UHGV virus genome: UHGV-0327568 | DNA length: 47,422 bases | Source of the DNA: a virus | Reading direction: 5' to 3' (one strand) | Shown here: piece after piece, positions 1 to 47,422 of the stretch | Layout of the letters: each line of letters starts with the position of its first letter | Position numbering within the stretch: the stretch's first letter is position 1 | Made by a program: the position numbers and the translations under genes | Notes under the pieces: model-generated | The model's input: the letters and a program-made list of their open reading frames with translations, nothing else | Database searches by the model: none | What the model was told of the DNA's origin: nothing

Positions 1-281
1 GAAGCAGTTACCAGCACCGTGCGATTGCCATCTTTGTCTTTTGGAAAATCTTCGACAACTGGCATGCGGGCATATTCTGCTTCGAAGCGCTCAGGCTCAA
101 GCAGGGCTGTATGGCTTCCTGTGCCTAAGACAAGAGCCTTTGACTGCTCATCTTCTTCGTCTTTGTAGCGCCACGCTGCCGGACAGCGGTCATAGATGTT
201 CCACAGGCCAGAGCCGTTGATGTGCTCTGTGTCAGCGTGGTACTGCTCGTTGCTGAGTTCGTTGTTTAAATAAACTTTCAT
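1..281 (-). CDS. Exodeoxyribonuclease VIII / YqaJ-like exonuclease, N-terminal fragment (gene runs off left edge)
   Basis: Minus-strand ATG at 279-281 with RBS AAGAGGTGA upstream. Translation MKVYLNNELSNEQYHADTEHINGSGLW... resembles the N-terminus of prophage exonuclease VIII-like proteins. Reading frame is open to position 1. Confidence 0.5.
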   Translation of the reverse strand, partial: MKVYLNNELSNEQYHADTEHINGSGLWNIYDRCPAAWRYKDEEDEQSKALVLGTGSHTALLEPERFEAEYARMPVVEDFPKDKDGNRTVLVTA

Positions 282-325
282 CCATCACCTCTTTTTATTG
301 TTAAATCAATCTACATCAAACCACG

Positions 326-754
326 TCATTCATCAAGCCCAAAATAGAATAACGTCGCTCTTTTTATCTCTTCAAGACCATAAGCAATGGCGCCAAAGTG
401 ACCCTCTGCAATGGCGCACTCAAGAACCTCAATCTGCGATGGCGATACTTTTGATTTTGTCTTGTCACGTCTCTTCAACTCAATCAGGCCGCATTTATGA
501 TTAATGCCGTGAGTTAGTATCACATTGTCGCTTACACCGCTCCTGACGCCCATCTTTCGGCGCTTCTCCACGAATTGCGGCCCACTCTTTGTGCCTGTCT
601 CATTAGGGACATGAAACCACAGGACATCAGGAAATCGGTGTTGCATCCAAAGGCCATATCCCATCTGGTCAGTCTCTTCTTTAGGGCACTCTCCACGATA
701 ACCACTGTCGAATACCCATATCCCGCTATCAAGCTGCTTCAATTTGTTCTCCAA
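326..754 (-). CDS. VRR-NUC domain nuclease
   Basis: 142-aa ORF. Core GVSDNVILTHG...GLIELKRRDKTKSKVSPSQIEVLE matches the VRR-NUC PD-(D/E)XK signature (GVPD...ELK...S..Q). Confidence 0.65.
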   Translation of the reverse strand: MENKLKQLDSGIWVFDSGYRGECPKEETDQMGYGLWMQHRFPDVLWFHVPNETGTKSGPQFVEKRRKMGVRSGVSDNVILTHGINHKCGLIELKRRDKTKSKVSPSQIEVLECAIAEGHFGAIAYGLEEIKRATLFYFGLDE

Positions 755-2666
755 TGAAATCCTTGCGGTGGATGATATCTCGGCCTTTATTGTTAAAACG
801 ATGCGTGATGCGTTTAGGTGCGCGGATTAAACCGGCGTAATGCATGAAAGTCTTCGCATCATGGCATTCCATCATTTTCTTCAGCATGGACTTGTCTTCA
901 AGGTGCGGAAGCAGAGCCTTCATTTTAAACATGTCGCGCAGGTGCTTTGGCTTTCCTCCGAACGGATAAAACACCTCATTTGCCCAGCCGATCTTTCCAT
1001 CAGCTTTTACCACCAGATAACGATAAAGAACCCCCTCAGCGTCTTTAGTCAACTCGACTTTAAAATCTTGCACATCTGTCCATTCTTTATCCGTGTAGGC
1101 TCGCTCATTAAGCGCCGCATTAGGGTCGCGCAAAACGTGATCGCATTGACGGCAATAACGAGCTGTCGGGTCGTTCTTTGTGCCGCAACCATCATCAAAA
1201 ATACGGATTCCGTGCTTGTCGAAACCACAGCGAATGAAGCTGAAAAACTCTTCGCATCGTCCATCTGGAGACGTTGAGTCTTTACCGATGCAACGCCGTG
1301 CATATGGGCTGTTCATCGTCTGGCATTTAGGGCATGGAACCTGCTCTCCGCTACGCTTGGCGCGCTGCGCTTCTGCTTCCTCAAGGATGGGGTCTTCGTA
1401 GAGCTGACCAAGCTCAAACATTGTTCCTGAAAAATCCAGCACGAGGTGGTTTTCTTTATGATATCCGGCGTCAATTTGCTCTTTCTTCAGCAAGCGCATC
1501 CCGCGACCAAGAAGCTGGACGAGAAGGGTAAGTGACATTATTTTTCGCAATATCACACTTACATCCCACAAAGGTATGTTTACACCTGTTGTTAACGCCG
1601 CAATTTGGAATGTGTATTTTATTTTTCCGGTATAGGCATCTTTTAGAGCCTTCCGGCGAGCTTTCATGCCCATATCTTCAGTTACTATCGCATAACTCCC
1701 ATCTGGTAAATATTTTGCAGCTTCTAAGCAATGCTTTTTTCCTGCGCATGTAATCAATACCCCATTGCGGTCTTTCGTAAGCTCCATGACCTTCATCATT
1801 ATTTTTTGCGTGAGAGTACCCTGTTCTAATATTTCTTTCTGCATCTGCTTGAGTTGCTCAGCGGTAAAGTCTTGAGTTCCGTCAACATCTGATCCGTGAA
1901 AATCAGAAAGGTCATACTGTAAATCATCTATATCATGAAGACCAAAGATTGTTGGCACAACGAATCCGCGATCTACCATGTACTTTGTGTCAATGTTTAT
2001 TATTTCATGCTTCCAGTAGGCACCCTTCATTGACTCAGTGCCACGGAAAGGGCTTCCGGTGAAAGCGATGGTGATCATGTCGTGTCCATACTTTGCTTTG
2101 CAGCGCCTGTTAAGCTCAGTAAGTATTACTCCATACTGAGTTGTTGGGTTGTCACTTACAACGTCCTGCCACGGAACCTGGTGTCCCTCATCGCACAGGC
2201 AAAATCTAGGCGTGTAATCTGAAAGGTCTGATTTTTTAATAACCTCACCAGATTCATCTTTCTTGTCAAAAAGAGCATTTATAATTGTTCCCTCTGTGGC
2301 GCAGATTATGGGGTAAGCAGTGCTCTTTCTGCCTAGCGATGCACTATAAAGTGAGTTCTTAACCCCAAAATTCCAAAGCTCACTTGCATCCTGGTCGATG
2401 ATCTCAGACTGTCTAGCTATTACCAGTCCCTCCCACCCCATATCCTGGAATCGACTGCATAACATGGAAATCATTACTGTCTTACCTGATGAAACTGATG
2501 CCGTTACGTAGCTTGGTTTAGGGTCTTTGCCAAAATTACGAATTACTTCTGCGCATTTTGCATAAACAAGCCATTGATAGTCATATGGCTCGATAAGTCC
2601 TGGTTTTATTGATTGCTTCAGTTTATCTATATCAAGTTCTGCAATCATTTTGTCTATCTTGTGCAT
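729..2666 (-). CDS. SF2 DEAD/DEAH-box helicase with C-terminal zinc ribbons
   Basis: 645-aa ORF. Walker A SVSSGKTVM and DEAH-like CDEGHQ. C-terminal CPKC...CxxC and CRQC clusters. Confidence 0.8.
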   Translation of the reverse strand: MHKIDKMIAELDIDKLKQSIKPGLIEPYDYQWLVYAKCAEVIRNFGKDPKPSYVTASVSSGKTVMISMLCSRFQDMGWEGLVIARQSEIIDQDASELWNFGVKNSLYSASLGRKSTAYPIICATEGTIINALFDKKDESGEVIKKSDLSDYTPRFCLCDEGHQVPWQDVVSDNPTTQYGVILTELNRRCKAKYGHDMITIAFTGSPFRGTESMKGAYWKHEIINIDTKYMVDRGFVVPTIFGLHDIDDLQYDLSDFHGSDVDGTQDFTAEQLKQMQKEILEQGTLTQKIMMKVMELTKDRNGVLITCAGKKHCLEAAKYLPDGSYAIVTEDMGMKARRKALKDAYTGKIKYTFQIAALTTGVNIPLWDVSVILRKIMSLTLLVQLLGRGMRLLKKEQIDAGYHKENHLVLDFSGTMFELGQLYEDPILEEAEAQRAKRSGEQVPCPKCQTMNSPYARRCIGKDSTSPDGRCEEFFSFIRCGFDKHGIRIFDDGCGTKNDPTARYCRQCDHVLRDPNAALNERAYTDKEWTDVQDFKVELTKDAEGVLYRYLVVKADGKIGWANEVFYPFGGKPKHLRDMFKMKALLPHLEDKSMLKKMMECHDAKTFMHYAGLIRAPKRITHRFNNKGRDIIHRKDFIGEQIEAA

Positions 2667-2670
2667 AATT

Positions 2671-3240
2671 TCACCCTAAATTAACAAACTCTTTATGGTT
2701 ATCAACCATGAATTCGCGAACTGCCTTTTCTGCTGCTTCTATGGTATTAAACAAACCAATGTGAACCCTCTTCCTGTTTATTGACGTCTGCGCTCTCCAT
2801 TTGTTGCACCTTTTGTCGAAATGCACGCCTTTTACACCAGATTTGTTTGTCGATTTCTTTTTCATGTTGAACATGTTTTGTTGATGACTAGAAATCCTAA
2901 GATTGCAAATCCGATTGTCTGATTTATCACCATTTACGTGGTCTATTTCATAACCATCAATGTCTTCTCCGTAGACATAAATCCACGCAAGTCTATGAGC
3001 TTTCCTAATCTTTCCTAGCAAAGTTATCGTGATATAACCTTCCTGATTCTTGTGGCCCACCAGCTTTCCAGAACGCCACAGCGTTCCATGTGATTTTATT
3101 GCGGTAAAAAGACCAGTTTCAGGGTCATACTCAAGATATTCCATTATCTCCTTTTGAGTTATGAATTGAGTTTTTCTTTTTCTCTCTAAAGCATTTAAGC
3201 CTGCACCCCGAGCAGCAGAACTCAGCTCTTGATGTGCCAT
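2671..3240 (-). CDS. HNH homing endonuclease with AP2 DNA-binding domain
   Basis: 189 aa. IDHVNGDKSDNRICNLR (HNH_3) then KSGVKGVHFDK...WRAQTSINRKRVHIGLFNTIEAAEKA (AP2). Confidence 0.8.
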   Translation of the reverse strand: MAHQELSSAARGAGLNALERKRKTQFITQKEIMEYLEYDPETGLFTAIKSHGTLWRSGKLVGHKNQEGYITITLLGKIRKAHRLAWIYVYGEDIDGYEIDHVNGDKSDNRICNLRISSHQQNMFNMKKKSTNKSGVKGVHFDKRCNKWRAQTSINRKRVHIGLFNTIEAAEKAVREFMVDNHKEFVNLG

Positions 3241-3393
3241 GAAACTCTCTCCCGCAGTTTTTACATTTTTTCAGTGTGATAGCCATTTGTTACCCTCGAT
3301 ATTAAACTCAGTTGCGTTTCATGTCAAGAACGCTTGCGCGTTTCATGCTAGTAAATTACAATGAATCTACATCATAGTCAACTGGAAGAAATT

Positions 3394-4287
3394 ATGCGAT
3401 ACGACTGGAAGGATATAGAGCCTTTAATGGTAGGAAACTGGCAGGCTGCCATCATGTCGATAGTTAATGTCGACATGAGAATTTTCAATGGTAAACATCA
3501 GCCATGCCCGAGCTGTGGCGGCAATGATCGGTTCAGATTTGATGACCACCTTGACTACAAAGGTGACGGCGGCGCCATCTGCAACCAGTGCGGAAACGGG
3601 AGCGGAATCACATGGCTAATGAAGCTGTCAGGAATGACGTTCCCAGAGTCAATGGAGGCACTGGCCGGATTTCTTAACATGCACCCACGCGAAAAACTTG
3701 AGGCGATTAGAAAGCAACTTCCGAAGGTCAACCATGCTTCTGACTACCTGACAGAGGCAGAAGTGGCGGTCATCATGGAAAAAGCAGGAGGCGACACCAT
3801 AACCGGCAAAACCGGTGAACTGGTAGCGATACCGCTCTATATGGCTGGAACCATGACGCCATGCAATGTGGCTTTTATGGCTGATGATGAAACCGTGTCA
3901 TTTCGCGCTGGTTTCAGCCATGAATACACTCGCGGAAGACTTACGCGCGGCGCAGTGACACCCATCGGCGATAAGACTGAATGGACATACCTGGTTGCGG
4001 ATTACTTCGATGCCTGGCGAGCGCATAGGCTTACCGGCGCACATGTCTGGTGTTGCTGGTCGCCGGAAAATATGTGGGAAGTTGTGCGCAATGTGAGCGA
4101 TGAGCGGCGAGCTAAACTACGCTGTATCATTAATAATAATTTCGATGAGGTATGCGCCGCCGAGAATGCAGGTCTTCCGATACTGATTACTGATGATGGT
4201 CATGATATCCGACACAGCGTCGCCATCAGAAAAAGGCTGTATAAACCAGAAGAGCTATTTGAAGCACTAAAAAATAAACCCTCCTGA
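3394..4287 (+). CDS. DNA primase-like protein (zinc-ribbon plus toprim-like region)
   Basis: CPSCGGNDRFRFDD...CNQCGNGSG is a primase-type zinc ribbon. Start chosen at ATG 3394 (GGAAG RBS) rather than the 3361 ORF-track start, which has no SD. Candidate promoter TTGCGC-17-TACAAT at 3332-3360. Confidence 0.55.
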   Translation: MRYDWKDIEPLMVGNWQAAIMSIVNVDMRIFNGKHQPCPSCGGNDRFRFDDHLDYKGDGGAICNQCGNGSGITWLMKLSGMTFPESMEALAGFLNMHPREKLEAIRKQLPKVNHASDYLTEAEVAVIMEKAGGDTITGKTGELVAIPLYMAGTMTPCNVAFMADDETVSFRAGFSHEYTRGRLTRGAVTPIGDKTEWTYLVADYFDAWRAHRLTGAHVWCCWSPENMWEVVRNVSDERRAKLRCIINNNFDEVCAAENAGLPILITDDGHDIRHSVAIRKRLYKPEELFEALKNKPS

Positions 4288-4302
4288 TGGAGGGTTTTTT
4301 GT
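4276..4302. terminator. Bidirectional rho-independent terminator
   Basis: ACCCTCC-tgat-GGAGGGT hairpin with T-runs on both strands, between the convergent primase (+) and ASCH-like (-) genes. Confidence 0.6.
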
Positions 4303-4583
4303 TATCCGTTAATATTTACTCTTATCGCAAACACTTTTACCGGCTCCGCACCGAAGTGTGGATGGGTAATGGTCTTCACTTCAAATCCGTCATACGGCAC
4401 TACAATTCGGCGGCTATCGTCATCTTTTCGTGGATAGCCGCGAGTGATAATCAGCGTATCGTACCAGCGGTTAAAAATGCGATTACCCCAGTATGCATTT
4501 ACCAGACGATACTCTTCTGTTTTTTCTCCGCGCTTCATCGCATCGAAATATTCACCTTTTACTGCAAGTTGCAATGTTGCCAT
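4302..4583 (-). CDS. ASCH/PUA-like (DUF3850-like) small protein
   Basis: 93-aa ORF with a start/stop junction to the upstream gene at 4583. Weak resemblance to PUA-fold ASCH/DUF3850 proteins. Confidence 0.4.
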   Translation of the reverse strand: MATLQLAVKGEYFDAMKRGEKTEEYRLVNAYWGNRIFNRWYDTLIITRGYPRKDDDSRRIVVPYDGFEVKTITHPHFGAEPVKVFAIRVNING

Positions 4584-6136
4584 TATTTTAACCTCGGATT
4601 CAGGTAAACAGTATTATTGAGGAATACGCAATATCCATCTTCTTCAAGAGACGGCAAAACGTTTGACTTGAGTCTGTCGTAAATATGCGGTATGCCCTTG
4701 AATGGCCTAACGTTTTTTAGTGAATCATAAAGCCATTTCACCGTGACATTTGTCTTTCCTTTTTGCGCAGCTGTGCGCAATTTTTCAGCAACGACATCAA
4801 TTTCTGATTTCTCGCCAGCGTATCCATTTGACTCAACGGCATCGGTAAATGTTTTTGTTAGTGCATCATAAACGCTTATGGCGCGGCTTATATGCTCCTC
4901 ACCAATAATTTTTGAGCGACGCCCGCCATCGCACCAGTTTTCAGCGGCATGGAATATTGCTGAAAGCCTGATTATCTGTTTGTCAGCCTTACCCATGGCG
5001 CCACGAAGCAAAACATGATCCCATTTTCCACCAGGAAGAAAATTCTTTTCCCACTGGTTTCGTAAAAGTCCAATCATACGCTGCGATTCTTTAGCGAGGG
5101 AGAAAACAACCTTCTCAGAAGCCACAAGGTTATGCACAAACCTGGCATATTCTGCCTTTAGTTCTTTAGGCATTGGCTTACTTACCGGGCAATCATTTTC
5201 TACATCCCAATGCTCACGATAACCCAACATCGACTGTTCACGAAGCATCAGGAATCGCTCTGACAATCCATTACCCCTGTCGCCAGCCGAAAGAATGGCA
5301 TCAATACTTTCATCCTGCGCAATGACGCTGATGTTACCAAGCACATAGCCAGATGAAACACCACGACCAACGCGAGCTGAGCCAACAAACCCGCCATCCC
5401 AACCCTTCAGGATGACCTCGGCGTTAGACTTGCCTCCATCCTTGCCATACGAAAGGCCAAGACAGGTATTTAAAACGCTTGCCTCATCACTTATCAGGTT
5501 GAAAAAACCACCCTCATGAATTGCCTGGTGCTGCACAGCTTCTGGCGTTGCATCGGTTAACGGGTAGGTGATGGTGTAAAGACTTTCCAGCTTTTCCTTC
5601 TCTTTCGCAATGTCATCTCCAATGATGGCCTTCGCGTTCTGATTCGTCGCTTCCTTGTAAGCCTTCATCAGGTCTTCAATGCGAATGTTTATCTTTACAA
5701 TTTCCTTCTCCATCTTTTTTGACAGGTTGTCATACTCAATTTTTATCGGGTTCATGTGCATTGAGTTGATGGCTGTCTTGCCAGCTGATGGCGGCTGCGA
5801 CGTCACCACATACAAGGAAACAGGCAATTCAGAACCGTAGTATTCAACGCTAAAATTTCGCGTCATGGCACTTGCTACGCAGCCAAGCAGGTGCATGAAT
5901 GATGTGCTAACAGGGAATTGCACAGCCCTCGCCGCCGCAACTGAGTAGCGCGTTATCAGGTCTTTCCTGTTGTCGCTGGTAAGCTCTATCTCCGAGTATG
6001 TTACATCCTTCTCCTGTCCTTCCTTGATTTCCGGCCACATGTTATGGCTTGGTGTCATGCCATGATGAATGGCTACGCGCGCCGCAGAGGTGTGCGCCTC
6101 TCTTGCCTGATTGAAGATTTCCTGTGCTGTAATCAT
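4583..6136 (-). CDS. DUF3987-like primase-associated replication protein
   Basis: 517-aa ORF. Families of this size and context (YfjI / P4 alpha C-terminal-like, DUF3987) accompany phage primases. Assignment is from memory. Confidence 0.5.
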   Translation of the reverse strand: MITAQEIFNQAREAHTSAARVAIHHGMTPSHNMWPEIKEGQEKDVTYSEIELTSDNRKDLITRYSVAAARAVQFPVSTSFMHLLGCVASAMTRNFSVEYYGSELPVSLYVVTSQPPSAGKTAINSMHMNPIKIEYDNLSKKMEKEIVKINIRIEDLMKAYKEATNQNAKAIIGDDIAKEKEKLESLYTITYPLTDATPEAVQHQAIHEGGFFNLISDEASVLNTCLGLSYGKDGGKSNAEVILKGWDGGFVGSARVGRGVSSGYVLGNISVIAQDESIDAILSAGDRGNGLSERFLMLREQSMLGYREHWDVENDCPVSKPMPKELKAEYARFVHNLVASEKVVFSLAKESQRMIGLLRNQWEKNFLPGGKWDHVLLRGAMGKADKQIIRLSAIFHAAENWCDGGRRSKIIGEEHISRAISVYDALTKTFTDAVESNGYAGEKSEIDVVAEKLRTAAQKGKTNVTVKWLYDSLKNVRPFKGIPHIYDRLKSNVLPSLEEDGYCVFLNNTVYLNPRLK

Positions 6137-6394
6137 TTAAACCTCATACTCGGTTGCAAATGATTCGTGTGGGTTCTCTGATAGCCACTGCTTAGCTTTA
6201 AGTACGGCTGCGTTTGCCTCCTCTGCCGTTTCAAACCTGCCAAGCTCATACCTTAGTCGGTTAACAACAATCCTAGCCCTGAAATATCCAGAGTGCTTAT
6301 GGAAGTCAACCCCTCTAAACCCGGTAGATGATGGCCTTCCGCCACCGGATGATGAAAGTCTTTTTTTCTTAAGTAGCTTTCCATGTGCAGACAT
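6137..6394 (-). CDS. Stand-alone AP2-domain DNA-binding protein
   Basis: 85 aa. FRGVDFHKHSGYFRARIVVNRLRYELGRFETAEEANAA is an AP2 signature. There is no HNH motif. Confidence 0.6.
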   Translation of the reverse strand: MSAHGKLLKKKRLSSSGGGRPSSTGFRGVDFHKHSGYFRARIVVNRLRYELGRFETAEEANAAVLKAKQWLSENPHESFATEYEV

Positions 6395-6803
6395 AATTTA
6401 CCCTCGCTAACGACTTTTAACCATGATACCCCATAAATTACCCTCCGTAAAGCGTCCGCAAACAAACTTTGTTTAGGGTTAGCTGGGTTAACTGTGGGGA
6501 AGGCCATCTTCCCCAAGATTTTTTACTGTAAGTGTATGTATTATAATAATAGTAGTAGTAGTTGGGTTAATTGGGTATATTATTATTCATATTATAGATT
6601 TTATTTTAACAATAAATTAACAAATGAATTATATGGGTTATATATAAGGGGATATGAGTGAAAACATACCCTGCTGCCCCTAAATTGTTAAATTACAATA
6701 TTAACATTAACTTACCGCGAAAAATCTGGGGCAATTAACCTGCCCCAGCACCTTACCCACAGGGGTAAATTTTACCCCAGGCGGATTTATTTTCACCATC
6801 ATA

Positions 6804-6832
6804 TTGACGTAGATTGAGCGCCATCGTATAGT
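6804..6832 (+). promoter_or_regulatory. Sigma70-type promoter (TTGACG-17-TATAGT) for the rightward block
   Basis: -35 TTGACG at 6804-6809, 17-nt spacer, -10 TATAGT at 6827-6832, about 30 nt upstream of the 6863 gene. The -35 lies inside a copy of the conserved 14-mer. Confidence 0.55.
6805..6818 (-). repeat. Conserved element copy 1 (reverse orientation): TTGACGTAGATTGA
   Basis: Reverse complement of TCAATCTACGTCAA. One of six copies in divergent intergenic regions. Confidence 0.7.
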
Positions 6833-6862
6833 TACCACACCAACAACAAAGAGGTGATGAAA

Positions 6863-7048
6863 ATGACCAAAGCAATCTACACGCGCACTCAACTGGAACC
6901 AGAAATGGGCGCAGTGAAAGCGCAAAACTTTATGATGGCGCAGGCGATGCATGCATACAGCAACGGTAAGAGAGTCTGTCGCGTTTTTAGTGGCGAAGGC
7001 AAGAAGAGAGTGCTTGAGCAGGTCATAGTGTCATCTGGTGGAAACTAA
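6863..7048 (+). CDS. Hypothetical protein
   Basis: Start ATG 6863 (MTKAIY...) has an AAAGAGG RBS 8 nt upstream. The ORF-track start at 6854 is GTG. Confidence 0.45.
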   Translation: MTKAIYTRTQLEPEMGAVKAQNFMMAQAMHAYSNGKRVCRVFSGEGKKRVLEQVIVSSGGN

Positions 7049-7063
7049 ACCGGTTTAGCAACA

Positions 7064-7342
7064 ATGAATAAATTACTGGCAGTGGTTTTACTGGTTATCG
7101 CTAACGCAGCAAGCGCAGAGACAATATGGGTTACGAAGTATGCGCTGACCCGTGGCATTCAGAAGTGCGAAAGCGCACAGCTGTTTGCTGATGGACAGGT
7201 AGCTGTAGTTGGCGATGTTTACTTTAAACGTGGCGAATACTGGCTTGATGAGCAGCAGGCAAAAGAGCATGCAGAGACTTTGCGGCAACGCCGTGTATCT
7301 GCACTGATGCGTGAGCTTGAGCGTTTGCAGGCGGTTAAGTGA
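7064..7342 (+). CDS. Secreted hypothetical protein (Sec signal peptide)
   Basis: N-terminus MNKLLAVVLLVIANAASA/ETIW is a typical signal peptide. Confidence 0.55.
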   Translation: MNKLLAVVLLVIANAASAETIWVTKYALTRGIQKCESAQLFADGQVAVVGDVYFKRGEYWLDEQQAKEHAETLRQRRVSALMRELERLQAVK

Positions 7343-7348
7343 GGATTT

Positions 7349-7753
7349 ATGGATATCGAAATTAACGAAGTTCAGGAAATTATTAAAAATCTTGAGAGCG
7401 TTGGTGAAATCTCAATCAAAGAGGGAAAATACCTCAAGGTGGCAAAGCTGTGCGTGCAGCTGGCTGCGGAGAATATAGCACTGAAGGCGACGAGCGATGA
7501 TCGCCGCATGTTCATCATGAACGGGGTGCAGTTAGGTTATATCAAGGTGCCAACAGTTGAAACTGACCCGGCACTAGAAACCATTCGTATTGCTGTATCT
7601 CCGCAAGAAACGACCCCAGCCTCAGATCGCATCGTAGCCGGTATCAAGGCTGATGGGGTGGAGGAGTGGGTTTCCAGTAGGGGCGGCCGCTGGAATGGCA
7701 CGACCGAAGAGGCGCTTAAGTTCGCCAAGCAGCTGCGCGAGGGGGCCAAATGA
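7349..7753 (+). CDS. Hypothetical protein
   Basis: 134-aa ORF with an ATGA start/stop overlap to the downstream gene. Confidence 0.55.
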   Translation: MDIEINEVQEIIKNLESVGEISIKEGKYLKVAKLCVQLAAENIALKATSDDRRMFIMNGVQLGYIKVPTVETDPALETIRIAVSPQETTPASDRIVAGIKADGVEEWVSSRGGRWNGTTEEALKFAKQLREGAK

Positions 7754-8400
7754 GCAAGGCAAACCACAGCATCGCCAAAGCTCTGAAAATGGCATCACGA
7801 CAGACAGCATTCGAAAGCGCGCGCGAAGAAATATTGGCTGACCTGCAGCCTGCTGAACTGGCGCTGTCCGCAATGGACAGCGAGCCGGTGGCAGAAGTGG
7901 TTTCAATTTATGGTGACCCCGAAGATTTTGGGGAGCGAGAGATTAGACCGCTTGTAGGCATTCAGCAAATGCCATACGGTACGAAGCTATATCGTCACGC
8001 GCAGCCAGCACCGGTATATCCGGAGGAAATGACACCAGAGCAGGCATATGAAATAGGTGATTACCACGGAGACCCGGTAGACGTGTTTGCACGTGGAGCT
8101 AACTGGATGCGCCAGTATATCATCGACTCCACGTTAGCAGCTGGCCAGCAGTCACCCGTCATCGAGCCGGCCACCGTGCCGGGCAAATGGATTCCGGTAA
8201 GCGAGCGGATGCCATTGACCCCTTCTGCTGATTGCGAATACAGCGACATTGAAGTGAATGTATTTGATGGAGAACGCGTATTCACTGCTCACTACGCAAC
8301 TGGTTCGCAGCCTCAACCTTGGGGTTACTGGGTAGATACATACGCAAAGATAACCCACTGGCAACCTCTGCCATCAGCTCCGCAGGAGGATAAACCATGA
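7750..8400 (+). CDS. DUF551-like phage protein
   Basis: C-terminal KWIPVSERMP...ITHWQPLPSAP resembles the DUF551 signature common in enterobacterial phages. Confidence 0.5.
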   Translation: MSKANHSIAKALKMASRQTAFESAREEILADLQPAELALSAMDSEPVAEVVSIYGDPEDFGEREIRPLVGIQQMPYGTKLYRHAQPAPVYPEEMTPEQAYEIGDYHGDPVDVFARGANWMRQYIIDSTLAAGQQSPVIEPATVPGKWIPVSERMPLTPSADCEYSDIEVNVFDGERVFTAHYATGSQPQPWGYWVDTYAKITHWQPLPSAPQEDKP

Positions 8401-8492
8401 AACCATACATCATCCGCAGGCTAATTGCAGTATCACTGCTGGCATTCTGAATTGCCGTTGCACTGGCTATATACTTTATCGTGAGGTGAATC

Positions 8493-8651
8493 ATGTTGTG
8501 GAGCGACATTCAGGCGGCGTGCGAAGAGGCTGATTTTCTTTATGAGGAGACTGGTAAGCATCATGCAGTCATTCAGGTTGGCAGCATGATGATGGTGGTT
8601 GAGCATAACGGCATGCTTCGGCATATGTACTCAACGACGAGATATCAGTAA
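8493..8651 (+). CDS. Small hypothetical protein (52 aa)
   Basis: ATG 8493 preceded by GAGGTG. Its stop overlaps the next ATG (TAATG). Below the ORF-track size cut-off. Confidence 0.35.
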   Translation: MLWSDIQAACEEADFLYEETGKHHAVIQVGSMMMVVEHNGMLRHMYSTTRYQ

Positions 8652-8845
8652 TGCCGCAAAAATCAAAGCAGGAGGTATGGCAGAAGGCTAAGCTCGAAGA
8701 AGTTGACCAATTCATATCAGCAATCGCAAAAGTCTTTCCTGATGCTATTGAAGTGGTTCACGTTCAAAGCAATAACTGTAATGTTTGGTGTTATGCGAAA
8801 ACTGATGTACAATCATCTCATCAATCATCACCCACCACCCTTTAA
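8651..8845 (+). CDS. Hypothetical protein
   Basis: 64-aa ORF followed by a terminator. Confidence 0.45.
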   Translation: MPQKSKQEVWQKAKLEEVDQFISAIAKVFPDAIEVVHVQSNNCNVWCYAKTDVQSSHQSSPTTL

Positions 8846-8870
8846 CCCGCCTTGTGCGGGTTCTTTTTTA
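8843..8870 (+). terminator. Rho-independent terminator
   Basis: AACCCGC-cttgt-GCGGGTT followed by CTTTTTTA. Confidence 0.6.
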
Positions 8871-8916
8871 TCTGTGCTAAACTAACCATATCGAAATACG
8901 AGAAGACGAAAACGAC

Positions 8917-9360
8917 ATGGCAAATCCAAACCCTGTTATGAAATTTTCCTCTGAGTACCAGCCTGCTGGAAGAGGATTAAGCTACAGAAACAGGCTTATT
9001 GAAGCATTAAAGCGCTGCGGGCTTGGAGAAGAGGAGTTCCTTGACGCATTCATCAGGACGTCAATCAGGATGACGGAGGAAAACCCGACTCAGGGTGTGC
9101 AAATGTTGAAGGAGATATTCCTGCGCATCAGTCCTGTACAAAAAAGTATGGCACCTCCGGTTAATTTTAAATACCGCAAGGATGCCACTCCAGTTGAGCA
9201 GATAGAGGATGTCATTCAATCCGTTTCCAGTGGAGAGCTCCCAATCGATGTGGCGTCGCAGGTTGTATCTATGATTAAGGTTGGTCTTGACGTGAAAGAG
9301 TTAACCGAACTCGCCGCACGCCTTGAGCGACTGGAGAAATTACTGGAGCAGCAACAGTAA
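8917..9360 (+). CDS. Putative terminase small subunit
   Basis: 147-aa ORF immediately upstream of the large terminase, with a coiled-coil C-terminus. Assigned by position only. Confidence 0.4.
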   Translation: MANPNPVMKFSSEYQPAGRGLSYRNRLIEALKRCGLGEEEFLDAFIRTSIRMTEENPTQGVQMLKEIFLRISPVQKSMAPPVNFKYRKDATPVEQIEDVIQSVSSGELPIDVASQVVSMIKVGLDVKELTELAARLERLEKLLEQQQ

Positions 9361-9444
9361 CTGATTTATAATAATCAATGCGGCTAGGGGGCACCCGAAA
9401 AGCGACTCATCACCGCCTGCCGCATTCACTTCAATGATGCCCTG

Positions 9445-11979
9445 ATGAGGAATCTATATATGGCACGCAAAAGACTCTCAGCACCAGCAATTGAAAAACT
9501 CGAAGAGATTATTGGCGATGGCGTGATTGATGCGCCTGAATCTGCGGTGTTCGGTGTTGTTAATACAGATAAGCAGATTGTTCGCAAACTGAAAATGACG
9601 CAAAGCGGAGTTGATGACGTTAGCGACTCTGATATTGGCGTTGATCACCTGATACCAGAAAAGCTGGAAAAGCTACTTTACCCCAAGCGTAATAAGATTG
9701 TGTTTGGCGGGCGCGGATGCTTAGCCATCGGCACGATGGTGAGGATGTTTGATGGTAGCCTAAAACGCGTAGAGGATATCGTTGTTGGCGATAAGGTTAT
9801 GGGTCCAGACAGTAAACCACGAAATGTTTTAAACATCTGTCGGGGGTTTGATGACATGTATACGGTTCATCAAAAATATGCTGATGACTACACTGTCAAC
9901 TCAAGTCACATACTGTCATTACGAAAGATTCCATCTGCTATCAGTGACGAGACAAAAACACCGGATGGTAAAAGAATTTATCGTTATTACCCGAATGAAC
10001 CTGAAATACTGAATATTGGTGTTTCAGAATATTTGTCGCGCGCAACTTCCAAAAAGTTCCGCCATGTCTTTAAAGGGTGGCGAACAGGATGGGATTTTAA
10101 TGACCAAAGCGTCCCAGTTGACCCGTACTTTCTTGGTTTATGGTTAGGTGATGGTTCATCTCGTGGTGTTGAAGTGTGCACGCCTGATCCAGAGATAGTT
10201 GACTACATTCACAACGTGGCAAGCCAATACGGGATGCAGGTAAAGGTTCGCGACGATGATAGATGCCCTGTCTATGCGATAACTAATGGTCGAGCTGCTG
10301 GCATGGGGAAGAACACCAACCCGTTACTAACTAAAATGCAGCAGCTTGGGGTGATTAATAATAAACACATACCTGACTGCTATATCAAAAACAGCAGAGA
10401 GGTAAGACTTCAGATTCTGGCTGGGCTATTGGATACTGATTCGCATTATGACCAGAAAAAGAAAAGCTATTCTTTCACATCAATAAATAAAGAAATGGCC
10501 TTCTCTTTGATGGATGTGGCAAGATCGCTTGGCTTCAAGTCAAGCATAATCAAAAAGACTGATGTCACCTTTGAATATAAAGGTGAGAAAAGAATATACG
10601 AAAAGGACGTATGGGAGGTGTTCGTTAGTGGTGACCTTCATACAATCCCATGCCGAGTAAAAAGGAAGATAGCAGAGAAAACCAAGTCAACCCGTGGAAA
10701 GATGACTGAGGTGTCATTGTCTTATGTCGGGCATGGTGAATACGCTGGGTTCACTATTGATGGCGATCATCTTTTCCTGCTTGCTGATGGCACGGTTACA
10801 CACAACAGCGGAAAAACAAGGACAGTAACAACAATACTTACGGAGCGTGCACGCTTTAAGCCTGACAGGATAGCTTGTTTTCGTGAGATTCAGCAGTCCA
10901 TTGAAGATAGCTCATATCAGGAACTGAAGGACGAAATTGATCGCAAGGGAGAAACGAAAGAGTTTCGCGTCATCAACAACGAAATAACACACAAGGTAAC
11001 GAAAGCAAAGTTCCGCTTTAAAGGCCTGTATCGCAACCAGACGACCGTAAAAGGCTTCGCTGGCATTACAGTAGCTTGGGTCGAGGAGGCGGAAAACGTC
11101 AGCCAGACAAGCTGGGAAATCCTCACCCCAACAGTCCGCACTGAAGGGTCAGAGATATGGGTGACTTTCAACCCAAATAAAGAGCATGACCCGACGTGGA
11201 AAATATGGGTTGAGCCTTTTTATAATAAATTGCGCGAAAATGGCGGCATCTATGAGGATGATGAAAACCTGATTATGGAGTGTAATTACTCAGACAATCC
11301 GTGGTTCTGGGATACTCCGCTCCCAAGCCAAATGCAACGCATGAAAGAGACCGACTTCGACCGCTATCAATGGGTGTGGGGTGGGCGCTTTAATAAGCGT
11401 AATGATGAGCAGGTATTTGGCGGTAAGTGGCGCGTTGCTGATTTCGAGGTTAAGCCGGAATGGCATGGGCCTTACTTTGGCATCGACTTTGGATTCTCGC
11501 AGGACGCAACGGCGATGGTTGAGGTTTACATTGAGAAACTTCCTGATGACCGCCGCAACCTTTACGTCGCGCGCGAATACGGCCGTGTAGGCCTTGAGAT
11601 TACCGACACACCTACAGCGATGGAGCAATCATTCCCACTCTCCAGGAAGGCAAGATGGTATGGGGACTGCTCTCGGCCAGAAACAATCAGTCACATCAAA
11701 CGCGCAGGATTTGATATCCATCCATGCAATAAGTGGCCCGGGAGCGTGGAGGAGGGTGTAACCTGGCTCAGGGGTTGCGACAGCATCATCATTCATGACC
11801 GCTGCACACAGACTCAGGAAGAGTTCACTATGTACAGTTACAAGGTGGACAAGCTGACGGGTAACGTGCTCACAAATATTGTGGATGCGTGGAACCACTT
11901 CATTGACGCAATCAGATATGCATGCAACGATCACATCGTACAGCGTGGCTCTGGATGGATTAGAAGGAGCAGGAGATGA
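9445..11979 (+). CDS. Terminase large subunit interrupted by an intein (844-aa precursor; 481-aa extein)
   Basis: The extein junction FGGRG|C...THN|SGKT restores a Walker A (GRGSGKT). Downstream motifs are typical of TerL ATPase/nuclease regions. Confidence 0.8.
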   Translation: MRNLYMARKRLSAPAIEKLEEIIGDGVIDAPESAVFGVVNTDKQIVRKLKMTQSGVDDVSDSDIGVDHLIPEKLEKLLYPKRNKIVFGGRGCLAIGTMVRMFDGSLKRVEDIVVGDKVMGPDSKPRNVLNICRGFDDMYTVHQKYADDYTVNSSHILSLRKIPSAISDETKTPDGKRIYRYYPNEPEILNIGVSEYLSRATSKKFRHVFKGWRTGWDFNDQSVPVDPYFLGLWLGDGSSRGVEVCTPDPEIVDYIHNVASQYGMQVKVRDDDRCPVYAITNGRAAGMGKNTNPLLTKMQQLGVINNKHIPDCYIKNSREVRLQILAGLLDTDSHYDQKKKSYSFTSINKEMAFSLMDVARSLGFKSSIIKKTDVTFEYKGEKRIYEKDVWEVFVSGDLHTIPCRVKRKIAEKTKSTRGKMTEVSLSYVGHGEYAGFTIDGDHLFLLADGTVTHNSGKTRTVTTILTERARFKPDRIACFREIQQSIEDSSYQELKDEIDRKGETKEFRVINNEITHKVTKAKFRFKGLYRNQTTVKGFAGITVAWVEEAENVSQTSWEILTPTVRTEGSEIWVTFNPNKEHDPTWKIWVEPFYNKLRENGGIYEDDENLIMECNYSDNPWFWDTPLPSQMQRMKETDFDRYQWVWGGRFNKRNDEQVFGGKWRVADFEVKPEWHGPYFGIDFGFSQDATAMVEVYIEKLPDDRRNLYVAREYGRVGLEITDTPTAMEQSFPLSRKARWYGDCSRPETISHIKRAGFDIHPCNKWPGSVEEGVTWLRGCDSIIIHDRCTQTQEEFTMYSYKVDKLTGNVLTNIVDAWNHFIDAIRYACNDHIVQRGSGWIRRSRR
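9718..10806 (+). mobile_element. Intein with LAGLIDADG homing-endonuclease domain (363 aa), in the TerL P-loop
   Basis: Starts CLAIGTMV (block A) and ends GTVTHN followed by extein S. Internal FLGLWLGDGSS and LQILAGLLDTDSH are LAGLIDADG motifs. Confidence 0.75.
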
Positions 11980-11983
11980 GATG

Positions 11984-12008
11984 AGACCCCAGCAGGGGTC
12001 TATTTATA
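11984..12008. terminator. Terminator hairpin after terminase (bidirectional)
   Basis: GACCCC-agca-GGGGTC followed by TATTTAT. It also sits at the 3' end of the minus gene 12000-12290. Confidence 0.5.
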
Positions 12009-12290
12009 AAGCCAGCAATGAATCCCCGCGTTGCGCATGGCGGCATAAATCACGTCATTAGACACGACCGCAATCGCCACCCTTTCTGCATCAATCTGCT
12101 GGTGCGAAGCCATGATGTCATCATAGAATACATCGTTAGCATGCAGCCATTCATACGCATGCTTTGCCCTCATGATAAGCACGTCATGCCCGGCAGAGTA
12201 GAGCGACTTAGCCAGCGCAACGTTGCCAGCAATGGCATTACCCTCAGCATCGCGCAGCACGCCATCAAGCTCGAAAATGACACATTTCAT
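12000..12290 (-). CDS. Hypothetical protein with HAD-like N-terminal motif
   Basis: MKCVIFELDGVL resembles HAD motif I (DxDG). The 96-aa protein is too short for a full HAD fold. Confidence 0.45.
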   Translation of the reverse strand: MKCVIFELDGVLRDAEGNAIAGNVALAKSLYSAGHDVLIMRAKHAYEWLHANDVFYDDIMASHQQIDAERVAIAVVSNDVIYAAMRNAGIHCWLYK

Positions 12291-12316
12291 AAGATTTCTC
12301 CGAGAGGTTTCATTTT

Positions 12317-12345
12317 AATCTACGCCATGCTAGAATCTACGTCAA
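12317..12345 (-). promoter_or_regulatory. Leftward sigma70-like promoter TTGACG-17-TAGATT
   Basis: The reverse complement of 12340-12345 is TTGACG and of 12317-12322 is TAGATT. The -35 comes from the conserved element and the -10 from a degenerate second copy (AATCTACGCC). Confidence 0.45.
12334..12345 (+). repeat. Conserved element copy 2: AATCTACGTCAA
   Basis: Exact core; divergent junction between 12290 (-) and 12382 (+). Confidence 0.7.
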
Positions 12346-12381
12346 GGCGCATTGACATAACTACATCACCGGGGGGGCATC

Positions 12382-12621
12382 ATGAAGGCATACTCATCTT
12401 TTTCGTGGGAGCAGAAGGAAAAAATATACTCACTCGCAAGAGCTGGCGTGTCTGATGAAGCACTGTGCGAAAGGTACGATGTTGATGAGGCTATTCTTCT
12501 GCGCATGTATGATGAAGTGCTGTGTGAGTTGCAGCGGCGTCGTGGTTACAGCGGGCTGAAGACGATTAATGATTTCTTTCGGAATGTTGAGTTAAATAAC
12601 GATGAGGGTGGTGATTTATGA
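12382..12621 (+). CDS. Hypothetical protein
   Basis: 79-aa ORF whose ATG directly follows the run of G's. Confidence 0.5.
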   Translation: MKAYSSFSWEQKEKIYSLARAGVSDEALCERYDVDEAILLRMYDEVLCELQRRRGYSGLKTINDFFRNVELNNDEGGDL

Positions 12622-12797
12622 TTATTGAAGGTCATACAAAATTAGATGAGTGCAATCTAATAATTAATGGAAGGCTGTCAGATGAGCATGATTTGATGTT
12701 GTGTCAATTCCACGACACTGTAATCATCGACAAGCACCAGGCCGCGCAGCTTATCGAAGTCCTGCAACGCTGGGTTGATGATGAGGAGATTGAGTGA
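12618..12797 (+). CDS. Small hypothetical protein (59 aa)
   Basis: ATGA overlap with the upstream gene; in-frame stop at 12795-12797. Confidence 0.35.
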   Translation: MIIEGHTKLDECNLIINGRLSDEHDLMLCQFHDTVIIDKHQAAQLIEVLQRWVDDEEIE

Positions 12798-12868
12798 TGA
12801 GCGTTTGCATGCGTCATTTTGCATGCCAAATTAATATTTGTAAATTGACTCCAACCATTTATCAAATT

Positions 12869-13240
12869 TTATGCCTCAACCCAGTCGCCATCTTCGTTTT
12901 TAACGACCTCGACAAGGGTGTCGAACTGGCGTTTGCATTCTGCCGGGTCCTCGTCCCAGGTTGGCATTTCAGCCAGCCAGTTTTTATCCGTGTCGACTGA
13001 ACCGGTAAAGGGGTTCATCAGGAATTTTTCAGTAGTCATTTTGAGAGCCTCGTTAATTTCGCTTATGCGGGAATGAAGCACACACTGCACATCCGCACCT
13101 ATGGTTGATGGCAGTGCATACTTGCCTGTGACCCAGTGCCGGACTGTTCGGTCACTGACGGAAAGTCTTTCCGCCATCTCGGTGACGAAGTGATTCCCGA
13201 ACGCAGCCTTTCCAGCGGCAATAAAAGCTTCGATGTTCAT
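12869..13240 (-). CDS. Putative HTH DNA-binding protein
   Basis: Start MNIEAF at 13240. Segment MAERLSVSDRTVRHWVTGKYALP looks like a helix-turn-helix. Confidence 0.45.
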   Translation of the reverse strand: MNIEAFIAAGKAAFGNHFVTEMAERLSVSDRTVRHWVTGKYALPSTIGADVQCVLHSRISEINEALKMTTEKFLMNPFTGSVDTDKNWLAEMPTWDEDPAECKRQFDTLVEVVKNEDGDWVEA

Positions 13241-13241
13241 A

Positions 13242-13448
13242 TTACGCCTTTGCGAGATTCCAGGTTGATTTAAGGGCGGCAGCAAAGAATTCACAAGCTT
13301 TACGACCCGCATTTTTGGGAAGAGATGCGAAGCCTTTTGCTTCTGCCCATGCTGCGCGCATGATTGCTGCTTTGTCGAATTTGCCGTTGACGATCAGCGT
13401 TGCTTTAGTGGCTGCCTGGTTTTTTTTGAAAGAGTTGAGAATGCGCAT
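13242..13448 (-). CDS. Small hypothetical protein (68 aa)
   Basis: Its stop lies 1 nt from the start of the downstream HTH gene, giving a two-gene leftward unit. Confidence 0.4.
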   Translation of the reverse strand: MRILNSFKKNQAATKATLIVNGKFDKAAIMRAAWAEAKGFASLPKNAGRKACEFFAAALKSTWNLAKA

Positions 13449-13717
13449 TTGGAATCACCTTTGTGATATTGGCTGGGGCTTATCCCCTTGCCTATGTAAG
13501 TAATATACACATTCCGATAATCGGAAGCAAGGTTTTTATGAGATTTATATCGAAAGGTGGCAAAGATATTCGGTCTTGCGTGTCACGAATTGGGGGAGTG
13601 CAGCACGGCTGGATACCAAGTGGTGTCATGTGTGACCTTGCTTCTCATCGCTAACAAGGCCATACATGAAGAGGTTCCTTTTTCGCATCAATATCACGCA
13701 GGCATGACCATGCTATA

Positions 13718-13747
13718 ATCCCATCACTACCGATGGGATTTTTTATG
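13718..13747 (+). terminator. Hairpin plus T-run immediately upstream of the portal gene
   Basis: ATCCCATC-actacc-GATGGGAT followed by TTTTTTAT. A TATAAT (13714-13719) abuts it. Confidence 0.4.
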
Positions 13748-13755
13748 GTGACGAA

Positions 13756-15204
13756 ATGTCAAAGTTAGAGGCGGTAAACGCCTATATTCAGCAGCGAGTG
13801 GCGAACAATAACAGGCTCATCGAGCGGCAGCGTCGGGAGTTTAGCGGTGCAAACATAGACCAAAAGCACACCAGACTGTATGTCGAATGTGGCTACCCTG
13901 AAGAAATCACCGCCGAGATGTTCCGCTATGCTTACGAGCGCTATGCGCCGGCAACTGCTGGCGTCAATCGCGTACTCGATAAGTGCTGGCAGACTCCGCC
14001 GCAAATCCTCGAAGAAGGCGCCGATGATAAAGCGAGCACCCCGTGGGAGAAGGCCGCCAACAAGCTGTTTAAGCGCGCTGCGCCGTTCATTAAGGATGCA
14101 GACCGCCGCAATCTCATCAACCGCTATTCCGGTCTCATCCTGCAAATCCGTGATGGAAAACAGTGGAATGAGCCTGTAGACACCACAAAAACAAGACGCA
14201 TCAAGGATGCTGCCATTGTCCGTTACATTCCGGCATGGGAAGAGCAGCTTCGCGTTAGCGAATGGGAAAATGACGAATCCAGCGAAGACTATGGTCAGCC
14301 GAAGATGTACGAATATCAGGAGTCGGTAGTCGGCGCCTGCAACAGCGACGGAAAACCAACGCGCTCCCTGAGCATTCATCCCGATCGCATTATCGTATTT
14401 GCCGAGGGTGCGATGGATGGCTCCATTTACTCTGGCGTCCCACTTCTTCGTGCTGGGTATAACCACCTCATCGACATGGCGAAAGTCACCGGCTCAAGCG
14501 CTGAGGGCTTCCTGAAGAATGCCAGTCGGCAGCTCAACGTTAATTATAATAAAGACAGCGTTTCCGCTCAGTCTCTGGCTCAGCAAATGGGCGTGCCGCT
14601 GGAAGAACTGGCTGATGTGCTCAATGAGGATGTGGCGCGCCTGAATGAGGCAATTGACGCGGCGATGTTCACGATGGGCGCTGATGTCAAAGTGCTCTCA
14701 GTGACGCCAGCCGACCCGGGGCCAACGTGGACTATTGCAGCCAACCAGTTTGCGGCATCCATCAAAAAGCCATTCACCATCCTGTTTGGTCAGCAGACTG
14801 GCCGCCTTGCATCCGATGAGGATAAAACCGACGACGCCATGAGCGCCAAGCAGCGCCGTGAGGACTGGCTGGACTACATCATCTCGGTATTCATCGACCG
14901 GATGATTTCCTTTGGCATTCTGGATAAGGCACCGGAGAGCGGTTATTACTGTAAATGGGATGACCTGCTTGCACCTTCCGAACTGAACAAGGCAGACCTG
15001 CTGGTTAAACTTGCCACAGCTAATGAATCCGTGTTTGATGCAGGCCAGATGGCCCTGATGACCGTCGATGAAATGCGCGGCATTGTCGGCATGGAACCAT
15101 TGGAGGCACAGCTTCCTGACGGCTTACAGGAAGGACAGCAGCAACAGCAAGACCAACAGCAAGACCAACAGCAGGGCCAGACCGATGCGCCTCCTAAAAA
15201 TTAA
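13756..15204 (+). CDS. Portal protein
   Basis: 482-aa ORF directly after the terminase module and before the Mu F-like gene. The C-terminus is Gln-rich ([15 protein letters not shown]). Confidence 0.65.
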
Positions 15205-15232
15205 TGCCCGGCTTCCGCAGCCAAAATTAAGC

Positions 15233-16129
15233 ATGAGCCTGACAGACCCACTCGGCGCAGTGGGTCGTGTAAATAAGATGGTGCGCGATGTTGACGCCAG
15301 ATACGTGACGCTAAAATCACAGGCTGCCGACCTGTTTCGCACTATCCCCGTGGCGACTGGCAACGCCGAGGCTGGAAATTATTATTATGATTTCTCTGCC
15401 TATCGCGCATCGACATTCTTTGATGAGCTTCAGCGCATTCTTGATGGTCAGTTGCTGGAAGGCGATGATTTCACGCATGGAAGGTTGTGGGCGTCATCCT
15501 ATGTCAGTGACGCCATGTACGCTGGTACGCAGAAGGCTAACTCTGACCTGAGCGACCTGTCATCGGCATACAAAGACAGCAGGCCGCTTGCTGAAATCCT
15601 GTACTCTCAGCCGTATCTCGACAGGCTTCAGTTAGCGTACACACGCACGTATAACGACTGGGGTGGCCTCTCTGATTACACGCGGCAACAGGTGGCAGAG
15701 GTCATCACTGCTGGCATTGCAAATGGCGATGCTCCGGGAGTGGTTGAGCAAAACATCGTTAACCGCATGGATGTGTCAAGGAGCTATGCGCGGTCAATTG
15801 CTCAGACTGAAATCACCAACACCCTGCGCGAGGCTAACAGACGCGAAGTGAAAGAGGCGCAGGTCACGCTGGGTATGGATACCATCATGCTCTGGCAGTC
15901 GGCGCTGATGAAGACAACCCGCGTTACTCATGCTGCGCGTCACGGGAAATATTACACGCCTGAAGAGATTGATGAGTTCTACAGCGAAGGCGCAAACCGC
16001 CGTAACTGTCACTGCTCGCAGGTTCCAGCGCTGGTGATGGATGGCAAGCCGGTGATACTTGAGAAGACGCAGGAAAGACTCGATAAGCAGCGCGAAGCAT
16101 GGCAGGATACGCACAAGAAAGCCGCCTGA
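15233..16129 (+). CDS. Head morphogenesis protein (Mu F / SPP1 gp7 family)
   Basis: C-terminal region ...THAARHGKYYTPEE...NRRNCHCS matches the Mu F-like domain. Start trimmed from 15068 to ATG 15233 to avoid a 137-nt overlap with portal. The start is uncertain. Confidence 0.65.
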   Translation: MSLTDPLGAVGRVNKMVRDVDARYVTLKSQAADLFRTIPVATGNAEAGNYYYDFSAYRASTFFDELQRILDGQLLEGDDFTHGRLWASSYVSDAMYAGTQKANSDLSDLSSAYKDSRPLAEILYSQPYLDRLQLAYTRTYNDWGGLSDYTRQQVAEVITAGIANGDAPGVVEQNIVNRMDVSRSYARSIAQTEITNTLREANRREVKEAQVTLGMDTIMLWQSALMKTTRVTHAARHGKYYTPEEIDEFYSEGANRRNCHCSQVPALVMDGKPVILEKTQERLDKQREAWQDTHKKAA

Positions 16130-16140
16130 TGGCGGCTTAT
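16117..16140. terminator. Bidirectional terminator hairpin
   Basis: AAGCCGCC-tgat-GGCGGCTT; T-rich on the minus side. Confidence 0.45.
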
Positions 16141-16141
16141 A

Positions 16142-16264
16142 TTAACGCTTTTTAATGAACCCTCCGCAACCGCACTTTGGGCACATCGTATATCGAATTC
16201 CTGGCTTTTCAATCCTGTCTCGGTTGTGGTGTTCGTGCTTGCAGGCCACGCAGATGATAATCAT
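16142..16264 (-). CDS. Zinc-ribbon protein (40 aa)
   Basis: MIIICVACKHEHHNRDRIEKPGIRYTMCPKCGCGGFIKKR with two CxxC pairs. ATGA overlap with the upstream gene. Confidence 0.4.
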   Translation of the reverse strand: MIIICVACKHEHHNRDRIEKPGIRYTMCPKCGCGGFIKKR

Positions 16265-17151
16265 CAATCCTCCAGCTTAACGCCGGGAATTTTACCGGCT
16301 GCGATGGCGTCAAAAATCAAATCTGCTGAATGCCCATTGCTGGCAGATGACCTGCACAACTCAGCAATCGCGATCTTTGCCTCATCGCGCTTCCGCTCCG
16401 CTTCTGAGGGAACGGGGCGAAAATCGCAGGTGCGAGGATGGGCGACAAATTCTCCCGGAGATAGCGCCTCAACAATCACCACTGTATATTCGCTGACATA
16501 TTTAATGATGCCTCGACGCCAGTTGGGTATAGCATCAAGCGTGTGTTTCATAAACTCACACTCACATCCAACCGGCGGCAAGCCTTCGCCATTCCAAACC
16601 GGCGCAGCATCCTGACCTATGCACTCATTCAGGTTGGCTTCTTCATCCGCTTCGGTGATGCCAGCATAAGCATTCCATGCGGCAGCGCGAACCCGGTCTG
16701 CCTCCTGCGGCTGGTGCAGGCGGTAGGCGATGATGTCACCAGGGTCACCCGGCGCATTTACCTGCCAATTCATGGCTCCTGCTGGTTGTCTAGCTGTTAT
16801 GGAACCACATCGCAACTTCACATCAACAACTGCATTTGTGCTAACAGGAGGGTACTCACCACCACCCCACTCAATCCAGCCGTCATTTTTGGCAGCCAGT
16901 GCGGCTTCGTACTGTTCGCGGGTGATGATGGCGATGGCGTAGTCACTTGCCAAAACATCAGCGGTGAAACAATCAATTCTAGAACCATCAAGAAACCACC
17001 GATTAAAACTAGCCTCAAATTTAGCAACGCTTGGCTGGCATTTTGCCGGCATGATTTCTCTGTCGCGGTCCTGCGTGATGCAATTGGCATGCTCCGGCCA
17101 TGACCAGCCGTTTTCAATGGTTTCTTCAACCAAAATATCAATCAGCTTCAT
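16264..17151 (-). CDS. Hypothetical protein (295 aa) with internal W..GGGE/GEG..PPV repeat
   Basis: Long ORF with coherent codon usage. No family recognised. Confidence 0.55.
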   Translation of the reverse strand: MKLIDILVEETIENGWSWPEHANCITQDRDREIMPAKCQPSVAKFEASFNRWFLDGSRIDCFTADVLASDYAIAIITREQYEAALAAKNDGWIEWGGGEYPPVSTNAVVDVKLRCGSITARQPAGAMNWQVNAPGDPGDIIAYRLHQPQEADRVRAAAWNAYAGITEADEEANLNECIGQDAAPVWNGEGLPPVGCECEFMKHTLDAIPNWRRGIIKYVSEYTVVIVEALSPGEFVAHPRTCDFRPVPSEAERKRDEAKIAIAELCRSSASNGHSADLIFDAIAAGKIPGVKLED

Positions 17152-17282
17152 TTCCTCTCTCCGTTATAAATGCTTTTCAGTTCGCCCATCACGACAGACC
17201 ACGCCGCATGCTCATCCATGCCGCGCATCACTAATTTAACGTAGCGATTGCGGGCCTTAAACATCAGGCGAGGGCACATCAT
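17148..17282 (-). CDS. Small hypothetical protein (44 aa)
   Basis: MMCPRLMFKARNRYVKLVMRGMDEHAAW... Overlaps both neighbours by ATGA, so it is translationally coupled. Confidence 0.35.
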   Translation of the reverse strand: MMCPRLMFKARNRYVKLVMRGMDEHAAWSVVMGELKSIYNGERK

Positions 17283-17569
17283 TTGTCACCCATCGTTGAC
17301 AGGCAGACCTCGCGAGAGATTGCGGCCACTTCTTTCGGCGTCTTATCTGTCATTTTGTATGCCCCATCAACGATAGCCTTGCTGAGTTGGTTAAATTCAG
17401 CGCTATACTGGCCTCCAGAAGAAACCATCAGCGCGATCTGCTTTGATACGCCAGCATCACGGGCTTCTGCCGCCGCTTCACCGAACTCACCAACTGCATT
17501 GCAAAACTCGCCAGCCGACGCACCAAATGAAGCCATTGCGAATACTGCTGCTGCGATTAATTTTTTCAT
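17279..17569 (-). CDS. Secreted small protein (signal peptide, 2 Cys)
   Basis: MKKLIAAAVFAMASFGASA/GE is a signal peptidase I-type signal. It is the first gene of the leftward cassette. Confidence 0.55.
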   Translation of the reverse strand: MKKLIAAAVFAMASFGASAGEFCNAVGEFGEAAAEARDAGVSKQIALMVSSGGQYSAEFNQLSKAIVDGAYKMTDKTPKEVAAISREVCLSTMGDK

Positions 17570-17614
17570 CTTGAATCCCCTTTGTTTGTGTAACTACATC
17601 ATCGCTTACGATTC

Positions 17615-17626
17615 AATCTACGTCAA
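17615..17626 (+). repeat. Conserved element copy 3: AATCTACGTCAA
   Basis: Within TTCAATCTACGTCAAGAC; divergent junction 17569 (-) / 17668 (+). Confidence 0.7.
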
Positions 17627-17634
17627 GACTATTG

Positions 17635-17643
17635 TGATAAAAT
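17635..17643 (+). promoter_or_regulatory. Extended -10 (TGATAAAAT) for the lysis cassette
   Basis: TGaTAAAAT lies 8 nt after the conserved element. The same arrangement recurs at 29623-29631. There is no good -35. Confidence 0.35.
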
Positions 17644-17667
17644 AATCTGCATCACCGGAGGTAACAA

Positions 17668-18105
17668 ATGAAACTATCAACGCGCGGAAAGAATTTAATT
17701 AAATCTCATGAAGGGCTAGTGCTTGCAGTTTACCCTGACCCGGCAACCGGAGGCGCTCCGTACACCGCCGGATACGGTCATGCCGGAAGCGACGTTAAGC
17801 CGGGAATGAAGGTCACGCAGGCAATGGCTGACGCATGGTTTGATAAAGACGTAGCGAAATTTGAAAGCGGCGTTTCGTCACTCATCACATCCCCAACAAC
17901 TCAGGGGCAGTTTGATGCAATGGTGTCGCTGGCCTACAACATTGGCCTTGGTAACTTTGGTAAATCAACTCTGCTGAAAAAGCATAATTCCTGCTGCTAC
18001 ACCTGCGCCGCCGACCAGTTCCGGGTATGGAATCGCGCCAATGGCAAGGTCATGAACGGACTCACAAAGCGCCGCGCAGCTGAACGTCAGGTCTACATGT
18101 CATGA
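17668..18105 (+). CDS. Endolysin (phage lysozyme, GH24-like)
   Basis: MKLSTRGKNLIKSHEGLVLAVYPDPATGGAPYTAGYGH... is a classic lysozyme N-terminus with the catalytic E in the EGL motif. Confidence 0.85.
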   Translation: MKLSTRGKNLIKSHEGLVLAVYPDPATGGAPYTAGYGHAGSDVKPGMKVTQAMADAWFDKDVAKFESGVSSLITSPTTQGQFDAMVSLAYNIGLGNFGKSTLLKKHNSCCYTCAADQFRVWNRANGKVMNGLTKRRAAERQVYMS

Positions 18106-18335
18106 GGCGGCTGACTAACTGGTTCATCGGCGCGTGGCTATCATTTTGCTCGCTGATTCAGCTCTGGCCTGACGCCATGGTTCATGTGTGGGCCTTCATG
18201 CCTGAAGACCTCAGGTCTGCCATTCCGCCGATTGCGGTAAAGGCGATCAGCTACAGCATCCTTCTTGCCTCGCTGTTTGGAAAAATGCACAGCATGAAGA
18301 AAGAGATTAAGGCGCTGAAAAATGACCAGAATTAA
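18102..18335 (+). CDS. Putative holin (two TMDs)
   Basis: 77 aa with hydrophobic segments WFIGAWLSFCSLIQLW and IAVKAISYSILLASLFG. Sits between the endolysin and the spanins. Confidence 0.4.
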   Translation: MRRLTNWFIGAWLSFCSLIQLWPDAMVHVWAFMPEDLRSAIPPIAVKAISYSILLASLFGKMHSMKKEIKALKNDQN

Positions 18336-18702
18336 GTTAATTCTAATCGCCATAGGCGTCGCGGTAATCATTGCTGCATCTGGTTATGGCGCTGGATACA
18401 TGAAGGGATGGTATGCGCACAGCGAAAAAGTTAATCGTGACGCAGAAAAGCGCAGGCAGGAGGTGCAAAGCAAGCGGGCTAAGTCCACGGCGCAATCTCA
18501 GCAAGTGCGCGTTGTGACTGAAACCAAATACAAAACCATTTACCGTGACGTGGTGAAATATGTCTCCGACCCGAATCGTAATGTGTGTGTTTTTGATGAC
18601 AACTATCAGCGGTTGCGCCAACAATCCCTCGACGCCGACGCCTCCATCGGCAGAGATGCTGGGTCAGGTGTGCGAATTGTCGAAAGTGGCGCCAAAAAAT
18701 AG
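18322..18702 (+). CDS. i-spanin (Rz-like)
   Basis: N-terminal TMD LILIAIGVAVIIAASGYGAGY followed by a charged coiled-coil region. Confidence 0.6.
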   Translation: MTRIKLILIAIGVAVIIAASGYGAGYMKGWYAHSEKVNRDAEKRRQEVQSKRAKSTAQSQQVRVVTETKYKTIYRDVVKYVSDPNRNVCVFDDNYQRLRQQSLDADASIGRDAGSGVRIVESGAKK

Positions 18703-18805
18703 CGACGAAAGTATCGTTATGGAGAACCAGAACACGGAGTGCGCCACAAAAAGAAAGATGACGATTTACGACTGGCAGGATTGGTATCGCGATAACTTCC
18801 AATAA
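18560..18805 (+). CDS. o-spanin (Rz1-like lipoprotein), overlapped with the i-spanin in another frame
   Basis: Lipobox LMTTISGC, Pro-rich mature part. Begins inside the i-spanin gene and extends beyond its stop. Confidence 0.55.
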   Translation: MSPTRIVMCVFLMTTISGCANNPSTPTPPSAEMLGQVCELSKVAPKNSDESIVMENQNTECATKRKMTIYDWQDWYRDNFQ

Positions 18806-18832
18806 AAAAGCCCCGTAAGGGGCTTTGTTTTA
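18805..18832. terminator. Bidirectional rho-independent terminator
   Basis: AAAGCCCC-gtaa-GGGGCTTT flanked by A-run and T-run. Confidence 0.65.
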
Positions 18833-18851
18833 GAAAATGCCAAGGTCAATC

Positions 18852-19067
18852 TCACGCATAAAGCGCCTCCATTTTGTACCCAAACATGGTCGCATTCTGA
18901 TGCTCAACACTACCAGCAAACGCCAGATAGCGGCGACCACGGTTGCTGGTGATGATGTAGGCTGCTGGTTCTCCAAGCCTCGGGACATGATAATCGCGCC
19001 GGGCAGGTTCGTGTAACTCCACCATGTCGATTTCAATGCGTGGCACGGGGTCTTGTATTGGCATCAC
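18852..19067 (-). CDS. Hypothetical protein
   Basis: 71-aa ORF. ATGA overlap with the upstream gene. Confidence 0.4.
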   Translation of the reverse strand: MMPIQDPVPRIEIDMVELHEPARRDYHVPRLGEPAAYIITSNRGRRYLAFAGSVEHQNATMFGYKMEALYA

Positions 19068-19537
19068 TTCACCTCCCCATTCAGTTCATTAACAATTAAT
19101 GTTGCATAGCCAGCGATGTCTTTCCAGCTATCGTCGTATGTCGGGTCGCCATTCAGGATGCGACCAATTTTATGCTGAATCATGTCGAGCGCTTCCTTCT
19201 GGCTCGCCGTCAGGTTATTCCAGCCCTCCGCGTCATGCATAACTCGTTTCAGAGATCGCATGATTTCTGCGCCGTCTTTGAATTTGCCATAACGGCTGCC
19301 GCGCTCGGTGATGAGGGCTTCTGTTGAGATGATGCGCCAATTCAAGTCACCATCAGTTACTGGCTCACGATGGGCGATAACAATATCGCCAGCCTTTTCG
19401 ATATCCTTATCTCGCCCTGCATAATCCGCGCTGAGGTAGTGGATTTTGCCACTGGTTGCTGACTTCACAGCAAGAACGGCATCTTCATGACCATTAAAAT
19501 AATCAGCACTTCCTTTCAGGTATTTGTATTTCATCAC
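19064..19537 (-). CDS. Putative MazG-like nucleotide pyrophosphohydrolase-domain protein
   Basis: C-terminal ERGSRYGKF...LTASQKEALDMIQHKIGRILNGDPTYDDSWKDIAGYATL resembles MazG-like NTP-PPase modules in phages. Assignment is from memory. Confidence 0.4.
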   Translation of the reverse strand: MMKYKYLKGSADYFNGHEDAVLAVKSATSGKIHYLSADYAGRDKDIEKAGDIVIAHREPVTDGDLNWRIISTEALITERGSRYGKFKDGAEIMRSLKRVMHDAEGWNNLTASQKEALDMIQHKIGRILNGDPTYDDSWKDIAGYATLIVNELNGEVK

Positions 19538-19734
19538 TCCACCCTAAACGTAACTTTGTTTTTCTCATCCACGCTGAAGTGCTCACGCACAAACGCATAC
19601 ATTTCTTCAGCACTCCATTCACGCATTGCTACATAGCAGTGCGCGTAATATCTGACATCTCGCAGGCTTAACGGCTGGCGCTTAGCGATAATATCAGTCA
19701 GTACTTCCAGTGGTTCTTTGCGTTGTCTCGCCAT
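19534..19734 (-). CDS. Hypothetical protein
   Basis: 66 aa; first gene of the leftward cassette. Confidence 0.45.
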   Translation of the reverse strand: MARQRKEPLEVLTDIIAKRQPLSLRDVRYYAHCYVAMREWSAEEMYAFVREHFSVDEKNKVTFRVE

Positions 19735-19763
19735 TGTCGCTCTCCTGTGAAATCATCTTGACT

Positions 19764-19775
19764 AATCTACGTCAA
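19764..19775 (+). repeat. Conserved element copy 4: AATCTACGTCAA, embedded in a 9-bp inverted repeat
   Basis: TTGACTAAT(19758-19766)-ctacgtca-ATTAGTCAA(19775-19783) flanks the element. Confidence 0.7.
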
Positions 19776-19829
19776 TTAGTCAATACTAGGTGTTGTAGAT
19801 TATAACATCTTAATGCGAGTGATGTGGAT

Positions 19830-20345
19830 ATGAACTTTATTGACTTGTTTGTTTACGAAAACGGCAAGCTTTACTGGAAGGTTAAGCCGTCAAACAACGT
19901 AAAGGCTGGCGCAAGGATTGGGTGCCTGGAGCCAACGACAGGTTATCGAAAGGTAAAAGTAAAATACACCCAGACATATGAGCACAGGATTGTTTGGGAG
20001 CTATTTAACGGACCAATACCGGAAGACATGGAAATTGATCACATCAACCACATCAGAGATGACAACCGAATAGAGAATCTCAGGCTTGTTAACAGGAGAG
20101 AAAACACGAGAAACAGTTCAATCAGGAGCGACAACACCAGTGGTGTTGTTGGTGTTTGTTTTGATAAAAAGCGCGGCAAGTGGTACGCGCAAATAGTCTT
20201 AAACGGAACAAGGCTGCACTTAGGTCGCTTTTCAGAAAAGAGCGAAGCAATAAAGGCCAGACTTGAAGCTGAAATGAAATATGGTTTCCATGAAAACCAT
20301 GGAATCAATAGGCCAAAAAGAATGATAAAAGGTGGTGTGGAATGA
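19830..20345 (+). CDS. HNH homing endonuclease with AP2 domain
   Basis: IDHINHIRDDNRIENLR plus NTSGVVGVCFDKKRGKWYAQIVLNGTRLHLGRFSEKSEA. Start ATG 19830. The ORF track begins at GTG 19824. Confidence 0.8.
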   Translation: MNFIDLFVYENGKLYWKVKPSNNVKAGARIGCLEPTTGYRKVKVKYTQTYEHRIVWELFNGPIPEDMEIDHINHIRDDNRIENLRLVNRRENTRNSSIRSDNTSGVVGVCFDKKRGKWYAQIVLNGTRLHLGRFSEKSEAIKARLEAEMKYGFHENHGINRPKRMIKGGVE

Positions 20346-20557
20346 AAAAGTGGCAGGAGGTGACAGAAGTTCATAAGCGCGATTGCAGGGAGACTCTGCA
20401 AATGCTTAATGTGCCAGAGTCAATCATTAAATCTATCGAGCAGCGCATTGATCTGGCTGCTATGGAGGCCGCCCATGAAGCCGAGGAAGCGCAAATGTTG
20501 TCATGGATGGACAGAACTCTACCGGGCGTTTTACATCGTGGTAAGACTACCGATTGA
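20342..20557 (+). CDS. Hypothetical protein
   Basis: 71 aa; ATGA overlap with the HNH gene. Confidence 0.45.
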   Translation: MKKWQEVTEVHKRDCRETLQMLNVPESIIKSIEQRIDLAAMEAAHEAEEAQMLSWMDRTLPGVLHRGKTTD

Positions 20558-20640
20558 AGATGATGACGGGTATCTGCACAACCATAGTCAGGTGCTCAAA
20601 TATTATGGCGTTCACTACAAAGTGCTGATGGAGAGAAAAA

Positions 20641-20832
20641 ATGAATACTGATCAGGTGTACGAAAAAGAGTTGTTGAACAAGCTGGAGGAACTCGACCGT
20701 ACTCGCGCCTGGGTTGAAAGCGAATTGCGCGAAGTTCGCAACCGCATGCAGCGGCAGGTTAACCGCGAAATTATCGAATGGCGCGAAGGGCGCCCGCATT
20801 TCAGCAATATTGGTGAATGGGTGGCGAAATGA
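20641..20832 (+). CDS. Hypothetical protein
   Basis: 63 aa; GGAGAG RBS. Confidence 0.5.
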   Translation: MNTDQVYEKELLNKLEELDRTRAWVESELREVRNRMQRQVNREIIEWREGRPHFSNIGEWVAK

Positions 20833-21065
20833 AACCAATGATGAATGATGACGGGCTGCTTGAGTGCGCCCACTGCGGATCAATGGATGTCAGAGTTGAA
20901 ACTGATGATGGGTGGCGATACATTGAATGCGGCGAATGTGAAATGCGAACGGCAGAATATCGCAATGACGAATCCATGCGCAGGAGATGGAATACCAGAA
21001 ATGGCCACCTCTATACCGCTGACGACTACAAACAGGATGCAATGGAGCGCGCAAATGGACTTTAA
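20829..21065 (+). CDS. Lar-family restriction-alleviation-like zinc-finger protein
   Basis: LLECAHCGS...WRYIECGECEMRTAEY...RRRWNTR matches the Lar family pattern C.HCG...W.V.C..C. ATGA coupling to the upstream gene. Confidence 0.5.
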   Translation: MKPMMNDDGLLECAHCGSMDVRVETDDGWRYIECGECEMRTAEYRNDESMRRRWNTRNGHLYTADDYKQDAMERANGL

Positions 21066-21525
21066 AACGCAAATACTCACGGTGATAGAGCGCTGTGGTG
21101 GCGCAACCAATGCCATGATACGCAAGCAGACTGGCATGACAAACCGAGCCAGCGTTACAGGTTATCTGATTGAGCTGGAGGGTATGGGATTTATTATTAA
21201 AGAGGAAAGCGTCAGCTATGGCAGGCGCTGCTTTAAGTATTTCCTCAATCCCGATAATACCGCGCTCGATTTGGCAATTCAGACTTACCTTGAGGCGAAT
21301 CCGGGACGCAAGAGCAAGCAGATAGCGGAGGCTGTCGGCGTCAACTACACCATTCTCAAGGCACGCATGCGCTATCTGGCAAGCATTGGTCAGGTTGACC
21401 GTGAAATGCTTCCCGGCGGAGCGTGGAAATATTACTGGCAGGAGGTCATTCCGTTTGGCATGAACCGTGACAGGATGATGTTTGAAAAGCTGCTTGCCGG
21501 GGCGCGTCAGTCATGTGGGCGGTAA
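21055..21525 (+). CDS. Putative winged-helix DNA-binding protein (two wHTH-like repeats)
   Basis: Start trimmed to ATG 21055, just before the Lar stop. TVIERCGGATNAMIRKQTGMTNRASVTGYLIELEGMGFI and a second similar segment. Confidence 0.45.
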   Translation: MDFKTQILTVIERCGGATNAMIRKQTGMTNRASVTGYLIELEGMGFIIKEESVSYGRRCFKYFLNPDNTALDLAIQTYLEANPGRKSKQIAEAVGVNYTILKARMRYLASIGQVDREMLPGGAWKYYWQEVIPFGMNRDRMMFEKLLAGARQSCGR

Positions 21526-21803
21526 AGCATAAATCAGGAACCGTGCTGTTTGTCACCAACTGTGAACGCACGGCCAATAATCGCAGAGAGATGGGGTGGA
21601 TAGTGGAGGAAGTGGATGTGAGCAAACCAAAAAGCGCATTAATTAAAATTACATGGCATGACGACACGGTTAGCCAGTGGCATGCAGATTCATTCAGAGA
21701 GGGTGAGCACTCCATTGAAATGAATATTGGTGGATGCATTGTTTGCATCCCCTGGAGGTTATACAAAGATGGCGAAGTTAAACATTTGGATGTGGAGTCG
21801 TAA
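21513..21803 (+). CDS. Hypothetical protein
   Basis: 96 aa; overlaps the upstream gene end. Confidence 0.5.
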   Translation: MWAVKHKSGTVLFVTNCERTANNRREMGWIVEEVDVSKPKSALIKITWHDDTVSQWHADSFREGEHSIEMNIGGCIVCIPWRLYKDGEVKHLDVES

Positions 21804-22148
21804 ATGAAACTACAACTTAGCGAAATAATGGAAGCAACAGTCAGTGAACTGGAGGATATCGACATGACGCTTGCCTTTGAGATTGAGGCTATTGAGCGCC
21901 AGCTTTCCGGGAATCATGATGCGGGCAGAGTATGGAAGGAGAAGGCAATGAAAGCGCGCGACCATATGAAGCGCACCCGCGCGCTGGTTCGCACTCGCCT
22001 TGATAAGCTCTACTACGGCGAAGAAAGAATGTTGCACGGCGCCATTCTGGCTGAAATCCGCAAAACGATGCCTATCGGTAAGTTCATGGATGCCGTAAAC
22101 CGCGCAAAAATTAACTGCGGAATGTTAAATAAGAATAGTCCTCAATAA
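21804..22148 (+). CDS. Hypothetical protein
   Basis: 114 aa. Confidence 0.5.
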   Translation: MKLQLSEIMEATVSELEDIDMTLAFEIEAIERQLSGNHDAGRVWKEKAMKARDHMKRTRALVRTRLDKLYYGEERMLHGAILAEIRKTMPIGKFMDAVNRAKINCGMLNKNSPQ

Positions 22149-22291
22149 ATTCTTTTCCGTGGCTGTTACCTTGCACTCAGGAGGTAGCAGCCATGCCAAT
22201 CATACTGATATCATTCTTTGCTACTCTTTTCGCTTTTACCGCGTCTCCGCTTTACCTTCTCGCGTCCGTTTCGTGGTGCATATTCATGGTG

Positions 22292-22300
22292 TGTTATAAT
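22292..22300 (+). promoter_or_regulatory. Extended -10 (TGtTATAAT) upstream of the head genes
   Basis: GTGTTATAAT lies 30 nt upstream of the 22331 start (RBS GGAGAAAGG). Confidence 0.35.
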
Positions 22301-22330
22301 CCGGGCATAAAGTAAGCGCGGAGAAAGGTC

Positions 22331-23731
22331 ATGATTGTCAAAATTGGCGACAAGTGGGTCGTTAAATCCAAGGATGGCTCGCACCAGTTTGGCGAGTACG
22401 ATACCGAAGAGGCGGCTAAAAAGCGCCTTGCTGAGGTGGAGGCATTCAAGCACATGAATAATAAATTACAGGTTAACATCCTGTATACCATCAATTCGGC
22501 CAGCAACATCAGTGAAAAAATCATTGATGGCGACCAGCACTACGTCATCAAGAATGTCGTGCCGGTGGTAGATGATATTGTCATGAATGGCGGTCTGTAC
22601 CCTGGCGATGAGATTAAAAAATCATTCCATGGGCTTGACGGGAAACCAGCGCCGTATGACCACCCGAAGATTGACGGTAAATATGTGTCGGCCAACATGA
22701 CGCGAGCGGCCAATCAGTTCAGTGTTGGTGCATGGATTGAGAACTCATCTCATGACGGCAGCAAGGCGCTGGTAGACCTTTATATTAACAAGGTGGTAGC
22801 TGAGCGATCTGATAAAGGCAGGGAGTTACTATCGCGTATTGATGGCCTCAAAATTAACAGCGCCGATGCTGAACCTGTTCAGGTGTCTACCGGTCTGTTA
22901 CTCAACCGCGAGCAGGCATCAGGAACCTCTAAGGGTAAAAAATATTCCTGGATTGCCCGAAATATGGAGTGGGACCACCTCGCCATTCTTCCTCCAGGGG
23001 TCCCAGGGGCTGGAACACCAGAAGATGGTGTTGGCATTTTTGCCACCAATGGCGAAGACATTGAGCGCGTCGTGGTTAACCTTGAGGAATCGGCTATTCC
23101 AGACGAAAGTGCAAACAAAATCAAATGGTGGCAGCGCGCCATCAATCGCCTGACTGGCAATCAACTGTCATTCACCGATATTACCGAGCAGCTCCGCAAT
23201 ATCATCAAGGCCGAGATGCCAGCCGACTCGTGGCCTTACATCGTCGCCGTTTATGATAATTACTTCGGCGTTGAGATTGACGGCACCATTTATATGCAGT
23301 CCTACATCGTCCGTGAGGATATGGTAGAATTAGTCGGTGAACGGGTTAAGGCTGTTTATAAGACAGAGCTTGAACCGGTAAAAACAACTCAAGGGGAAAT
23401 CTCAATGACTAACGAGGAATTACAGGCTGTATTAGCCGATGCCCTCAAACCGGTTCAGGAATCGTTGACCGCAGTCAACCAGAAACTGGCCGATGTGGAG
23501 GCGCAAAACAAAACCCTACGCGACCAGCTGCAAGCCAATGCTGCGCAAGAAGAGACCGCAATGCGCACCGCCATTATGGCTGAGCTGAAGTTGCCGGAAT
23601 CTGCTGTTAATGCGCTGACTGGCGAAGCACTGCGTGAAACCTATGCACTCACCAGTAAAGCGGCTCCGATTTCCGGCGGGTTCCAGCCGAACCGCGCCGA
23701 AGAAGATTTTGATATGGAGGCACCTGAATAA
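22331..23731 (+). CDS. Putative head scaffolding/maturation protein (DUF2213-like N-terminus, coiled-coil C-terminus)
   Basis: 466 aa immediately upstream of the capsid genes. The C-terminal half is alpha-helical and Q/A/E-rich. Confidence 0.45.
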
Positions 23732-24198
23732 TGGCTACTATCCGTTATGGCACCATCATCGGCGGCCCGGCCCGCAAAAATGACCCGCAGATTCGTGAAG
23801 GCATCATGAAGGCAGCGTTGAAGCCGGGCGCACTGGTTGACTTCAATACTGCCGATGACAAAATCATCGCACACGCTACCGCTGGTGGTCAGGGTTTCCC
23901 TTATGTGCTCCAGCATAACTACCTCGGTGGTGGTGATGTATCTGAAGATGTTCCCGCTGACGCTACTGGCATGGCTGTGCAGTGTGAATTTGGCGTCACC
24001 TATCACGCACTGGTTGCTAAATCTTCCGAACTGAAGAAAGGCACTCCGCTGGCAAGTGATGGCTCCGGCGCGTTAAAGGTTGCAGAAGCAGGTGAAAATA
24101 TCCTGTTTTATGCGTATGAAGCCTACACCGTAGCATCTGATGGCGATGAACTCGTTGCAGTTCGTCGCGCTGGCAATGCTGCAATGCCTGCGGCGTAA
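23731..24198 (+). CDS. Putative head structural/decoration protein
   Basis: 155 aa, Gly/Ala-rich, between scaffold and major capsid. Confidence 0.4.
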
Positions 24199-24209
24199 GG
24201 AGCCGAACA

Positions 24210-25298
24210 ATGGAAAAGATTATCTTTACGAAAGGCTTAATCACCAACTCGCAGGTGGTTAAAGAGCAATGGCGCCACCTGACTGTTGACCGCAAGGTTT
24301 TCATCAATGGTGAAAACGCTCTGGCGAAAGAGTACGGCGTAAACGCCACCGCACTGGTAACGAAAGACTACTGGCGCGAAGTGGACGACGTGACCACCCG
24401 TGTATTCCGCAACGAGTCCGGCATGGACATGATGGCCGACCTGATGACGCTAGCGACCAACATCAATATCGGTAAGACCGTAGCGATCAGCCGCATGGCC
24501 TCCGATGCTGGCAAGGTTGTGCGCACCATCTCCGGTCAGGAGCCTGAAGACCTGGATAAAACCCGCTATTCCTACAGTGGCGATGTAATTCCGATCTTCA
24601 AAACCGGTTATGGCCGAGAGTGGCGCGAGCTGATGGGTATGCAGTCCGAAGGTTTCGACCCTCTGATTGATGACCAGGAAAGCACCACCTTCAACCTGCG
24701 CGCAGACATGGCGGATTATCTGCTGGTCGGCGATGCAAGCCTGAACGTGAACGGCGTTTATACTGCCTACGGCATCACCAACCACCCGAACACCGTGCAG
24801 CTCAACCTAGGCCCCTCTGGCACTGGCGCGCTGAGCATCGACCTGCAAACGGCAACCCCTGATGAAATCGTTAAGTTCTTCAACCAGGATTTCCAGGCGG
24901 TTCTCGATGCGCAAAACGTGTTCGAGCCGGTTACTCTGTGGGTTTCTCCGTCTGTGCGTCGCTCATTCAGCCGCCCGTATTCCAACGCGGCAGGCTTCAA
25001 AGGCGGCACCATTGAGGATTATATCCTCGCATTCGGCAAAACCGGCAACGTTGGCCGCATCGCGTCTATCGGCACCAACTTCAAGCTGACCGGGAACCAT
25101 TTTGTCGGCTATGTGAAGAATGCGCTGTATATCCGCCCTCGCGTCGCTCAGCCGGTATCTACCTATGCAGAGCCGCGTACCACGCCTCACGCTAACTTTA
25201 ACTTTTTAACGTGGGCTGCTATGGGTTTGCAAATTCGCCGGGATTTCTCTGGCCGAAGCAAGGTGTTTAACGCATACGGCACGCAAACCGCGCTGTAA
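24210..25298 (+). CDS. Major capsid protein
   Basis: 362 aa. Position after the scaffold gene. Strong RBS and strong terminator suggest a highly expressed late gene. Confidence 0.65.
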   Translation: MEKIIFTKGLITNSQVVKEQWRHLTVDRKVFINGENALAKEYGVNATALVTKDYWREVDDVTTRVFRNESGMDMMADLMTLATNINIGKTVAISRMASDAGKVVRTISGQEPEDLDKTRYSYSGDVIPIFKTGYGREWRELMGMQSEGFDPLIDDQESTTFNLRADMADYLLVGDASLNVNGVYTAYGITNHPNTVQLNLGPSGTGALSIDLQTATPDEIVKFFNQDFQAVLDAQNVFEPVTLWVSPSVRRSFSRPYSNAAGFKGGTIEDYILAFGKTGNVGRIASIGTNFKLTGNHFVGYVKNALYIRPRVAQPVSTYAEPRTTPHANFNFLTWAAMGLQIRRDFSGRSKVFNAYGTQTAL

Positions 25299-25302
25299 AA
25301 AC

Positions 25303-25326
25303 AAAGGGGCGAAAGCCCCTTTTAAC
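25303..25326 (+). terminator. Rho-independent terminator
   Basis: AGGGGC-gaaa-GCCCCT followed by TTT. Confidence 0.6.
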
Positions 25327-25340
25327 TATAAGAGGTTATC

Positions 25341-25535
25341 ATGGCTAAATATGAAGTAATCGCCAGCGGAATCTTCGTCAAGGATAAAGATGGCCGTCTG
25401 CGCGAGCTTGCCATTGGCGACGTGATTGACGAATCGACTCCGCACATTGAGTCAAAACTTCGCCCGGTTAGTGAGAAAATTCTGGAAGTTGCAACTCCGC
25501 AAGAATCGCAGCCAAAGACGAAGAAAACCAAGTAA
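25341..25535 (+). CDS. Small hypothetical protein
   Basis: 64 aa with its own terminator. Confidence 0.45.
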   Translation: MAKYEVIASGIFVKDKDGRLRELAIGDVIDESTPHIESKLRPVSEKILEVATPQESQPKTKKTK

Positions 25536-25537
25536 AA

Positions 25538-25568
25538 TAAACCCGCAAACAAGCGGGTTTTTTATTGG
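25538..25568 (+). terminator. Rho-independent terminator
   Basis: AACCCGC-aaacaa-GCGGGTT followed by TTTTATT. Confidence 0.6.
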
Positions 25569-25576
25569 GGGTTATC

Positions 25577-26395
25577 ATGGCTGTCAGGTACGAAATAAAC
25601 ACAACTCCGGCTGACGGAGAAGTTTTGCTTAGCGAAACCATGTCAGCAGACTGGACTGCATTGCAGGTGCAGATTGTGCCATTAAATTCTTCCGGCGGTC
25701 ATGCACCATTAACAAGCGGCTCTGTTTCCGTAATGGTGTCTCCGTTCGCGTCTGGTGATTTCTGGATTGACGTTAACAATAATAATTATTATGGCGTGGC
25801 ATTGCGACTGAAAGTAATCAAGTCGCAGCTTCCTGCTGGCGTTGCATCCCTGAAAGTCCTGGTGTGGCGAGCTGATACCTCAGTGCCATCAAGTCAGGTT
25901 GTCGCGCAGTCCTACTCGGAGCTTGCCAATAAGCAGGGAAAGCTATTCACCGCATCGCGTCGCGTGACCGATGTTGCTGGCGGGGCCAACCTTGACAGCA
26001 TTTTTATTACCGGCTCAAAGCAGGTCGTGTTCAATCAGCGCATCATTGGCTACACCGGTAAGGGTGTCATAGCATCCATTTACCGTGGGGCTGTAGCCAC
26101 TGGCGGCACCGCTGCGGAGATTAACAACCCAAATGATGTTGCTCCCCATGCTGCAACGGCACAGCTTCTGACTGGCTCTACGGTTACAAGCATTGGGCAG
26201 CTGACGGTGGCCGCGACCTATAGTGAAGGGAACGCATCTAATCAGTGGCAGGGCAATTCACAGGCAAAACTCGGTGAACAGGTTATCATGGCGCCTAATA
26301 CTACCTACCTGTTACGCATTACATCCCTGGATACTGCGGCGCAAACTATCAATGCTTACGTTTCGTGGTTTGAGGATGACGCTTATCTTCCGTGA
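25577..26395 (+). CDS. Putative virion structural protein (beta-rich)
   Basis: Start ATG 25577 (GGGGG RBS). 273 aa, S/T/G/V-rich. Confidence 0.4.
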   Translation: MAVRYEINTTPADGEVLLSETMSADWTALQVQIVPLNSSGGHAPLTSGSVSVMVSPFASGDFWIDVNNNNYYGVALRLKVIKSQLPAGVASLKVLVWRADTSVPSSQVVAQSYSELANKQGKLFTASRRVTDVAGGANLDSIFITGSKQVVFNQRIIGYTGKGVIASIYRGAVATGGTAAEINNPNDVAPHAATAQLLTGSTVTSIGQLTVAATYSEGNASNQWQGNSQAKLGEQVIMAPNTTYLLRITSLDTAAQTINAYVSWFEDDAYLP

Positions 26396-26401
26396 TAAAA
26401 G

Positions 26402-26428
26402 AAAAGCCCCGACAGGGGCTTTGTTTAC
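26402..26428. terminator. Bidirectional rho-independent terminator
   Basis: AAAGCCCC-gaca-GGGGCTTT. Confidence 0.65.
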
Positions 26429-26679
26429 TTATGGTCGCGAAGTTGAATGAGATTATCAATCAGCCGCTGGATTGCGGCATTATCTTTAAATGCGATGTAA
26501 ATTTCAGACTCATCAGTATCATTAGTTTTATCGCCAGGAATGCCGCGATTTATGGTATTCGCAAAAGCTATTAACTTTTCTCCATTGCAATAGCCAAATT
26601 TAATGCCAACGTAACCATCGCCAAGACGGGCAACTTTTGAGCCATCTTTCTGAGTAAAAACACCATTCTTTTTCATCAC
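26425..26679 (-). CDS. Hypothetical protein
   Basis: 84 aa; last gene of the leftward cassette. Confidence 0.45.
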   Translation of the reverse strand: MMKKNGVFTQKDGSKVARLGDGYVGIKFGYCNGEKLIAFANTINRGIPGDKTNDTDESEIYIAFKDNAAIQRLIDNLIQLRDHK

Positions 26680-27215
26680 TAAATCCTCATTGGCATAACG
26701 ATAACTTTTGCAGTCTCGCCAGTAGGCGCACTGATGTTTGCGACGGCGGCGCTGGTGTTGCCATTCAACTCAAATAGCACCGCTTCAAATTTCGGGTTAA
26801 ACAACTTCGCCAGCTTCTCAACATCTTCCAGGTATTTGGCATTAAAGCCAATCTGTTCCGCTGGTGCGGTCTGCTTAGGAATGACGCGATCAATATCAGG
26901 GAATCGGCCATTAATCTCAGAGCAGATACCTGCGCCTACCATGATTTCATGCTCGTCATGGTAAGTAACAATACCTGTTTTGGTGTCCAGTAGCGCATGC
27001 GCATAACGCTTAGTTGGCGACTTGCTTACCGATACGATGACGTTACTTTTTATCTTGTTTTCGTGCTTACTGGCAATCATGGCGCGATGACCGTCAGTTG
27101 ACGCAATGCGACCATCAGGCATGAAGCAGATTCCGTTCAGGTAGTAGCGCACATCGTTGCGCGCCTGAAATATTAATGCTGATTCAAGTAATAGTTTGTT
27201 GATTTTTAGTTTCAT
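26679..27215 (-). CDS. Truncated DNA polymerase III beta sliding-clamp (DnaN) homolog
   Basis: 178 aa. NDVRYYLNGICF...ASTDGHRAMIA matches DnaN QDVRYYLNG...ATDGHRLAV. INGRFPDIDRVIPK matches DnaN LVDGRFPDYRRVLPK. C-terminal AKVIVMPMRI matches the DnaN C-terminus AAYVVMPMRL. Covers domain II and a shortened domain III only. Confidence 0.6.
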   Translation of the reverse strand: MKLKINKLLLESALIFQARNDVRYYLNGICFMPDGRIASTDGHRAMIASKHENKIKSNVIVSVSKSPTKRYAHALLDTKTGIVTYHDEHEIMVGAGICSEINGRFPDIDRVIPKQTAPAEQIGFNAKYLEDVEKLAKLFNPKFEAVLFELNGNTSAAVANISAPTGETAKVIVMPMRI

Positions 27216-27388
27216 CACTTCACCTTTATCATGTGTTGTTTTGCAACCTTCAGGCATTCATCGAAAATCTTGCCATTCTTTTCACTCTGGTTGCTCCTGT
27301 AGTGGGTAATTGCGGCCTCTATAGCCGCGTTGTCGATGCCTGGCAGTTTTTCGCGCAGGTTTTTCTCTATGAATTGCTCGGGGTTCAT
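27215..27388 (-). CDS. Small hypothetical protein (57 aa)
   Basis: MNPEQFIEKNLREKLPGIDNAAIEAAITHY... TGATG overlap with the clamp-like gene and RBS GAGGTCAG. Confidence 0.35.
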   Translation of the reverse strand: MNPEQFIEKNLREKLPGIDNAAIEAAITHYRSNQSEKNGKIFDECLKVAKQHMIKVK

Positions 27389-28320
27389 TAAACTGACCTC
27401 ATGAATGCTTTAATGAATTCCGCTGCGACTTGCGGGACGATGGCATTGCCATAACCGCGCAGTCGTCCCACCCTGGCGGGAATCCCATTAGCCAGCGGGA
27501 ATGTGCCGGGCTCAACTGGCCGGAACTTTCCATCCCGGCATCCGAGCCAGTCAGCATCTGACCAGAATCCGTGATGCGGATTGGTTGCGTTATCGCTGCA
27601 AAATCCTGCAGACGCTGTTGTATCTTGCTCCCGTCCTTCCGATACATAGTTAGTGCGTTTTCTGGTGCAGCAGCCCTGTCGTTGCTGTTCGCAGTTGGGC
27701 TGGGCAATGCGGCCAGCTTCGCCTGTCCGGGTAGCTTCAGGCATATCTTTCTGTCCTTCCCGCTGTAGCAATGCGTGCTGCCAGTTGTGTCGTTCACTAT
27801 TGGTGTCGCCCAGTTGCATCGCGCCGAAGAAAAGTCTGTCGCGTTTGTGTGGTGCACCGACGCTGCACGCTGGCAATACTGCCGACCCGCAGGCGTAGCC
27901 TTTGTCTTCCAGGTTAAGGAATACAAAATCGAGCCAGTGCTTTCCAATTGCTGCCGCAACCTGCTCTCCAAACAGCAATTGAGGCTTGCACTCTCTGATG
28001 AGCCTGAGAAATGCTGGGGCAAGGTGCCGCTCGTCGTCAAATCCGAGAGACTTACCGGCAACGCTAAACGGCTGGCAAGGTGGTGATCCTGTCCAGAGCT
28101 GAGTGCTTGCTGGTATTCCAGCCAACTGGAGTGCAAGGGGCCACCCTCCGATTCCGGCAAAGAAGTGACACTGTGTAAATCCTTCCAGGTCTGAAGGGGT
28201 GACTTCGGTGATTGATCGTTCATCGACATATCCGTAAGGAATTAGTTTATTGTTAATTAACTCTCGCAGCCACGCCGCTGCACTTGCGTCCCATTCGTTG
28301 TAGTAGCTGGCTGTCATCAC
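27388..28320 (-). CDS. DNA (cytosine-5)-methyltransferase
   Basis: Motif I FFAGIGG, motif IV SPPCQPFS, ENV-like FGEQV, motif VIII HKRDRLFF and motif X GNAIVPQVAAEF. A long Q/R/C-rich variable region lies between motifs VIII and X. Confidence 0.85.
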   Translation of the reverse strand: MMTASYYNEWDASAAAWLRELINNKLIPYGYVDERSITEVTPSDLEGFTQCHFFAGIGGWPLALQLAGIPASTQLWTGSPPCQPFSVAGKSLGFDDERHLAPAFLRLIRECKPQLLFGEQVAAAIGKHWLDFVFLNLEDKGYACGSAVLPACSVGAPHKRDRLFFGAMQLGDTNSERHNWQHALLQREGQKDMPEATRTGEAGRIAQPNCEQQRQGCCTRKRTNYVSEGREQDTTASAGFCSDNATNPHHGFWSDADWLGCRDGKFRPVEPGTFPLANGIPARVGRLRGYGNAIVPQVAAEFIKAFMRSV

Positions 28321-29132
28321 AGCTTCTCCAGAATAGCCAGAACTTCACTCAACTCAGCGGAAGGAAGGCGCAAAAATTCTTCTGTCTCCTGTGCCACATG
28401 ACCCTCAGCGACAACCATATGGTCTGCTTCTTTCAGCAACTGAATCAGGCGGTCAATCGGCTTAACTTTTTTGGCCTTGAGCGTTTTAGCCGTCACCTTA
28501 TCTTTGCCCTGCGCTTTCGCTTCCTCAACGGCGGCATCAATAACGTTAACGGCATCATCGCCATGCTCACGTGCGACCGCAACGGCGTTGGCATAGCTGA
28601 TTTGGCCTGCATTGATACGCTGCTTGATGGCATCAGGTACATCACCAAGTGACAGGTGCATTTGCACATCAGACACAGAGCGCCCGACCTTCTTGGCGAT
28701 TTCTTCATTCGTCCACCCGAACCCTTTGAGGCGCACATAAGCCTTTGCACGCTCAAGCGGGTCGAGTTGCTTGCCCTGACTTGAAGACACCATGAAGGCG
28801 ATTTTATCCGCCTCATCGCCGGTGAAGTCTTTGCACTCAATTCGCGCAATTGGCACGCCGCGCTCAATGGCACGCAGTGCTCCAAGGTAACGATGCTGGC
28901 CGTCAAGAATCTTGATGCGCTTTCCGTCGGCATCAGGAATAACAGTTAACGCCGGGATTGGCTGTCCTGATTCCCAACACTGCGCGAAGTATTCAACGTG
29001 CTGCTCATCGGCTTCGCGGATGTTGTACCCCGGCTCAAGGTAAAGCTGGTCGACAGGGACCTGATAACCTTTGTTGACCACGATTCCGCCGCGAGTTTCT
29101 TTGTCTGAGTAAATTTTTCCGAGAGATGTCAT
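28317..29132 (-). CDS. ParB-like nuclease-domain protein
   Basis: KILDGQHRYLGALRA is the ParB/Srx-type DGxHR motif. Start chosen at ATG 29132 (GAGGGA RBS). The ORF track extends to 29168. Confidence 0.65.
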   Translation of the reverse strand: MTSLGKIYSDKETRGGIVVNKGYQVPVDQLYLEPGYNIREADEQHVEYFAQCWESGQPIPALTVIPDADGKRIKILDGQHRYLGALRAIERGVPIARIECKDFTGDEADKIAFMVSSSQGKQLDPLERAKAYVRLKGFGWTNEEIAKKVGRSVSDVQMHLSLGDVPDAIKQRINAGQISYANAVAVAREHGDDAVNVIDAAVEEAKAQGKDKVTAKTLKAKKVKPIDRLIQLLKEADHMVVAEGHVAQETEEFLRLPSAELSEVLAILEKL

Positions 29133-29141
29133 CTTTCCCTC

Positions 29142-29256
29142 ACTTTGATAAACAGATTGCACTGGCAATGGCGAATCCGATAACGATTAACGCCAGCTTG
29201 ATTTTGAACTTATCCCACGCCTTCAGGTCTTCTTTTCGTATTTCGTGGCGGATCAT
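29142..29256 (-). CDS. Small membrane protein (38 aa)
   Basis: MIRHEIRKEDLKAWDKFKIKLALIVIGFAIASAICLSK with one TMD. ATGA overlap with the upstream gene. Confidence 0.35.
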
Positions 29257-29564
29257 TGGGGTTCTCCGAGTGCTTTTGCGATTGCGGCATAGGCCTTGCT
29301 CAAGGCAGTGGCATTCCTTTTTGTTGGCGTAGTGAAGACTACAAGCATCTCCAGAGCCTCCAGCAATTCCGGCGCAGCGGCCATCATTCGTTGGTTGGCA
29401 ACTTGAACCTCAACTTCAGGGTCAAACTCAACCCAGCCGACAGGAATAATCACTCCATAAGACTGGTCGTCATCTGTTGATTTTGGCCCTATTGCCCTGC
29501 TGTTATCTCCAAACCACGGCCCCGGCGTACCTTTGAATTCATTCATCCTCATCACCTCTAACAT
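29253..29564 (-). CDS. Hypothetical protein
   Basis: 103 aa; first gene of the leftward cassette. Confidence 0.45.
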   Translation of the reverse strand: MLEVMRMNEFKGTPGPWFGDNSRAIGPKSTDDDQSYGVIIPVGWVEFDPEVEVQVANQRMMAAAPELLEALEMLVVFTTPTKRNATALSKAYAAIAKALGEPQ

Positions 29565-29586
29565 TTATTGTTGTTTCTACGTCATC

Positions 29587-29615
29587 ACTATAGCGACACC
29601 CTCAATCTACGTCAA
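29587..29615 (-). promoter_or_regulatory. Leftward sigma70 promoter TTGACG-17-TATAGT
   Basis: Reverse complement of 29610-29615 is TTGACG, spacer 17, reverse complement of 29587-29592 is TATAGT. The hexamers are identical to the rightward promoter at 6804-6832. Confidence 0.55.
29604..29615 (+). repeat. Conserved element copy 5: AATCTACGTCAA (partial copy TCTACGTCA at 29575-29583)
   Basis: Within CTCAATCTACGTCAACAC; divergent junction 29564 (-) / 29777 (+). Confidence 0.7.
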
Positions 29616-29622
29616 CACTTTA

Positions 29623-29631
29623 TGATAAAAT
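29623..29631 (+). promoter_or_regulatory. Extended -10 (TGATAAAAT)
   Basis: Same nonamer and same spacing from the conserved element as at 17635-17643. Confidence 0.35.
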
Positions 29632-29776
29632 TAAACCAACAACACTCAACCCGCGCTGTTCCGTGCTGAAAAACGTAAGGCGGCGAAATTGGATATAGCA
29701 ATCGGCGTTATCGTCATGGCGCTTTCGCTGGTTCAGGTGTACAGATGCTGGAAGTTCATCATTCGGAGAATAATTA

Positions 29777-30064
29777 ATGAGAGACGCGCTTCAGCACGCC
29801 GCAAACCAGATAATTAGTGGCACTGTCGGCCAGGTAATCGACAAAGCCGGTTACACATCCATCGGTACAGGTCTTGGCCTGAAGGTGGCAGAGCAGACGC
29901 CGGTCGCACAATCATACATTGCCTCAATGATCCCCCATTCGATTACCGAGTGGGCAGCGGTAGCCTCTATACTTGGCGCGCTGTCACTGGTGGCAAAAAA
30001 CCTTTTTGAGATGTGGTGGAAGATTCGGGAGAGCAAAAAGAATGGCAGCACCGACAGCAAGTGA
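29777..30064 (+). CDS. Hypothetical membrane-associated protein
   Basis: 95 aa with hydrophobic segment WAAVASILGALSLVA. Confidence 0.4.
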   Translation: MRDALQHAANQIISGTVGQVIDKAGYTSIGTGLGLKVAEQTPVAQSYIASMIPHSITEWAAVASILGALSLVAKNLFEMWWKIRESKKNGSTDSK

Positions 30065-30434
30065 ACTTGTCGCCGCCATGGCGTCAAGAGGCGTGACTAT
30101 CACCACAGCAGACGCAACGGGAATCCTGTGTCTGGTGGCGAGCATCACAGAGTGTCTTGAGCTTAATTACCCTGAAGACACATGTAGGCAGGATGCAATT
30201 CTGCTATGGGCCTCAATCCTTATCGCCTCAAATACAGCCGGAATATACATAACCAGCCACCGGGCGCCATCTGGTGCGTCGCAGTCATTTGGCTATGGCA
30301 GTAAGCCGTGGATGGCCCTTTACAATCAGATGAAGCTACTCGATACGGCAGACTGCACAGGCGACCTTGTGGAAGAGCCTGATGGGGCAGCAAAGCCGTG
30401 GTTTCGTGTTGTCACCGGGAGTAAGTGCAGATGA
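30042..30434 (+). CDS. Putative head-tail connector protein
   Basis: Start ATG 30042 (GGAGAG RBS). Size (131 aa) and position before the head-tail joining genes. Confidence 0.35.
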   Translation: MAAPTASELVAAMASRGVTITTADATGILCLVASITECLELNYPEDTCRQDAILLWASILIASNTAGIYITSHRAPSGASQSFGYGSKPWMALYNQMKLLDTADCTGDLVEEPDGAAKPWFRVVTGSKCR

Positions 30435-30552
30435 AAACGTCAACATTAACTGTAAATATCGCAATCCGTAAATGGTGCATGCCGCTGCTGGTTATTCTGG
30501 TATTGCTGCGCCTTCCTGTTCCGCGCTGGATTTATACTCTTGAGGCCGCACC

Positions 30553-30897
30553 ATGTCAGCGATAGCGAGATGGAGCTATACGCAGCCATGCACAATCTGG
30601 CGGCTTACTGGCAAGGATAAGTATGGCAAGCCAACATTCGCCGCGCCAGAGCCCATCATGTGTGATTATGGCTTCGATAAGAATCTGACCACCGGCACAG
30701 CTGGCAATGAGATTGCACAGAAAAACACATTCTGGACGGAATACCAGGATGCGTCTGTTGGCGACTTCATCATGCTTGGCACCATTACCAGTGCTGACCC
30801 TTTGGCTGCCGGAGCTGACCAGATTAGAAGCGTCGTGAATTACGGCAATACACTAAATCGCAACGACCTTCCTGATTTTGCGCTGGTAACGGGGTAA
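30553..30897 (+). CDS. Putative head-tail joining protein
   Basis: 114 aa; position and size. Confidence 0.4.
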   Translation: MSAIARWSYTQPCTIWRLTGKDKYGKPTFAAPEPIMCDYGFDKNLTTGTAGNEIAQKNTFWTEYQDASVGDFIMLGTITSADPLAAGADQIRSVVNYGNTLNRNDLPDFALVTG

Positions 30898-30900
30898 TGT

Positions 30901-31317
30901 ATGGCCGCCAAAATGAGAGGTATCCAGCAGGCGATTAAGCGTACCCAGCAGATAGTCGGTGAGATTACTGGTGAGAAGGCGGTATCAGCAATAAAAGCCG
31001 CCAACCACATCATCAGGACTGAATCGGCCTCCATGACGCCAGTAGCCACGTCAACGCTGATAAATAGCCAGTATGACACCGTTGAGGTTAATGGCACTCG
31101 CATAACTGGCAAGATTGGGTATTCCGCTAATTACGCCCTGTATGTCCATAATGCACCAGGTAAATTGCTTGGCACGAATACGCCGCGCACAGGACGGCTC
31201 AAAGGAAAGGGTAACGTGTGGGATAAAAGCGGCGAGCCTAAATTCCTTCTCAAGGCTGGCGAAAACACACGCGAACTTGTCGATCAGGTAATTAAAAAAG
31301 AGATGACGCTAAAATGA
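30901..31317 (+). CDS. HK97 gp10-family tail component
   Basis: KIGYSANYALYVHNAPG resembles the YA.YVE.G core of the gp10 family. Confidence 0.45.
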   Translation: MAAKMRGIQQAIKRTQQIVGEITGEKAVSAIKAANHIIRTESASMTPVATSTLINSQYDTVEVNGTRITGKIGYSANYALYVHNAPGKLLGTNTPRTGRLKGKGNVWDKSGEPKFLLKAGENTRELVDQVIKKEMTLK

Positions 31318-31697
31318 GAGATATGCTTGAGCTTGTTGACCAGTACCTTAGCGATGCCGGTCTTTATGATGGGTGGACTTCTCAGCTTGAGTTCTGGAAC
31401 GATACCGAAGTTGGCGCAGATCGGTTTATGGTGCTGCAATCCAATGGCGGCACGAACGTAAGCAAAGACCTCAGCAATGATTATTATTTTTCGCTCTATG
31501 TTGTCGGCCAGCAGGGCCAGTACAACATCGAAGAAACAAAGGCAAAAGCGCTTGATGTCATCGCATACATCAAAGAGCATCCAGTTGATAGTTGTATTGG
31601 AATGATTCAGTTGCAGGCGCCGCTTGGCCGCCCTACGCTTACGACAGAGAAAAGGCCTGTTTATGAATTGTTGCTGAGGGTTGTTTTTGGTGAGTGA
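31314..31697 (+). CDS. Putative tail terminator/completion protein
   Basis: 127 aa immediately before the major tail region. The stop abuts the tRNA gene. Confidence 0.35.
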   Translation: MRDMLELVDQYLSDAGLYDGWTSQLEFWNDTEVGADRFMVLQSNGGTNVSKDLSNDYYFSLYVVGQQGQYNIEETKAKALDVIAYIKEHPVDSCIGMIQLQAPLGRPTLTTEKRPVYELLLRVVFGE

Positions 31698-31774
31698 TGG
31701 TTCCCGCGACAGGATTCGAACCTGTAATCATCCGATTATGAGTCGGGTGCTTTAACCAGTTAAGCTAAACGGGA
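31698..31774 (-). tRNA. tRNA-Met/Ile2 (anticodon CAT), CCA encoded
   Basis: Manual cloverleaf fold. Acceptor TCCCGTT/CGCGGGA with one mismatch. D-stem GCTT/AAGC. Anticodon loop CTCATAA. T-arm ACAGG-TTCGAAT-CCTGT. Ends A-CCA. Confidence 0.8.
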
Positions 31775-31777
31775 ATT

Positions 31778-31854
31778 TGGTGCACCATACTGGATTCGAA
31801 CCAGTTACCGATTGCTTAGAAGGCAATTGCTCTATCCTGATGAGCTAATGGTGC
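31778..31854 (-). tRNA. tRNA-Arg (anticodon TCT), CCA encoded
   Basis: Acceptor GCACCAT/ATGGTGC. D-stem GCTC/GAGC. Anticodon stem ATTGC/GCAAT with loop CTTCTAA. T-arm ACTGG-TTCGAAT-CCAGT. Ends A-CCA. Lies 3 nt from the tRNA-Met gene. Confidence 0.9.
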
Positions 31855-31856
31855 GT

Positions 31857-31995
31857 TGTGTTGTGGTGAGTGGAGTCGAACCACCTTCCATCAGTGCGCT
31901 GCTGATTGGGTTACGCGCATCCTGCGGTTACTTATCCGGAATCTTCACCGCAAAACTATTCCCTAGCTCGCCGTTGAGCTTCACCACAACGATAA
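31857..31995 (-). other. tRNA-like remnant / candidate third tRNA (no clean cloverleaf)
   Basis: Minus-strand GGTGG-TTCGACT-CCACT is a canonical T-arm 8 nt from tRNA-Arg. The matching acceptor TGTGGTG...CACCACA lies 127 nt apart, or 91 nt apart with one mismatch. No CCA. Confidence 0.3.
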
Positions 31996-32723
31996 ACCAA
32001 CTCACTTAACCACATGAATCGTACAACTCAAAGGTGGTAAATTGATTTACCTGTTGTGTGCCGGGATTCCACCGGCTCCCATCTGTTTTTTAAGACACTC
32101 ATATATCGTCTGGTCTTGTTGTGGTGGCCGGTGCTGTTCTCCGGCGTTGCCTACCCTTAGTGAATCGGTTTTTCCGCTCGAGTCCGGAAAGGCATGGGAA
32201 ACCGCCCACCCTAAACCATCGCATCAGCCTGCGCATTCACCACAACGGAAAGAGCACTCATTGCATCGACCAAACAGAATCGTCTTTTCGATTATGACTC
32301 TACTTTAACGGTTGCTCTGCTGCGCTAACCCAATGCTCTTACCTGTTGTGTGCCCATTATTAATCACACCGGGCCAGTGCGCCGAATTCATTGACAAGGA
32401 GTCGGAAGACCTTGCTGGTGTTTAGCCGTTAGGCTACTGCCAGATACATTTCTTCGTTTGCATTTATCTTTGTGGTCAGTTTCTAAAAACCCGCAAAGTC
32501 GCCACGAAAACTATCGGAAAGAGCGCTTTAAGCCTTACCACATCTACTTTTGCGCATAAGTCGTCACCTGTGCGGGGATGTCCCCTGAAGCTACTTAACA
32601 GCGCTCTTACCTGATAGTTGCTGGCGTCTCAAATTAACAGTAAATCCGAATGCCACCTGTCAATCTTCCTGCATTCTGCGACCAGCAAGTTAAATCTACA
32701 CCACCAATCAAAAGCTGTCAACA

Positions 32724-32732
32724 TGATATAAT
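32724..32732 (+). promoter_or_regulatory. Extended -10 (TGaTATAAT) upstream of the major tail gene
   Basis: CATGATATAAT lies 35 nt before ATG 32767 (RBS AGAGAGG). Confidence 0.4.
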
Positions 32733-32766
32733 GCGATTGTTTAGCTAAACAGAGAGGATTCTAAAC

Positions 32767-33522
32767 ATGGCTATTTGTGCAAATGATAACGGCATCATCA
32801 CAGGTCGCCAGTCGCTCATCGAGCTGGCTGATGGCTGCTGGGATGCTGTACCAGCAGAGGAAGATTGGAAGTTTTTTGCTCCAATGACCTCAAAAGGCGT
32901 CGACTTCAGCCCAAGCACCACTACCTCAGAGGCTGATGATGGCGATGGCTTTGTTGCGACGCTGGTCACTACCGCAGACCTCACCATTTCTGGTGATTTT
33001 GAGGTTCGCAAGGCTGATAAGGCTGATGAGTATGGCGTACATAACCTCATCAAATACTTTGTCACCGAAGTAAAAGCTCGTCGTCAGCCTTCGCTGTGGG
33101 TGCGTCAGACCACCGGTAATACCGTTGTTGTTGCCTACTGCAACATTACCGCTCTGAGCTACGATGGCGGCACCAACGACATTATCACCGGCTCAGTTGA
33201 ATTCAAGCCATATGATGGCTCTACAGTTAACGTGTCAAGCATCGAAGATTTGACACTGACAACTGATATCAGTGCAGACAAAAGCGTTGCCACTAACGGC
33301 ACTCTGACGCTCGGTCCGGTAGTTGCGGCTGGCGGTGTCGCGCCTTATACCTACCAATGGTATAAAGGCACTTCGCCGATCAGCAGTGCTACTACCAACA
33401 CGTTCACCAAGACCACTGCTGCCGAAGGTGATGCTGGTACGTACTTCTGCCGCGTGATGGATTCGGCAACCAGTCCTGATTACGTTGACTCCACCAAGTG
33501 TATTGTTACCGTTACGCAATAA
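32767..33522 (+). CDS. Major tail (tube) protein with C-terminal Ig-like domain
   Basis: 251 aa. The C-terminal ~80 aa (LTLGPVVAAGGVAPYTYQWYKG...GTYFCRVMD) looks like a bacterial Ig-like (Big_2) domain, as in lambda gpV-type tail proteins. Confidence 0.6.
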   Translation: MAICANDNGIITGRQSLIELADGCWDAVPAEEDWKFFAPMTSKGVDFSPSTTTSEADDGDGFVATLVTTADLTISGDFEVRKADKADEYGVHNLIKYFVTEVKARRQPSLWVRQTTGNTVVVAYCNITALSYDGGTNDIITGSVEFKPYDGSTVNVSSIEDLTLTTDISADKSVATNGTLTLGPVVAAGGVAPYTYQWYKGTSPISSATTNTFTKTTAAEGDAGTYFCRVMDSATSPDYVDSTKCIVTVTQ

Positions 33523-33548
33523 AAAAACCCCCGAAAGGGGGTTTATTC
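33522..33548. terminator. Bidirectional rho-independent terminator
   Basis: AAACCCCC-gaaa-GGGGGTTT. Confidence 0.65.
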
Positions 33549-33743
33549 TGTTCTGACATATCTAAAAAACAACTTATCTTGAGATATCATCTTTAATTTG
33601 CCATCTCGCTCCATTCTTCTTGCTATCCTCCGCATGTTACCATGCGAAGATTTAAATTTATGGACATAAATCCAGCCGTAATATTCAATCATTTCGTTCA
33701 CATGGCTTTCTTTTTTTATTTTATGGATGGCTCTCATTATCAC
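33543..33743 (-). CDS. Hypothetical protein
   Basis: 66 aa, basic. Confidence 0.4.
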   Translation of the reverse strand: MIMRAIHKIKKESHVNEMIEYYGWIYVHKFKSSHGNMRRIARRMERDGKLKMISQDKLFFRYVRTE

Positions 33744-33910
33744 GCCTTCCTCGTCTTATTTTTAATCGCCCACAAAATCAGATTAGCCATAAACTCAGAT
33801 CGCTTTAAGTGAATGGCAATCGCGTAATTAATGTCAATGCACTGTACGGCATAGGCGGATATGACATCAGCATCTGTTTGGTCAACCACCATTGGTTTTC
33901 TCCCGCAACA

Positions 33911-34162
33911 TCATACACACTCATCAAGCTGACGGCGCAACATGCATAGCGCACCGCGTGGCATTGCCTGGCGACTCACACCGTCGAAAATCTTCCGGTT
34001 GAGGTAATTGGTCACTCGCGGCCTGATAGCCTGCCAGCACGCCTTAATGCTGCCATTTACCGGGCGGCGCTCGAGCATGGCGAACTTTGCAGATAGTTCC
34101 AGCGTCACCAGTGCATCAAGGTATTGCTCGCAGGCATAGCGATTTTCGTTATCCATCATCAT
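33911..34162 (-). CDS. Hypothetical protein
   Basis: 83 aa; ATGA overlap with the upstream HNH gene. Confidence 0.4.
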   Translation of the reverse strand: MMMDNENRYACEQYLDALVTLELSAKFAMLERRPVNGSIKACWQAIRPRVTNYLNRKIFDGVSRQAMPRGALCMLRRQLDECV

Positions 34163-34644
34163 TTACCATGGTTCTCATGAAAATCATACTTAACCTCCGC
34201 CTTTCTCCTTGCTTCAGCGGCCATATTTAAGTCAGAAAACAATCCAAGATGAATCTTTACGCCATCAACTTTTATGTTTGAGGCCCATTTTTTATGTTGT
34301 TTATCCCATGAAACACCAGTAACACCTGATTTGTTTGTCACCCTGAACTTCATGTTGTGATTATTCTCTTTTGGAGTGACAAGCCTGAGGTTATCTATCT
34401 TATCGTTTGTTTTTTTGTGGTCTATATGATCAATCTGCATTCCGTCAGGAATTTTCCCATTATGCATTTCCCAGATGATGCGATGAACAAGATACTTGAC
34501 GCCATAGATTCCAACAATCTTATATCCATTGCCTCCTACCGCCTTCACCTCGCTTCCGATTTTCACTCTGTTTGAGGTTCTTATCTTCCAGTAAATAGCC
34601 CCATCGCAATAATAAAAAATATCTGACCAATCATTTATCTTCAT
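34159..34644 (-). CDS. HNH homing endonuclease with AP2 domain
   Basis: IDHIDHKKTNDKIDNLR plus KSGVTGVSWDKQHKKWASNIKVDGVKIHLGLFSDLNMAAEA. Third paralog of this type. Confidence 0.8.
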   Translation of the reverse strand: MKINDWSDIFYYCDGAIYWKIRTSNRVKIGSEVKAVGGNGYKIVGIYGVKYLVHRIIWEMHNGKIPDGMQIDHIDHKKTNDKIDNLRLVTPKENNHNMKFRVTNKSGVTGVSWDKQHKKWASNIKVDGVKIHLGLFSDLNMAAEARRKAEVKYDFHENHGK

Positions 34645-34765
34645 CGAATGTCACCCCTACCATTGCAAGTAATTTTTTCGCCATCAACTCGGCCTCATCA
34701 TAGGTAAACCCGCAATCAACGTACAGGTCAATGTAAAATCTCAAATCAGCATCAGTCTCGTTCAT
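34631..34765 (-). CDS. Small hypothetical protein (44 aa)
   Basis: MNETDADLRFYIDLYVDCGFTYDEAELMAKKLL... First gene of the leftward cassette. Overlaps the HNH start. Confidence 0.3.
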   Translation of the reverse strand: MNETDADLRFYIDLYVDCGFTYDEAELMAKKLLAMVGVTFDEDK

Positions 34766-34785
34766 ATGTCAAACCCTTAATCACC

Positions 34786-34797
34786 TTATGCTTTCAA
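34786..34797 (+). repeat. Conserved element copy 6: AATCTACGTCAG (partial copy TTACGTCA at 34826-34833)
   Basis: Within TTCAATCTACGTCAGTC; divergent junction 34765 (-) / 34863 (+). Confidence 0.65.
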
Positions 34798-34815
34798 TCT
34801 ACGTCAGTCTTGCGT

Positions 34816-34824
34816 CTCCTGTCA
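34816..34824 (+). promoter_or_regulatory. Extended -10 (TGgTATAAT) upstream of the tail assembly genes
   Basis: AATGGTATAAT lies 39 nt before ATG 34863. Confidence 0.35.
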
Positions 34825-34862
34825 ATGGTATAATTACGTCATTATGAAAACAGGATTTAGAC

Positions 34863-35570
34863 ATGAGACAACGCACACCGCTAACAGAAATCGGAGAGAT
34901 GCGCATCTCCCTGGCTGACAAGTCTTTTTTCTTCAAACCATCATTTGCGGCGATGAATGAGCTTGGCTCACCGAAAGAGATTGTCGAGATGTACGCTACG
35001 CTTAATGGCTATGAATACGCGGCCATACTCGGCGCCATTCAATCAATGCCATATGGCGCGCAGATTCAGGTGGCAAAAATCCTGTCACGTCCTGCCTATG
35101 GCAAGAAAGTGCTCAGCGCCGCCTGCCTCATCATGCAGTCCTGTTGCGATGATGATATCTCGGTGCTCATTGGATCATGGAAGCCGACTCCGCGCGGTGT
35201 TAAGTACGTCACCGGACGAATGCCAGTAAATGACATTATTATTATTGCTCGAAACCTGATGGAGCATGGCATCATCGGCAAGTCTCCGCTCAAGGTTCCT
35301 CAGCGCTCGGAAAACCAAAAGCGCACAACCAGTGAGTTGAGAATGTCGGATTACATCATCTCTGCTCGCACTCATTTCGGAATCACCCGTGAGGAAGCCG
35401 AAGACCTGACCATGACCGAGTATCAGCAGATGATAAAATCAAAATACCCGGAACCGGAAGGCATGACGCGCGAGCAGTATGATGCGTCTTATGAACGGGC
35501 CAAACTGAATAAACAGAAACTGAAAGAGAAAGCCGCCAGAAAGGCCGCTAAAAACAAAGGAGCAAAATAA
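34863..35570 (+). CDS. Putative tail assembly chaperone
   Basis: 235 aa immediately upstream of, and coupled to, the tape measure gene. Lys-rich C-terminus. Confidence 0.35.
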   Translation: MRQRTPLTEIGEMRISLADKSFFFKPSFAAMNELGSPKEIVEMYATLNGYEYAAILGAIQSMPYGAQIQVAKILSRPAYGKKVLSAACLIMQSCCDDDISVLIGSWKPTPRGVKYVTGRMPVNDIIIIARNLMEHGIIGKSPLKVPQRSENQKRTTSELRMSDYIISARTHFGITREEAEDLTMTEYQQMIKSKYPEPEGMTREQYDASYERAKLNKQKLKEKAARKAAKNKGAK

Positions 35571-38500
35571 TGGCAGAAGAAGTTGGCGGCATTGTCTATG
35601 AGGTTGGCATTGACACATCTCAGTTAGCAGCTGGCAGTCGTGAAATAGAGTCGATGCTAAATGACCTCAGCGGAAACATGGGGCGGCTCGAGGCCAGTGT
35701 AAACAGAACGGAGCGCTCTATAAGCTCAATGGAAGGAACCATGTCGAGCCTCACTGGTGTCGCAAAGGGATTGCTTGCAGCACTTTCCGTGCAACAGGTC
35801 GGGGCCTATGCTCAGGCGTGGCAGGATATGACTAACAAACTCTCTAACGCCGTGAGAGACTCGGTTCCGCCGTTTGAAACCCTTGCCGATGTAACTAATC
35901 GTGTTTTTGATATCGCGCAGAAAACACGCTCAGGACTGGATGCAACGGCCACCTTATATGCCAGGCTGGAGAGGTCTACCAGAAGCTATGGCGTAAGCGT
36001 GGAAGACCTGACAAGGCTGACAACAATAATCAATCAGGGTTTTGTTGTATCCGGCGCGTCAGCTGAGGAGGCAAGCAACGCAATTATCCAGCTCGCACAA
36101 GGCATGGCGTCTGGCGCCCTTCGAGGAGATGAGTTCAACTCAGTAAACGAGCAGGGCAACCGGCTCATGATAGCTCTTGCCGACTCTCTGGGTGTTGGCA
36201 TCGGTGAGCTTAGAAATATGGCCGCCCAAGGCAAATTGACAACGGATGTCATAGTCAATGGCCTCCTGTCGCAGGGAGATAGTATTGGGAGAGAGTTCGC
36301 CAAAACAACTTCTACCATCAGCCAGTCTCTGGAGATAGCCGGAAATAACGTTGCAAGATTCTTTGGGGAAAACGCAACCGTAAAAACAGGCGTAAAAATA
36401 TTTAGCGATTCAGTGATACTGGCCAGTGAAAATATTCAGGCTCTCGGTACAGCGTTAACCATTGTGGCTGGCGTAATGGGGAGCCGTTATGTTGGCGCGC
36501 TGGCAATGTCCACTGCCGCGAAAATATCAGATATAGCAGCATCAAGACAGCAATTGATCGCCGAGAATCAGCAGGCACAGTCAGCGCTTGTTGCTGCAAA
36601 TTCAGCGCAGAGGAAGGCTTTAGCTGATAAAGAGGCAGCGCTATCATCTCTGGCGCTTGCTCAGGCTGAATATAACGTAGCAAAAGGCAGTGCAGCCGAG
36701 ATGCTGGCGCTTGATGCTTTGGTTGCAGCAAAATCAAGAGCGAGTGCCGCGTCACTATCCCTTGCTCAGGCTGAAAACGCACAGGCTGCCGCATCAGCGA
36801 GAGCAGCATCCGCGGCAAGCGCTGCATCGGTAGGAATTGGCCTTGCCAGAGGTGCGCTTGCATTGATAGGCGGGCCAGCAGGCGCGGCGATGTTAGCAGC
36901 GGGGGCAATATTTTACTTTTGGCAGAAAGCACAGCAAGCCAGAGAAGAAGCAATCCGCTTTGCCGATAGTCTGGACAAAGTAAACGACTCAATGAAGGCG
37001 ATGAATAATACCCAACTCAGGGGGGTGATAGCTGACGCCAATATTTCAATTTCGGCTCAAAAGGATGCTGTGAGAAATCTGCAAAGTGAAGTTGATGCAC
37101 TTCGTGAGAGGTATCTTAGCTTCACTCCTGCCGCGCAAGAGGTGGCTGAATCACTTGGTCAAGGGTCGCAATTTGCTTCTGAACAGGAAAGGGTACTCAA
37201 TGAATTAAATAAAAAATCAAGAGATTTAGCTGACGCTCAGGAAAAACTAGCAAGAACTCAGGAAACGGCAGCCGAAGCAAGCAGGACCCTTACAAACAAC
37301 ATGCTCACGTCCATGGGTGTGCATGATGGTCTGATTGAGAAAGGTTCGACCCTTGAGAGAGTGCAGGGCGCTGTAGCAAGAGCATTTGGCCTGACTGCCG
37401 ATGAGATAAACCGAGCAAATCAGGCAGGCCAAAACTTCAACCCAAAATCCTTGCAAGTGTCGCCCCCAACAGAAGAAGCTGACAAGATAATCCTCAATCT
37501 TGAGGAGCAAAACCAACTTTTAAAAATACAGGATGAAAGACAAAGGGCAGTAACAAAGGCGAGAATGGAGGCAGCTAAGGTAACTGATAACCCCAATCAG
37601 ATAGCCAGAGCTGGTGAGCTTGCAGGGCAGATATATGATTTAAATGAGGCTGAGAAAGCAAGAGAAAAAGCGCAAAATGATTCTCAGTCAGCGGCCAACA
37701 AGGCAGCCACAGAGCAGGAGAATATCGCCAATAAACTTGAGCAGCTTCGCCAGAAGTCACTGCTTACCGCTGAAAGTACAAGAGAGCTTAGCCGCGAACA
37801 GTCAATACTGGCTGCTCAGCAATCCCTTGGCAAGGGGGCCACTCAGGAGCAGATTAATCTTGCCGGGCAATATGCGGCTAAGGCATGGGATAATGCCAAC
37901 GCGATCAAAGCTCAGGCAGAGGCAGAGAAAAAAAGAGTCGAGGCTGTCAAGGGGTTCGCTGCATTAAAATCGCAGACATCCCCAATGTTTGCCGTTGAAA
38001 CAAATTATCAGAAGGATTTAGCAGCGCTCAATGCTTACGCAGTAGCTTACCCGCAAAAGATAGCGGAGGTTGAGCAGGCTAGAGCAGCTATTGAGGAGCA
38101 ATATCGACAGCAGCGCCTTGATGCCATGTGGCAGGAGTGGAGCCAGCAGAATGCGGCTACGCAAGCAGCAGCTGCTGCATTTGATGCTTTTGGGCAAACA
38201 GCAAGCAATGCCTTGACTGGTATTTTGACTGGCTCAATGTCTGTTAGCGAGGCGCTACAGTCAATAGGGAGCAATGTGTTAAATGCGGTTATTAACTCTT
38301 TCGTTCAGATGGGTGTGGAGTGGCTTAAATCGGTGATTGTGGGGCAGGCAGGGATGGCGGCAGCATCTGCCGCAACCGCAGCTCAGGCGGCAGGAATAGC
38401 AGCGGCAATGGCCCCGGCAGCGGCAATGACCTCGCTTGCCACGGCTGGCGCTAACGCAATCCCTGCACAGGCTGGCATTGTTTCCACCGTTGGTGTGGCT

Positions 38501-38863
38501 AAAGCCATGTCTGTTGCTGGAGCATTGAAAAATGGTGGCCCTGCACAGGCTGGCTCTATGTATCAGGTTGGCGAGAACAACCTGCCTGAAATCTTCCAGG
38601 CCAGCAATGGCAATCAGTACATGATACCTGGCGACAACGGAAAGGTTATCAGCAACAAAGACCTTAGCGGCGGTGGCAGTGGTATCATTATTTATAATAA
38701 TGTCACCAATAACAGCAGCGGAGCAACAGCCTCATCAACAGCAAGAGATAATGGTGACGGCTCTGTTACAATTGAGACGATTGTGGCAGATATTAGCGAG
38801 GGAGGCCCGATAGCACAAGCGATCTCCAACCACACCACTGCAACCAGAAGGGCAACAGAATAA
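35570..38863 (+). CDS. Tail tape measure protein
   Basis: 1097 aa, Ala/Gln-rich coiled coil with an N-terminal tape-measure-like region. Sits before the tail tip genes. Confidence 0.85.
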   Translation: MAEEVGGIVYEVGIDTSQLAAGSREIESMLNDLSGNMGRLEASVNRTERSISSMEGTMSSLTGVAKGLLAALSVQQVGAYAQAWQDMTNKLSNAVRDSVPPFETLADVTNRVFDIAQKTRSGLDATATLYARLERSTRSYGVSVEDLTRLTTIINQGFVVSGASAEEASNAIIQLAQGMASGALRGDEFNSVNEQGNRLMIALADSLGVGIGELRNMAAQGKLTTDVIVNGLLSQGDSIGREFAKTTSTISQSLEIAGNNVARFFGENATVKTGVKIFSDSVILASENIQALGTALTIVAGVMGSRYVGALAMSTAAKISDIAASRQQLIAENQQAQSALVAANSAQRKALADKEAALSSLALAQAEYNVAKGSAAEMLALDALVAAKSRASAASLSLAQAENAQAAASARAASAASAASVGIGLARGALALIGGPAGAAMLAAGAIFYFWQKAQQAREEAIRFADSLDKVNDSMKAMNNTQLRGVIADANISISAQKDAVRNLQSEVDALRERYLSFTPAAQEVAESLGQGSQFASEQERVLNELNKKSRDLADAQEKLARTQETAAEASRTLTNNMLTSMGVHDGLIEKGSTLERVQGAVARAFGLTADEINRANQAGQNFNPKSLQVSPPTEEADKIILNLEEQNQLLKIQDERQRAVTKARMEAAKVTDNPNQIARAGELAGQIYDLNEAEKAREKAQNDSQSAANKAATEQENIANKLEQLRQKSLLTAESTRELSREQSILAAQQSLGKGATQEQINLAGQYAAKAWDNANAIKAQAEAEKKRVEAVKGFAALKSQTSPMFAVETNYQKDLAALNAYAVAYPQKIAEVEQARAAIEEQYRQQRLDAMWQEWSQQNAATQAAAAAFDAFGQTASNALTGILTGSMSVSEALQSIGSNVLNAVINSFVQMGVEWLKSVIVGQAGMAAASAATAAQAAGIAAAMAPAAAMTSLATAGANAIPAQAGIVSTVGVAKAMSVAGALKNGGPAQAGSMYQVGENNLPEIFQASNGNQYMIPGDNGKVISNKDLSGGGSGIIIYNNVTNNSSGATASSTARDNGDGSVTIETIVADISEGGPIAQAISNHTTATRRATE

Positions 38864-39333
38864 TGGCTATAGCTTACCCATCATGGCTTCCGCTGGCGCA
38901 GCGGGCCAGCAAGAACATGACGACTCAAACCCCATTCCGCAGCGATCAGCCTGCGGTTGGGGCGCCAATATTTCAAAAGTTAACTACCGATGTTGCAGTA
39001 ACATGGAGTTTGACGTGGGTTTTTACTCTGGAGCAAGACCGGGCTTTCATGCAGTGGTTAAGGAGTCCCAAGTATCTCAATAAATGCAACGAATGGTTTA
39101 CAATGGATGTTGATCTTGGGGGTAGTGGAAGACAAAACCAGACATTGCATTTTACTGACTATCCCGTTCAAACCAGCATCAATGGTGGCGTCGTAACATG
39201 GACAGGAAACGTGATAGCAAAAACGTTAAATAATAGTGATGATGGCTCTGATGATATTATCGTTGAATATCCACCAAGCCAAAGATTGTGGCTCGATGAA
39301 ATTGTTAACAGAGACTGGCCGGAGTATCCATAA
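38863..39333 (+). CDS. Minor tail protein (lambda M-like, by position)
   Basis: 156 aa; ATGA overlap with the tape measure gene. Confidence 0.45.
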
Positions 39334-39803
39334 TGCCAACATTGCGTGAATACCAGTCGAAAAGACCAAACTGGAAACTGTATGACACCATAACCTTTTA
39401 TCATTCTTCATTTGGTTATGTCCGGCTAGTTGGCAATGAGTTTTCTGATATTGTACTTGGCGGTCATACTTACCAGCCAGTGCGCATGGATGTAACCAGA
39501 AGCCAGCAATCGAACACACCGGTAATCAATTCCACGCTGAAGTTTGCGAGACTGGCAAATGACTTTAAGCAATATTTAAAGTTATGGTCAGGTTCTGGAC
39601 GCATTGAGCCTATCACTGCGTTATACCAGCGTTTTGACGAGACTGACAAAAACACACCATTAAAACCATATACGCTTTATGTTAACGATGTGACGCTTGA
39701 TCAGTCTGATGTAACTGTCTCCATCTCCATAAAGAACCCAATCAATGGCAACGTGGCAAAACTTTATGACATCACAGAATTCCCAGGACTGCGTACCGTT
39801 TGA
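39333..39803 (+). CDS. Minor tail protein (lambda L-like, by position)
   Basis: 156 aa; coupled to its neighbours. Confidence 0.45.
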
Positions 39804-39815
39804 CGATTTTGAAAA

Positions 39816-40224
39816 AATGATGACTGGTAAGCCATACGTCGACAGATGTTGTCACGTTGATGCAGTGGACTGCTGGGGGCTGATAGTGCTGTTCTATCGC
39901 CTGTGCATGAATGCTAATGTCCATCATGATGATTCATATTCAAATGGCGGCGATTTTGCCACTTGTTTCAATGGAGAAGTTTCATTCTGGAAAGACACCG
40001 ATCATCCAAAAATTGGCGACGTGGTGGTTGCTTATCGCGGGAGCCATCCGGTACACGTCGCGTTGTGGTGGGGTCGTGATAAAATACTGCATGCGCGAGA
40101 GAAAACGGCAGTCAAGACAGACCGCCTTAAAACACTCGAAAAATTATCAACAAAATTAAGGTTCCTGACTTATGCCGGTTATTCACATTCAGAAGATACC
40201 AGGAGTTCCAAAAGAGACGGGTAA
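39816..40224 (+). CDS. NlpC/P60-family tail peptidase (lambda K-like)
   Basis: Catalytic Cys context [10 protein letters not shown] and downstream His ([12 protein letters not shown]). Start at ATG 39816, after the upstream stop. Confidence 0.65.
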
Positions 40225-42652
40225 TGTTCCTGCTGGCACTAATCTGTGGAGATGGCTGGAGAATTCCGGCCTTCCATCTGATATCAGGATTGCACTGAAT
40301 GGCCGCATTTTTGGCCCTGATGATGAATTGTCGATATCGTTAAAGCAAAACGATATTGTTAACATTTACTGTCAGCCTCGCGGCGCCATTGGCGACCTTA
40401 TCAGCACGATACTAAAGCCTGTAACTAAGGTTCTTTCTTTTCTGCTTCCAAAAGCATCAACGCCATCAACCAGCACCGGCACGACTGTTGAATCACCCAA
40501 TAACAGCCTGAAATCGCAAACCAATATTGCGCGAAACGGAGAGGCAAGACCTGACAACTTCGGTCAGGTAAGGGCATTTCCAGACCTGATTCAGGAATCG
40601 CTTTTTGAATACATTGACGATCTGAAGTACGTCACCGAGTTCATGAATTTTGGCCTTGGGAAATATACCATTTCATCGGTTCGCTATGCGGAAACTAACC
40701 TTGGCTCTCTGCCAGGCGCCACTCATGTCATCTACAATCCAGGTGATGTGATTGGACAAATCATTGAGCCTTATCAGTTCGACGGGCTTGATGGTCAGGA
40801 GGTTCCAGGGCTAAACGAATCGGATACAACTCCTGTTGAGTCTGCAACAACAACATCTGTTACCAGCGGTGATTATGCTGGCGGTCAGCTGTTAATGGTC
40901 ATACCAAAAAATACTGATTTTGATTACTTTATGGGGCTATCTTTGCCACACTCAGTAACATTAACAATAAATATTACTTACAATACAACATCTGGCCCTG
41001 TAACAAAAAATATCGAACTCAGCGGCAACATCATTTCAGCTGAGGAAACTGAGACAGGCGTCATTCCTGATATTCAGTATTTTTATAATTTCACCTTCAA
41101 TAATCTGACTGGCGCAAATATTGGCAACCTGAGCGGCGCAACCATCAACAATACTTATTTCCAGATTGTGGATAATGAGGCGCTCGTTGTTGGCCCATAT
41201 GTTGGAGCCGTGGAATCGACGCAGGTATGGGTTCATGTTCAGTCTGAGCTTGGGCCAACCAGTGGCACGGCGGATTATCTGATCAAGGTATGGGCGGTTG
41301 ATGATAATGGAGACGCAATTCCCGGAACCGAGGAGCAGCTCGCAGACAGTATTGACAACCCATTCAATCAGACAACAAAAACCTATCATCGCACGTATAA
41401 ATTAACTCCTGCTTATGGGCTGGCTAAGTATGCTATCAGCATTGAAAGGACAAACAACTCAAACTCTGGCAACCGCGTAACGTTGCAGGCGGCGCATGCC
41501 ATCAACATCCGCGAGAATGTAGTTTATCCTGATGACACCCTTGTTAAAGTCACGGTGAAGGCTACGCTTCAGCCCACATCAGTTACTGAGCGCAAATATA
41601 ATGCGCTGATCACCCGCTGGACTATTGGATACAACAGAACAACCGGGACAGTCGACTATACGTTAACTCCATCAAGAAGTTTTGCAGATTCAGTGCTGCA
41701 TAACTGGCTTATTACTGCTGGTCAACCTGAAAGCACTATTGACGTGGTAAGACTCTATGAAATAGCTGACGCACTGCCTGATGAGCGTCTTGGGTATTTT
41801 GATTACACATTTGACGATGAGGATAAATCGATCGGTGAACGAATTCAGACCATATGTGATGCAGCGCGTGTAACCGTGTTTTGGGATGATGGCGTCTTGT
41901 CTTTCTCAAGGGATGAGCAAAAATCAACTCCTGAAACCGTGTTCAATACCAGAAATACGCAGGCCGATGGCTATAAAATGTCTTATGATATGAATTTGCC
42001 AGGGGCATATGATGGCGTAAGTGTTCAGTACCGAGACCCAAACACCAACAAACAGGCTTACGTTTATTATAAAGTTGGCACTTCTGGTATCGAACCGGGA
42101 GAGCCAACTAAGCCGAAAAAATTCGACATGCTATATGTTCGAAACCTGTATCAGGCAACAGACCGGGCCATGCTTGAGTGCAACCGTCTCATGTACTCAC
42201 GCCGTGGGATGGAGATAAAAGCGCTTGCTGATGGTGAGTGGGTAAACGTTGGCGATATGATTTCCGTTGTTGACATTTATGATTCAGTGCAGCAGACGGG
42301 CGTTATCCGATCAAGGTCTGGAAACGTATTTACCACCAGTGAACAGCTCACGGCAGGAAGCGGCCTATTTGTGGTTATCACCGGTGCCAATGGGAATGTA
42401 TCAGAACGCCTTACCTGCACTATTACCGGTTTGAACACGTTCGAGTGCGCATTGCCATCTGACTTCGAGTTAAACATTTTTGACGGTGTTAATGTTCAGT
42501 CGGAATCAAGATATGCTATCTCCACAGAGGTTGAGCTTGACTCGACGTTATGGACAGTTAGCCAGAAAACCCCAGGTACAGATGGCACAGTGTCTCTTAC
42601 AGTAACTGAGTACAATGACGCCATGTACGCCTACACCAACCCTGTTGCATGA
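40172..42652 (+). CDS. Tail tip / central fibre protein (lambda J-like) with N-terminal ubiquitin-like segment
   Basis: 826 aa following the K-like gene. Its start overlaps the K-like gene 3' end by 53 nt. Confidence 0.6.
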
Positions 42653-42690
42653 TACAATAGGGCAATCAATGATTACGGAGATTGCAGCCA

Positions 42691-45144
42691 ATGGCTACCA
42701 CCCCAACTAACAAGCCAGTCCCGTCTAACGACCTGAATGATTTTAGATACAACTGTGAAAAAGTTGACGAGATTGTAAACTCAGGTAGTGAGACGTACAC
42801 TGATAGATTCGGCGTGGAAAGATATACCATTGATGGGGTAAGAAAAAATCTTATTCCTCTTGGTAAGCAATATATGACACTTTCTGATGCACAGGCTGAT
42901 ATTGCTAATATACCGGTCAACTCTTACACATACGTGCGCGATGCTTCGGGTACATCTCTGGCGCTGGAATATCAAAATGTAGCTGGTACTCTAACAGCAA
43001 CTGGTCGTGCAATGCCGTCACAACAATCAGTAGACAAAGCATCAAAAGCCGTTGATTCCGGTTTGAATGTTTTGTTTGATCCGCTATTTGAGGTATTGCT
43101 ATCCAATCCTACCGTGGGAAGCAAAAAACACATTGTTAGCGGAACGTTAACCGCGGCTTTGTCGACCAATGCTAAATTAGGCTTCCCGGCTATTGTGGCT
43201 GGCCCCGCCGCGGGCGCCATAGCCGCTCGCAGATTATGGCTCGCCGATTGTGCCGTGGCTGTCGGGGATACCATATCTTTAAATGTTCTCGCATGGTACG
43301 CCAACGCTGGTGGGCGCGTTGCTTTTGTTTTTCGTAATGCGTCTGGTACTGCTATAGGGACACAGTATTTATTATACGCCACCGGAACAGGGTTCAATCG
43401 GTATTTGCGCACTCTAACAGCCCCATCTGGGGCGGTTATGCTGGATGTGCGTATCGAAAACACCGCTAATGCGGGTACGGTAGAGCTGGACGCAGTGTTT
43501 TTGATGTCTGCTACATCCGAAGCACATCCAACTGTGCCTGGTAGACCCGTGGCCCCCTATGCAGTGCCTCTGCAAAACAACGTTGTGACTACTTCTTCAA
43601 TTCAAAAGGCCGCCGTCACAGTGGATAAAGCATCATTTTTCATTCCAGGAGTTAACCTTTTTGATAAAGCTGCCGTCACATCGGGGTATTACGTTAACTA
43701 TACGACAGGTAATTTAATCGTTAACTCATCGTATTCTGCTTCTGACTATATTCCCGTAATAGCCGGAGAGAATTACACCCAAAGTTTTTCGCATCAAACC
43801 GCGTTCTACGATGCAAACAAAAATTATATTTCTGGCGTTGAAGCGCTAGCCTCTCCATCAACAGCCAGGACTTTAACTATTCCGGTTGGGGCAGCTTATG
43901 TACGAATGTCAGTCGCAAATACCGTACTCGATACGATGCAATTCGAAAAAGGTAATGAATCCACAAGTTACCAGCCATATGCATTACAGCTGGACCCGTC
44001 TTTAATACCAACTACAGCAGCCCCAGTCGTCGATTATGTAGAGAGAGCCTATCAGCTTCGCGTTACTCGGATGAAATTGGGGCAACTAGAAGCCGGTGTA
44101 TCGGCCATTCTTAATGTTGGTATTTTTGGCGATTCATGGGGAACATTAACCGAAAGATTCGCGAAACCTTTAGCAAAAGCGATTCGTGCTAAATATGGAT
44201 CCGGCCCTGGTGTTGGCTGGGTATCATTCGGCCGTCACAGCACATCCGCATCAATAATTAACGGCAACATTTTCTCAGTCAGCAGCGACCTGCCAACGCA
44301 ATTCACATGGACAGGATCATGGTTATTTAGTTATAGCGGCACGAAAAACCCAACCAACTCCAGTCCAGATACTGCTGTTGTTACGTCCTCTACACCAGGG
44401 GATGCACTGAAGGCTACGGTCCCTGGCACCTCGGACGGCGGGTGGTCAACTTGCCGCCTTGGGTTTGTCGGTACAAGCGACGGTGTTATTCGATATAACT
44501 GGGATGGAGGTGCGTGGACGACGCTCAACGTGCAAGGTAGTGGATTGCTTTTTGTCGATATTAACCCGCCAGCGACCGTAAATGCGTCTAACGTTCTAAA
44601 TATAGAAAACGTTTCTGGTACCGTTTCGCTCTGTGGACTAAATCCCCTGGCAACAGGAGCAGGCGTACGCGTTCATAAGCTAGGTGCGTCTGGCTCAAGT
44701 CTTGCATCATGGTTATCTATGGACGCTACTGATTTTGGCAAGGCTTTAACAGAATTAGCTCTTGATACGGTGATTATTATTACCGGCACAAATGACCAGA
44801 GGATAACTGGTGGCGCTACTGCATTTGAGTCTAACCTGCGCTCCTTTATCGCCCGCATCAGGGCGACATTGCCCGGCGCTGATATCCTGTTTGTCATGCC
44901 GTGTGAGAACCAAAGAACTGACAACCCGGTATCGATGGCTTCAATGGCCGCCAGAGCCAGAGCGGTAGCCGCAGATCTTAATTGCACATTTATAAACCTG
45001 CAATACATTTTCGGAGAGAATGCGGCAGATTATGCATACGGTTCTACGCATTCATGGTTTGCTTCTGACGGAATACATCCAGCCCCTGCTACTGGAGGGT
45101 ATTTAATAAAAGATGCAATATATCGTGTAATGACAATGAGATAA
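42691..45144 (+). CDS. Tail fibre / receptor-binding protein with C-terminal SGNH (GDSL) hydrolase domain
   Basis: Start ATG 42691 (the ORF track begins at TTG 42682). C-terminal block I LNVGIFGDSWGT (GDS-x), GTND block and DGIHPAPATGGYL (DxxH), typical of SGNH esterases. Confidence 0.65.
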   Translation: MATTPTNKPVPSNDLNDFRYNCEKVDEIVNSGSETYTDRFGVERYTIDGVRKNLIPLGKQYMTLSDAQADIANIPVNSYTYVRDASGTSLALEYQNVAGTLTATGRAMPSQQSVDKASKAVDSGLNVLFDPLFEVLLSNPTVGSKKHIVSGTLTAALSTNAKLGFPAIVAGPAAGAIAARRLWLADCAVAVGDTISLNVLAWYANAGGRVAFVFRNASGTAIGTQYLLYATGTGFNRYLRTLTAPSGAVMLDVRIENTANAGTVELDAVFLMSATSEAHPTVPGRPVAPYAVPLQNNVVTTSSIQKAAVTVDKASFFIPGVNLFDKAAVTSGYYVNYTTGNLIVNSSYSASDYIPVIAGENYTQSFSHQTAFYDANKNYISGVEALASPSTARTLTIPVGAAYVRMSVANTVLDTMQFEKGNESTSYQPYALQLDPSLIPTTAAPVVDYVERAYQLRVTRMKLGQLEAGVSAILNVGIFGDSWGTLTERFAKPLAKAIRAKYGSGPGVGWVSFGRHSTSASIINGNIFSVSSDLPTQFTWTGSWLFSYSGTKNPTNSSPDTAVVTSSTPGDALKATVPGTSDGGWSTCRLGFVGTSDGVIRYNWDGGAWTTLNVQGSGLLFVDINPPATVNASNVLNIENVSGTVSLCGLNPLATGAGVRVHKLGASGSSLASWLSMDATDFGKALTELALDTVIIITGTNDQRITGGATAFESNLRSFIARIRATLPGADILFVMPCENQRTDNPVSMASMAARARAVAADLNCTFINLQYIFGENAADYAYGSTHSWFASDGIHPAPATGGYLIKDAIYRVMTMR

Positions 45145-45145
45145 C

Positions 45146-45170
45146 AAAAAGGGCCATTCGGCCCTTTCTT
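45146..45170. terminator. Bidirectional rho-independent terminator
   Basis: AAAGGGCC-attc-GGCCCTTT between the convergent tail fibre and SSB genes. Confidence 0.65.
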
Positions 45171-45172
45171 CA

Positions 45173-45676
45173 TCAAAACGGAATGTCATCATCAAAATCC
45201 ATCGGCGGCTCGTTTGCTGGTGGTTTTTGTGTATTTGATGGTTGCTGCGGTTTACCCCACCCTGATTGCTGATTACTTCCTGACTGTTGCCGCTGCTGTG
45301 ATTGTTGGTTTCCATTATCACTTGATTTACCACCAATCATTTGCATAACGCCGTTCATAGGCTGCAAGACGATTTCAGTAGTGTATTTTTCAACACCGCT
45401 TTGATCTGTCCATTTGCGAGTGCGTAATTTACCTTCTACATACACCTGAGAGCCTTTGCGCAGGTATTCGCCAGCCACCTCTGCCAGCTTTCCGAAGATA
45501 ACTACACGATGCCATTCAGTTTGCTCTTTCTTTTCACCTGTGGCCTTGTCATTCCACTGTTCTGATGTTGCCAGAGACAGATTGCACACAGCGCCGCCAG
45601 ATGGCATATATTTAACTTCCGGGTCTTGTCCGAGAGTGCCTAAAATGATTACTTTGTTGATTCCGCGAGATGCCAT
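45173..45676 (-). CDS. ssb: Single-stranded DNA-binding protein
   Basis: OB-fold N-terminus [39 protein letters not shown], Gln/Gly-rich linker and acidic tip DFDDDIPF. Confidence 0.9.
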
Positions 45677-45685
45677 AATTTACCC

Positions 45686-46726
45686 TTAAAAGTTTTCGAT
45701 GTTCTGTTGAGATGTTGATGGCTTCTCTTCGTTTGCAGATGACGCTGGCGCATCTGTTTTCTGGAGTTTGGCCGGGTTGAAATCGTCCTGCGGTGTGATA
45801 GTTACCGCCGCTGGCGATTCATCATTAATGAATGATTCAATGCGCTCATACTCTTCTGCTGATGCCTTCAATGTAGGCCAGATTGCACGAATTTTTGCTT
45901 TCACTGAATCAGGCAAGTTAACTGCCTCGGCAGTTAGCGCAGCAATGCCTTTTGACGCCGTCATTTGAAGTTTAGAGCGCCAGTGCTCAAACTCTTCGTC
46001 GACCTTGACACCTGAATCTACCCATTTAATTAAACCACGACCATGAGCCTCGCCTAAGTATCCTTCGTGCACACTATCACGGCCTGAATCAAAGAAAATT
46101 GGACGCAACTCTTCTGGTAGCTTGGTAAATTCCTGAATTTTCCCATTATCATACATCATCATGCTTACTGTCATTTCAAACATAAAATCTTTTTCGCATA
46201 CAGCATGCAATCCGAGGGATTCAGGTTTCTTGGGGTTTTTAAAGCTCGTTTTCTCTCTGGCGCGTAAACATACAATGATATGCATATTGCTCTGCAAAAG
46301 AGCGCTCATGAATTTTTTATGTTCAGACTTAGCTCGCTTCCAGTCTGCCATTGCCTTACCCTGCAATAGTGGTTGCTCTGCAATATCATTGCATCCGCCT
46401 TCACCTTCCCATTCGTGCGATCCTGAATCAATAACCAGAACCTTAACGCCTGCCTCCTGAAATTCCTCGATAGCCTGGCGGTAACGAGCTGGACTAAATG
46501 GCGCATACAAATCAGCGTGCATAAATGGACCGTCAAGCTCTCCAGAATAAAGCCTGCCACGACCATTTTCAGAGTCAAGAAATCCAATTTCTTCTGGTTT
46601 ATCGACCATACCTCGCGCCATCTTTAGTGCCGTAAGCGTCTTACCGCTACCAGACTGACCTGAAATGCCAATCACTACGCGTGAACCAGAGCGCTCTGCT
46701 GGCTTAATGTTTAAAATACCCATCAC
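45686..46726 (-). CDS. AAA-family recombination ATPase (Sak4/RecA-like)
   Basis: Walker A GISGQSGSGKT. Sits in the recombination module between SSB and the exonuclease. Confidence 0.7.
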   Translation of the reverse strand: MMGILNIKPAERSGSRVVIGISGQSGSGKTLTALKMARGMVDKPEEIGFLDSENGRGRLYSGELDGPFMHADLYAPFSPARYRQAIEEFQEAGVKVLVIDSGSHEWEGEGGCNDIAEQPLLQGKAMADWKRAKSEHKKFMSALLQSNMHIIVCLRAREKTSFKNPKKPESLGLHAVCEKDFMFEMTVSMMMYDNGKIQEFTKLPEELRPIFFDSGRDSVHEGYLGEAHGRGLIKWVDSGVKVDEEFEHWRSKLQMTASKGIAALTAEAVNLPDSVKAKIRAIWPTLKASAEEYERIESFINDESPAAVTITPQDDFNPAKLQKTDAPASSANEEKPSTSQQNIENF

Positions 46727-46746
46727 TTCACCTCATTTACTATAAA

Positions 46747-47422
46747 TTACAGGTTAAATTGCTTTTTGAACCATTCCGGCGTTTCCATTTCGATGACCGG
46801 ATTACCCATTGAGTAGCCAGGCCATGAATTGGCTTTTTTGCATGCCTTATAGATTTCCATCGCGCTGCGCAGCTGAATGCGACCAATGCGTAACTGTTCA
46901 TCAGTCAGACGAATCAACGCAGGGATGAATGGAGATTTCTTCTCCTGCACCAGAAGATTTACCGAGCGAGGTGCATGCCCATAAGCCTCGACAAACATGT
47001 CGTGTTGCATCGCCATCTTCATAAAGTACCCTAGCCGCGCTGCATGGCGGAAAAACTCATCAGGCTTGGCGCTCACTGCTGTTTTGTAGTCGATGATGTC
47101 GCCACCGCGAGTAAGGCAGTCAAAGCGCACCTTTGATGGTTCGCCAAGCAACTGACCGAGAATTGACACCTCGGAATAAGCACCAGAAAGCAGGCTGCTG
47201 TAATAGCTGTTTGCATGGATTACAGCGCGCATCTGCATGATGGCGTCATAATCATTGCCTTCCAGCATTGATTTACCAGTAGCGGCCTTCTCTGCTTCTT
47301 CACGGATAACATCGTAAATCTGCACTGTCTCGCCAGTGGCCTGAATAATTTTAATCACTTCGGCTTTAGTCTTACCTGAAAGGCCTTTAATGCCGCGCTC
47401 TTTCGCCCATGAGTTCATGTCG
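46747..47422 (-). CDS. PD-(D/E)XK exonuclease, C-terminal fragment (N-terminus beyond right edge)
   Basis: ...RFDCLTRGGDIIDYKT... carries a D/ExK-like motif. Frame is open through 47422. Likely the same gene as the fragment at 1-281 if the genome is circular or permuted. Confidence 0.5.
   Translation of the reverse strand, partial: DMNSWAKERGIKGLSGKTKAEVIKIIQATGETVQIYDVIREEAEKAATGKSMLEGNDYDAIMQMRAVIHANSYYSSLLSGAYSEVSILGQLLGEPSKVRFDCLTRGGDIIDYKTAVSAKPDEFFRHAARLGYFMKMAMQHDMFVEAYGHAPRSVNLLVQEKKSPFIPALIRLTDEQLRIGRIQLRSAMEIYKACKKANSWPGYSMGNPVIEMETPEWFKKQFNL

Follow-up and report, generated by a model that had tools for sequence, protein, structure and literature searches.

A recurrent fused box as a putative two-register core of early and accessory promoters in a Roufvirus-like Klebsiella siphophage

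Introduction

The strong, lineage-specific early promoters of lytic coliphages, such as the T4 early promoters and T7 A1 to A3, are transcribed by the sigma70 polymerase of the host. They occur in multiple copies, carry -35 and -10 hexamers with 17-bp spacing, and serve early genes. In T4, the early promoter consensus extends beyond the sigma70 elements (PMC2988021). The box described here shares these properties. Depending on its context, however, a single fused block of 12 to 14 bp appears to serve as either hexamer, -35 or -10. It has no TGn or UP-element signature, and the -10 is a non-consensus but invariant TAGATT. A second promoter type, the extended -10 (TGn/-10) promoter, functions without a -35 (PMC2988021).

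Stoperators and operators of the Cluster A mycobacteriophages (L5 gp71-type) are asymmetric 13- to 14-bp sites that occur in at least about ten copies in short intergenic gaps. Their orientation follows transcription, and one copy lies over a promoter -35. The box resembles them in all of these respects. The stoperator reader is a monomeric two-domain protein (PMC9283540). However, Cluster A phages are temperate and this reader is their immunity repressor, whereas the relatives of the present phage are strictly lytic (PMC11769527). Every copy here lies on a core promoter rather than at an intra-operon elongation stop, and a homologous repressor was not found. At lambda PR and PL, as here, conservation over and between the -35 and -10 exceeds what polymerase needs, and there are several sites per promoter; but each lambda operator is a 17-bp pseudo-palindrome that binds a dimer, whereas this box is asymmetric and spread over about ten promoters. 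A last parallel is the KorB/OB system of plasmid RK2, because one phage protein has HTH_ParB and KorB domains and the sites are dispersed and promoter associated. The OB operator is a 13-bp palindrome. The phage ParB-like gene, moreover, is missing from VLCpiS13d, which nevertheless has 12 boxes. We found no description of the box in the literature that we searched.

Results

The window, a stretch of 47,422 nucleotides, represents a lytic, Roufvirus-like Klebsiella siphophage whose genome is complete and circularly permuted. The repeated element reported in a first-pass annotation proved to be real: including copies with one mismatch, AATCTACGTCAA has eight matches versus 0.17 expected, and none of 100 shuffles reached eight. 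Exact copies are at 6804-6815 (minus strand) and at 12334-12345, 17615-17626, 19764-19775, and 29604-29615 (plus strand). One-mismatch copies are at 308-319, 34796-34807, and 25370-25381, the last being the single intragenic near-copy. The degenerate core, TGRYGTAGATT, has 10 matches versus 0.04 expected. In the intergenic DNA (8.4% of the genome), GTAGATT and TGACGTAGA are the most enriched words, and TGRYGTAGATT likewise ranks first. Of the 13 GTAGATT copies, 10 are intergenic, as are all seven TGACGTAGA copies.

The box takes the form TTGAYG-TAGATT-(G/C)A, with 12 to 14 bases and about ten copies in this genome. All 11 copies face the downstream gene on their own strand, and the operative -10 ends 22 to 34 nt before the start codon. 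Judged by these counts and by the comparisons below, the repeat is real, non-random, and kept across the phage family, and it probably forms the shared core of early and accessory gene-block promoters.

Most of the annotated copy coordinates held. However, the copy given as 6805-6818 is at 6804-6817, and the one given as 34786-34797 exists but lies at 34796-34807, with a sequence ending in CAG. Four copies had been missed, at 306-319, 3362-3375, and 32691-32704 (minus strand) and at 19790-19803 (plus strand). The partial copies at 12317-12324 and 29575-29583 were correct, the first being part of a full copy at 12315-12328 (minus strand). A further supposed partial copy, 34826-34833, is instead an extended -10, TGGTATAAT, and a TTACGTCAT fragment is at 34834-34842. 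The copies had all been assigned to divergent junctions, but the one at 306-319 lies between two leftward genes and the one at 6804 fires rightward.

As annotated, the element is phage specific and promoter associated, and when read as its reverse complement it provides a TTGACG -35 at 6804, 12345, 17626, and 29615. We refer to this use of the box as register I. At 6804-6832 (plus strand), box TTGACGTAGATTGA (6804-6817) provides the -35, with TATAGT (6827-6832) after 17 nt. The predicted start is near 6839, and the promoter would serve a rightward small-gene operon at 6854-9360 (DUF7540 and others). The same TTGACG-17-TATAGT arrangement is found at 29573-29615 (minus strand), where the box (29615-29602) precedes TATAGT (29592-29587), the predicted start (~29580) falls within an auxiliary copy, GATGACGTAGAAAC (29586-29573), and the p97/ParB-like/C5-methylase/RusA cassette (29546-26679) would be served. 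At 17590-17626 (minus strand), the box (17626-17613) is followed after 17 nt by GATGAT (17603-17598), a weak -10. The auxiliary box-like GATGATGTAGTTAC (17603-17590) overlays this -10 and the predicted start, and a leftward cassette (17569-16142) is downstream. In the tandem pair at 12315-12345 (minus strand), TTGACG (12345-12340) of TTGACGTAGATTCT would be the -35 for TAGATT (12322-12317) of ATGGCGTAGATTAA, again across 17 nt, and the p96 ATG (12290) is 26 nt downstream.

The element is not a mere -35 hexamer, as the annotation had it, because at least four copies (306-319, 12315-12328, 32691-32704, and 34794-34807) appear to work through TAGATT as a -10, which we call register II. In box TTGATGTAGATTGA (306-319, minus strand), TAGATT (313-308) is paired with TTGATG (336-331) across a 17-nt spacer. 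The exoVIII ATG (281) is 26 nt downstream, and a weak copy, ATGACGTGGTTTGA (316-329), overlaps this box. At 32691-32721 (minus strand), TTGACA (32721-32716) is 17 nt from the TAGATT of GTGGTGTAGATTTA (32704-32691), and the promoter would serve about 830 nt of non-coding DNA followed by tRNA-Arg and tRNA-Met (31854-31698). At 34794-34825 (minus strand), TTGACA (34825-34820) is 18 nt from the TAGATT of CTGACGTAGATTGA (34807-34794). The p42 ATG (34765) is 30 nt downstream, and the cassette at 34765-33543 would be served. TAGATT matches TATAAT at four of six positions, and register II has a conserved TG at -17/-16, not at the -15/-14 of extended -10 promoters.

No sigma70 partner hexamer was found in either register for the copies at 19762-19775, 19790-19803, and 3362-3375. 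The last, ATGATGTAGATTCA (minus strand), overlaps the first primase codons and faces an HNH gene (2671-3240); a canonical TTGACA-17-TAATAT promoter is nearby at 3327-3299. The other two form a back-to-back pair at 19762-19803, consisting of TTGACGTAGATTAG (19775-19762, minus strand) and GTGTTGTAGATTAT (19790-19803, plus strand) with 14 nt between them. The inverted repeat TTGACTAAT/ATTAGTCAA noticed earlier is present at 19758-19783, and an extended -10, TGTTATAAT (19807-19799, minus strand), overlaps GTGTTGTAGATTAT. The pair is flanked by the winged-helix gene p66 (19734-19534) and an HNH/Lar/MarR-like operon (19824-22148), a layout that is repeated in genomes L003 and L004.

The rightward structural and lysis operons probably have a separate promoter class, TGnTAnAAT without a -35, which fits the described extended -10 promoters exactly. 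These plus-strand elements are TGCTAGAAT at 12328-12336, upstream of p79 (12382) and overlapping the opposite-strand box copies; TGCTATAAT at 13711-13719, 37 nt before the portal gene; TGATAAAAT at 17635-17643, 25 nt before the endolysin gene and 8 nt from the divergent box-promoter -35; TGTTATAAT at 22292-22300, 31 nt before the coat/prohead gene; TGATAAAAT at 29623-29631, 146 nt before a membrane/head-tail operon and 7 nt from the divergent -35; TGATATAAT at 32724-32732, 35 nt before the major tail gene and 2 nt from the divergent tRNA-promoter -35; TGGTATAAT at 34826-34834, 29 nt before the DUF6246/tape-measure operon and abutting the divergent TTGACA; and TGATACAAT at 42650-42658, at the end of the tail gene and 33 nt before the tail-fibre gene. 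Those at 13711, 22292, and 42650 are box free. The distance from box to late promoter is 8 nt (17635), 7 nt (29623), or about 18 nt (34826), and at 12328 the two overlap. The two TGATAAAAT sites had thus been located correctly, but their spacing to the box is not identical. The class precedes late operons in this genome as well as in L003 and L004 (9 of 14 copies intergenic, 12 of 14 on the plus strand). The divergent junctions are, as first described, compact two-way promoter regions.

Three genera (Roufvirus-like, Deseoctovirus, and Skatevirus genomes) keep the box unchanged at the corresponding junctions, and a fourth lineage, that of Yersinia phage P400, has a related one, RGGTAGATTGA. With each orthologous group entered once, a perfect TTGACG went with a -10 exactly 17 bp downstream (TATAGT, GATGAT, or TAGATT) in 5 of 6 groups versus 0 of 9 (p=0.002). 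Where the first half was degenerate (nTGRYG), an upstream -35 (TTGACA, TTGACG, or TTGATG, 17 to 18 bp before TAGATT) accompanied it in 6 of 9 groups versus 0 of 6 (p=0.028). Among 53 distinct ParB junction sequences, collected with the leader as the only anchor, TTGACGTAGATT and TATAGT are near-invariant and nine spacer bases are free to vary. Site 8 shows a conserved -35 and CTGACGTAGATTG next to a variable spacer and leader. In a register II set selected blind to the 6 nt preceding TAGATT, nTGRYG was present in 53 of 56 distinct instances (about six unrelated promoter families). The junction is an island of 87 to 97% identity amid genes of 37 to 65% identity.

Discussion

We suggest that the host sigma70 RNA polymerase uses the fused box TTGAYG-TAGATT-(G/C)A in either register, and the spacing and covariation make this reading probable. 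In register I, a perfect TTGACG would be the -35, and TATAGT, GATGAT, or the TAGATT of a second copy, 17 bp downstream, would be the -10. In register II, TAGATT would be the -10, and TTGACA, TTGACG, or TTGATG, 17 to 18 bp upstream, would be the -35.

The box may instead be primarily an operator, a tentative reading that is compatible with the promoter-core model. A monomeric phage protein would recognise the asymmetric TGRYGTAGATTGA overlapping the core promoters, early and accessory units would be switched off, and the overlapping extended -10 late promoters would thereby be freed. Conservation in each register extends to the half left unused by sigma70 (TAGATTGA in the register I spacer, TGRYG in register II), auxiliary copies (29586-29573 and 17603-17590) lie on the register I -10 or predicted start, L003 and L004 have an inverted ATCTACATCAA after CATAGT, and there is precedent for a monomer on a 13- to 14-bp asymmetric site (PMC9283540). 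However, it follows from the register covariation that the halves of the box act as sigma70 hexamers. As for a reader, we can only speculate that the best candidate is p66, a clade-restricted, 66-aa single winged-helix protein (19534-19734, minus strand) that is present in every genome examined and whose gene adjoins the back-to-back pair. Its phyletic range equals that of the box, with 207 records that include P400 and every listed reduced seszw mutant, but shared descent could explain this co-occurrence, and its Foldseek match was not significant. Other candidates, among them the three HTH proteins named in the first-pass annotation, were rejected: a viable reduced relative has lost the MarR-like HTH gene, the 85-aa AP2 and 147-aa HTH proteins are missing in other genera with the same box, and the ParB/KorB-like gene has the distribution noted above.

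It is improbable that the box is a self-sufficient, -35-free promoter for a polymerase with a phage-encoded or phage-modified specificity factor, making an extended -10-type contact analogous to T4 late or middle promoters, with the sigma70-like partner hexamers secondary. The orphan copies lack a -35 and yet lie 22 to 29 nt ahead of gene starts, about 13 bp around TAGATT are strictly conserved, and in P400 RGGTAGATTGA is constant with TTG-type hexamers at 8, 12, or 17 nt. But the exact 17- to 18-bp covariation with strong partners is a requirement of unmodified sigma70 holoenzyme, and the genes downstream look like early ones (replication, recombination, anti-restriction), which have to be transcribed by unmodified host polymerase. 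A Pfam and PHROGs scan of about 40 proteins returned nothing sigma-like, AsiA-like, or MotA-like, although many small proteins have no assigned function. The model of the first-pass annotation, in which the box is at once a leftward -35 and an activator site in the -35 region of the rightward late promoters, is largely contradicted by the promoter anatomy and is very unlikely. The box does occupy the -35 position of the TGATAAAAT promoters at 17635 and 29623, an arrangement kept in other genera. However, a box-bound activator is not indicated, because late promoters also occur box free, their distance to the box is not fixed, and TGn/-10 promoters need neither a -35 nor an activator (PMC2988021). 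Moreover, the neighbours of 32724 and 34826 are plain TTGACA, with the box 20 to 30 bp farther off, and the copies at 306-319 and 3362-3375 have no divergent partner. We give still less weight to the box as mainly a short homology patch for cassette exchange between related phages. High-identity islands do lie between divergent cassettes, cassette content varies among close relatives, and the phage has genes for exoVIII, SSB, and an annealase-like AAA_24/Sak4-like protein; but homologous recombination would have very little to work with in 12 to 14 bp, the conserved island (~150 bp) is wider than the box, and fixed orientation, exact hexamer spacing, and register covariation are promoter properties.

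In the two-register sigma70 reading, box promoters would start the early and accessory transcription units. At four junctions, the extended -10 is 0 to 8 bp from the divergent box-promoter -35, so simultaneous polymerase binding would probably be impossible. Sigma70 use alone fails to account for the conservation of the unused half. Because this half is conserved and extra copies lie on predicted starts, we infer a second reader, probably a phage repressor. An operator function for the element is therefore plausible, and the box would probably double as the operator of a phage-encoded protein that silences the box promoters.

The box is a nonrandom repeat of intergenic DNA

The 47,422-bp genome is complete and circularly permuted and belongs to a lytic Klebsiella siphophage; the exoVIII gene leaves it at the right end and continues at 281-2. 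It is most closely related to Vibrio phage pYD38-A of the genus Roufvirus, to the Klebsiella phages ZX4, BUCT541, and KpV2811, and to Aeromonas phage pIS4-A, with about 90 to 97% identity across the shared parts. A strictly lytic lifestyle has been shown for a close relative (PMC11769527). The coat proteins of Escherichia phage C1 (Deseoctovirus) and Salmonella phage KFS-SE2 (Skatevirus) are 73 to 80% identical to that of the window, and that of Yersinia phage P400 is 53% identical. One paper places Roufvirus, Skatevirus, and Deseoctovirus together in a proposed family, "Skateviridae." We projected the annotated ZX4 and pYD38-A proteins onto the window to obtain a gene map. Short leftward cassettes break up the rightward structural and lysis operons, and intergenic DNA makes up only 8.4% of the genome.

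The box, TTGAYG-TAGATT-(G/C)A, is present in 11 copies. That it is a nonrandom repeat with a preference for intergenic DNA, as the first-pass annotation had proposed, was borne out by word counts. AATCTACGTCAA with at most one mismatch has 8 matches versus 0.17 expected, and the degenerate core TGRYGTAGATT has 10 versus 0.04 expected. The most enriched words of intergenic DNA are GTAGATT (10 of 13 intergenic) and TGACGTAGA (7 of 7). Four of the six copies listed earlier lie exactly where they had been placed. The copy at 6804-6817 had been placed one base off, and that at 34796-34807 was 10 bases off and carries a mismatch. Four full copies had been overlooked (306-319, 3362-3375, 19790-19803, and 32691-32704), and the copy at 12315-12328 had been listed only in part (12317-12324). 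We also confirmed the sigma70-like pairs quoted at that stage, both TGATAAAAT nonamers, and the inverted repeat of 9 bp. The box-to-nonamer spacing, described as identical, differs by one base between the two sites.

A sole box-like copy within a gene, AATCTTCGTCAA at 25370-25381 (+), lies in the small ORF 25341-25535 and is kept in pYD38-A. Because promoter partners are absent, this copy is probably a coding coincidence. An exact 14-mer scan of IMG/VR returned mostly chance matches in unrelated contigs, and only the relatives of about 46 to 48 kb were informative.

Most box copies fit sigma70 promoters in two registers

Read as TTGAYG-TAGATT-(G/C)A, every copy faces a gene on the same strand. 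The copies form two complementary groups, distinguished by the first hexamer and the position of the partner element. In register I, the TTGACG half is perfect and serves as the −35; no other −35 precedes it, and the −10 follows exactly 17 bp downstream. This −10 is TATAGT at 6827-6832 and 29592-29587, GATGAT at 17603-17598, and, at 12322-12317, the TAGATT belonging to a second copy. Copies in register II begin with a degenerate hexamer (TTGATG, ATGGCG, GTGGTG, or CTGACG); TAGATT serves as the −10, and a −35 lies 17 to 18 bp upstream of it. This −35 is TTGATG at 336-331, TTGACG at 12345-12340, and TTGACA at 32721-32716 and 34825-34820. The earlier reading of the box as a −35 hexamer therefore holds for the register I copies only, since register II uses TAGATT as the −10.

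We scored a sigma70 pair wherever a −35 shared at least 4 of its 6 bases with TTGACA, a −10 had A2 and T6, and the two were 16 to 18 bp apart. Eight of the 11 copies belong to such pairs (6804, 12345/12328, 17626, 29615, 319, 32704, and 34807). The other three, namely the back-to-back copies at 19762-19775 and 19790-19803 and the copy at 3362-3375, have no partner in either register. We then counted covariation, entering every orthologous junction of the window and of four compared relatives (L001 to L004, which include C1 and KFS-SE2) once. A downstream −10 accompanies 5 of 6 perfect TTGACG halves versus 0 of 9 degenerate ones (Fisher P = 0.002), and an upstream −35 accompanies 6 of 9 degenerate halves versus 0 of 6 perfect ones (P = 0.028). 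The end of the operative −10 lies 22 to 34 nt from the start codon in both registers, except for the tRNA unit and the 3362 copy. By sequence criteria, this combination of register pairing, spacing, and leader distance is the signature of sigma70 promoters. The box itself is not an extended −10, because its conserved TG, three bases upstream of TAGATT, falls at −17/−16 and not at −15/−14.

The leaders are also distinctive. Those of register I (6833-6853, 17570-17597, and 29547-29572) are CA rich, with a strong ribosome-binding site at the end (ACAACAA...AGAGGTGATG). A different leader, TCATCGAAAC, is common to many register II promoters of the relatives and of P400. Both types may be conserved 5′ untranslated region modules.

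The half not used by sigma70 is conserved

ZX4 and pYD38-A carry the box at the same junctions as the window, and it recurs in two further genera, in C1 and KFS-SE2. A related box in P400, RGGTAGATTGA, stands upstream of early-type genes. We scanned IMG/VR for the ParB cassette, anchoring the scan on the leader downstream of the promoter and not on the box, and recovered 53 distinct upstream sequences. In their alignment, TTGACGTAGATT is nearly invariant, with three single-sequence changes. The 9 spacer bases that follow vary freely, TATAGT is invariant, and after 2 to 3 free bases a box-like TGAYGTAGAAAC lies over the predicted start. The 34807 junction keeps TTGACA and CTGACGTAGATTG; the spacer between these two is variable, and so is the leader. 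For register II, we selected TTGAC[AG]-N16-18-TAGATT in 838 kb of relatives, leaving the six bases that precede TAGATT unconditioned. The selection comprised 56 distinct instances, which fall into about six promoter families whose spacers are unrelated, and nTGRYG is present in all but three of the instances. Because it is kept at the ParB junction, at the 34807 junction, and in these instances, the half of the box that sigma70 does not use is, on this comparative evidence, under constraint in both registers. The junction at 17520-17680 is an island of 87 to 97% identity to pYD38-A between flanking genes of 37 to 65%.

The ParB-like protein (27388-29132, −) adjoins a C5 cytosine methylase, and phage VLCpiS13d has unrelated genes in place of the entire ParB/C5 methylase cassette. 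Between the box promoter 32721-32693 and tRNA-Arg/tRNA-Met (31854-31698) are about 830 nt (31855-32690, −) for which no ORF, homologue, or Rfam family was found. This segment has two internal repeat families about 256 to 292 nt apart (TTCACCACAACG... and TTACCTGTTGTGTGCC), and the sequence immediately 3′ of the promoter is highly variable among relatives. Three free-standing HNH endonuclease genes adjoin promoter junctions, at 2671-3240 (−), 19824-20345 (+), and 34159-34623 (−). The gene at 19824 is flanked by the 19790 box promoter and p71; since ZX4 and pYD38-A have no gene there, it looks like a recent mobile insertion. The 6804 box promoter is separated from the operon of the AP2 protein and the replicative helicase by a 459-nt AT-rich noncoding region (6395-6853). 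It contains runs of (TAG/TAA)n, repeated palindromes of the GGTAAATTTTACC type, a pair of strong terminator-like hairpins (6495-6515, +, and 6748-6726, −), and many weak promoter-like matches, and it may have a control or origin function. The AP2 gene (6137-6394, −), the first of that operon, encodes an 85-aa stand-alone AP2-type DNA-binding domain, kin to the modules with which HNH homing endonucleases bind DNA, and is 100% identical in ZX4 and pYD38-A.

Rightward late operons have predicted extended −10 promoters

The rightward late promoters have TGnTAnnnT before the operon, without a −35. Eight TGnTAnAAT sites on the + strand lie 25 to 46 nt (once 146 nt) ahead of the first gene. They precede the p79 block, the portal, endolysin, and coat genes, the membrane/head-tail block, the major-tail gene, the tape-measure block, and the tail-fiber gene. 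Among the 14 genomic matches to TGnTAnAAT, 9 are intergenic (binomial estimate, about 3e-7) and 12 are on the + strand. Such TGn promoters are independent of a −35 (PMC2988021). C1 and KFS-SE2 show the same split, with the extended −10 ahead of structural and lysis operons and the box ahead of early-type operons. We infer that the box promoters are early.

It had been suggested that the box is an activator site for the late promoters. However, the extended −10 sites at 13711, 22292, and 42650 have no box nearby, and others are 0 to 8 bp away from the divergent promoter's −35, irrespective of whether a box bears that −35. Both observations argue against the activator reading. The predicted divergent start sites are 52 to 59 bp apart, which suggests that two polymerases would compete for the junction.

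At the predicted portal promoter (13711-13740, +), the extended −10 TGCTATAAT overlaps a terminator-like hairpin with a T-run (13717-13740), directly ahead of the portal start. Farther upstream, an Rfam int-alpA RNA match (9377-9440, +; 42.6 bits versus a gathering threshold of 35.8) falls in the gap that separates the putative small terminase (8917-9360) from the large terminase (9445-11979, +). The latter has 844 aa, as in pYD38-A, versus 474 aa in ZX4, of which residues 88 to 474 alone align (61% identity). The extra length may be an insertion, such as an intein.

Candidates for a proposed second reader of the box

Use by sigma70 leaves three features unexplained: the conservation of the unused half, the back-to-back orphan pair, and auxiliary copies over a −10 or start site. 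Such auxiliary copies lie at 29586-29573 and 17603-17590, and in C1 and KFS-SE2 an inverted ATCTACATCAA takes this position. Because of these features, the simplest addition to the sigma70 reading would be a repressing DNA-binding protein, and a protein reader additional to sigma70 seems plausible. Its putative operator would be the box sequence, TGRYGTAGATTGA. One candidate is p66, a clade-specific, minimal winged-helix protein of 66 aa (19534-19734, −). In one specific scheme, p66 or another small early protein would hold about 10 early promoters at once, shutting off early transcription and relieving the occlusion of the abutting extended −10 late promoters. We consider this scheme unlikely as it stands. 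If it is true, a single protein would switch this family of strictly lytic siphophages from early to late transcription, without a dedicated late activator or sigma factor.

Other candidates and readings were rejected. The MarR-like protein (21055-21525), a tandem winged helix of generic fold, is deleted in the viable mutant seszw_300L.2, which keeps nine boxes (PMC9825161); in this 36.6-kb Skatevirus mutant, burst size fell from 140 to 37 (PMC9825161). The ParB-like protein carries HTH_ParB and KorB domains, but VLCpiS13d, a natural relative, has 12 boxes and no copy of this gene, and the asymmetric box is not the palindrome expected of a ParB/KorB operator. The stand-alone AP2 protein and HTH147, a 147-aa helix-turn-helix protein (12869-13312), are both absent from the other box-bearing genera. 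Sigma-like, AsiA-like, or MotA-like proteins were not found among the about 40 proteins scanned. A promoter for a phage RNA polymerase is disfavored, because the 844-aa ORF is a large terminase with an insert and not a polymerase, and the annotations of the relatives include no RNA polymerase gene. Informal comparison by eye with the consensuses for IHF, DnaA, CRP, sigmaE, and sigma28 gave no convincing match. An element acting in RNA is also disfavored: Rfam had no match at the copies, and the register I box lies upstream of the predicted start.

Relation to known systems and implications

The closest kind is a lineage-specific early promoter consensus of lytic coliphages, exemplified by T4 early promoters, whose consensus extends past the sigma70 elements, as in the box (PMC2988021). 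The stoperators of cluster A mycobacteriophages resemble the box as asymmetric, dispersed 13- to 14-bp sites with many copies and an orientation tied to transcription, and their reader is a repressor that has two domains and acts as a monomer (PMC9283540). However, that system involves an immunity repressor and a temperate lifestyle, and its sites block elongation inside transcription units. Here, the phages are lytic, no immunity repressor or integrase was found among the annotated or scanned genes, and the copies sit at predicted core promoters, at unit starts. The box therefore does not belong with the stoperators. In T4 middle (MotA/AsiA) promoters, a phage-specific box centered at −30 replaces the −35 and is combined with a sigma70 −10. 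In contrast, register II keeps a canonical TTGACA at −35, and its phage-specific part abuts the −10. Our literature search found no paper that names the sequence or analyzes promoters in these genera, and it turned up no transcript data on the phage or its relatives.

At the level of sequence, the box is a real, family-wide promoter box; its nonrandomness, orientation, two sigma70 registers, and pattern of conservation can be read from the genomes themselves, as can the distinct extended −10 class. It is unusual for one short block to be conserved in two registers, and a reader protein, if it exists, would form with the box a compact new regulator-operator pair. The analysis yields a testable transcription map of about 10 box promoters (early/accessory) and about 8 extended −10 promoters (structural/lysis). 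The map covers a family of lytic Klebsiella, Salmonella, and Escherichia coli siphophages under development for therapy and detection. It is useful for annotation and, because each cassette is self-contained, with its own promoter, genes, and terminator, for rational genome reduction and payload insertion. It also indicates a simple early-to-late switch that is open to experiment.

Follow-up and report, generated by a model that had tools for sequence, protein, structure and literature searches.

The DNA analysed here (hereinafter, the window) is a stretch of 47,422 nt from a phage which appears to be virulent, a 47-kb siphovirus. On the reading that we consider, taken as a whole, to be probable, it contains the genes for packaging, head, lysis and tail of a virulent Roufvirus-like Klebsiella siphophage, with rightward operons split by leftward units. 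Five blocks of minus-strand ORFs lie where a preliminary description of this DNA had placed them (12000-12290, 16142-17569, 18852-19734, 26425-29564 and 33543-34765). They are inserted, as it had stated, between terminase and portal, head morphogenesis and lysis, lysis and capsid, capsid and connector, and major tail and tape-measure chaperone genes, respectively; annotated relatives possess an identical layout. PHROG or Pfam matches support most of the blocks, and the GC/AT skew is negative across the blocks. All five units are real, but two more had been missed, a tRNA unit (31698-32721) and an ORF pair (12869-13448). The opinion that such an architecture is not standard in described maps is half true: the layout can be seen in all annotations deposited for the group, whereas a literature search found no paper describing the motif considered below.

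Unit 1 encodes a 96-aa protein which matches a PHROG family labelled polynucleotide kinase and occurs in 32/32 Roufvirus-like loci. Unit 2 comprises ORFs of 41, 295, 44 and 96 aa; the promoter-proximal 96-aa protein bears a signal peptide (MKKLIAAAVFAMASFGASA), and the two proximal genes are fixed (34/34), the distal ones being variable. Unit 3 comprises ORFs of 71, 157 and 66 aa, and both of its promoter-proximal genes are found in 33/33 relatives. The 157-aa product (19064-19537), formerly taken for a pyrophosphohydrolase, matches solely DUF6378, with no match in PDB. Unit 4 encodes an 84-aa protein, a half-size beta-clamp homologue (26679-27257), a 57-aa protein, a C5 cytosine methylase (27388-28320), a ParB/KorB-HTH protein (28317-29168), and proteins of 38 and 103 aa, with 33 gene-content configurations among 34 loci. 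Unit 5 harbors ORFs of 66, 50, 83 (DUF7740), 161 (HNH_3 endonuclease, 34159-34644) and 44 aa; the proximal 44-aa gene is kept by 38/38 relatives, 14/38 have the HNH gene, and 6/38 the distal 66-aa gene. This HNH gene does belong to a leftward unit, as had been proposed for the homing endonucleases of the region, but the other one (19824/19830-20345), adjoining unit 3, is on the plus strand; it is inserted from 19809 on and only in some relatives. Likewise, the accessory nature ascribed to the content of the units applies to the distal cargo, which varies, but not to the promoter-proximal genes, fixed in all Roufvirus-like relatives (e.g., the ParB/KorB-HTH protein in 34/34).

The sixth unit, on the minus strand, carries tRNA-Arg (31778-31854) and tRNA-Met (31698-31774) behind a predicted promoter TTGACA-17-TAGATT (32721-32693) containing the motif variant TGGTGTAGATT; about 840 nt between this promoter and tRNA-Arg are free of ORFs. 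The ORF pair at 12869-13448, also leftward, encodes proteins of 147 aa (weak HTH, MerR/NinH matches) and 68 aa. The motif is absent from this pair, which is sporadic and common only to ZX4, BUCT541 and one other phage.

A GC-rich hairpin is present at the end of 5/5 units, but the canonical bidirectional terminator that had been attributed to each of them is found in 3/5 only: T3 (18807-18826), T4 (26403-26422) and T5 (33525-33544; AAACCCCC GAAA GGGGGTTT), each built of an A-tract, a stem and a T-tract. A hairpin in the position of T5 is kept in 38/38 relatives. The T1 hairpin (AGACCCC/GGGGTCT, 11984-12001), between the terminase stop and the end of unit 1, has a U tract which is weak on the plus strand and absent on the minus strand; many relatives possess in its position a different canonical terminator along with one additional variable gene. 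The T2 hairpin (AAGCCGCC/GGCGGCTT, 16119-16138) overlaps the stop codon of the head-morphogenesis gene and has weak U tracts; the homology to pIS4-A and KpV2811 ends at 16138. Neither T1 nor T2 was reported by the terminator scan.

As had been described, each of the five blocks is headed by a divergent region with an exact copy of AATCTACGTCA (TGACGTAGATT in its minus-strand form), at 12334, 17615, 19764, 29604 and 34796. Timing (early vs. late), promoter assignments and terminator function are deduced from sequence throughout the group, and the promoters listed below are predicted ones. In R1 (12291-12381), with motif copies at 12317-12327 and 12334-12344 and a weaker one at 12358-12368, the leftward promoter TTGACG-17-TAGATT would consist of two motif copies 17 nt apart. 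Neither a convincing rightward promoter nor a usable rightward -10 was found in R1; since T1 is, in addition, a poor terminator, rightward readthrough of unit 1 may occur. R2 (17570-17667) contains copies at 17591-17601, 17615-17625 and 17644-17654, a leftward promoter TTGACG-17-GATGAT and a rightward extended -10 (TGATAAAAT, 17635-17643), directly followed by an antisense motif copy and the endolysin ribosome-binding site. R3 (19735-19829) has the motif on the minus strand at 19764-19774 and, inverted on the plus strand, a further copy (TGTTGTAGATT, 19791-19801); no good leftward -10 at canonical spacing was found there. In R4 (29565-29776), where the motif lies at 29604-29614 and a second copy (TGACGTAGAA, 29574-29584) covers +1, the leftward promoter combines TTGACG (29610-29615) and TATAGT (29587-29592) over a 17-nt spacer, the rightward extended -10 is again TGATAAAAT (29623-29631), and in 34/34 loci the motif and the next gene are separated by a constant 163 nt. 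In R5 (34766-34862), the leftward TTGACA (34820-34825) is followed after 18 nt by TAGATT inside the motif (34796-34806), and the rightward extended -10 is TGGTATAAT (34826-34834); the spacer is hypervariable among 38 loci, in all of which TTGACA, TGACGTAGATTG and TGGTATAAT are unchanged.

AATCTACGTCA has 10 matches in the window at no more than one mismatch, against 0.57 expected, and 0/100 shuffles reach this number. The motif, TGAYGTAGATT, provides the -35 (TTGACG) at 6805, 12344, 17625 and 29614, with -10-like hexamers 17 nt away, and the -10 (TAGATT) in R5 and the tRNA unit, with TTGACA 17-18 nt upstream. The window, BS5 and Skate-like loci all have additional copies, in both orientations, in spacers or over +1. 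The motif is asymmetric, it is not an attC-like inverted repeat, and the distance from copy to copy varies from about 17 to 37 nt.

Considered initially as a feature of the cassettes, the element is found at promoters of the early, helicase and recombination operons as well. Outside the stretch originally described, it is part of a rightward early promoter on the plus strand (TTGACGTAGATT...TATAGT, 6804-6832). On the minus strand, it occurs at 3364-3374 in the spacer of a leftward promoter (TTGACT-17-TAATTT) heading the HNH and helicase operon (729-3240), and at 308-318 upstream of a leftward gene running off the window start. If the window is the whole circularly permuted genome, the latter copy is probably at the promoter of the exonuclease/AAA_24/SSB recombination operon (45173-47418); its orthologue in phage BS5, at 28307, precedes the BS5 recombination genes. 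In this Skatevirus, the motif is found at the orthologous promoters of all five slots as well as of the early, helicase and recombination operons. The "conserved element" is probably the phage's own promoter-associated motif, belonging to sigma-70-type promoters.

In about 95 related loci, the ends of the slots are constant and their interiors hypervariable, with 173 cargo ORF families, some of which are spurious antisense ORFs. In slot 5 (between the major tail and tape-measure genes), all 38 relatives possess the same hairpin at the start and TGACGTAGATT always 57 nt from the next gene, the interior length ranging from 769 to 1496 nt; the capsid-connector and tRNA slots similarly combine constant ends with a variable interior. 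The point at which sequence classes part is the base following the motif, the first ATG, or a position just past the hairpin. In the tRNA slot (169-1316 nt in relatives), at least seven classes part directly after TAGATT, and ungapped similarity is lost at the first base past it in 291/666 locus pairs, such pairs being phylogenetically non-independent. In slot 5, 4-5 classes are joined after TGACGTAGATTG, and in about one half of the pairs the break is 25-28 nt from the left end, just past the 20-nt hairpin. In inner slot 1 of relatives, at least eight unrelated genes occupy the space from a constant terminator to a constant module composed of a promoter and a covarying 5'UTR stem-loop. For many junctions, the position is the ATG or the interior of a gene and not the motif.

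Slots can also be empty: in some Skatevirus-like genomes, the terminase-portal slot (75 nt) or the head-lysis slot (63 nt) lacks genes. The empty and occupied states of the Skate-like slot 1 differ by a terminator-gene-promoter unit ending beside a motif copy, with only GATAA/GATTAA microhomology at the junction. The plus-strand small-gene blocks beside the divergent promoters are equally variable (358-2537 nt from the gene at 12382 to the portal). A genome-reduced clone of Skatevirus seszw lacks several genes of slots 2, 3, 4 and 5; 65% of the seszw genes are reportedly removable. The slots and the motif are present in Roufvirus-like and Skatevirus genomes alike, and the slots, syntenic across Roufvirus, Skatevirus and more distant relatives, are ancestral and not recent insertions. 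The comparison to morons made at the outset is borne out in that the units behave as independently bounded slots with content turnover.

These observations can be accommodated by a model in which each unit would be transcribed from a sigma-70-type promoter, situated in a short divergent control region, to a hairpin common to the converging rightward operon. The leftward units would represent islands of early-class genes placed antisense within the late region. During evolution of the slots, the promoter-proximal gene would stay fixed while distal cargo is swapped, gained or lost; junctions would fall at the transcription start or first ATG as well as at the motif and the hairpin. Homology arms for the recombination genes of the phage (SSB, AAA_24/Sak4-like, PDDEXK exonuclease) may be provided by the conserved regulatory ends; alternatively or additionally, only the exchanges keeping the regulatory ends may survive. 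Selection alone can make junctions coincide with regulatory ends.

Whether the motif is, in addition, an operator for a DNA-binding protein co-regulating this class of promoters, probably by shutting them off, seems to us about evenly balanced. Such a role is suggested by the 5 nt beyond the hexamers: in 37-38 loci, conservation covers the two hexamers as well as 5 nt immediately upstream of TAGATT, and 12-13 spacer positions, adjacent bases included, are free to vary. The universally conserved ParB/KorB-HTH protein and a winged-helix protein are the candidates for binding it. In regulons of ParB-family/KorB-type proteins or of small phage repressors, one short DNA motif is found at many promoters of a small replicon. 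The recurrence of the motif at many promoters and the conserved ParB/KorB-HTH protein of slot 4 are reminiscent of this situation and offer a lead. At the same time, KorB and parS sites are palindromes, whereas the window motif is asymmetric with variable copy spacing, a ParA partner is absent, and the binding by the ParB/KorB-HTH protein is putative. The asymmetry and variable spacing would be unusual for a dimeric repressor.

The most serious alternative, though a rather unlikely one, is that the element is simply the strong sigma-70 promoter sequence preferred by this lineage, with no regulator, and that junctions cluster at promoters and terminators only because recombinants, whether illegitimate or homologous, with damaged ends or genes are inviable. 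It is in line with the finding that all motif copies (0 or 1 mismatch) except that at 25380 are in a promoter-like context, contributing a TTGACG or TAGATT hexamer, and that none of the early small ORFs was recognized as a regulator gene. It would also fit the slot-specific cargo (3/173 families in more than one slot), the plasticity of the plus-strand blocks lacking a bracketing motif, and the sporadic motif-free unit at 12869-13448. This explanation is at odds, however, with the invariance of TGAYG before TAGATT, which fits neither a usable -35 nor an extended -10 while the nearby spacer varies. It does not account for the copies in the spacer (3374) or antisense over +1, which supply no hexamer, nor for up to five copies within about 130 nt in one Skate-like R1 region.

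It is doubtful that AATCTACGTCA on the plus strand is a site for a late activator which would replace the missing rightward -35 and could occlude the leftward -35, making an early-to-late switch of one site. R2, R4 and R5 do have a rightward extended -10 (TGATAAAAT twice, TGGTATAAT once) without a -35; the motif covers about -35 to -23 of the rightward promoters in R2 and R4, and the rightward -10 is invariant across 38 loci. Nevertheless, the distance from the motif to this -10 is inconstant (10-11 nt in R2 and R4, 21 nt in R5, different in R3), R1 is devoid of a usable one, the motif also accompanies promoters without a divergent partner (3374, 318 and the tRNA unit), and extended -10 promoters do not need an activator.

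A dedicated insertion or recombination system capturing cassettes, as initially proposed, with the element and hairpin as integron-like or PeSL mini-circle-like recombination sites, has a precedent in PeSLs (PMC2839356, PMC4122927) and is favored by the meeting of unrelated classes at an identical nucleotide after TAGATT in the tRNA slot and after TGACGTAGATTG in slot 5, the eight or more genes of inner slot 1 in relatives, and the unit beside a motif copy distinguishing empty from occupied Skate-like slots. It is nevertheless very improbable, given that neither the annotation of the slots and their vicinity in six related records nor the window ORFs scanned include an integrase, transposase or other site-specific recombinase, that ordinary core operons are also headed by the motif, that cargo is nearly never seen in a second slot, that many junctions are at the ATG or within genes, and that microhomology alone marks the empty/occupied junction.

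The closest known systems are the promoter-early stem-loops (PeSLs) and hyperplastic regions of T4-like myoviruses (Arbiol, Comeau and Krisch 2010, PMC2839356; Comeau et al. 2014, PMC4122927). In both cases, repeated sigma-70-type early-promoter motifs and GC-rich stem-loop terminators surround small, mostly non-essential genes between core modules, and the insertion, deletion and replacement junctions of close relatives are in or beside regulatory sequences (-10 to ATG, or the stem-loop). The constant promoter-plus-stem-loop module in inner slot 1 of relatives is a further similarity, and the general phage recombination system is invoked in both because no dedicated recombinase is known. In contrast to PeSLs, the promoter and hairpin of the window are at opposite ends of multi-gene units instead of forming one composite element, the units run antisense to the late operons around them, and the promoter-proximal gene is fixed in each slot. 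There are a few fixed, syntenic, cross-genus slots vs. dense arrays of one-ORF cassettes, and the motif TGAYGTAGATT, of a 47-kb siphovirus, is distinct and can serve as a -35 or a -10.

Morons, known from lambdoid and other phages (for the definition, see "The moron comes of age", PMC3594210; for the contrast between moron accretion and PeSLs, PMC2839356), are likewise transcribed independently, each from a promoter of its own and up to its own terminator, between conserved late genes, and are present in some relatives and absent from others, with accessory cargo (here methylase, superinfection-immunity-like and HNH genes). Still, classical morons are sporadic, usually single-gene, expressed from prophages of temperate phages and devoid of conserved flanks, whereas the slots of the window are ancestral, regular and multi-gene, share the motif with the core early operons and keep a fixed gene each, in an apparently virulent phage.

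Overall, the leftward units probably represent early-class islands antisense in the late region, i.e., hyperplastic slots with conserved regulatory ends. In T4 and similar virulent phages, early genes transcribed by the host RNA polymerase from sigma-70 promoters are opposite to, and interspersed among, late virion genes, and read-through is limited by terminators. The arrangement in the window is more regular and on a much smaller scale; no late-transcription factor was identified, and the temporal class is a predicted one. The orientation of the islands and their terminators would shield the late genes from early transcription and the islands from late transcription. Such an organization would be a siphoviral variant of morons and PeSLs rather than new machinery.

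The best-supported reading of the leftward units is that they would be islands of early-class genes, which share a promoter motif and lie antisense within the late region; their early timing is suggested by sequence features. Such islands would be closed by hairpins common to converging operons and, over evolutionary time, would act as hyperplastic slots with conserved regulatory ends. In the literature, the motif and the slot architecture were found nowhere described, and transcriptome data for the group were likewise not found.

Minus-strand ORFs occupy all five blocks delimited in the preliminary description, i.e., 12000-12290, 16142-17569, 18852-19734, 26425-29564, and 33543-34765 (units or slots 1-5), and GC and AT skew are both negative over the same stretches. 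The deposited annotations of ZX4, pIS4-A, ZCKp20p, KpV2811, KP591P1, and Skatevirus BS5 show the same five leftward blocks in the same positions. The five cassettes are real but the count was incomplete, since two more leftward units had been overlooked. The sixth (31698-32721, minus strand; the tRNA slot) is headed by a promoter-like TTGACA-17-TAGATT with the -10 hexamer within the variant TGGTGTAGATT, and carries tRNA-Arg and tRNA-Met at its end. The seventh, an ORF pair at 12869-13448 (minus strand), gives weak HTH matches, lacks the motif, and is common only to ZX4, BUCT541, and one other phage. Most unit products match phage protein families, e.g., C5 cytosine methylase, ParB/KorB-HTH, HNH_3 endonuclease, DUF6378, and DUF7740, and one falls in a PHROG family labelled polynucleotide kinase; no support was obtained for the label "pyrophosphohydrolase" given to 19064-19537. 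For the 192-aa product of 26679-27257 (minus strand), the similarity is to beta sliding clamps of bacteria over their residues ~136-295 (PDB 1mmi and others, E about 1e-10); the protein is a half-size clamp homologue, and the relatives' label "RusA-like Holliday junction resolvase" appears to be wrong.

The leader of the tRNA unit (31855-32690, minus strand, ~840 nt; most notably ~32220-32510) is devoid of ORFs and contains a recurring "cacaacaggtaagagc"-type spacer. At 80-94% identity, part of it recurs in ~157-kb phages of the Ackermannviridae (Klebsiella KP6, Salmonella Det7, E. coli CBA120), in stretches that lack annotation, and Rfam returned for this leader only sub-threshold tmRNA-like noise. 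It may represent degenerate tRNA genes or a non-coding RNA common to unrelated phages.

The Klebsiella phages ZX4 and BUCT541 share ~94% identity with the 47.4-kb window, the alignment covering 85% of the stretch used as query. Identities of 90-95% were obtained for KpV2811, for Aeromonas phage pIS4-A (genus Roufvirus), and for many further Klebsiella siphophages. The next relatives are Salmonella and E. coli Skatevirus phages, at about 75-79% identity. A subfamily "Roufvirinae" was proposed for this cluster in a 2025 paper, with phage Skate as the outgroup. The comparison set was drawn from IMG/VR and comprised 38 neighbourhoods of the major tail gene and 57 of the portal gene. An exact 14-mer scan of IMG/VR returned relatives mixed with chance matches in unrelated contigs and was uninformative on the taxonomic range of the motif.

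The conserved element claimed for the divergent regions heading units 1-5 (R1-R5) was borne out: AATCTACGTCA (plus strand) is present, without mismatch, in all five of them and occurs once more, inverted, at 6805. With at most one mismatch allowed, the window holds 10 sites vs. 0.57 expected. On the transcribed (minus) strand the motif reads TGAYGTAGATT. It places TTGACG in the -35 position at 6805, 12344, 17625, and 29614, where a -10-like hexamer follows 17 nt downstream, and TAGATT in the -10 position in R5 and the tRNA unit, where TTGACA lies 18 and 17 nt upstream, respectively. When copies are paired 17 nt apart (R1 and extra promoters of ZX4, KP591P1, and BS5), one gives the -35 and the other the -10 hexamer. 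The assignment of TAGATT in R5 as a -10 hexamer served by the upstream TTGACA is supported by per-position conservation across 38 loci: TTGACA, the entire TGACGTAGATTG, and the opposite-strand TGGTATAAT are invariant, with 13 freely variable spacer bases intervening. Rightward promoters of the extended -10 type (TGATAAAAT in two cases, TGGTATAAT in one) stand back to back with the leftward promoters in R2, R4, and R5.

The motif is also found at the head of the early rightward operon (6805) and of the HNH and helicase operon (3374), and the copy at 318 apparently heads the recombination operon as well; the orthologous promoters of the early, helicase, and recombination operons of BS5 carry it too. 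Since core operons are headed by it, the motif represents a promoter-class motif of the phage and not a cassette marker. In a clade with just 63-67% portal identity, a related ATCTACT motif occupies the equivalent promoter. A one-mismatch copy, TGACGAAGATT (25370-25380, minus strand), falls within the small ORF 25341-25535 of the plus strand, and most relatives retain it; either a relic promoter or chance could explain it.

The hairpins bore out the preliminary description less fully. A hairpin was regarded as a bidirectional terminator if its GC-rich stem lay between an upstream A tract and a downstream T tract, giving a U run on both strands. The claim that all five units end at a strong terminator of this kind stands for 18807-18826, 26403-26422, and 33525-33544 but not for 11984-12001, where the U tract is weak on the plus strand and absent on the minus strand, or for 16119-16138, a weak case with weak tails; the terminator scan of the window reported neither of the latter two. 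Hairpins of the bidirectional type also occur between 25299 and 26422 (25303-25322, 25539-25560, and 26403-26422), where the major capsid gene is succeeded by two plus-strand genes, 25341-25535 and 25565-26395, each with its own hairpin behind it. The presence of the two genes differs among relatives, so that hairpins also bound variable plus-strand cargo. Elsewhere, the AT-rich stretch 6520-6700, with short tandem repeats (e.g., "ataataatagtagtagtagt"), separates the leftward replication genes from the early rightward promoter and has a hairpin on either side (6495-6515 and 6726-6748); this stretch may be a replication origin or another cis-acting site. On the minus strand, the latter hairpin with its T run (6748-6726) follows a weak leftward promoter-like site at a distance of ~40 nt.

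Among relatives, the slot ends are constant and the interiors are not. In slot 5, measured from the major tail gene to the next gene, all 38 loci have a hairpin 3-7 nt past the stop codon and keep a distance of precisely 57 nt between the motif and the following gene, with interiors of 769-1496 nt. In slot 4, between the capsid and connector genes, the corresponding distance is precisely 163 nt in all 34 loci (interiors of 2275-4989 nt). In the tRNA slot, no hairpin was found at the left end, the motif variant and the major tail gene are 64 nt apart in 35 of 37 loci, and the interior spans 169-1316 nt. Aligned views reveal at least seven unrelated sequence classes splitting at the first base past TAGATT in the tRNA slot and four to five classes splitting directly past TGACGTAGATTG in slot 5; slot 4 has a constant 5'UTR and ribosome-binding site, with seven or more different first genes starting at the ATG. 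An ungapped pairwise scan, confounded by 1-nt offsets and the hypervariable spacer and used only jointly with the aligned views, placed the break at the first base past TAGATT in 291 of 666 tRNA-slot pairs and 25-28 nt from the left end, just beyond the hairpin, in about half of the slot 5 pairs. Besides these junctions at the motif, the ATG, and the hairpin, others between relatives fall at internal gene boundaries.

Promoter-proximal genes are fixed in Roufvirus-like genomes (12000-12290 in 32/32, 17279-17569 in 34/34, 19064-19734 in 33/33, the ParB-like gene in 34/34, and 34631-34765 in 38/38), and terminator-proximal genes are variable (6/38, 9/34, 11/34); the HNH gene occurs in 14/38 loci and the methylase in 21/34. 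Slot 4 alone displays 33 gene-content configurations in 34 loci. Small-gene blocks on the plus strand downstream of the divergent promoters are equally plastic (358-2537 nt from the gene at 12382 to the portal gene), and single plus-strand genes between hairpins come after the capsid gene.

Slot 1 adjoins the large terminase gene (9445-11979, plus strand), whose 844-aa product owes its length to an intein-like insert; residues ~92-375, before the Terminase_3 domains, comprise a Hint domain and a homing-endonuclease domain of the LAGLIDADG type. The long gene is shared with pIS4-A and KpV2811; ZCKp20p, KP591P1, and BS5 encode a TerL of ~475 aa. Directly upstream of its start codon, at 9377-9440 (plus strand), lies a match to the Rfam family int-alpA RNA (RF02996; 42.6 bits vs. 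a gathering threshold of 35.8). Within slot 1, many Roufvirus-like genomes possess an extra inner slot, ordered as canonical terminator, single variable gene, and constant module of ~90 nt. Eight or more unrelated genes (57-231 aa) take the variable position, and the module combines a ribosome-binding site with a covarying stem-loop in the 5'UTR and a double-motif promoter. In loci L172-L227 of the relatives (terminase stop to PNK-like gene), the promoter is TTGACGTGGATT-N6-TGATGTAGATT, and compensatory changes are apparent in the stem-loop gcggcaccattgccgc. In the window, the inner slot is empty (~11980-12000). In Skate-like genomes, slot 1 is either empty (75 nt) or holds a terminator, a gene, and a promoter (336 nt), the empty/occupied junction showing GATAA/GATTAA microhomology beside a motif copy; slot 2 shrinks to as little as 63 nt.

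A dedicated insertion or recombination system, proposed in the preliminary description, is not supported by these data: no slot integrase or transposase is annotated in the six related records, nor any integrase or repressor; the Pfam/PHROGs-scanned subset of window ORFs contained no dedicated integrase or recombinase, and clustering the minus-strand ORFs of six slots gave 173 families (some surely spurious), of which just three occur in more than one slot. Instead of attC-like imperfect inverted repeats, the element is an asymmetric 11-mer coinciding with promoter hexamers, and the slot hairpins are ordinary terminator-like stems. In ZCKp20p only (locus L003), a leftward TnpB-family RNA-guided endonuclease gene (20512-21642) is inserted between two tail-completion genes; it is an independent mobile element outside the conserved slots. 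The phage has genes for an SSB, a Sak4-like AAA_24 protein, and a PDDEXK exonuclease, which could recombine short conserved flanks. Overall, the observation in the preliminary description was confirmed in part, as its interpretation was supported in part.

The closest described systems are morons (PMC3594210) and the hyperplastic regions with promoter-early stem-loops (PeSLs) of T4-like phages (PMC2839356, PMC4122927). Morons carry their own promoter and terminator; the five units are headed by promoter-like motif sites and end at hairpins, three predicted to be canonical terminators and two with poor U tracts. Distal cargo comes and goes among relatives, and some Skate-like genomes have nothing in slots 1 and 2. 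However, all five slots, with their fixed proximal gene, are present in every Roufvirus-like genome examined, so the slots themselves are not insertions, and the leftward units share only in part the sporadic insertion of morons.

The likeness to PeSLs extends to a repeated sigma-70 early-promoter-like motif (TTGACG-17-TATAGT/TAGATT, TTGACA-17/18-TAGATT), to indel and replacement junctions within the elements (base past the motif, ATG, just past the hairpin), and to hyperplastic regions, set between conserved modules, whose small genes are largely dispensable. Consistent with this last feature are the 173 families, the slot 4 configurations, and Skatevirus seszw, for which a genome-reduction study reported 65% of genes removable (PMC9825161); judged by locus-tag numbering, clone 290L (36.5 kb) lacks genes of slots 2, 3, 4, and 5 and keeps the ParB-like gene. 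By contrast, the composite of promoter and stem-loop is absent from the window, where the hairpins are 0.3-3.1 kb away at the far unit end; in the group, such a composite occurs only in the inner slot 1 of relatives, which is the most PeSL-like feature found. Movement of cargo between slots is rare, with three of 173 families present in more than one.

TGAYG, the five bases upstream of TAGATT, is conserved yet fits neither the -35 nor the extended -10 position. A standard extended -10 was rejected (TG at -17/-16 relative to TAGATT instead of -15/-14), as was TGACG of R5 as the -35 of a second downstream promoter (the sequence 17 nt on is a poor -10 and varies between cargo classes). One copy lies within the spacer of TTGACT-17-TAATTT at 3374; others cover +1 directly past the -10 hexamer, either in sense orientation (29574-29584) or antisense (the R2 rightward promoter and BS5 and Skate-like promoters), and none of these contributes a hexamer. 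A tentative and rather doubtful extension is that TGAYGTAGATT is the early-regulon operator of a phage regulator, e.g., the universally conserved ParB/KorB-HTH protein, and with the fixed hairpins delimits six or seven natural "expression slots" with conserved ends that actively channel homologous recombination. A search for a regulator among early small ORFs returned DUF families only, and we know of no host regulator site (FNR, CRP, DnaA, MetJ, NarL, EvgA, and others) with a convincing likeness to the motif. The conserved ends of the gene islands may promote recombination or may merely survive it.

If the operator and expression-slot reading is true, the Roufvirus/Skatevirus group possesses a PeSL-like gene-swapping mode that has sampled well over 100 cargo families. 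Promoter- and terminator-bounded modular shuffling, documented in the large myoviruses of the T4 type, would thereby extend to small virulent siphoviruses that infect Klebsiella, Salmonella, and E. coli and are under development for therapy. With ~95 close genomes, exact constant ends, and hypervariable interiors, the group is a good natural data set for the old question of whether conserved linker sequences drive phage mosaicism or whether recombination at random, with later selection, produces it. To engineers, the slots would be places evidently tolerating and, as far as sequence can tell, expressing foreign genes. Functions in anti-defence and host takeover are probably held in store by their cargo (methylase, HNH, immunity-like proteins, a beta-clamp fragment, and many unknowns), and the motif provides a testable handle on early-gene regulation in the group.

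Follow-up and report, generated by a model that had tools for sequence, protein, structure and literature searches.

Among the orphan C5 methylases, the multispecific enzymes of the Bacillus phages SPR, phi3T and rho11s are single polypeptides encoded in one frame, in which short tandem recognition modules, differing between related phages, are located between motifs VIII and IX. M.AquI divides the enzyme between a chain with the catalytic motifs and a second chain that holds motifs IX and X together with some of the recognition domain, and in M.EcoHK31I the β chain is clearly the smaller one. M.AquI is mentioned in the literature as a two-subunit C5 methyltransferase (PMC3404938, PMC5944983), and in M.EcoHK31I the α polypeptide contains motifs I-VIII and X, the β polypeptide, whose gene is nested in that of α, supplies motif IX, and activity needs both (PMC2836561). 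This enzyme is the only described precedent found in our literature search for a nested β supplying motif IX.

The window (the whole stretch of 47,422 nt that was analysed) belongs to a Klebsiella siphophage similar to BUCT541 and RSU-F4K5. It contains a leftward operon with mobile, overlapping α and β genes which, with a probability of roughly 0.7, encode a two-protein C5 methylase with the recognition part in β. Compared by description, the gene-in-gene layout and the motif split are those of M.EcoHK31I (isoschizomer M.EaeI). However, the recognition domain of M.EcoHK31I is reported in α, whereas in the window the conserved modular region is in β and the inter-motif region of α is unconstrained; moreover, the window methylase is a phage orphan, without a partner restriction enzyme, and its β, at 276 aa, comes close to α in length, unlike that of M.EcoHK31I. 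With M.AquI it would share the condition of a naturally split C5 methylase, but the genes of M.AquI are adjacent, whereas those of the window are nested and motif X is back in α. The module layout of the SPR, phi3T and rho11s enzymes resembles the shuffled W-x-T-P modules of β, although the putative modules of the window lie on a separate, overprinted polypeptide.

The cassette is one leftward accessory operon, all genes being on the minus strand, and has the genes for head decoration and the major head protein as neighbours at one end, Neck1 and the major tail genes at the other. An earlier note, made from the sequence, had correctly placed it inside the structural genes and had described seven tightly coupled ORFs; all seven are found at the positions given there, and consecutive genes overlap or abut, but the operon holds eight genes when the 276-codon ORF nested in the methylase gene is counted. 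The order is a sigma-70-like promoter, minus-strand ORFs with start/stop overlaps and a terminator. The p103/p38 junction is an ATGA overlap, an 8-nt gap with a GAGGGA Shine-Dalgarno sequence precedes the ATG of the ParB-like gene at 29132, and the next four junctions are TGATG, TAATG or TAGTG. Upstream of the first gene, the promoter of the earlier note is present as TTGACG-17-TATAGT (29587..29615), which matches 10 of 12 consensus positions and is not an exact consensus, and is identical in BUCT541, RSU-F4K5 and L005. Since a scan of the region found 4 sites against 4.8 expected from shuffles, which is no excess, the support for this element comes from position and identity in relatives, not from statistics, and it is only from its position that we infer promoter function. 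Directly 3' of the last gene there is a bidirectional hairpin terminator (AAAGCCCC-TGTC-GGGGCTTT followed by a T-run, 26403..26422), common to the cassette and to a convergent plus-strand gene (25565-26395).

The first gene, p103 (29253..29564), matches phrog_1273; it probably begins a few codons further in, the BUCT541 annotation having 97 aa, and its central part differs in RSU-F4K5. The start of p38 (29140..29256) overlaps the p103 stop, and its short product, which contains a single hydrophobic helix (LALIVIGFAIASAICL) and is annotated as transmembrane in RSU-F4K5, corresponds to the membrane peptide of the earlier note. The ParB-like protein (28317..29132), 271 aa long when started at its ATG (29132; the ORF continues without a stop to a TTG further 5', at 29168), combines an N-terminal ParB/Srx-type domain with a ParB/KorB HTH. 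Homology searches confirmed the ParB-like call (HTH_ParB, 4.5e-11; KorB, 2.6e-6; the Spo0J structure 1vz0, 1.5e-11, aligned over the N-terminal domain and the HTH), and the DGQHR motif on which attention had been drawn (28890-28904) lies where ParB has GERR, the CTP-binding GERRxRA of ParB, Spo0J and KorB being replaced by DGQHRYLGA; unlike ParB systems, the operon is without ParA. Downstream of α, p57 (27215..27388; phrog_4439), whose start overlaps the α stop (TAATG), is kept in relatives without the methylase. The DnaN fragment also held up: this protein (26679..27215; 178 aa when started at its ATG, 27215) is composed of clamp domain II and a shortened domain III, matches TIGR00663 (1e-10), phrog_3007 (9e-59) and E. 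coli clamp structures (3e-11), and aligns to residues 136-295 and 315-366 of the E. coli β clamp (E 3e-11). It keeps the C-terminal MPMR(I/L) of DnaN (as VMPMRI), but domain I is missing altogether and domain III in part, so that it cannot form the canonical six-domain ring in the usual way. The last gene, p84 (26425..26679), is an ORF call found, among the loci compared, in L005 only. The conserved core of the operon is made up of p38, p57 and the ParB-like protein, together with the DnaN-like protein in most relatives, while the position after the ParB-like gene is a variable slot, filled here by the mobile cytosine-methylase module.

The α gene (27388..28320) encodes a C5 methylase of 309/310 aa that matches phrog_363 (1.2e-84), PF00145 (1.8e-22, the alignment covering residues 69-209 only) and M.HhaI (1.9e-11). 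It carries the AdoMet-binding motif I (FFAGIGG, 28144-28164), motif IV with the PCQ catalytic cysteine (PPCQPFS, 28063-28083), motif VI (FGEQV, 27958-27972), motif VIII (PHKRDR, 27835-27852) and motif X (GNAIVP, 27433-27450). Inside it, in the +1 frame, lies β (27399..28229), which matches phrog_1008 (1.1e-33) and phrog_31772 (8e-25), both frames thus matching phage families labelled DNA methyltransferase (phrog_363 and phrog_1008, respectively). Residues 1-76 of β are open without selection of their own, and are followed by a conserved block (77-135, ..LYSLTWK..TP.GR..), two W-x-T-P modules (140-213) and an invariant C-terminal block (214-258). A +1 open run as long as β occurs in about 4e-4 of synonymous recodings of α. 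Full-length homologues of β (n=2196) share 35-60% identity, and public data hold 19,591 representatives at the 50% cluster level. In 80 diverse viral loci with a β relative, the α (-1) frame is open across β in every case, with PCQ in 78 and GNA[IV] in 79, and the median open lengths are 349, 306 and 39 codons for α, β and the third frame. The nested arrangement is also found in a P2-like prophage and in most of 74 bacterial loci from alpha-, beta-, gamma- and delta-proteobacteria (PCQ in 68, GNA in 69).

Pairwise N/S ratios, calculated in both frames for 67 non-redundant loci, show that selection alternates between the two genes. Low values in α against high values in β are seen over α residues 1-105 (0.12-0.32 vs 3.4-12), at motif VIII (0.46 vs 3.0), over α 256-270 (0.34 vs 1.72) and at motif X (0.19 vs 5.8), the motif VI window giving 0.70 in α. 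The relation is inverted over α 121-135 (1.70 vs 0.86 in β), in the linker (1.9-6.2 vs 0.6-2.0) and over α 271-285 (1.32 vs 0.48). On these patterns, selection acts on α in the block of motifs I-IV and at motifs VIII and X, and on β in the linker DNA and the motif-IX-like block; in the doubly constrained parts glycine codons are frozen (GGG 67/67, GGC 63/63), and elsewhere they are mixed. The long Q/R/C-rich variable region of the earlier note (α residues 167-250; 27571..27822) is therefore real as a translation, and the α frame is open through it in 80/80 loci, but it is not conserved in α, where its ~85 residues are a linker without sequence constraint. Its DNA carries a β-frame codon-position signature and, because selection switches frame there, the region is the passenger translation of the shuffled W-x-T-P modules of β.

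The β modules fall into at least 16 recurrent types, each occurring about once per β, with one to five modules per β in many orders. In the window, where clustering left the merged middle unassigned, two putative modules were typed by eye from type examples: T4 (WATPIVNDTTGSTHCYSGKDRKICLKLPGQAKLAA, 27708..27812), a putative target-recognition module present in 42 copies in 42 βs at position 1, 2 or 3, and T2 (LPSPTANSNDR...QQRLQDFAAI, 27591..27707), with Leu in place of the initial Trp of the other members. They are followed by the motif-IX-like block QLSPAHSRWLMGFPPGW (27468..27518), near-invariant in 20/20 aligned βs, whose bases read RPVEPGTFPLANGIPAR in the α frame. The top hhalign match of β is motif IX of M.HhaI (273-288), with a non-significant E of 0.36, and since the α reading of these bases also gives a motif-IX-like pattern (RPVEP...GIP), it is only by substitution patterns that motif IX is assigned to a chain. 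The full set of canonical motifs claimed in the earlier note goes too far: a C5 methylase with motifs I, IV, VI, VIII and X stands, but the motif-IX position is selected in the other frame, and the single-chain Dcm-type enzyme of the earlier note gives way to an overlapping α/β gene pair.

In the mechanism that we propose, α would be the catalytic large domain (motifs I, VI and VIII, the PCQ cysteine and the helix of motif X) and β the equivalent of the small domain, with one to five interchangeable W-x-T-P modules and then the motif-IX-like LNPAHSRWLMGFP block. We infer that β is translated and most likely assembles with α to give an active C5 methylase, in the way that experiments have shown for M.EcoHK31I, and that the β modules (types T4 and T2 in the window) would set the target sites for m5C formation on replicating phage DNA, protection against host restriction being the role most reasonably assigned to the enzyme.

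A clearly less probable reading, though the best of the alternatives, is that β is a real protein that works apart from the methylase, for example as a DNA-binding regulator, as an anti-defence factor or as a targeting module for other enzymes, and that α is active alone, its own RPVEP...GIP...GNAIVP being motifs IX and X. In fact, β is without significant similarity to known methylase domains, searches giving no significant match in Pfam, even at E up to 10, or among solved structures; it occurs with C-terminal fusions to other DNA enzymes (endonuclease VII, Dam, PD-(D/E)XK/DUF2800), and the α-frame selection over α 256-270 would also fit. However, α would then be left without a recognition domain, the sole candidate region being the relaxed linker; no β without α is found among the 80 viral loci, the motif-IX position is selected in the β frame over the LNPAHSRWLMGFP block, and the nested β of M.EcoHK31I offers a precedent in which both chains are required. 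Structure predictions of the single chains gave pLDDT values of 37.5 for α and 47.7 for β, too low to be informative.

The start region of β is conserved, pointing to independent initiation about 90 nt into α. An ATG in the β frame is present within a 45-nt start window in 66/67 loci, most of which have β-frame stops just 5' of it, and an SD-like 4-mer precedes the ATG in 56/66, compared with 19% at control positions. This ATG is created by an Asp codon, which is GAT in 40/67 loci, whereas among the other five conserved Asp codons four favour GAC (47-58 of ~66). This conservation argues against programmed recoding, an improbable reading in which a single chain would follow α through motif VIII, shift +1 into the β modules and motif IX, and return for motif X. 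The spliced reading (...DGKFRPVEP / AHSRWLMGFPPGWDDC / GYGNAIVPQVA) does resemble the textbook arrangement of motifs IX-X, and one database protein, P0073, is an α-to-β chimera; the latter, however, lacks motifs VI-VIII and is therefore more likely an indel or assembly error. Furthermore, two opposite shifts would be required, a search of both frames found neither an X_XXY_YYZ slippery heptamer nor a homopolymer run, and the parts that would be skipped, β 1-76 and the α linker, have kept an open frame in practically every locus although their sequence drifts freely, as expected only if they are translated.

Slightly less probable still is the reading of the earlier note, in which a Dcm-type methylase, made as one chain and containing a long variable region, would act jointly with the clamp fragment and the ParB-like protein, either tethered to the clamp or as a combined module for takeover and protection. 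It is favoured by the translational coupling of the genes in one operon and by RSU-F4K5, ZX4 and KpV2811, which keep the ParB, methylase and DnaN-like genes together; in these deposited phages, and in BUCT541 except for the clamp-like gene, the cassette is already annotated (annotated relatives carry it at 93-99.5% DNA identity), so that the combination, of which the earlier note knew no description, is not new. On the other hand, the methylase slot is exchangeable, since the sister phage VLCpiS13c has an unrelated gene of 115 aa there and still keeps the ParB-like and DnaN-like genes; in BUCT541 the methylase is present and the DnaN-like gene is absent, and in the α frame the variable region shows no conservation. 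Elsewhere, the commonest families beside the methylase (56+57 neighbours) are replication proteins and other methylases, and neither ParB nor clamp families occur among the 25 commonest of 54 neighbour families; tblastn with the ParB-like and DnaN-like proteins of the window gave matches in near-identical relatives only. The methylase is a mobile insert whose linkage to ParB or clamp genes is not conserved and, because a sister phage has another gene in its slot and the pair lies elsewhere beside replication genes, a functional coupling with the clamp or ParB-like protein, and with it the clamp-tethered methylation suggested earlier, is unsupported. Finally, that β is a non-coding by-product of the codon and amino-acid composition of α is hardly credible, because, although the +1 frame of synonymously recoded α tends to be long (mean 120-137 codons) and β 1-76 has no selection of its own, the substitution data already contradict it, with β-frame purifying selection exactly where α is relaxed, frozen synonymous codons in α, 35-60% amino-acid identity of β across phyla and both frames open in 80/80 loci.

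A "putative C-specific methylase" is all that is named in the BUCT541 paper (PMC9523250), β is not annotated in the records of the close relatives BUCT541, RSU-F4K5, ZX4 and KpV2811, and our literature search found no paper interpreting the nested β ORF. In the record of Escherichia phage K1H the two overlapping ORFs already both appear, ORF29 under the name "C-specific methylase" and ORF28 as a "putative Mte8-like protein," and the RefSeq entries of K1G and K1ind2 list "DNA methyltransferase (x2)."

The main interest of this cassette lies in a gene nested within the methylase gene, not in the combination of a ParB-like protein with a clamp fragment. The C5-methylase frame (alpha, 27388-28320, minus strand) wholly contains, on the same strand and in the +1 frame, a second ORF of 276 codons (beta, 27399-28229). 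The seven minus-strand genes of the earlier note are all real ORFs and were correctly placed, but the ORF list holds this second long ORF inside the methylase gene, which had been missed. Alpha matches phrog_363 over its full length (1.2e-84), and beta matches phrog_1008 (1.1e-33) and phrog_31772 (7.6e-25), all of them families labelled DNA methyltransferase. When alpha is recoded synonymously, only about 4e-4 of the trials leave the +1 frame open for 280 codons or more. Homologues of beta number 2196 in a 90%-clustered database, many of them 35-60% identical over the full length, and representatives at the 50% level number 19,591, with 6,830 below 1e-30; furthermore, tblastn detects beta in 234 deposited phage genomes, including K1G, K1H, K1ind, epsilon15, BcepC6B, eiAU and Xanthomonas and Rhodobacter phages. 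Eighty viral loci with a beta relative were fetched for comparison of the frames: the alpha frame, one base upstream, is open across the whole beta match in all 80, the median open length being 349 codons in the alpha frame, against 306 in the beta frame and 39 in the third, and these alpha frames carry PCQ (78/80) and GNA[IV] (79/80). The same nested layout is found in genomes of alpha-, beta-, gamma- and delta-proteobacteria (PCQ 68/74, GNA 69/74) and, with a longer middle, in a P2-like prophage (alpha 381 aa, beta 323 aa). In our judgement, this comparative evidence establishes that the gene is dual-coding. Searches of beta against Pfam, with E up to 10, gave no relevant family and its profile found only a chance coiled-coil match among PDB sequences; an AlphaFold2 model built with 20 homologues (mean pLDDT 47.7) was modestly confident at residues 190-260 alone and too poor for a fold search.

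Selection was followed frame by frame in 67 non-redundant loci, by counting single-base codon differences as non-synonymous or synonymous (N/S) in both frames and in successive windows. Over alpha 1-105, with alpha motifs I and IV, N/S is 0.12-0.32 in the alpha frame and 3.4-12 in the beta frame; at alpha 121-135, where beta reads its ..LYSLTWK.. block, the values are 1.70 and 0.86; at alpha 151-165 (alpha motif VIII), 0.46 and 3.0; over alpha 166-255, 1.9-6.2 and 0.6-2.0; at alpha 256-270 (the conserved C-terminal block of alpha), 0.34 and 1.72; at alpha 271-285, where beta reads PAHSRWLMGFPPEWD, 1.32 and 0.48; and over alpha 286-308 (alpha motif X), 0.19-0.53 and 3.2-5.8. Codon-position entropies agree with this pattern, and where both frames are constrained each conserved glycine has one codon throughout (GGG 67/67, GGC 63/63), while glycines elsewhere use all four. 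Judged from these substitutions, the gene reads as a mosaic, in which each protein has its functional segments where the reading of the other frame is unconstrained. The "unusually long Q/R/C-rich variable region" ascribed to the methylase is present as a translation, at alpha 166-255, but it is unconstrained in alpha and represents the footprint of beta in the other frame.

Unconstrained as they are, beta 1-76 and the alpha linker are stop-free in essentially every locus, as predicted for two separately translated polypeptides. Programmed frameshifting was rejected as an alternative, since the window's gene contains no slippery heptamer or homopolymer run and the passenger segments are open. 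Nor did an in-frame, single-chain alpha-beta relative come to light, none of the ten long beta matches that were scanned carrying PF00145 in frame; their extra length consists of Dam, PD-(D/E)XK/DUF2800 or more modules. One database protein from a Logan assembly (P0073, 289 aa) joins alpha 1-103 to beta without motifs VI-VIII; either a natural indel or faulty assembly accounts for it. As for a separate start, a beta-frame ATG lies within a 45-nt window around the conserved VDERSI of alpha in 66/67 loci, and most loci have stops in the beta frame a short way upstream. The ATG arises from an alpha Asp-Glu (GAT-GAA) or Asp-Val (GAT-GTN) pair, its Asp being GAT in 40/67 loci; four of the five other conserved Asp codons favour GAC (47-58 of about 66). 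A Shine-Dalgarno-like 4-mer is present 5-16 nt upstream of the beta ATG in 56/66 loci versus 19% at control positions, an excess to which the conserved alpha peptide may contribute.

Like single-chain PF00145 C5 methyltransferases, alpha possesses motifs I, IV, VI, VIII and X. In particular, FFAGIGG (residues 53-59) aligns with FAGLGG of M.HhaI as motif I, and PPCQPFS, FGEQV and PHKRDR align with FPCQAFS, FMENV and PQKRER as motifs IV, VI and VIII. The PF00145 match (1.8e-22) covers alpha 69-209 and ends at profile position 196 of 324; motif X, GNAIVP at alpha 291-296, is a pattern match outside the HMM alignment, where the alpha-frame N/S is 0.19, GNA[IV] is kept in 79/80 loci and 20 diverse paired alpha-beta rows show no variation at G290, N291, A292 and I293 (309-aa numbering). 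Unlike the single-chain enzymes, alpha lacks a conserved recognition domain, with motif IX, in the stretch from motif VIII to motif X: the PF00145 match stops at 209, residues 166-255 are unconstrained (N/S 1.9-6.2) and it is the other frame that is selected at the motif-IX position. The earlier claim of "all canonical motifs" holds for I, IV, VI, VIII and X but not for IX: CCCG and GGGATTCCCG runs let the same bases encode P and G-[I/F]-P whichever frame is read, so that alpha seems to have motif IX as well, which is how the full set of motifs came to be noted. The self-similar stretch is at 27468-27518 (minus strand), read as RPVEP.......GIP in alpha and as QLSP.......MGFP in beta. The motif order of alpha also looks permuted (28144-28305, minus strand, alpha residues 6-59), with a motif-II-like YYNE(W/F/I)D..AA.WLR.LI upstream of motif I, which the dcm model TIGR00675 covers from its position 25 on, and a spacing from motif I to PCQ of only about 20 residues, against about 55 in M.HhaI. 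The AlphaFold2 model of alpha with 25 homologues was too poor for a fold search (mean pLDDT 37.5).

In the alignment of beta, a conserved block, SS.SA.LQ..L..RL...L...GS..Y.LTWK...TP.GR...AS..R, is followed by a variable middle and by an invariant end, R.T.SG..LTG..A.ME..GQLNPAHSRWLMGFP.EWD.CA. When beta is compared with M.HhaI by hhalign, the top local match joins beta LNPAHSRWLMGFP to motif IX (KLHPRECARVMGYPDS against QLSPAHSRWLMGFPPG) and is only suggestive at E 0.36; the M.HhaI sequence used agrees with its parts seen in the alignment with alpha. Selection in the beta frame at this position (N/S 0.48 against 1.32) supports beta as the putative carrier of motif IX. The middle is built of units each starting with W-x-T/S-P, from one to five per protein in 198 betas. 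Single-linkage clustering merged all of them, and stricter thresholds were used instead, giving at least 16 recurrent module types, each occurring about once per protein and in many different orders. By eye, against type examples, the window's beta is T4 (140-174) followed by T2 (175-213). The second module starts, at residue 175 (27705-27707, minus strand), with LPSP in the window and BUCT541 and with the near-universal WPSP/WPTP in RSU-F4K5 and most others, which possibly marks a weakening or change of this module.

A precedent for the nesting exists in M.EcoHK31I, in which the alpha chain carries the recognition domain together with motifs I-VIII and X, leaving motif IX to the beta chain; removal of the beta start codons by alpha-silent mutations abolishes methylation (PMC2836561). 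As in that enzyme, beta lies wholly within the alpha gene and is read in a different frame, in 80/80 viral loci; unlike it, the conserved, modular and presumably recognition-bearing region is in beta rather than in alpha. The arrangement of exchangeable modules in tandem upstream of motif IX is, for its part, shared with multispecific phage C5 methyltransferases. In terms of M.HhaI, alpha would be the large domain with a loop at the place of the small domain, and beta the small domain. By analogy with M.EcoHK31I and the multispecific phage methylases, the two chains would form a heterodimer, beta may act in recognition and the pair might serve in anti-restriction. A bolder reading, tentative and held at a probability of about 0.35, is that beta is a combinatorial specificity cassette lying over a catalytic gene, in which W-x-T-P modules, each adding a methylation target, are gained, lost and shuffled by recombination with alpha undamaged; such shuffling would be harmless because alpha needs merely an open, sequence-free linker there.

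If the specificity-cassette reading is true, this is a split, multispecific orphan methylase family of about 20,000 clusters in proteobacterial phages and prophages, and at about 830 nt the overlap would rank with the longest and most widespread cases of same-strand gene overlap known from bacteria or phages. If alpha and beta cooperate, they make up a large natural split-methylase family with specificity on a small, modular and exchangeable subunit, which bears on restriction evasion by therapeutic Klebsiella, E. coli and Salmonella phages and on the design of programmable split methylases, a use already made of M.EcoHK31I. For evolution, it is a deep and well-sampled case of overprinting in which selection switches frames six or seven times in one gene. 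Gene callers retain one of two same-strand overlapping ORFs, so that thousands of phage and prophage records would hold a methylase without its recognition part or an unexplained hypothetical protein. The K1H GenBank record does list ORF28, "putative Mte8-like protein", nested in ORF29, "C-specific methylase", and the K1G and K1ind2 records carry "DNA methyltransferase x2"; beta is absent from the records of the window's close relatives, and the BUCT541 paper names the methylase alone. Literature searches on phage methylases with overprinted, nested or otherwise overlapping genes, and on "Mte8", returned nothing pertinent and no interpretation of the nested ORF.

In BUCT541 (3662-5038 of the fetched locus, minus strand) no stop separates the beta frame from a CDS annotated as endonuclease VII, so that the two form one fusion ORF (beta-EndoVII, 458 aa), within which the ATG given as the start of EndoVII is internal and overlaps the methylase end. 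ZX4 (2224-3649 of its locus) likewise continues beta in frame into an endonuclease VII domain, its two CDS overlapping by the same 17 nt, and the database protein P0002 (456 aa, PF02945) is a product of this kind. In this group of records, the real product of the annotated endonuclease VII gene may be the beta fusion. Other database proteins have beta fused C-terminally to a Dam adenine methylase (P0044, P0241) or to a DUF2800/PD-(D/E)XK-type nuclease domain (P0243).

The cassette lies, as described, within the structural gene region: the head decoration gene (23731-24198) and the major head gene (24210-25298) flank it on one side, the Neck1/tail completion (30901-31317) and major tail (32767-33522) genes on the other. 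The 3.4 kb around it match the Klebsiella siphophages BUCT541 (99.5% identity in the aligned part), RSU-F4K5, ZX4, KpV2811 and YX3973, and since the leftward cassette occupies the same place in all five, the idea that it was undescribed does not hold. Its ORFs meet in ATGA, TGATG, TAATG, TGATG and TAGTG overlaps, which make translational coupling plausible, and an 8-nt gap with GAGGGA precedes the ParB ATG at 29132; relatives and junctions point to 29132 as the likely true start of the ParB-like protein, which then has 271 aa, and to 27215 as that of the DnaN-like protein, with 178 aa. Upstream is a promoter-like site, TTGACG-17-TATAGT (29615-29587), and directly past the last gene a hairpin with a T-run (26422-26403). 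Promoter-like sites are no commoner than in shuffles (4 found versus 4.8), so the promoter is called from where it lies and from its being identical in close relatives.

The ParB-like and truncated clamp identities proposed in the earlier note, whose observations were largely right and gene calls good, were both borne out. The former protein matches HTH_ParB (4.5e-11), KorB (2.6e-6) and TIGR00180 (3.5e-11), and its residues 53-205 align with T. thermophilus Spo0J (structure 1vz0, 1.5e-11). It shares with ParB/Spo0J an N-terminal ParB/Srx domain and an HTH DNA-binding domain, but DGQHRYLGA replaces GERRYRAA of Spo0J, the GERRxRA arginine patch for CTP binding; no ParA-like ORF was found in the operon by the ORF list and family searches. 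The DnaN-like protein (178-192 aa) aligns with just two parts of the E. coli clamp, residues 136-295 and 315-366 (E 3e-11), ends in VMPMRI as DnaN does and scores 41 bits with TIGR00663, below the cut-off of 137.65. Unlike the sliding clamp, which has three similar domains (about 366 aa) and closes a ring as a dimer, it is, judging from these alignments, a real clamp derivative without domain I. RefSeq records (ZX4, VLCpiS13c, KpV2811 and others) label this ORF (26679-27215, minus strand) "RusA-like Holliday junction resolvase", a name that originates in the phrog_3007 label and looks wrong, because the ORF matches DnaN domains II-III and family searches gave no RusA match.

The evidence argues against a functional tie of the methylase to the ParB-like protein and the clamp fragment. 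VLCpiS13c has the same operon with an unrelated 115-aa gene in the methylase slot, and BUCT541 has the methylase and no DnaN-like gene. Elsewhere, in 56 upstream and 57 downstream positions next to alpha/beta in diverse loci, the commonest neighbours are SNF2 and DEAD helicases, gpA, Prim-Pol, DnaB, Dam, D12, N6_N4, MT-A70, NinB and RusA, with no ParB family among the 25 commonest of 54 neighbour families. The exchangeable slot, the missing DnaN-like gene and the unrelated neighbours point to a methylase pair that is a mobile module in a variable slot of an accessory operon whose other parts are conserved, and leave the suggested clamp-tethered methylation unsupported. The ParB-like, DnaN-like, p57, p84 and p103 proteins of the window turned up in the near-identical relatives only, and family and profile searches with p103, p57, p84 and p38 gave no informative matches. 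The p103 gene, first in the cassette (29253-29564, minus strand; 5575-5958 in the RSU-F4K5 locus), is a second variable spot in the operon: the N- and C-terminal ends are kept, the central part differs and the product is longer in RSU-F4K5, 127 aa against 103 aa.

Outside the cassette, RSU-F4K5 has a "transposase/putative RNA-guided endonuclease" (TnpB-like) gene right after the Neck1 gene (7775-8890, minus strand, of its locus), and the window has no ORF of this size in 31317-32767. A tRNA-Met (CAT) and a tRNA-Arg (TCT) lie there on the minus strand (31698-31854) among the plus-strand neck and tail genes, and BUCT541 carries an extra tRNA-Ser at the equivalent place.

Follow-up and report, generated by a model that had tools for sequence, protein, structure and literature searches.

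The window that we analysed, a viral genome of 47,422 nucleotides (UHGV-0327568), is essentially the whole genome (~47 kb) of a Klebsiella-type siphophage. It shares ~92% DNA identity with Vibrio phage pYD38-A, with Aeromonas phage pIS4-A (genus Roufvirus), and with many Klebsiella phages. Like its relatives, the window has genes for two helicases, a primase, an SSB, a Sak4-like annealing protein, and an ExoVIII-like nuclease; we found no DNA polymerase gene in any of these genomes. A leftward operon (29564..26425) is embedded among the rightward head and tail genes. Its genes encode, in order, a 103-amino acid protein, a ParB-like HTH protein, a C5-methyltransferase, a 57-amino acid protein, the protein that we will call the mini-clamp, and an 83-amino acid protein. 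The 57-amino acid gene (27215..27388, minus strand) belongs to phrog_4439, whose function is unknown, as is the function of the 83-amino acid gene (26425..26676, minus strand), which is the last in the operon. (The methyltransferase gene is a two-frame gene, and its frame-B product gave a poor AF2 model, with a pLDDT of 56.) Upstream of the operon there is a match to a sigma-70-like promoter (TTGACG-17-TATAGT, 10/12 positions; 29587..29615, minus strand), which is a match to the consensus only, in a region whose matches are not above the shuffled expectation. A hairpin that resembles a bidirectional intrinsic terminator (26403..26422) closes the operon just past the 83-amino acid gene.

The mini-clamp is encoded by a minus-strand open reading frame at 26679..27215, which ends with a TAG stop codon (26679-26681) and yields a protein of 178 amino acids (MKLKINK...VMPMRI). 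Database gene calls frequently use an ATG at 27257 instead, which gives a longer reading of 192 amino acids. We prefer the shorter reading because AGGTGA, a Shine-Dalgarno-like sequence (27220..27225, minus strand; read from the sequence), lies 4 nucleotides upstream of its ATG; because this ATG shares bases with the stop codon of the upstream 57-amino acid gene (TGATG); and because conservation across the family starts there. The overlap suggests that the mini-clamp may be translationally coupled to the 57-amino acid gene.

The original prediction for this gene was that it encodes a truncated homolog of DnaN (the beta sliding clamp), with domain II and part of domain III but without domain I. 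Alignments confirm this. When we compared the mini-clamp to all PDB chains with phmmer, it matched beta sliding clamps exclusively; the best match was 6amq_A (E = 2.6e-11), and the E. coli clamp (1mmi_A) was found at E = 8.2e-11. In the phmmer alignments, amino acids 7-116 of the mini-clamp correspond to residues 136-253 of E. coli DnaN, and amino acids 120-178 correspond to residues 315-366. Furthermore, a profile built from 130 diverse members of the family matched E. coli DnaN at E = 1.6e-32. The motifs that had been singled out (NDVRYYLNG, TDGHR, GRFPDIDRVIPK, and VMPMRI) are all present and are the conserved ones, and in both the phmmer and the profile alignments the similarity extends beyond short chance motifs. 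Judging from these alignments, the resemblance to DnaN is due to homology and not to chance.

Curated models for clamps recognize the mini-clamp poorly. PF02767 scored 19.3 bits and PF02768 scored 14.9 bits (across profile positions 69-121 only), both below the cut-off of 27; TIGR00663 scored 40.9 bits, below its curated cut-off of 137.65; and PF00712, which describes domain I of the clamp, had no match in the mini-clamp. These sub-threshold scores explain why the precomputed Pfam annotation is empty in all of the relatives. An AlphaFold2 model of the mini-clamp alone, made with the family alignment, has a mean pLDDT of 97.1 and a pTM of 0.91 and shows a DnaN-like clamp fold (the beta-alpha-beta-beta-beta repeat). 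In structure-based comparisons, the mini-clamp is most similar to gamma-proteobacterial clamps (35% identity for E. coli and 33% for Stenotrophomonas, as compared to 10-26% for others), which suggests that the gene is a captured host-type proteobacterial dnaN. The mini-clamp has the fold of a clamp and descends from DnaN, yet it lacks the three domains and the dimer interface that define a DnaN clamp, and it scores below the curated thresholds.

Each domain of a clamp consists of two beta-alpha-beta-beta-beta halves. Amino acids 1-116 of the mini-clamp (26868..27215, minus strand) are clamp domain II, including the II-III connector (E. coli DnaN ~130-253, from the alignments), while amino acids 117-178 (26682..26867, minus strand) are the C-terminal half of domain III (DnaN ~316-366, from HMMER, PF02768, and the model). 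According to the secondary structure of the model, this retained part of domain III contains a helix (126-139) and the terminal strands that end in MPMRI, which is to say the second beta-alpha-beta-beta-beta half alone. The C-terminal 60 residues can be aligned to either half of domain III, but DnaN 316-366 fits better (IGFN..Y and MPMR). The first half of domain III (DnaN ~254-311) has no counterpart in the mini-clamp. Domain II has also been reduced: in the window's subfamily, the second channel helix of domain II (DnaN ~197-208) is absent from the model, and strands 59-63 and 73-77 are joined by a short loop with a conserved proline and no helix (DSSP of the model). The mini-clamp is without one of the three expected channel helices, while some longer members of the family (193-210 amino acids) retain this helix and thus have all three.

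What is missing includes the parts that hold a clamp together. In the head-to-tail dimer interface of the E. coli clamp, I78 and F106, from the second half of domain I, face I272 and L273, and there are also ion pairs with E298-E304; I272, L273, and E298-E304 all belong to domain III, in its first half (PMC11139829). The mini-clamp has no segment that corresponds to any of these residues, so that, as far as the alignment can tell, both of the surfaces that continue the ring are gone. The prediction that the protein could not close a canonical beta2 ring is borne out, as domain I and all of the known interface residues are missing. The further proposal that it might heterodimerise with host beta is not supported, since both halves of the known interface are in the missing segments. 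From the review of the interface (PMC11139829) and the pseudo-sixfold symmetry of the clamp, we infer that domain II, through its first half, borders on the second half of domain III, and that these two half-domains, both retained in the mini-clamp, are precisely the ones that make up the cleft where partners dock. Also, the helix that remains of domain III no longer has its second hydrophobic stripe: at the positions that correspond to V321, L325, and L328 of E. coli DnaN, most members of the family have a small or polar residue (the fractions that are bulky and hydrophobic are 0.17, 0.10, and 0.15). This fits with a surface that was once packed on the missing half-domain and is now exposed to solvent.

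The docking pocket itself appears to be preserved. In the E. coli clamp, subsite I of the pocket comprises R152, L155, T172, G174, H175, R176, L177, P242, R246, V247, V360, and M362, and subsite II comprises H175, N320, Y323, V344, M362, P363, M364, and R365 (PMC11139829). At the level of sequence, all 18 of these residues map onto the mini-clamp: 15 of the 18 are identical and the other 3 are conservatively changed (L177A, V360I, and V344A). Most of them fall in short conserved motifs, all encoded on the minus strand. DVRYYLNG (amino acids 21-28; 27132..27155) is near-invariant in the 130 family members and includes R23 and L26 of the pocket (R152 and L155 in E. coli). TDGHRA (amino acids 40-45; 27081..27098) provides T40, G42, H43, R44, and A45 of subsite I (T172, G174, H175, R176, and L177). 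GRFPDIDRV (amino acids 103-111; 26883..26909) is the interdomain connector and provides P106, R110, and V111 (P242, R246, and V247); P106 is found in 129 of the 130 members. IGFNAKY (amino acids 122-128; 26832..26852) provides N125 and Y128 of subsite II (N320 and Y323), and IVMPMRI (amino acids 172-178; 26682..26702) provides I172, M174, P175, M176, and R177 (V360, M362, P363, M364, and R365).

To the extent that the family has near-invariant positions, most of them are in the pocket. Across the alignment of 130 members, which are ~25-50% identical to the window's protein, 12 columns are conserved in at least 90% of the members (D21, R23, Y25, L26, G28, T40, G42, H43, P106, Y128, M174, and P175). 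Pocket residues account for 9 of these 12 columns (hypergeometric P = 2e-8): each of the pocket's R, L, T, G, H, P, Y, M, and P is found in 90% or more of the 130 members. In DnaN at large, too, no residues are more conserved than those of the pocket, which lie at the junction of domains II and III; their conservation in the family could therefore be partly structural. Still, among the roles that were originally proposed, a clamp mimic that binds proteins with clamp-binding motifs is the best supported, given the 15 identical pocket residues and the 9 near-invariant pocket columns, and we suggest that the pocket may bind peptides.

The mini-clamp is basic, with a pI of 9.0 for the window's protein and a median of 8.3 for the family. 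E. coli DnaN, by comparison, has a pI of 5.25 as a whole and of 5.56 over the equivalent segments. Positions 19, 134, and 137 are Lys or Arg in 77%, 75%, and 65% of the family (these correspond to H148, N329, and K332 in E. coli). Position 11 (E140 in E. coli) is also conserved as Lys or Arg in the family, but it is Glu in the window's protein. Positions 11, 19, 134, and 137 sit on the former channel helices and beside the 148-152 loop, which is the region of beta that aligns with the DVRYYLNG region. In beta, this loop region contacts DNA. The DNA contacts that are cited for beta are Q149 and R24 (PMC11139829).

Short clamps of this kind form a large, phage-borne family. An exhaustive search of 1.8 billion representative proteins gave 1842 matches at E <= 1e-3, of which 146 reached E <= 1e-10. 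With few exceptions, the best 150 matches are proteins of 170-220 amino acids, and full-length clamps enter the list only from about E = 4e-11. A profile search found more than 6300 clusters at 90% identity. The BFVD also contains many short phage proteins (178-250 amino acids) with the mini-clamp fold, from phages of Pantoea, Serratia, Burkholderia, Xanthomonas, Rhodococcus, Gordonia, and Bacillus. One variant in the family has a C-terminal helical extension. The window's protein matches the profile of PHROG 3007 along its whole length (E = 6.5e-59; amino acids 1-178 against positions 1-186 of 190), and it matches PHROG 947, which contains the full-length phage clamps, at E = 2.7e-10.

The gene is labeled "DNA polymerase III beta subunit" or "sliding clamp" in GenBank and "RusA-like Holliday junction resolvase" in RefSeq. 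The latter label is inherited from PHROG 3007 and is wrong, as the protein has no RusA signal and its fold is that of a clamp. One phage paper uses the gene, under the name "DNA polymerase III beta subunit", for phylogeny, and the available text of that paper does not remark on the truncation. Our literature searches found no functional or structural study of the short phage clamps. The original claim that clamp fragments of phages are essentially undescribed holds for their function and structure, but not for their annotation, which is widespread, or for their use as a phylogenetic marker in that one paper. The mini-clamp family is an uncharacterised variant of the DnaN clamp that is already annotated in databases.

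We compared 27 distinct phages whose major capsid proteins are at least 95% identical to the window's. The mini-clamp gene is present in 13 of these 27 close relatives, and there is no detectable copy in the other 14. In VLCpiS13e it is cleanly absent, and the 57-amino acid gene is followed directly by the 83-amino acid gene; in BUCT541 and KlebP_265, an unrelated 106-amino acid protein (phrog_21746) occupies its slot. Because the 57-amino acid gene is kept in relatives that have no mini-clamp, it is not a dedicated partner of the mini-clamp. The presence of the gene in just 13 of the 27 phages rules against an essential core part of the replisome. Furthermore, the mini-clamp occurs independently of a phage polymerase: it is found with one in Dhillonvirus "rolling" and without one in the window and in the P22-like Murrayvirus Lumpael. 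The mini-clamp behaves as an accessory host-interaction cassette and not as a core part of the replisome.

The neighbors of the mini-clamp vary across the family. In "rolling", it lies in a small leftward island among head genes, in a genome with its own DNA polymerase; in a Kagunavirus, it is a lone gene between terminators; in Lumpael, it lies between two methyltransferases; and in lambdoid-type contigs, it is near cII and O. The neighbors in Dhillonvirus, Kagunavirus, Murrayvirus, and Vibrio phage K248 have no homology to the window's neighbors, and from one of these settings to the next the neighbors are not homologous either. We also collected 31 mini-clamp clusters from viral contigs by searching for a degenerate DNA pattern for DVRYYLNG, a sample that is biased towards proteobacterial-type members. 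When the neighbors in this sample were clustered with BLAST, no family was conserved in more than 3 of the 31 clusters, and the window's methyltransferase was within 3 kb of the mini-clamp in just 2 of the 31. A Pfam census of the neighbors gave a mixture of early, replication, and anti-restriction genes (cII, O, helicases, PolA, methylases, and ArdA).

This variability means that a functional link to the C5-methyltransferase, to the ParB-like protein, or to the 57-amino acid gene is not a general feature of the family. It had been proposed that the mini-clamp might load the adjacent methyltransferase or ParB-like protein onto DNA. A search for clamp-binding motifs in all of the window's proteins gave two weak internal matches, where roughly 10 would be expected by chance (a rough estimate), so there is no excess; the sole match within the cassette is QMHLSL, inside the ParB-like protein. 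With no excess of motifs, no conservation of these neighbors, and close relatives that keep the cassette without the clamp, we do not support this proposal.

How does the mini-clamp compare to proteins that have been studied? E. coli DnaN (P0A988; PDB 1MMI and 2POL) is an acidic protein of 366 amino acids with three domains, while the mini-clamp is a basic protein of 178 amino acids, encoded by a dispensable phage gene. The closest truncated clamp to have been described appears to be beta* of E. coli, a UV-inducible 26-kDa form of DnaN that arises from an internal start near Met135, as reported by Skaliter, Paz-Elizur, and Livneh (J Biol Chem, 1996). It reportedly forms an oligomeric clamp, from protomers that have the whole of domains II and III, like a PCNA protomer. 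Both beta* and the mini-clamp are truncated at their N termini at the boundary of domains I and II (amino acid 7 of the mini-clamp corresponds to K136) and keep the pocket. In contrast to beta*, the mini-clamp has just 1.5 domains and has no interface half of domain III.

The closest functional analogs may be UL42 (a monomer) and UL44 (a C-shaped dimer) of herpesviruses. Each of these is built from two complete PCNA-type domains and is a partner that the viral polymerase cannot do without, whereas the mini-clamp has no detectable sequence relationship to them and its gene is dispensable, so the analogy is to function only. Among phage proteins, the full-length clamps (PHROG 947, such as gp48 of Waterfoul, with 376 amino acids) have three domains, are competent to form rings, and are usually encoded beside phage replisome genes. 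These and the mini-clamp are both phage-borne derivatives of dnaN, but the mini-clamp belongs to a distinct short family, PHROG 3007. The inhibitors gp168 of Twort and gp240 of G1, as well as MuC of Mu, are ligands of the clamp, while the mini-clamp is a copy of the receptor's pocket. Finally, phage P1 encodes Hot, a full-length homolog of the theta subunit of Pol III that substitutes for the host's protein, and P1 relies on the host's Pol III. Like Hot, the mini-clamp is a phage-encoded homolog of a subunit of the Pol III holoenzyme, but of a different subunit.

We tentatively favor, at somewhat short of an even chance, the idea that the mini-clamp is a dispensable "pocket module" that does not form a ring and that binds clients of the host's clamp, and perhaps DNA, as a decoy or an adaptor. 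The protein keeps the 90-degree arc of the clamp that bears the docking cleft; going around this arc, one passes both halves of domain II, the second before the first, and then the latter half of domain III. Domain I and the other half of domain III, the carriers of the only known ring-closing surfaces, are gone, so in this scheme it most likely would not encircle DNA as beta2 does. It would instead be a soluble module whose hydrophobic cleft binds the clamp-binding motifs (of the Q-L-x-L-F type) of host proteins. [quoted passage not shown] The outcome could be that clients are titrated off of the host's clamp (a decoy), or that they are tethered to phage DNA without a clamp loader (an adaptor, in the manner of UL42 or UL44).

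A narrower form of this idea is that the mini-clamp is specifically a viral decoy of a host hub: an optional, free-standing docking pocket that soaks up or re-routes proteins with clamp-binding motifs. We consider this possible, if on the doubtful side. Phages that lack a polymerase depend on the host's Pol III and would be harmed by a protein that did nothing but inhibit it. Candidate targets for a decoy are the delta subunit, Hda, mismatch repair, translesion polymerases, RecB, or clamp-targeting toxins. RecB has recently been added to the list of clients of the host's clamp (PMC13254535). Phages are known to use the host's clamp, as with MuC of Mu (PMC12867686), and a small RNA of lambda raises the translation of dnaN (bioRxiv 2024.10.31.621285).

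Alternatively, the pocket might be kept for another ligand or for the stability of the fold, with the protein acting mainly to bind DNA (single-stranded DNA or primer-template) or as a scaffold for phage proteins. The basic character of the family, with conserved Lys or Arg on the former channel helices and by the DVRYY loop, fits with this, as do neighbors that are typically early, replication, or anti-restriction genes; and in a crystal of the E. coli clamp with DNA, the single-stranded part of the primed template occupies a neighboring clamp's protein-binding pocket (PMC11139829). However, binding to DNA or stability alone would not be expected to maintain the exposed hydrophobic residues L26, Y128, V111, M174, and M176; the conservation tracks both peptide subsites almost residue by residue; and the neighborhoods of the family reveal no conserved phage partner. 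We consider this explanation unlikely. We are a bit more skeptical still that the mini-clamp assembles with itself into a processivity clamp, either encircling DNA or C-shaped, with polymerases at the retained pockets. A ring might be built from four copies of 1.5 domains each, which would give the twelve beta-alpha-beta-beta-beta units of a clamp, with pockets on both faces, or a dimer might form a three-domain arc. Since the clamp fold is made of twelve quasi-equivalent half-domains, an arrangement of 4 x 3 units is geometrically conceivable, and the pocket that polymerases and the loader need appears to be intact. Some longer members retain all three channel helices, the C-terminal helical extension of the one variant could drive oligomerization, and beta* reportedly acts as a clamp with domains II and III. 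Against this, all of the known ring-closing residues are missing, the window's protein has lost a channel helix, and the helix face that would meet a partner half-domain has become small or polar across the family. Furthermore, AF2 very confidently predicts a self-contained monomer (pTM 0.91), and neither dispensability nor occurrence both with and without a phage polymerase would be expected of a core processivity factor.

We give little credence to the idea of a poison subunit, which would pair with a protomer of the host's DnaN or cap an opened host clamp and so block the host's replication. The host-like origin of the gene and its 35% structure-based identity to E. coli beta make this conceivable, and over-expression of a full-length phage clamp, gp48 of Waterfoul, can be toxic (PMC9339283), but both partners of the head-to-tail interface (I78/F106 and I272/L273 with E298-E304) are missing, and phages of the window's type, which have no polymerase of their own, rely on the host's replisome. 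It is hardly credible that the mini-clamp is a functionless remnant, what is left of a captured dnaN in decay. A remnant might well have lost both ends of the ancestral architecture, as the mini-clamp has, and might be dispensable in relatives, as it is. But a remnant would not be expected to come from a very large family (1842 representatives at E <= 1e-3) whose members keep a constant length and architecture, with near-invariant positions, a very confident model, a Shine-Dalgarno sequence, and a start that is coupled to the upstream gene; nor did we see relaxed selection, or frequent frameshifts or stop codons, in the relatives.

In bacteria, the beta clamp serves replication and repair as their central docking hub, and it is a drug target. 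If the mini-clamp is indeed a stable, monomer-sized, free-standing copy of its pocket, then it would represent a new phage strategy, in which the receptor is copied instead of a ligand being made, and it would be a minimal scaffold for studying the pocket or for screening for compounds that bind it. [quoted passage not shown] The question of what the mini-clamp does is directly testable because there are natural pairs of phages that differ by the mini-clamp gene alone, such as window-like phages and VLCpiS13e. If it does act as a decoy, then it would reprogramme the replication and repair of the host or would blunt a defence.

The C5-methyltransferase gene of the mini-clamp's cassette (27388..28320, minus strand) is open in two reading frames, both of which appear to be conserved. 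The same two-frame arrangement is found in epsilon15, in Klebsiella phage 2b and in a distant high-GC viral contig (L051). The first frame (frame A) encodes 310 amino acids, matches phrog_363 along its entire length and matches PF00145 at residues 69-209; in epsilon15 and Klebsiella phage 2b, it is this frame that is annotated as the methylase. As we read its sequence, frame A appears to carry motifs I-VIII, a junk-like middle and a conserved C-terminus (...RVGRLRGYGNAIVPQVAAEFI). The second frame (frame B) is an overlapping ORF inside the gene (27399..28229, minus strand). It encodes 276 amino acids, contains GWPTP-like repeats and is similar to phrog_1008 (E = 1e-33); we found no match for it in Pfam. 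Frame B has 246 tblastn matches in phages, with identities as low as ~30%, and also matches 2192 database proteins. The corresponding +1 frame runs without stops for 348 codons in epsilon15 and for 312 codons in Klebsiella phage 2b. The C-terminal end of frame B (...LSPAHSRWLMGFPPGW) looks like motif IX, and the AlphaFold2 model of frame B alone was poor (pLDDT 56). Either this is a conserved nested overlapping gene (perhaps a split methylase), or the enzyme requires changes of frame.

In the L051 contig, the mini-clamp gene lies immediately 3' of a two-frame C5-methyltransferase gene of the same type, and the stop and start of the pair (391-774 and 771-1310) overlap by 4 nt. Among the 31 mini-clamp clusters from viral contigs whose neighboring genes we compared, the L051 lineage is the only one outside the window's own lineage in which the methylase and the clamp are adjacent.

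Unlike the mini-clamp, the "ParB-like partition protein" (28317..29168, minus strand) is always part of the cassette. Its Pfam matches are limited to the ParB helix-turn-helix and KorB DNA-binding domains (residues 134-215); the N-terminal (CTPase/nuclease-like) domain of ParB was not found by Pfam. The slot 3' of the 57-aa gene, which is directly upstream of the mini-clamp, is variable and accessory in phages that are otherwise 92-98% identical. In the window, this slot (26425..27388) holds the mini-clamp and the 83-aa gene; in VLCpiS13e (L130 726-1176), it holds the 83-aa gene and nothing else; in BUCT541 (L129 1929-2448), it holds an unrelated 106-aa protein (phrog_21746); and in KlebP_265 (L131 729-1247), the 106-aa protein is joined in frame with the 57-aa gene to give a 172-aa "YppF-like" protein.

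The window also encodes two paralogous HNH endonucleases (2671..3240 and 34159..34644, both on the minus strand); the replication region holds one of them and the tail region the other. Both match phrog_99 (E = 8e-66 and 8e-63) and look like free-standing, homing-type enzymes.

Besides the standard mini-clamp, viral contigs contain further forms of the clamp. A compact 326-aa clamp (L015 700-1680; L068 9171-10151) aligns to E. coli DnaN 4-340 and therefore keeps domain I. A 292-aa mini-clamp (L046 11912-12790) has a C-terminal extension of ~85 residues, which we judge from its sequence to be helical and which could be an oligomerization domain.

The family of the mini-clamp, PHROG 3007 (window member 26679..27215), is labeled "RusA-like Holliday junction resolvase," and this name has been carried into many RefSeq phage records (for example, NC_021534.1, NC_054653.1, and NC_071151.1). 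We rejected this identity because the RusA signal is absent and the fold is that of a clamp. PHROG 3007 is a DnaN derivative with a clamp fold.

Follow-up and report, generated by a model that had tools for sequence, protein, structure and literature searches.

Trans-translation is the main ribosome-rescue pathway of bacteria, and several phages depend on it. To our knowledge, no virus rewrites the tmRNA template. In the permuted two-piece tmRNAs of alpha- and beta-proteobacteria and cyanobacteria (RF01849, RF01850, RF01851 and RF04321), both pieces originate from one permuted gene and are paired via the acceptor stem and helix 2. The mycobacteriophage DS6A encodes a TLD-only tmRNA fragment, which is thought to interfere with trans-translation of the host (PMC4131195, PMC11915505). 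The locus described here is compared with these systems. Its key feature, overlooked in the first-pass annotation, is a predicted tag module of the tmRNA kind, coupled to an arm that is antisense to the host tmRNA.

The window, which is the whole stretch of viral DNA that was analysed, is 47,422 nt long. The region of interest, 31855–32766, is bounded by the tRNA-Arg gene and by the start of the major tail gene at 32767. It had been described as about 0.9 kb without a credible protein ORF, and this was borne out. The longest ORF encodes 88 aa (TTG start, 32042–32308, plus strand); since it overlaps segments that are missing or replaced in close relatives, no credible protein gene is present. 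The statement that the region holds no ORF is correct for proteins, but the minus strand carries a conserved 10-codon frame of the tmRNA tag type at 32461–32429. ARAGORN and Rfam, which had been proposed as checks, detected tRNA-Met and tRNA-Arg and nothing else at gathering level across the region. Among the functions suggested earlier, structured ncRNA is supported: the minus strand carries a series of conserved RNA structures that show covariation. As judged from sequence comparison, this is not decayed DNA but a predicted operon of structured RNAs and tRNAs on the minus strand (Table 1).

Table 1. Features of the ncRNA–tRNA region and its borders (positions in the window)
Feature	Position	Strand	Remarks
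Extended -10 element TGATATAAT	32724–32732	plus	Read from sequence; invariant in relatives
Sigma-70-like promoter	32721–32693	minus	-35 TTGACA 32721–32716, 17-nt spacer, -10 TAGATT 32698–32693
Window-specific 175-nt insertion	32516–32690	minus	Leader and hairpin module Y′
M core	32513–32338	minus	Covariance-model match in the window, 194 bits
M anti-tmRNA arm UAGUUUUCGUGGCGACUUUGCGGGUUUUUAGAAACUGACCA	32473–32513	minus	About 41 nt; complementary to host ssrA nt 55/57–106
M linker CAAAGAUAAAU	32462–32472	minus	Single-stranded, A/U-rich; U at -5 and A at -4 of the resume codon
M tag frame	32429–32461	minus	GCA AAC GAA GAA AUG UAU CUG GCA GUA GCC UAA = ANEEMYLAVA*
M helix H5	32415–32443	minus	Outer stem CUGG/CCAG, inner stem UAGCC/GGCUA, stop UAA in loop
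M pseudoknot PK2	32382–32414	minus	Stem CAAGG/CCUUG; loop CCGA pairs with downstream UCGG
M pseudoknot PK3	32352–32381	minus	CGCACU/GGUGUG and GCCC/GGGC
Module Y	32247–32343	minus	Long hairpin, closing stem GGUAAGAGCAUUG/GAGUGCUCUUUCC, variable body
Module Z	32115–32246	minus	Cloverleaf-like, 9-bp closing stem GUUGUGGUG/CACCACAAC
Spacer with hairpins	31991–32114	minus	Contains second 16-mer copy (32062–32047); degenerate Y-like shoulder before Z2
Module Z2	31858–31990	minus	tRNA-like RNA: 9-bp acceptor, D-arm, variable hairpin, pseudoknot, T-arm
tRNA-Arg(UCU)	31778–31854	minus	3′ end of operon (ARAGORN, Rfam)
tRNA-Met(CAU)	31698–31774	minus	3′ end of operon (ARAGORN, Rfam)

Element M, approximately 175 nt in length, contains a GCN resume codon without a start codon or SD sequence, followed by a short tag frame with a hydrophobic, Ala-rich tail and a stop codon. 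The linker in front of the resume codon resembles CAAAAA-AUAnnnGCAAACGA of ssrA. The frame of ten codons and the stop are present in all 23 elements read, namely the window, 18 phage loci, three E. coli loci and P1, and the tag consensus is AN(D/E)x..(L/K/R)(A/M/V)(V/A)A followed by the stop. In tag codons 1–3 and 10, the first two positions are invariant and the third one varies, e.g. GC[C8/G5/T7]. No indel occurs in the 33 tag columns, compared with many in the flanks, and the stop codon is always TAA or TGA. With its third-position variation, absence of indels and fixed stop, the tag frame carries a coding signature.

The structure downstream of the resume codon was assessed in a set of 20 homologs. 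The outer stem of H5 is 95% paired, with compensatory changes in 4/4 pairs in the test of helices 1–3. PK2 (helices 4 and 5) is 94–96% paired and has both sides changed in 6/9 pairs; PK3 (helices 6 and 7) is 91% paired, and its stem B covaries in 4/4 pairs. Taken together, H5, PK2 and PK3 are 89% paired versus 77% for shuffles and 22–46% for slid controls, and 18 of the 28 pairs are changed on both sides. The covariation score of 0.358 versus 0.154 was reached by none of 500 shuffles. Models of the Rfam tmRNA families match M in every locus tested, below threshold: the best scores were 11.7–22 bits for RF00023 and 21–34 bits for RF04321 (threshold 47 for each), and the best matches were those to the permuted tmRNA models. 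Model R1, which was built from M, matches the sense strand of bacterial ssrA with positions 35/43–180 (E 0.001–0.01). Its 5′ part matches the antisense strand of ssrA, nt 76–106, in 12 bacterial loci (E 0.0025–0.005).

No acceptor stem, T-arm, CCA or helix 2 was found in M, T-arms being present only in separate flanking modules, and ARAGORN called no tmRNA in the window and 10 related loci. The start predicted from the promoter lies a few nucleotides before the M arm in relatives as well as in EcoC1 and SSU5-like plasmids, which argues against a covalent tRNA-like domain. A covalent or permuted tRNA-like domain was sought by a T-arm scan and by considering the Y and Y′ stems as acceptor/P2 analogues; none of the candidates was universal and none had G3:U70. 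The layout of a permuted gene is not seen either: M has no 5′ acceptor strand, and the hairpins upstream of it vary and are absent in several lineages. No conserved internal partner was found for the 5′ region of M that would form PK1 (GCGG faces CCA[C/A/U], with 2 conserved pairs). The reading of the 5′ motif GUUUUCGU...GCGAC...UUUGCGG as an analogue of the tmRNA D-loop with helix 2a and PK1 was dropped: this partner is lacking, and antisense complementarity to ssrA extends collinearly over the entire stretch. M therefore looks like a derivative of tmRNA which has lost the tRNA-like domain and PK1 and has kept the mRNA-like domain. In blastn searches of E. coli genomes with M, ssrA itself was not matched, thus M is not a recent capture.

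In the host ssrA, the target of the 5′ arm runs from the 3′ half of PK1 through the A-rich leader, which contains U85 A86, and the resume codon into tag codons 1–6. The predicted duplex of the window arm has 37 bp (35 Watson-Crick and 2 G-U) and an energy of -41.3 kcal/mol, in a model that leaves the opening of PK1, which the duplex must open, unscored. This corresponds to z -5.5 versus shuffles and z -4.0 versus GC-matched natural 42-mers (6/6424 as low); without GC matching, the arm is only within the top 1% of the natural 42-mers of this genome (57/5924), RNAduplex being permissive. The duplex is interrupted by loops and bulges, and its longest perfect run is 10 bp. All 16 long-type homologs form 37–43 bp with ssrA 50/58–104/111 at -41 to -50 kcal/mol, with z -3.3 to -7 versus shuffles for most of them. 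The four short-type homologs form 20–25 bp with ssrA 77/82–106, which is a different and more contiguous pairing solution. Pairing of the arm to the rest of M is at background level, and the cofolding of M and tmRNA yields a gain of -5 to -16 kcal/mol. A sliding scan with 30-nt segments, run over the entire region for duplexes with ssrA, revealed no further collinear antisense stretch. The strong pairing predicted for M involves the mRNA-like domain of a host tmRNA that is itself complete, rather than an acceptor piece. The end of the helix is separated from the resume codon by 8–13 nt in 15 of the 16 long-type homologs and by 4 nt in the Serratia phage; the linker in the window has 10–11 nt, and the corresponding spacing in E. 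coli tmRNA is 11 nt (C78 to G90). By these comparisons, the complementarity of the arm to the host tmRNA is conserved and beyond chance, as is expected of an antisense sRNA.

The target of the arm is almost invariant across Enterobacterales and Vibrionaceae. Since it is near-invariant within the Enterobacterales, only the PK1 variant of Enterobacter and Erwinia is informative on covariation with the cognate host. A compensating M variant, found only in two Enterobacter phages, binds the Enterobacter-type PK1 variant better (-47.0 vs -44.5), and 15 of 19 other M elements lose 1.5–5.6 kcal/mol on it; the host-matched covariation is based on these two phages, which are related to each other, and on an Erwinia case that is neutral. 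In alignment A3, register shifts in the arm confound a column-wise test of pairing preservation.

M is flanked by further structured modules. The 16-bp direct repeat TTACCTGTTGTGTGCC was found at 32047 and 32339, exactly where the first-pass annotation had placed it; we estimate the chance expectation of an exact 16-mer repeat in 0.9 kb at about 1e-4. The upstream copy (32354–32339) is the 5′ shoulder of module Y. The other repeats and hairpins that had been reported exist, with small corrections of position. The second copy of TCACCACAACG begins at 32237 and not at 32238 (the first at 31981), and it lies within module Z. The inverted partial copy GCGCTAACCCAATGC, which faces GCGCGTAACCCAATCAGC of the minus strand (31918–31901), is at 32322 instead of 32313, and the hairpin GGGGATGTCCCC starts at 32574 instead of 32573. 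This hairpin, GGGGAUGUCCCC on the minus strand (32585–32574), falls inside the module Y′ insertion. Judging by the homologs, the repeats are halves of conserved helices, the closing stems of the flanking cloverleaf-like modules. Compensatory variants of the module Y stem are found in P1-like, lambdoid, Cronobacter and Enterobacter phages. Module Z, which is present in 7 phages or prophages with conserved ends and a variable middle, has a D-like hairpin (32234–32220) and a T-like hairpin (32145–32127) with complementary loops. In KP591P1 and BUCT541, A-CCA directly follows its 3′ strand. The first approximately 70 nt of the spacer are common to other Klebsiella phages and N4-like phages.

The T-arm GGTGG-TTCGACT-CCACT, previously taken as a tRNA-like remnant, is indeed present on the minus strand at 31885–31869, 14 nt and not 8 nt from tRNA-Arg. 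Its acceptor partner is formed by GTTGTGGTG (31990–31982) pairing with CACCACAAC (31868–31860). The T-arm is, on the comparative evidence, part of the conserved module Z2, which also contains a D-arm (31980–31965, GG in the loop) and an H-type pseudoknot (31918–31890). Homologs of Z2 occur in P22-like phages and Skatevirus. Z2 is 90% paired overall, with 100% for the 9-bp acceptor and the D-arm and 95% for the T-arm, and 4 homologs show compensatory changes, which affect the stems of the acceptor, the pseudoknot and the T-arm. Such conservation speaks against the suggested decay of a tRNA array; the tRNA-Ser of relatives, whose place Z2 occupies, is replaced here and not decayed. ARAGORN and Rfam call nothing in Z2. 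Both Z and Z2 have U3-A70 in place of the alanine identity pair G3:U70, so neither is a TLD-only tmRNA of the DS6A type. The 3′ tail of Z2 reads ACAA in the window, ACCA in BIS08P22 and ACUU in Skate. A 7-codon frame, AVKIPDK*, which would make Z2 a mini-tmRNA, is shared by the window and BIS08P22 and lost in Skate, and this reading was rejected. Complementarity between the Y body and the Z2 loop was looked for in other phages and is not conserved. Most likely, Y′, Y, Z and Z2 serve as tRNA-type processing and stability punctuation that frees M from a polycistronic precursor, with M probably being released by tRNA processing enzymes. The modules may have functions of their own as well.

The sigma-70-like promoter matches the consensus at 10/12 positions, with a predicted start near 32686. 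Its sequence (block D) is invariant in 5 relatives, and it is predicted to drive transcription of the ncRNA–tRNA operon. In relatives and EcoC1, it lies about 5–10 nt upstream of UAGUUUUCGU. In the window, the 175-nt insertion lies between the promoter and the antisense arm, so that processing must be assumed. This insertion is missing from 4 close relatives. Its module Y′ folds into a closed multi-branch hairpin (-36 kcal/mol) with the closing stem GGUAAGAGCGCUG (32611–32599)/AGCGCUCUUUCC (32527–32516), which shows a compensatory change relative to module Y. The extended -10 element on the plus strand is likely the divergent promoter of the major tail gene; it was not called by the promoter scan because of its weak -35. 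No terminator for the operon was predicted within the window, and in Pylas and UTK0001 a terminator lies about 100 nt past M.

M is present, unannotated, in 771 phage records of unrelated families, among them P1 and Felix O1-like, Vi01/CBA120-like, N4-like and lambdoid phages. Of 5426 E. coli genomes, 820 carry it, and it also occurs in T1-like phages and SSU5-like plasmids. It usually adjoins tRNA genes or sits in late or induced operons, its contexts being tRNA arrays, the Q-to-lysis gap, the leader of the P1 ban operon and the PL leader. The recurrence of the same elements in quite different genome contexts of unrelated phages argues against a DNA site, and with it against the pac/cos or replication site considered earlier. 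No description of M was found in full-text searches, tmRNA-database papers and the Pas sRNA preprint; the Pas sRNAs and STnc100 are different RNAs.

We propose that M binds to the host tmRNA, covers the tag template there and offers a template of its own instead, and we assign this reading a probability of roughly 0.55. The accessible 5′ seed UAGUUUUCGU would pair with the single-stranded tag codons 3–6 of the host tmRNA. Pairing would then zip onward over the resume codon, its leader and the 3′ half of PK1, so that the host tag template would be buried in an intermolecular helix standing in for PK1. The leader and resume codon of M would be left 10–11 nt from the end of this helix, which is the PK1-to-resume spacing of the host. 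Alanyl-tmRNA-SmpB would still rescue stalled ribosomes, translation would resume on the phage template, and the phage tag would be added. The outcome would in effect be a two-piece tmRNA with the acceptor part from the host and the coding part from the phage. The proposal builds on the observed sequence conservation, covariation, coding signature, complementarity and distribution. It implies that M is transcribed and processed, that the duplex would form in vivo, that the phage tag would be used and that the phage would benefit. The more general claim is that RNAs of this class, widespread in phages and prophages, reprogram trans-translation by displacing PK1 and the host template and supplying a viral resume codon and tag, so that rescued proteins would end in a peptide specified by the phage. 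This claim is tentative, and we put it at slightly below even odds. Two points count against a template swap: the phage tags still resemble degradation tags, and an imperfect duplex of about 40 bp might be a substrate of RNase III, which would result in inhibition.

Such inhibition would suffice if M were a pure antisense RNA that blocks the SsrA resume codon and tag, or triggers cleavage by RNase III/E, and thereby shuts down trans-translation or tagging. The tag module would then be a relic, or would only help M to reach the surroundings of tmRNA, SmpB and the ribosome. The complementarity to ssrA supports this explanation as much as it does the template swap, the long imperfect duplex could be cleaved, and the TLD-only tmRNA of DS6A, a reported tmRNA inhibitor (PMC4131195), provides a precedent for phage interference. 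We nevertheless regard it as unlikely. A relic would decay, whereas the tag frame has a periodicity of 3 nt with synonymous third positions, is free of indels and ends in a fixed stop, and the frame-setting leader and its spacing are conserved. Furthermore, ribosomes would be trapped if rescue were blocked and no stop codon were supplied. M mimics the mRNA-like domain of tmRNA and could, with neither translation nor a duplex, act as a decoy that titrates the SmpB tail, S1, RNase R or Hfq. Abundant structured RNAs from tRNA operons can be sponges, as is generally known for 3′ETS-leuZ, but the coding signature, the 41-nt collinear complementarity to ssrA and the host-matched variants would all be left unexplained, and this makes the decoy improbable.

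M could also belong to a self-contained phage two-piece tmRNA that does not need the host tmRNA, with Z, Z2, the T-arm-bearing Y or a Felix O1-like TLD-like element as the tRNA-like partner. M is flanked by tRNA-like modules with acceptor stems and T-arms, A-CCA follows Z in KP591P1 and Z2 in BIS08P22, and in Mushroom a TLD-like element with G3:U70, A73 and CCA lies just past M. However, no partner is universal, as in CS01 M is directly followed by a CDS and in Pylas and UTK0001 by the terminator. Z and Z2 are without G3:U70, no complementarity exists between M and the Z, Z2 or Y modules, and several phages start M at the promoter with no acceptor strand. Such a system is accordingly quite improbable. 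The insertion and replacements relative to close relatives, and the missing tRNA-Ser, would fit a non-functional mosaic in which tRNA genes have decayed and recombination has left scars, or else a site acting as DNA (pac/cos, origin). This we consider highly improbable, for the modules are conserved across unrelated phages with compensatory changes and hold one orientation relative to promoters and tRNAs while the genomic contexts vary.

If the proposed template swap is correct, phages choose the tag on the products of stalled ribosomes, which would be a new layer of host takeover. M would then be the first case in which a virus hijacks tmRNA by replacing its template, and the first mRNA-like domain in nature that is supplied in trans to a complete tmRNA. 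It would also explain long unannotated intergenic stretches such as the P1 ban leader, the tRNA regions of Felix O1 and Vi01 and the lambdoid Q-to-lysis gap, and would offer a natural design for programmable tagging via tmRNA. Should M merely inhibit tmRNA, it would still be a new anti-host RNA with a highly conserved target. Search tools for tmRNA that are anchored on the tRNA-like domain overlook elements with the mRNA-like domain alone.

Among the flanking modules, Z2 resembles a tRNA in its acceptor stem, D-arm with GG, UUCGA T-loop and, in one homolog, encoded A-CCA; it differs in the 9-bp acceptor, in the hairpin and pseudoknot that replace the anticodon arm and in being silent to ARAGORN and Rfam. 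M shares with antisense sRNAs, the prophage anti-sRNAs AgvB and AsxR and 3′ETS-leuZ a 5′-terminal seed, an intergenic location in phages and predicted co-transcription with tRNAs. Unlike these, it is directed at a housekeeping ncRNA, pairs over about 40 bp instead of 7–12 and has a translatable template aboard.

Similar to the one-piece tmRNA (SsrA, RF00023), M has an A/U-rich leader with UA at -5/-4, a GCA resume codon and a 10-codon tag that starts with AND and has an Ala/Val-rich hydrophobic end. The stop in the H5 loop, the downstream H-type pseudoknots and the weak reciprocal model matches are also shared. M differs from it in having no tRNA-like domain, in carrying sequence antisense to the host tmRNA in place of PK1 and in scoring below Rfam gathering and ARAGORN. 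With the permuted two-piece tmRNAs it would, under the proposed model, have in common a separate coding RNA that is base-paired to an acceptor RNA. In contrast to them, M is encoded by a virus and lacks an acceptor strand; its partner would be the mRNA-like domain of a complete tmRNA from the host, whose template it would displace. M and the DS6A RNA are both phage-encoded tmRNA fragments, and they are reciprocal: DS6A has kept only the TLD, and M only the mRNA-like domain together with an antisense arm.

The window belongs to a Klebsiella siphophage whose close relatives include ZCKP8, KP591P1, BUCT541, DP01, and MK54. The region 31855-32766 is bounded by the minus-strand genes for tRNA-Arg and tRNA-Met and by the plus-strand major tail gene, which starts at 32767. 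The first-pass annotation had seen no credible ORF in it, and this was borne out: the longest one, with 88 aa and a TTG start, covers segments missing in the relatives. In the alignment with four relatives, blocks of 100% identity are interleaved with replaced blocks. A 175-nt insertion was found in the window only, and the tRNA-Ser(GCU) of the relatives is exchanged for a different module. The region is built of modules, with the minus strand as the sense strand. Elsewhere in the window, the int-alpA RNA is the sole curated Rfam family reaching the gathering level other than the two tRNAs. Just downstream of the tail gene lies an ORF resembling HNH homing endonucleases by sequence, at the site of which the relatives have different small ORFs.

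Features of the window discussed in the text
Feature	Position	Strand	Description
Promoter (predicted)	32721-32693	minus (leftward)	sigma-70-like, TTGACA-17-TAGATT; invariant in relatives
M	32513-32338	minus	tmRNA-like core element
Arm of M	32513-32473	minus	first ~41 nt of M
Tag frame of M	32461-32429	minus	GCA AAC GAA GAA AUG UAU CUG GCA GUA GCC UAA
GUUGUG(GUG) and competing partners	32339-32354 / 32231-32246 / 32115-32126	minus	Y stem and Z acceptor stem
Y variable body, segment	32326-32336	minus	complementary to Z2 pseudoknot loop
Z, D-like hairpin	32220-32234	minus	loop GGCUGA
Z, T-like hairpin	32127-32145	minus	loop AGAUCAGCA
Z2	31990-31858	minus	9-bp acceptor stem, GG D-arm, variable hairpin, H-type pseudoknot, canonical T-arm
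Z2 pseudoknot loop	31904-31918	minus
T-arm of Z2	31885-31869	minus
int-alpA RNA	9377-9440	plus	42.6 bits (gathering 35.8)
HNH-like ORF	34159-34644	minus	161 aa

The invariant block M is, judged by its reading frame and fold, a tmRNA-like mRNA-like domain. Its tag frame, the site of weak Rfam tmRNA-family matches, encodes ANEEMYLAVA, compared with the E. coli tag ANDENYALAA. Every M element read has exactly 10 codons and a stop (e.g. ANDNTFLAVA, ANDDVVLMAA, ANDDLMMVAA, ANDNEFKVAA), and the stop is TAA or TGA without exception. Codons 1-3 and 10 vary at the third position only, and the summed entropy over codons 1-6 is 4.3, 2.8, and 6.8 at codon positions 1, 2, and 3, respectively. No indels occur in the 33 tag columns, while they are numerous in the flanks. 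This pattern indicates that the tag frame is under coding constraint. The stop codon is located in the loop of the helix H5, and two H-type pseudoknots follow downstream. Paired cells amount to 89% over 20 sequences (shuffles 77%, slid controls 22-46%), and 18 of the 28 pairs in H5 and the pseudoknots show changes on both sides. The structured RNA offered as one option by the first-pass annotation is supported and can be given a definite form.

M itself is not a tmRNA. ARAGORN called no tmRNA in any locus examined, the Rfam tmRNA models scored below threshold on M throughout, and no acceptor stem or T-arm enclosing M was found. In the relatives, EcoC1, and SSU5-like plasmids, a promoter sets the start a few nucleotides upstream of the conserved 5′ motif of M. 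The tRNA-like modules near M vary among phages and do not contain the alanine identity pair.

The arm of M is collinearly complementary to nt 57-106 of E. coli ssrA, the tmRNA gene, with a predicted energy of -41.3 kcal/mol. The predicted duplex has 37 bp in six helical blocks (10, 6, 6, 6, 2, and 6 bp) and one isolated pair, and would cover tag codons 3-6, the resume codon, U85 and A86, and the 3′ strands of PK1, the pseudoknot preceding the resume codon. All 16 homologs with the long type of arm pair with ssrA from nt 50/58 to 104/111 (37-43 bp, -41 to -50 kcal/mol). The four short-type homologs (Felix O1-like, Hena2, Berlingot, and SSU5-like) have a different arm sequence and pair more contiguously with nt 77/82-106. 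Against composition-matched shuffles, z is -3.3 to -7 for most long-type homologs. Against GC-matched natural 42-mers from the window genome it is -4.0, with 6 of 6424 equally low, but only -2.5 without GC matching. The remainder of M, reversed ssrA, and the rest of ssrA scored at background level, and full-length cofolding of M with ssrA favoured the dimer by 5-16 kcal/mol. A covariance model derived from M matches the sense strand of bacterial ssrA through model positions 35/43-180, and its 5′ part matches the antisense strand at nt 76-106. Both matches occur in E. coli, Klebsiella, Serratia, Erwinia, Enterobacter, Yersinia, Citrobacter, and Vibrio loci. They independently confirm, at the sequence level, the antisense relation of the arm to ssrA, and imply that M combines a reverse complement of ssrA ~55-106 with a diverged homolog of ssrA ~69-199.

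The ssrA target is nearly invariant over Enterobacterales and Vibrionaceae, which fits the broad host range of M. Nucleotides 55-107 are almost identical from Escherichia to Vibrio (ssrA loci L040-L142), with variation mostly in the PK1 loop and stem, and therefore offer an antisense RNA an unusually stable target. G61U and A69U occur in Enterobacter, Erwinia, Pantoea, and Lelliottia, and other variants in Yersinia, Vibrio, and Franconibacter. Enterobacter and Erwinia carry the PK1 variant GGUUUGCCUCGUUAAAAGCC. The M of an Enterobacter phage has compensating changes, CUUUUAAGAAACGGACC, and is predicted to bind this variant more strongly than the E. coli sequence; on it, 15 of the 19 other M elements lose 1.5-5.6 kcal/mol. 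The compensating form was found only in two Enterobacter phages, and the M of Erwinia phage Ea2809 is neutral toward the variant.

Sequence analysis gives good support, with a probability of about 0.85, to M being a tmRNA-derived element comprising the mRNA-like domain only, plus an arm complementary to host tmRNA. Pairing might merely inhibit the host tmRNA, or M would exchange the tag template on it. In 15 of the 16 long-type homologs, 8-13 nt lie between the last paired arm nucleotide and the M resume codon (10 nt in the window); the spacing in a Serratia phage is 4 nt. E. coli tmRNA has 11 nt from the PK1 end (C78) to its resume codon (G90). Most M homologs keep U at -5 and A at -4, the positions of U85 and A86, which set the frame in tmRNA. 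The leader and tag of M have diverged precisely where self-pairing would otherwise arise. Taken together with the coding constraint, the target conservation, and the matched variant, these features suggest that the template is replaced and the tmRNA not merely inhibited. In E. coli tmRNA a simple helix can stand in for PK1, and a tag with an -LVA end is an efficient degron for ClpXP. An intermolecular helix substituting for PK1 is therefore plausible, as are tags with -AVA or -MAA ends. Of the mechanistic readings, a swap of the tag template on host tmRNA is the best, and we give it roughly even odds.

The 771 phage records in which homologs of the 183-nt block were found span unrelated groups: Kuttervirus and other Ackermannviridae (Vi01, CBA120), Felixounavirus, Kolesnikvirus, Schitoviridae, Drexlerviridae, Chaseviridae, lambdoid phages, and P1. 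Of 5426 complete E. coli genomes, 820 carry M, at 150 chromosomal and 731 plasmid places; the examples inspected were on a P1-like plasmid, on an SSU5-like plasmid, and in a lambdoid prophage, where M separates Q from the holin gene. Records hardly ever annotate M, which is co-directional with adjoining tRNA genes wherever these exist. In P1 (NC_005856), the unannotated M at 68791-69072 is located in the leader of the C1-repressed ban operon, directly after the annotated "dicF-like region" and upstream of trnA/trnT, which makes this leader an sRNA/tRNA cluster expressed on induction. The SSU5-like plasmid also has a near-threshold STnc100 match (44.1 bits vs 47; L021:2917-3085), flanked by tRNA-Thr and tRNA-Ser and ~0.9 kb from M on its downstream side.

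All repeats listed by the first-pass annotation are present, with coordinates off by 0-9 nt. The minus-strand helix GGUAAGAGCRYUG / YRGYGCUCUUUCC forms the closing stems of the hairpin modules Y′ and Y, which differ by a compensatory change, and GUUGUGGUG / CACCACAAC form the 9-bp closing stems of the cloverleaf-like Z and Z2; the 16-mer and 11-mer repeats are thus accounted for as helix halves. Y′, Y, and Z have multi-branch, variable bodies inside long conserved closing stems, which, compensatory variants included, also flank M in lambdoid, P1-like, Cronobacter, and Enterobacter phages; phage Skate has a Y-Z2 unit without M. The reported T-arm exists, but 14 nt rather than 8 nt from tRNA-Arg. 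Readings of the region as decayed tRNA or as a pac site are unsupported. The T-arm belongs to Z2, which has homologs and compensatory changes in three helices. These homologs lie in the PL leader of a P22-like phage (L144:1501-1631), just before the antiterminator gene N and followed by A-CCA, and upstream of tRNA-Ile in Skatevirus (L145, L146 ~701-836). Z2 represents a conserved family of tRNA-like RNAs, absent from Rfam, in which a pseudoknot replaces the anticodon arm. We read all four modules as tRNA-like punctuation that would serve RNase P/E processing and stability.

The inverted partial copy noted by the first-pass annotation was recovered as complementarity between the Y body and the Z2 loop (an exact match of 9 nt, or 14 nt if one bulge is allowed; chance expectation ~0.1). 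It was not seen in the other phages searched, and could be an intramolecular or regulatory contact or a product of chance. In Skate, 12 nt of the Z2 pseudoknot loop (L145 ~785) recur as an inverted copy within the tail tube gene (L145:62-73; chance expectation ~0.002). The D-like and T-like loops of Z are complementary over 6 bp in relatives (L001-L003, L019) and 4 bp in the window, and could imitate the tRNA elbow by base pairing. GUUGUG(GUG) is complementary both to CACAAC, which lies upstream of Y, and to CACCACAAC at the Z 3′ end, also in L145; the Y stem in its extended form and the acceptor stem of Z hence exclude each other and could constitute a conformational or processing switch. Some Y/Y′ bodies (KP591P1, Pylas, UTK0001, VLCpiS10a, and Enterobacter MII_001) contain a canonical T-arm immediately followed by the conserved closing strand (...CAGUGCUCUUUCC), which makes them tRNA-like precursors whose leader and trailer are paired. 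One such body is common to VLCpiS10a and UTK0001, which belong to different phage families. Just 3′ of M, Salmonella phage Mushroom has a small tRNA-like element (L006:1365-1446) with G3:U70, A73, and CCA, matching the Rfam tmRNA model at both ends (E 1.4e-5), and CBA120 a mini-helix (L005 ~1390-1475) with a GAAA-capped hairpin and C-CCA; ARAGORN called neither.

In the literature accessible without a subscription barrier, no match to M was found among tag peptides, tmRNA mimics, antisense or hijack systems, or prophage sRNAs (Pas, STnc100). As phage tmRNAs, the tmRNA-database papers give those of mycobacteriophages and Bacillus phage G only, including that of DS6A, which consists of the tRNA-like domain only (PMC4131195, PMC11915505).
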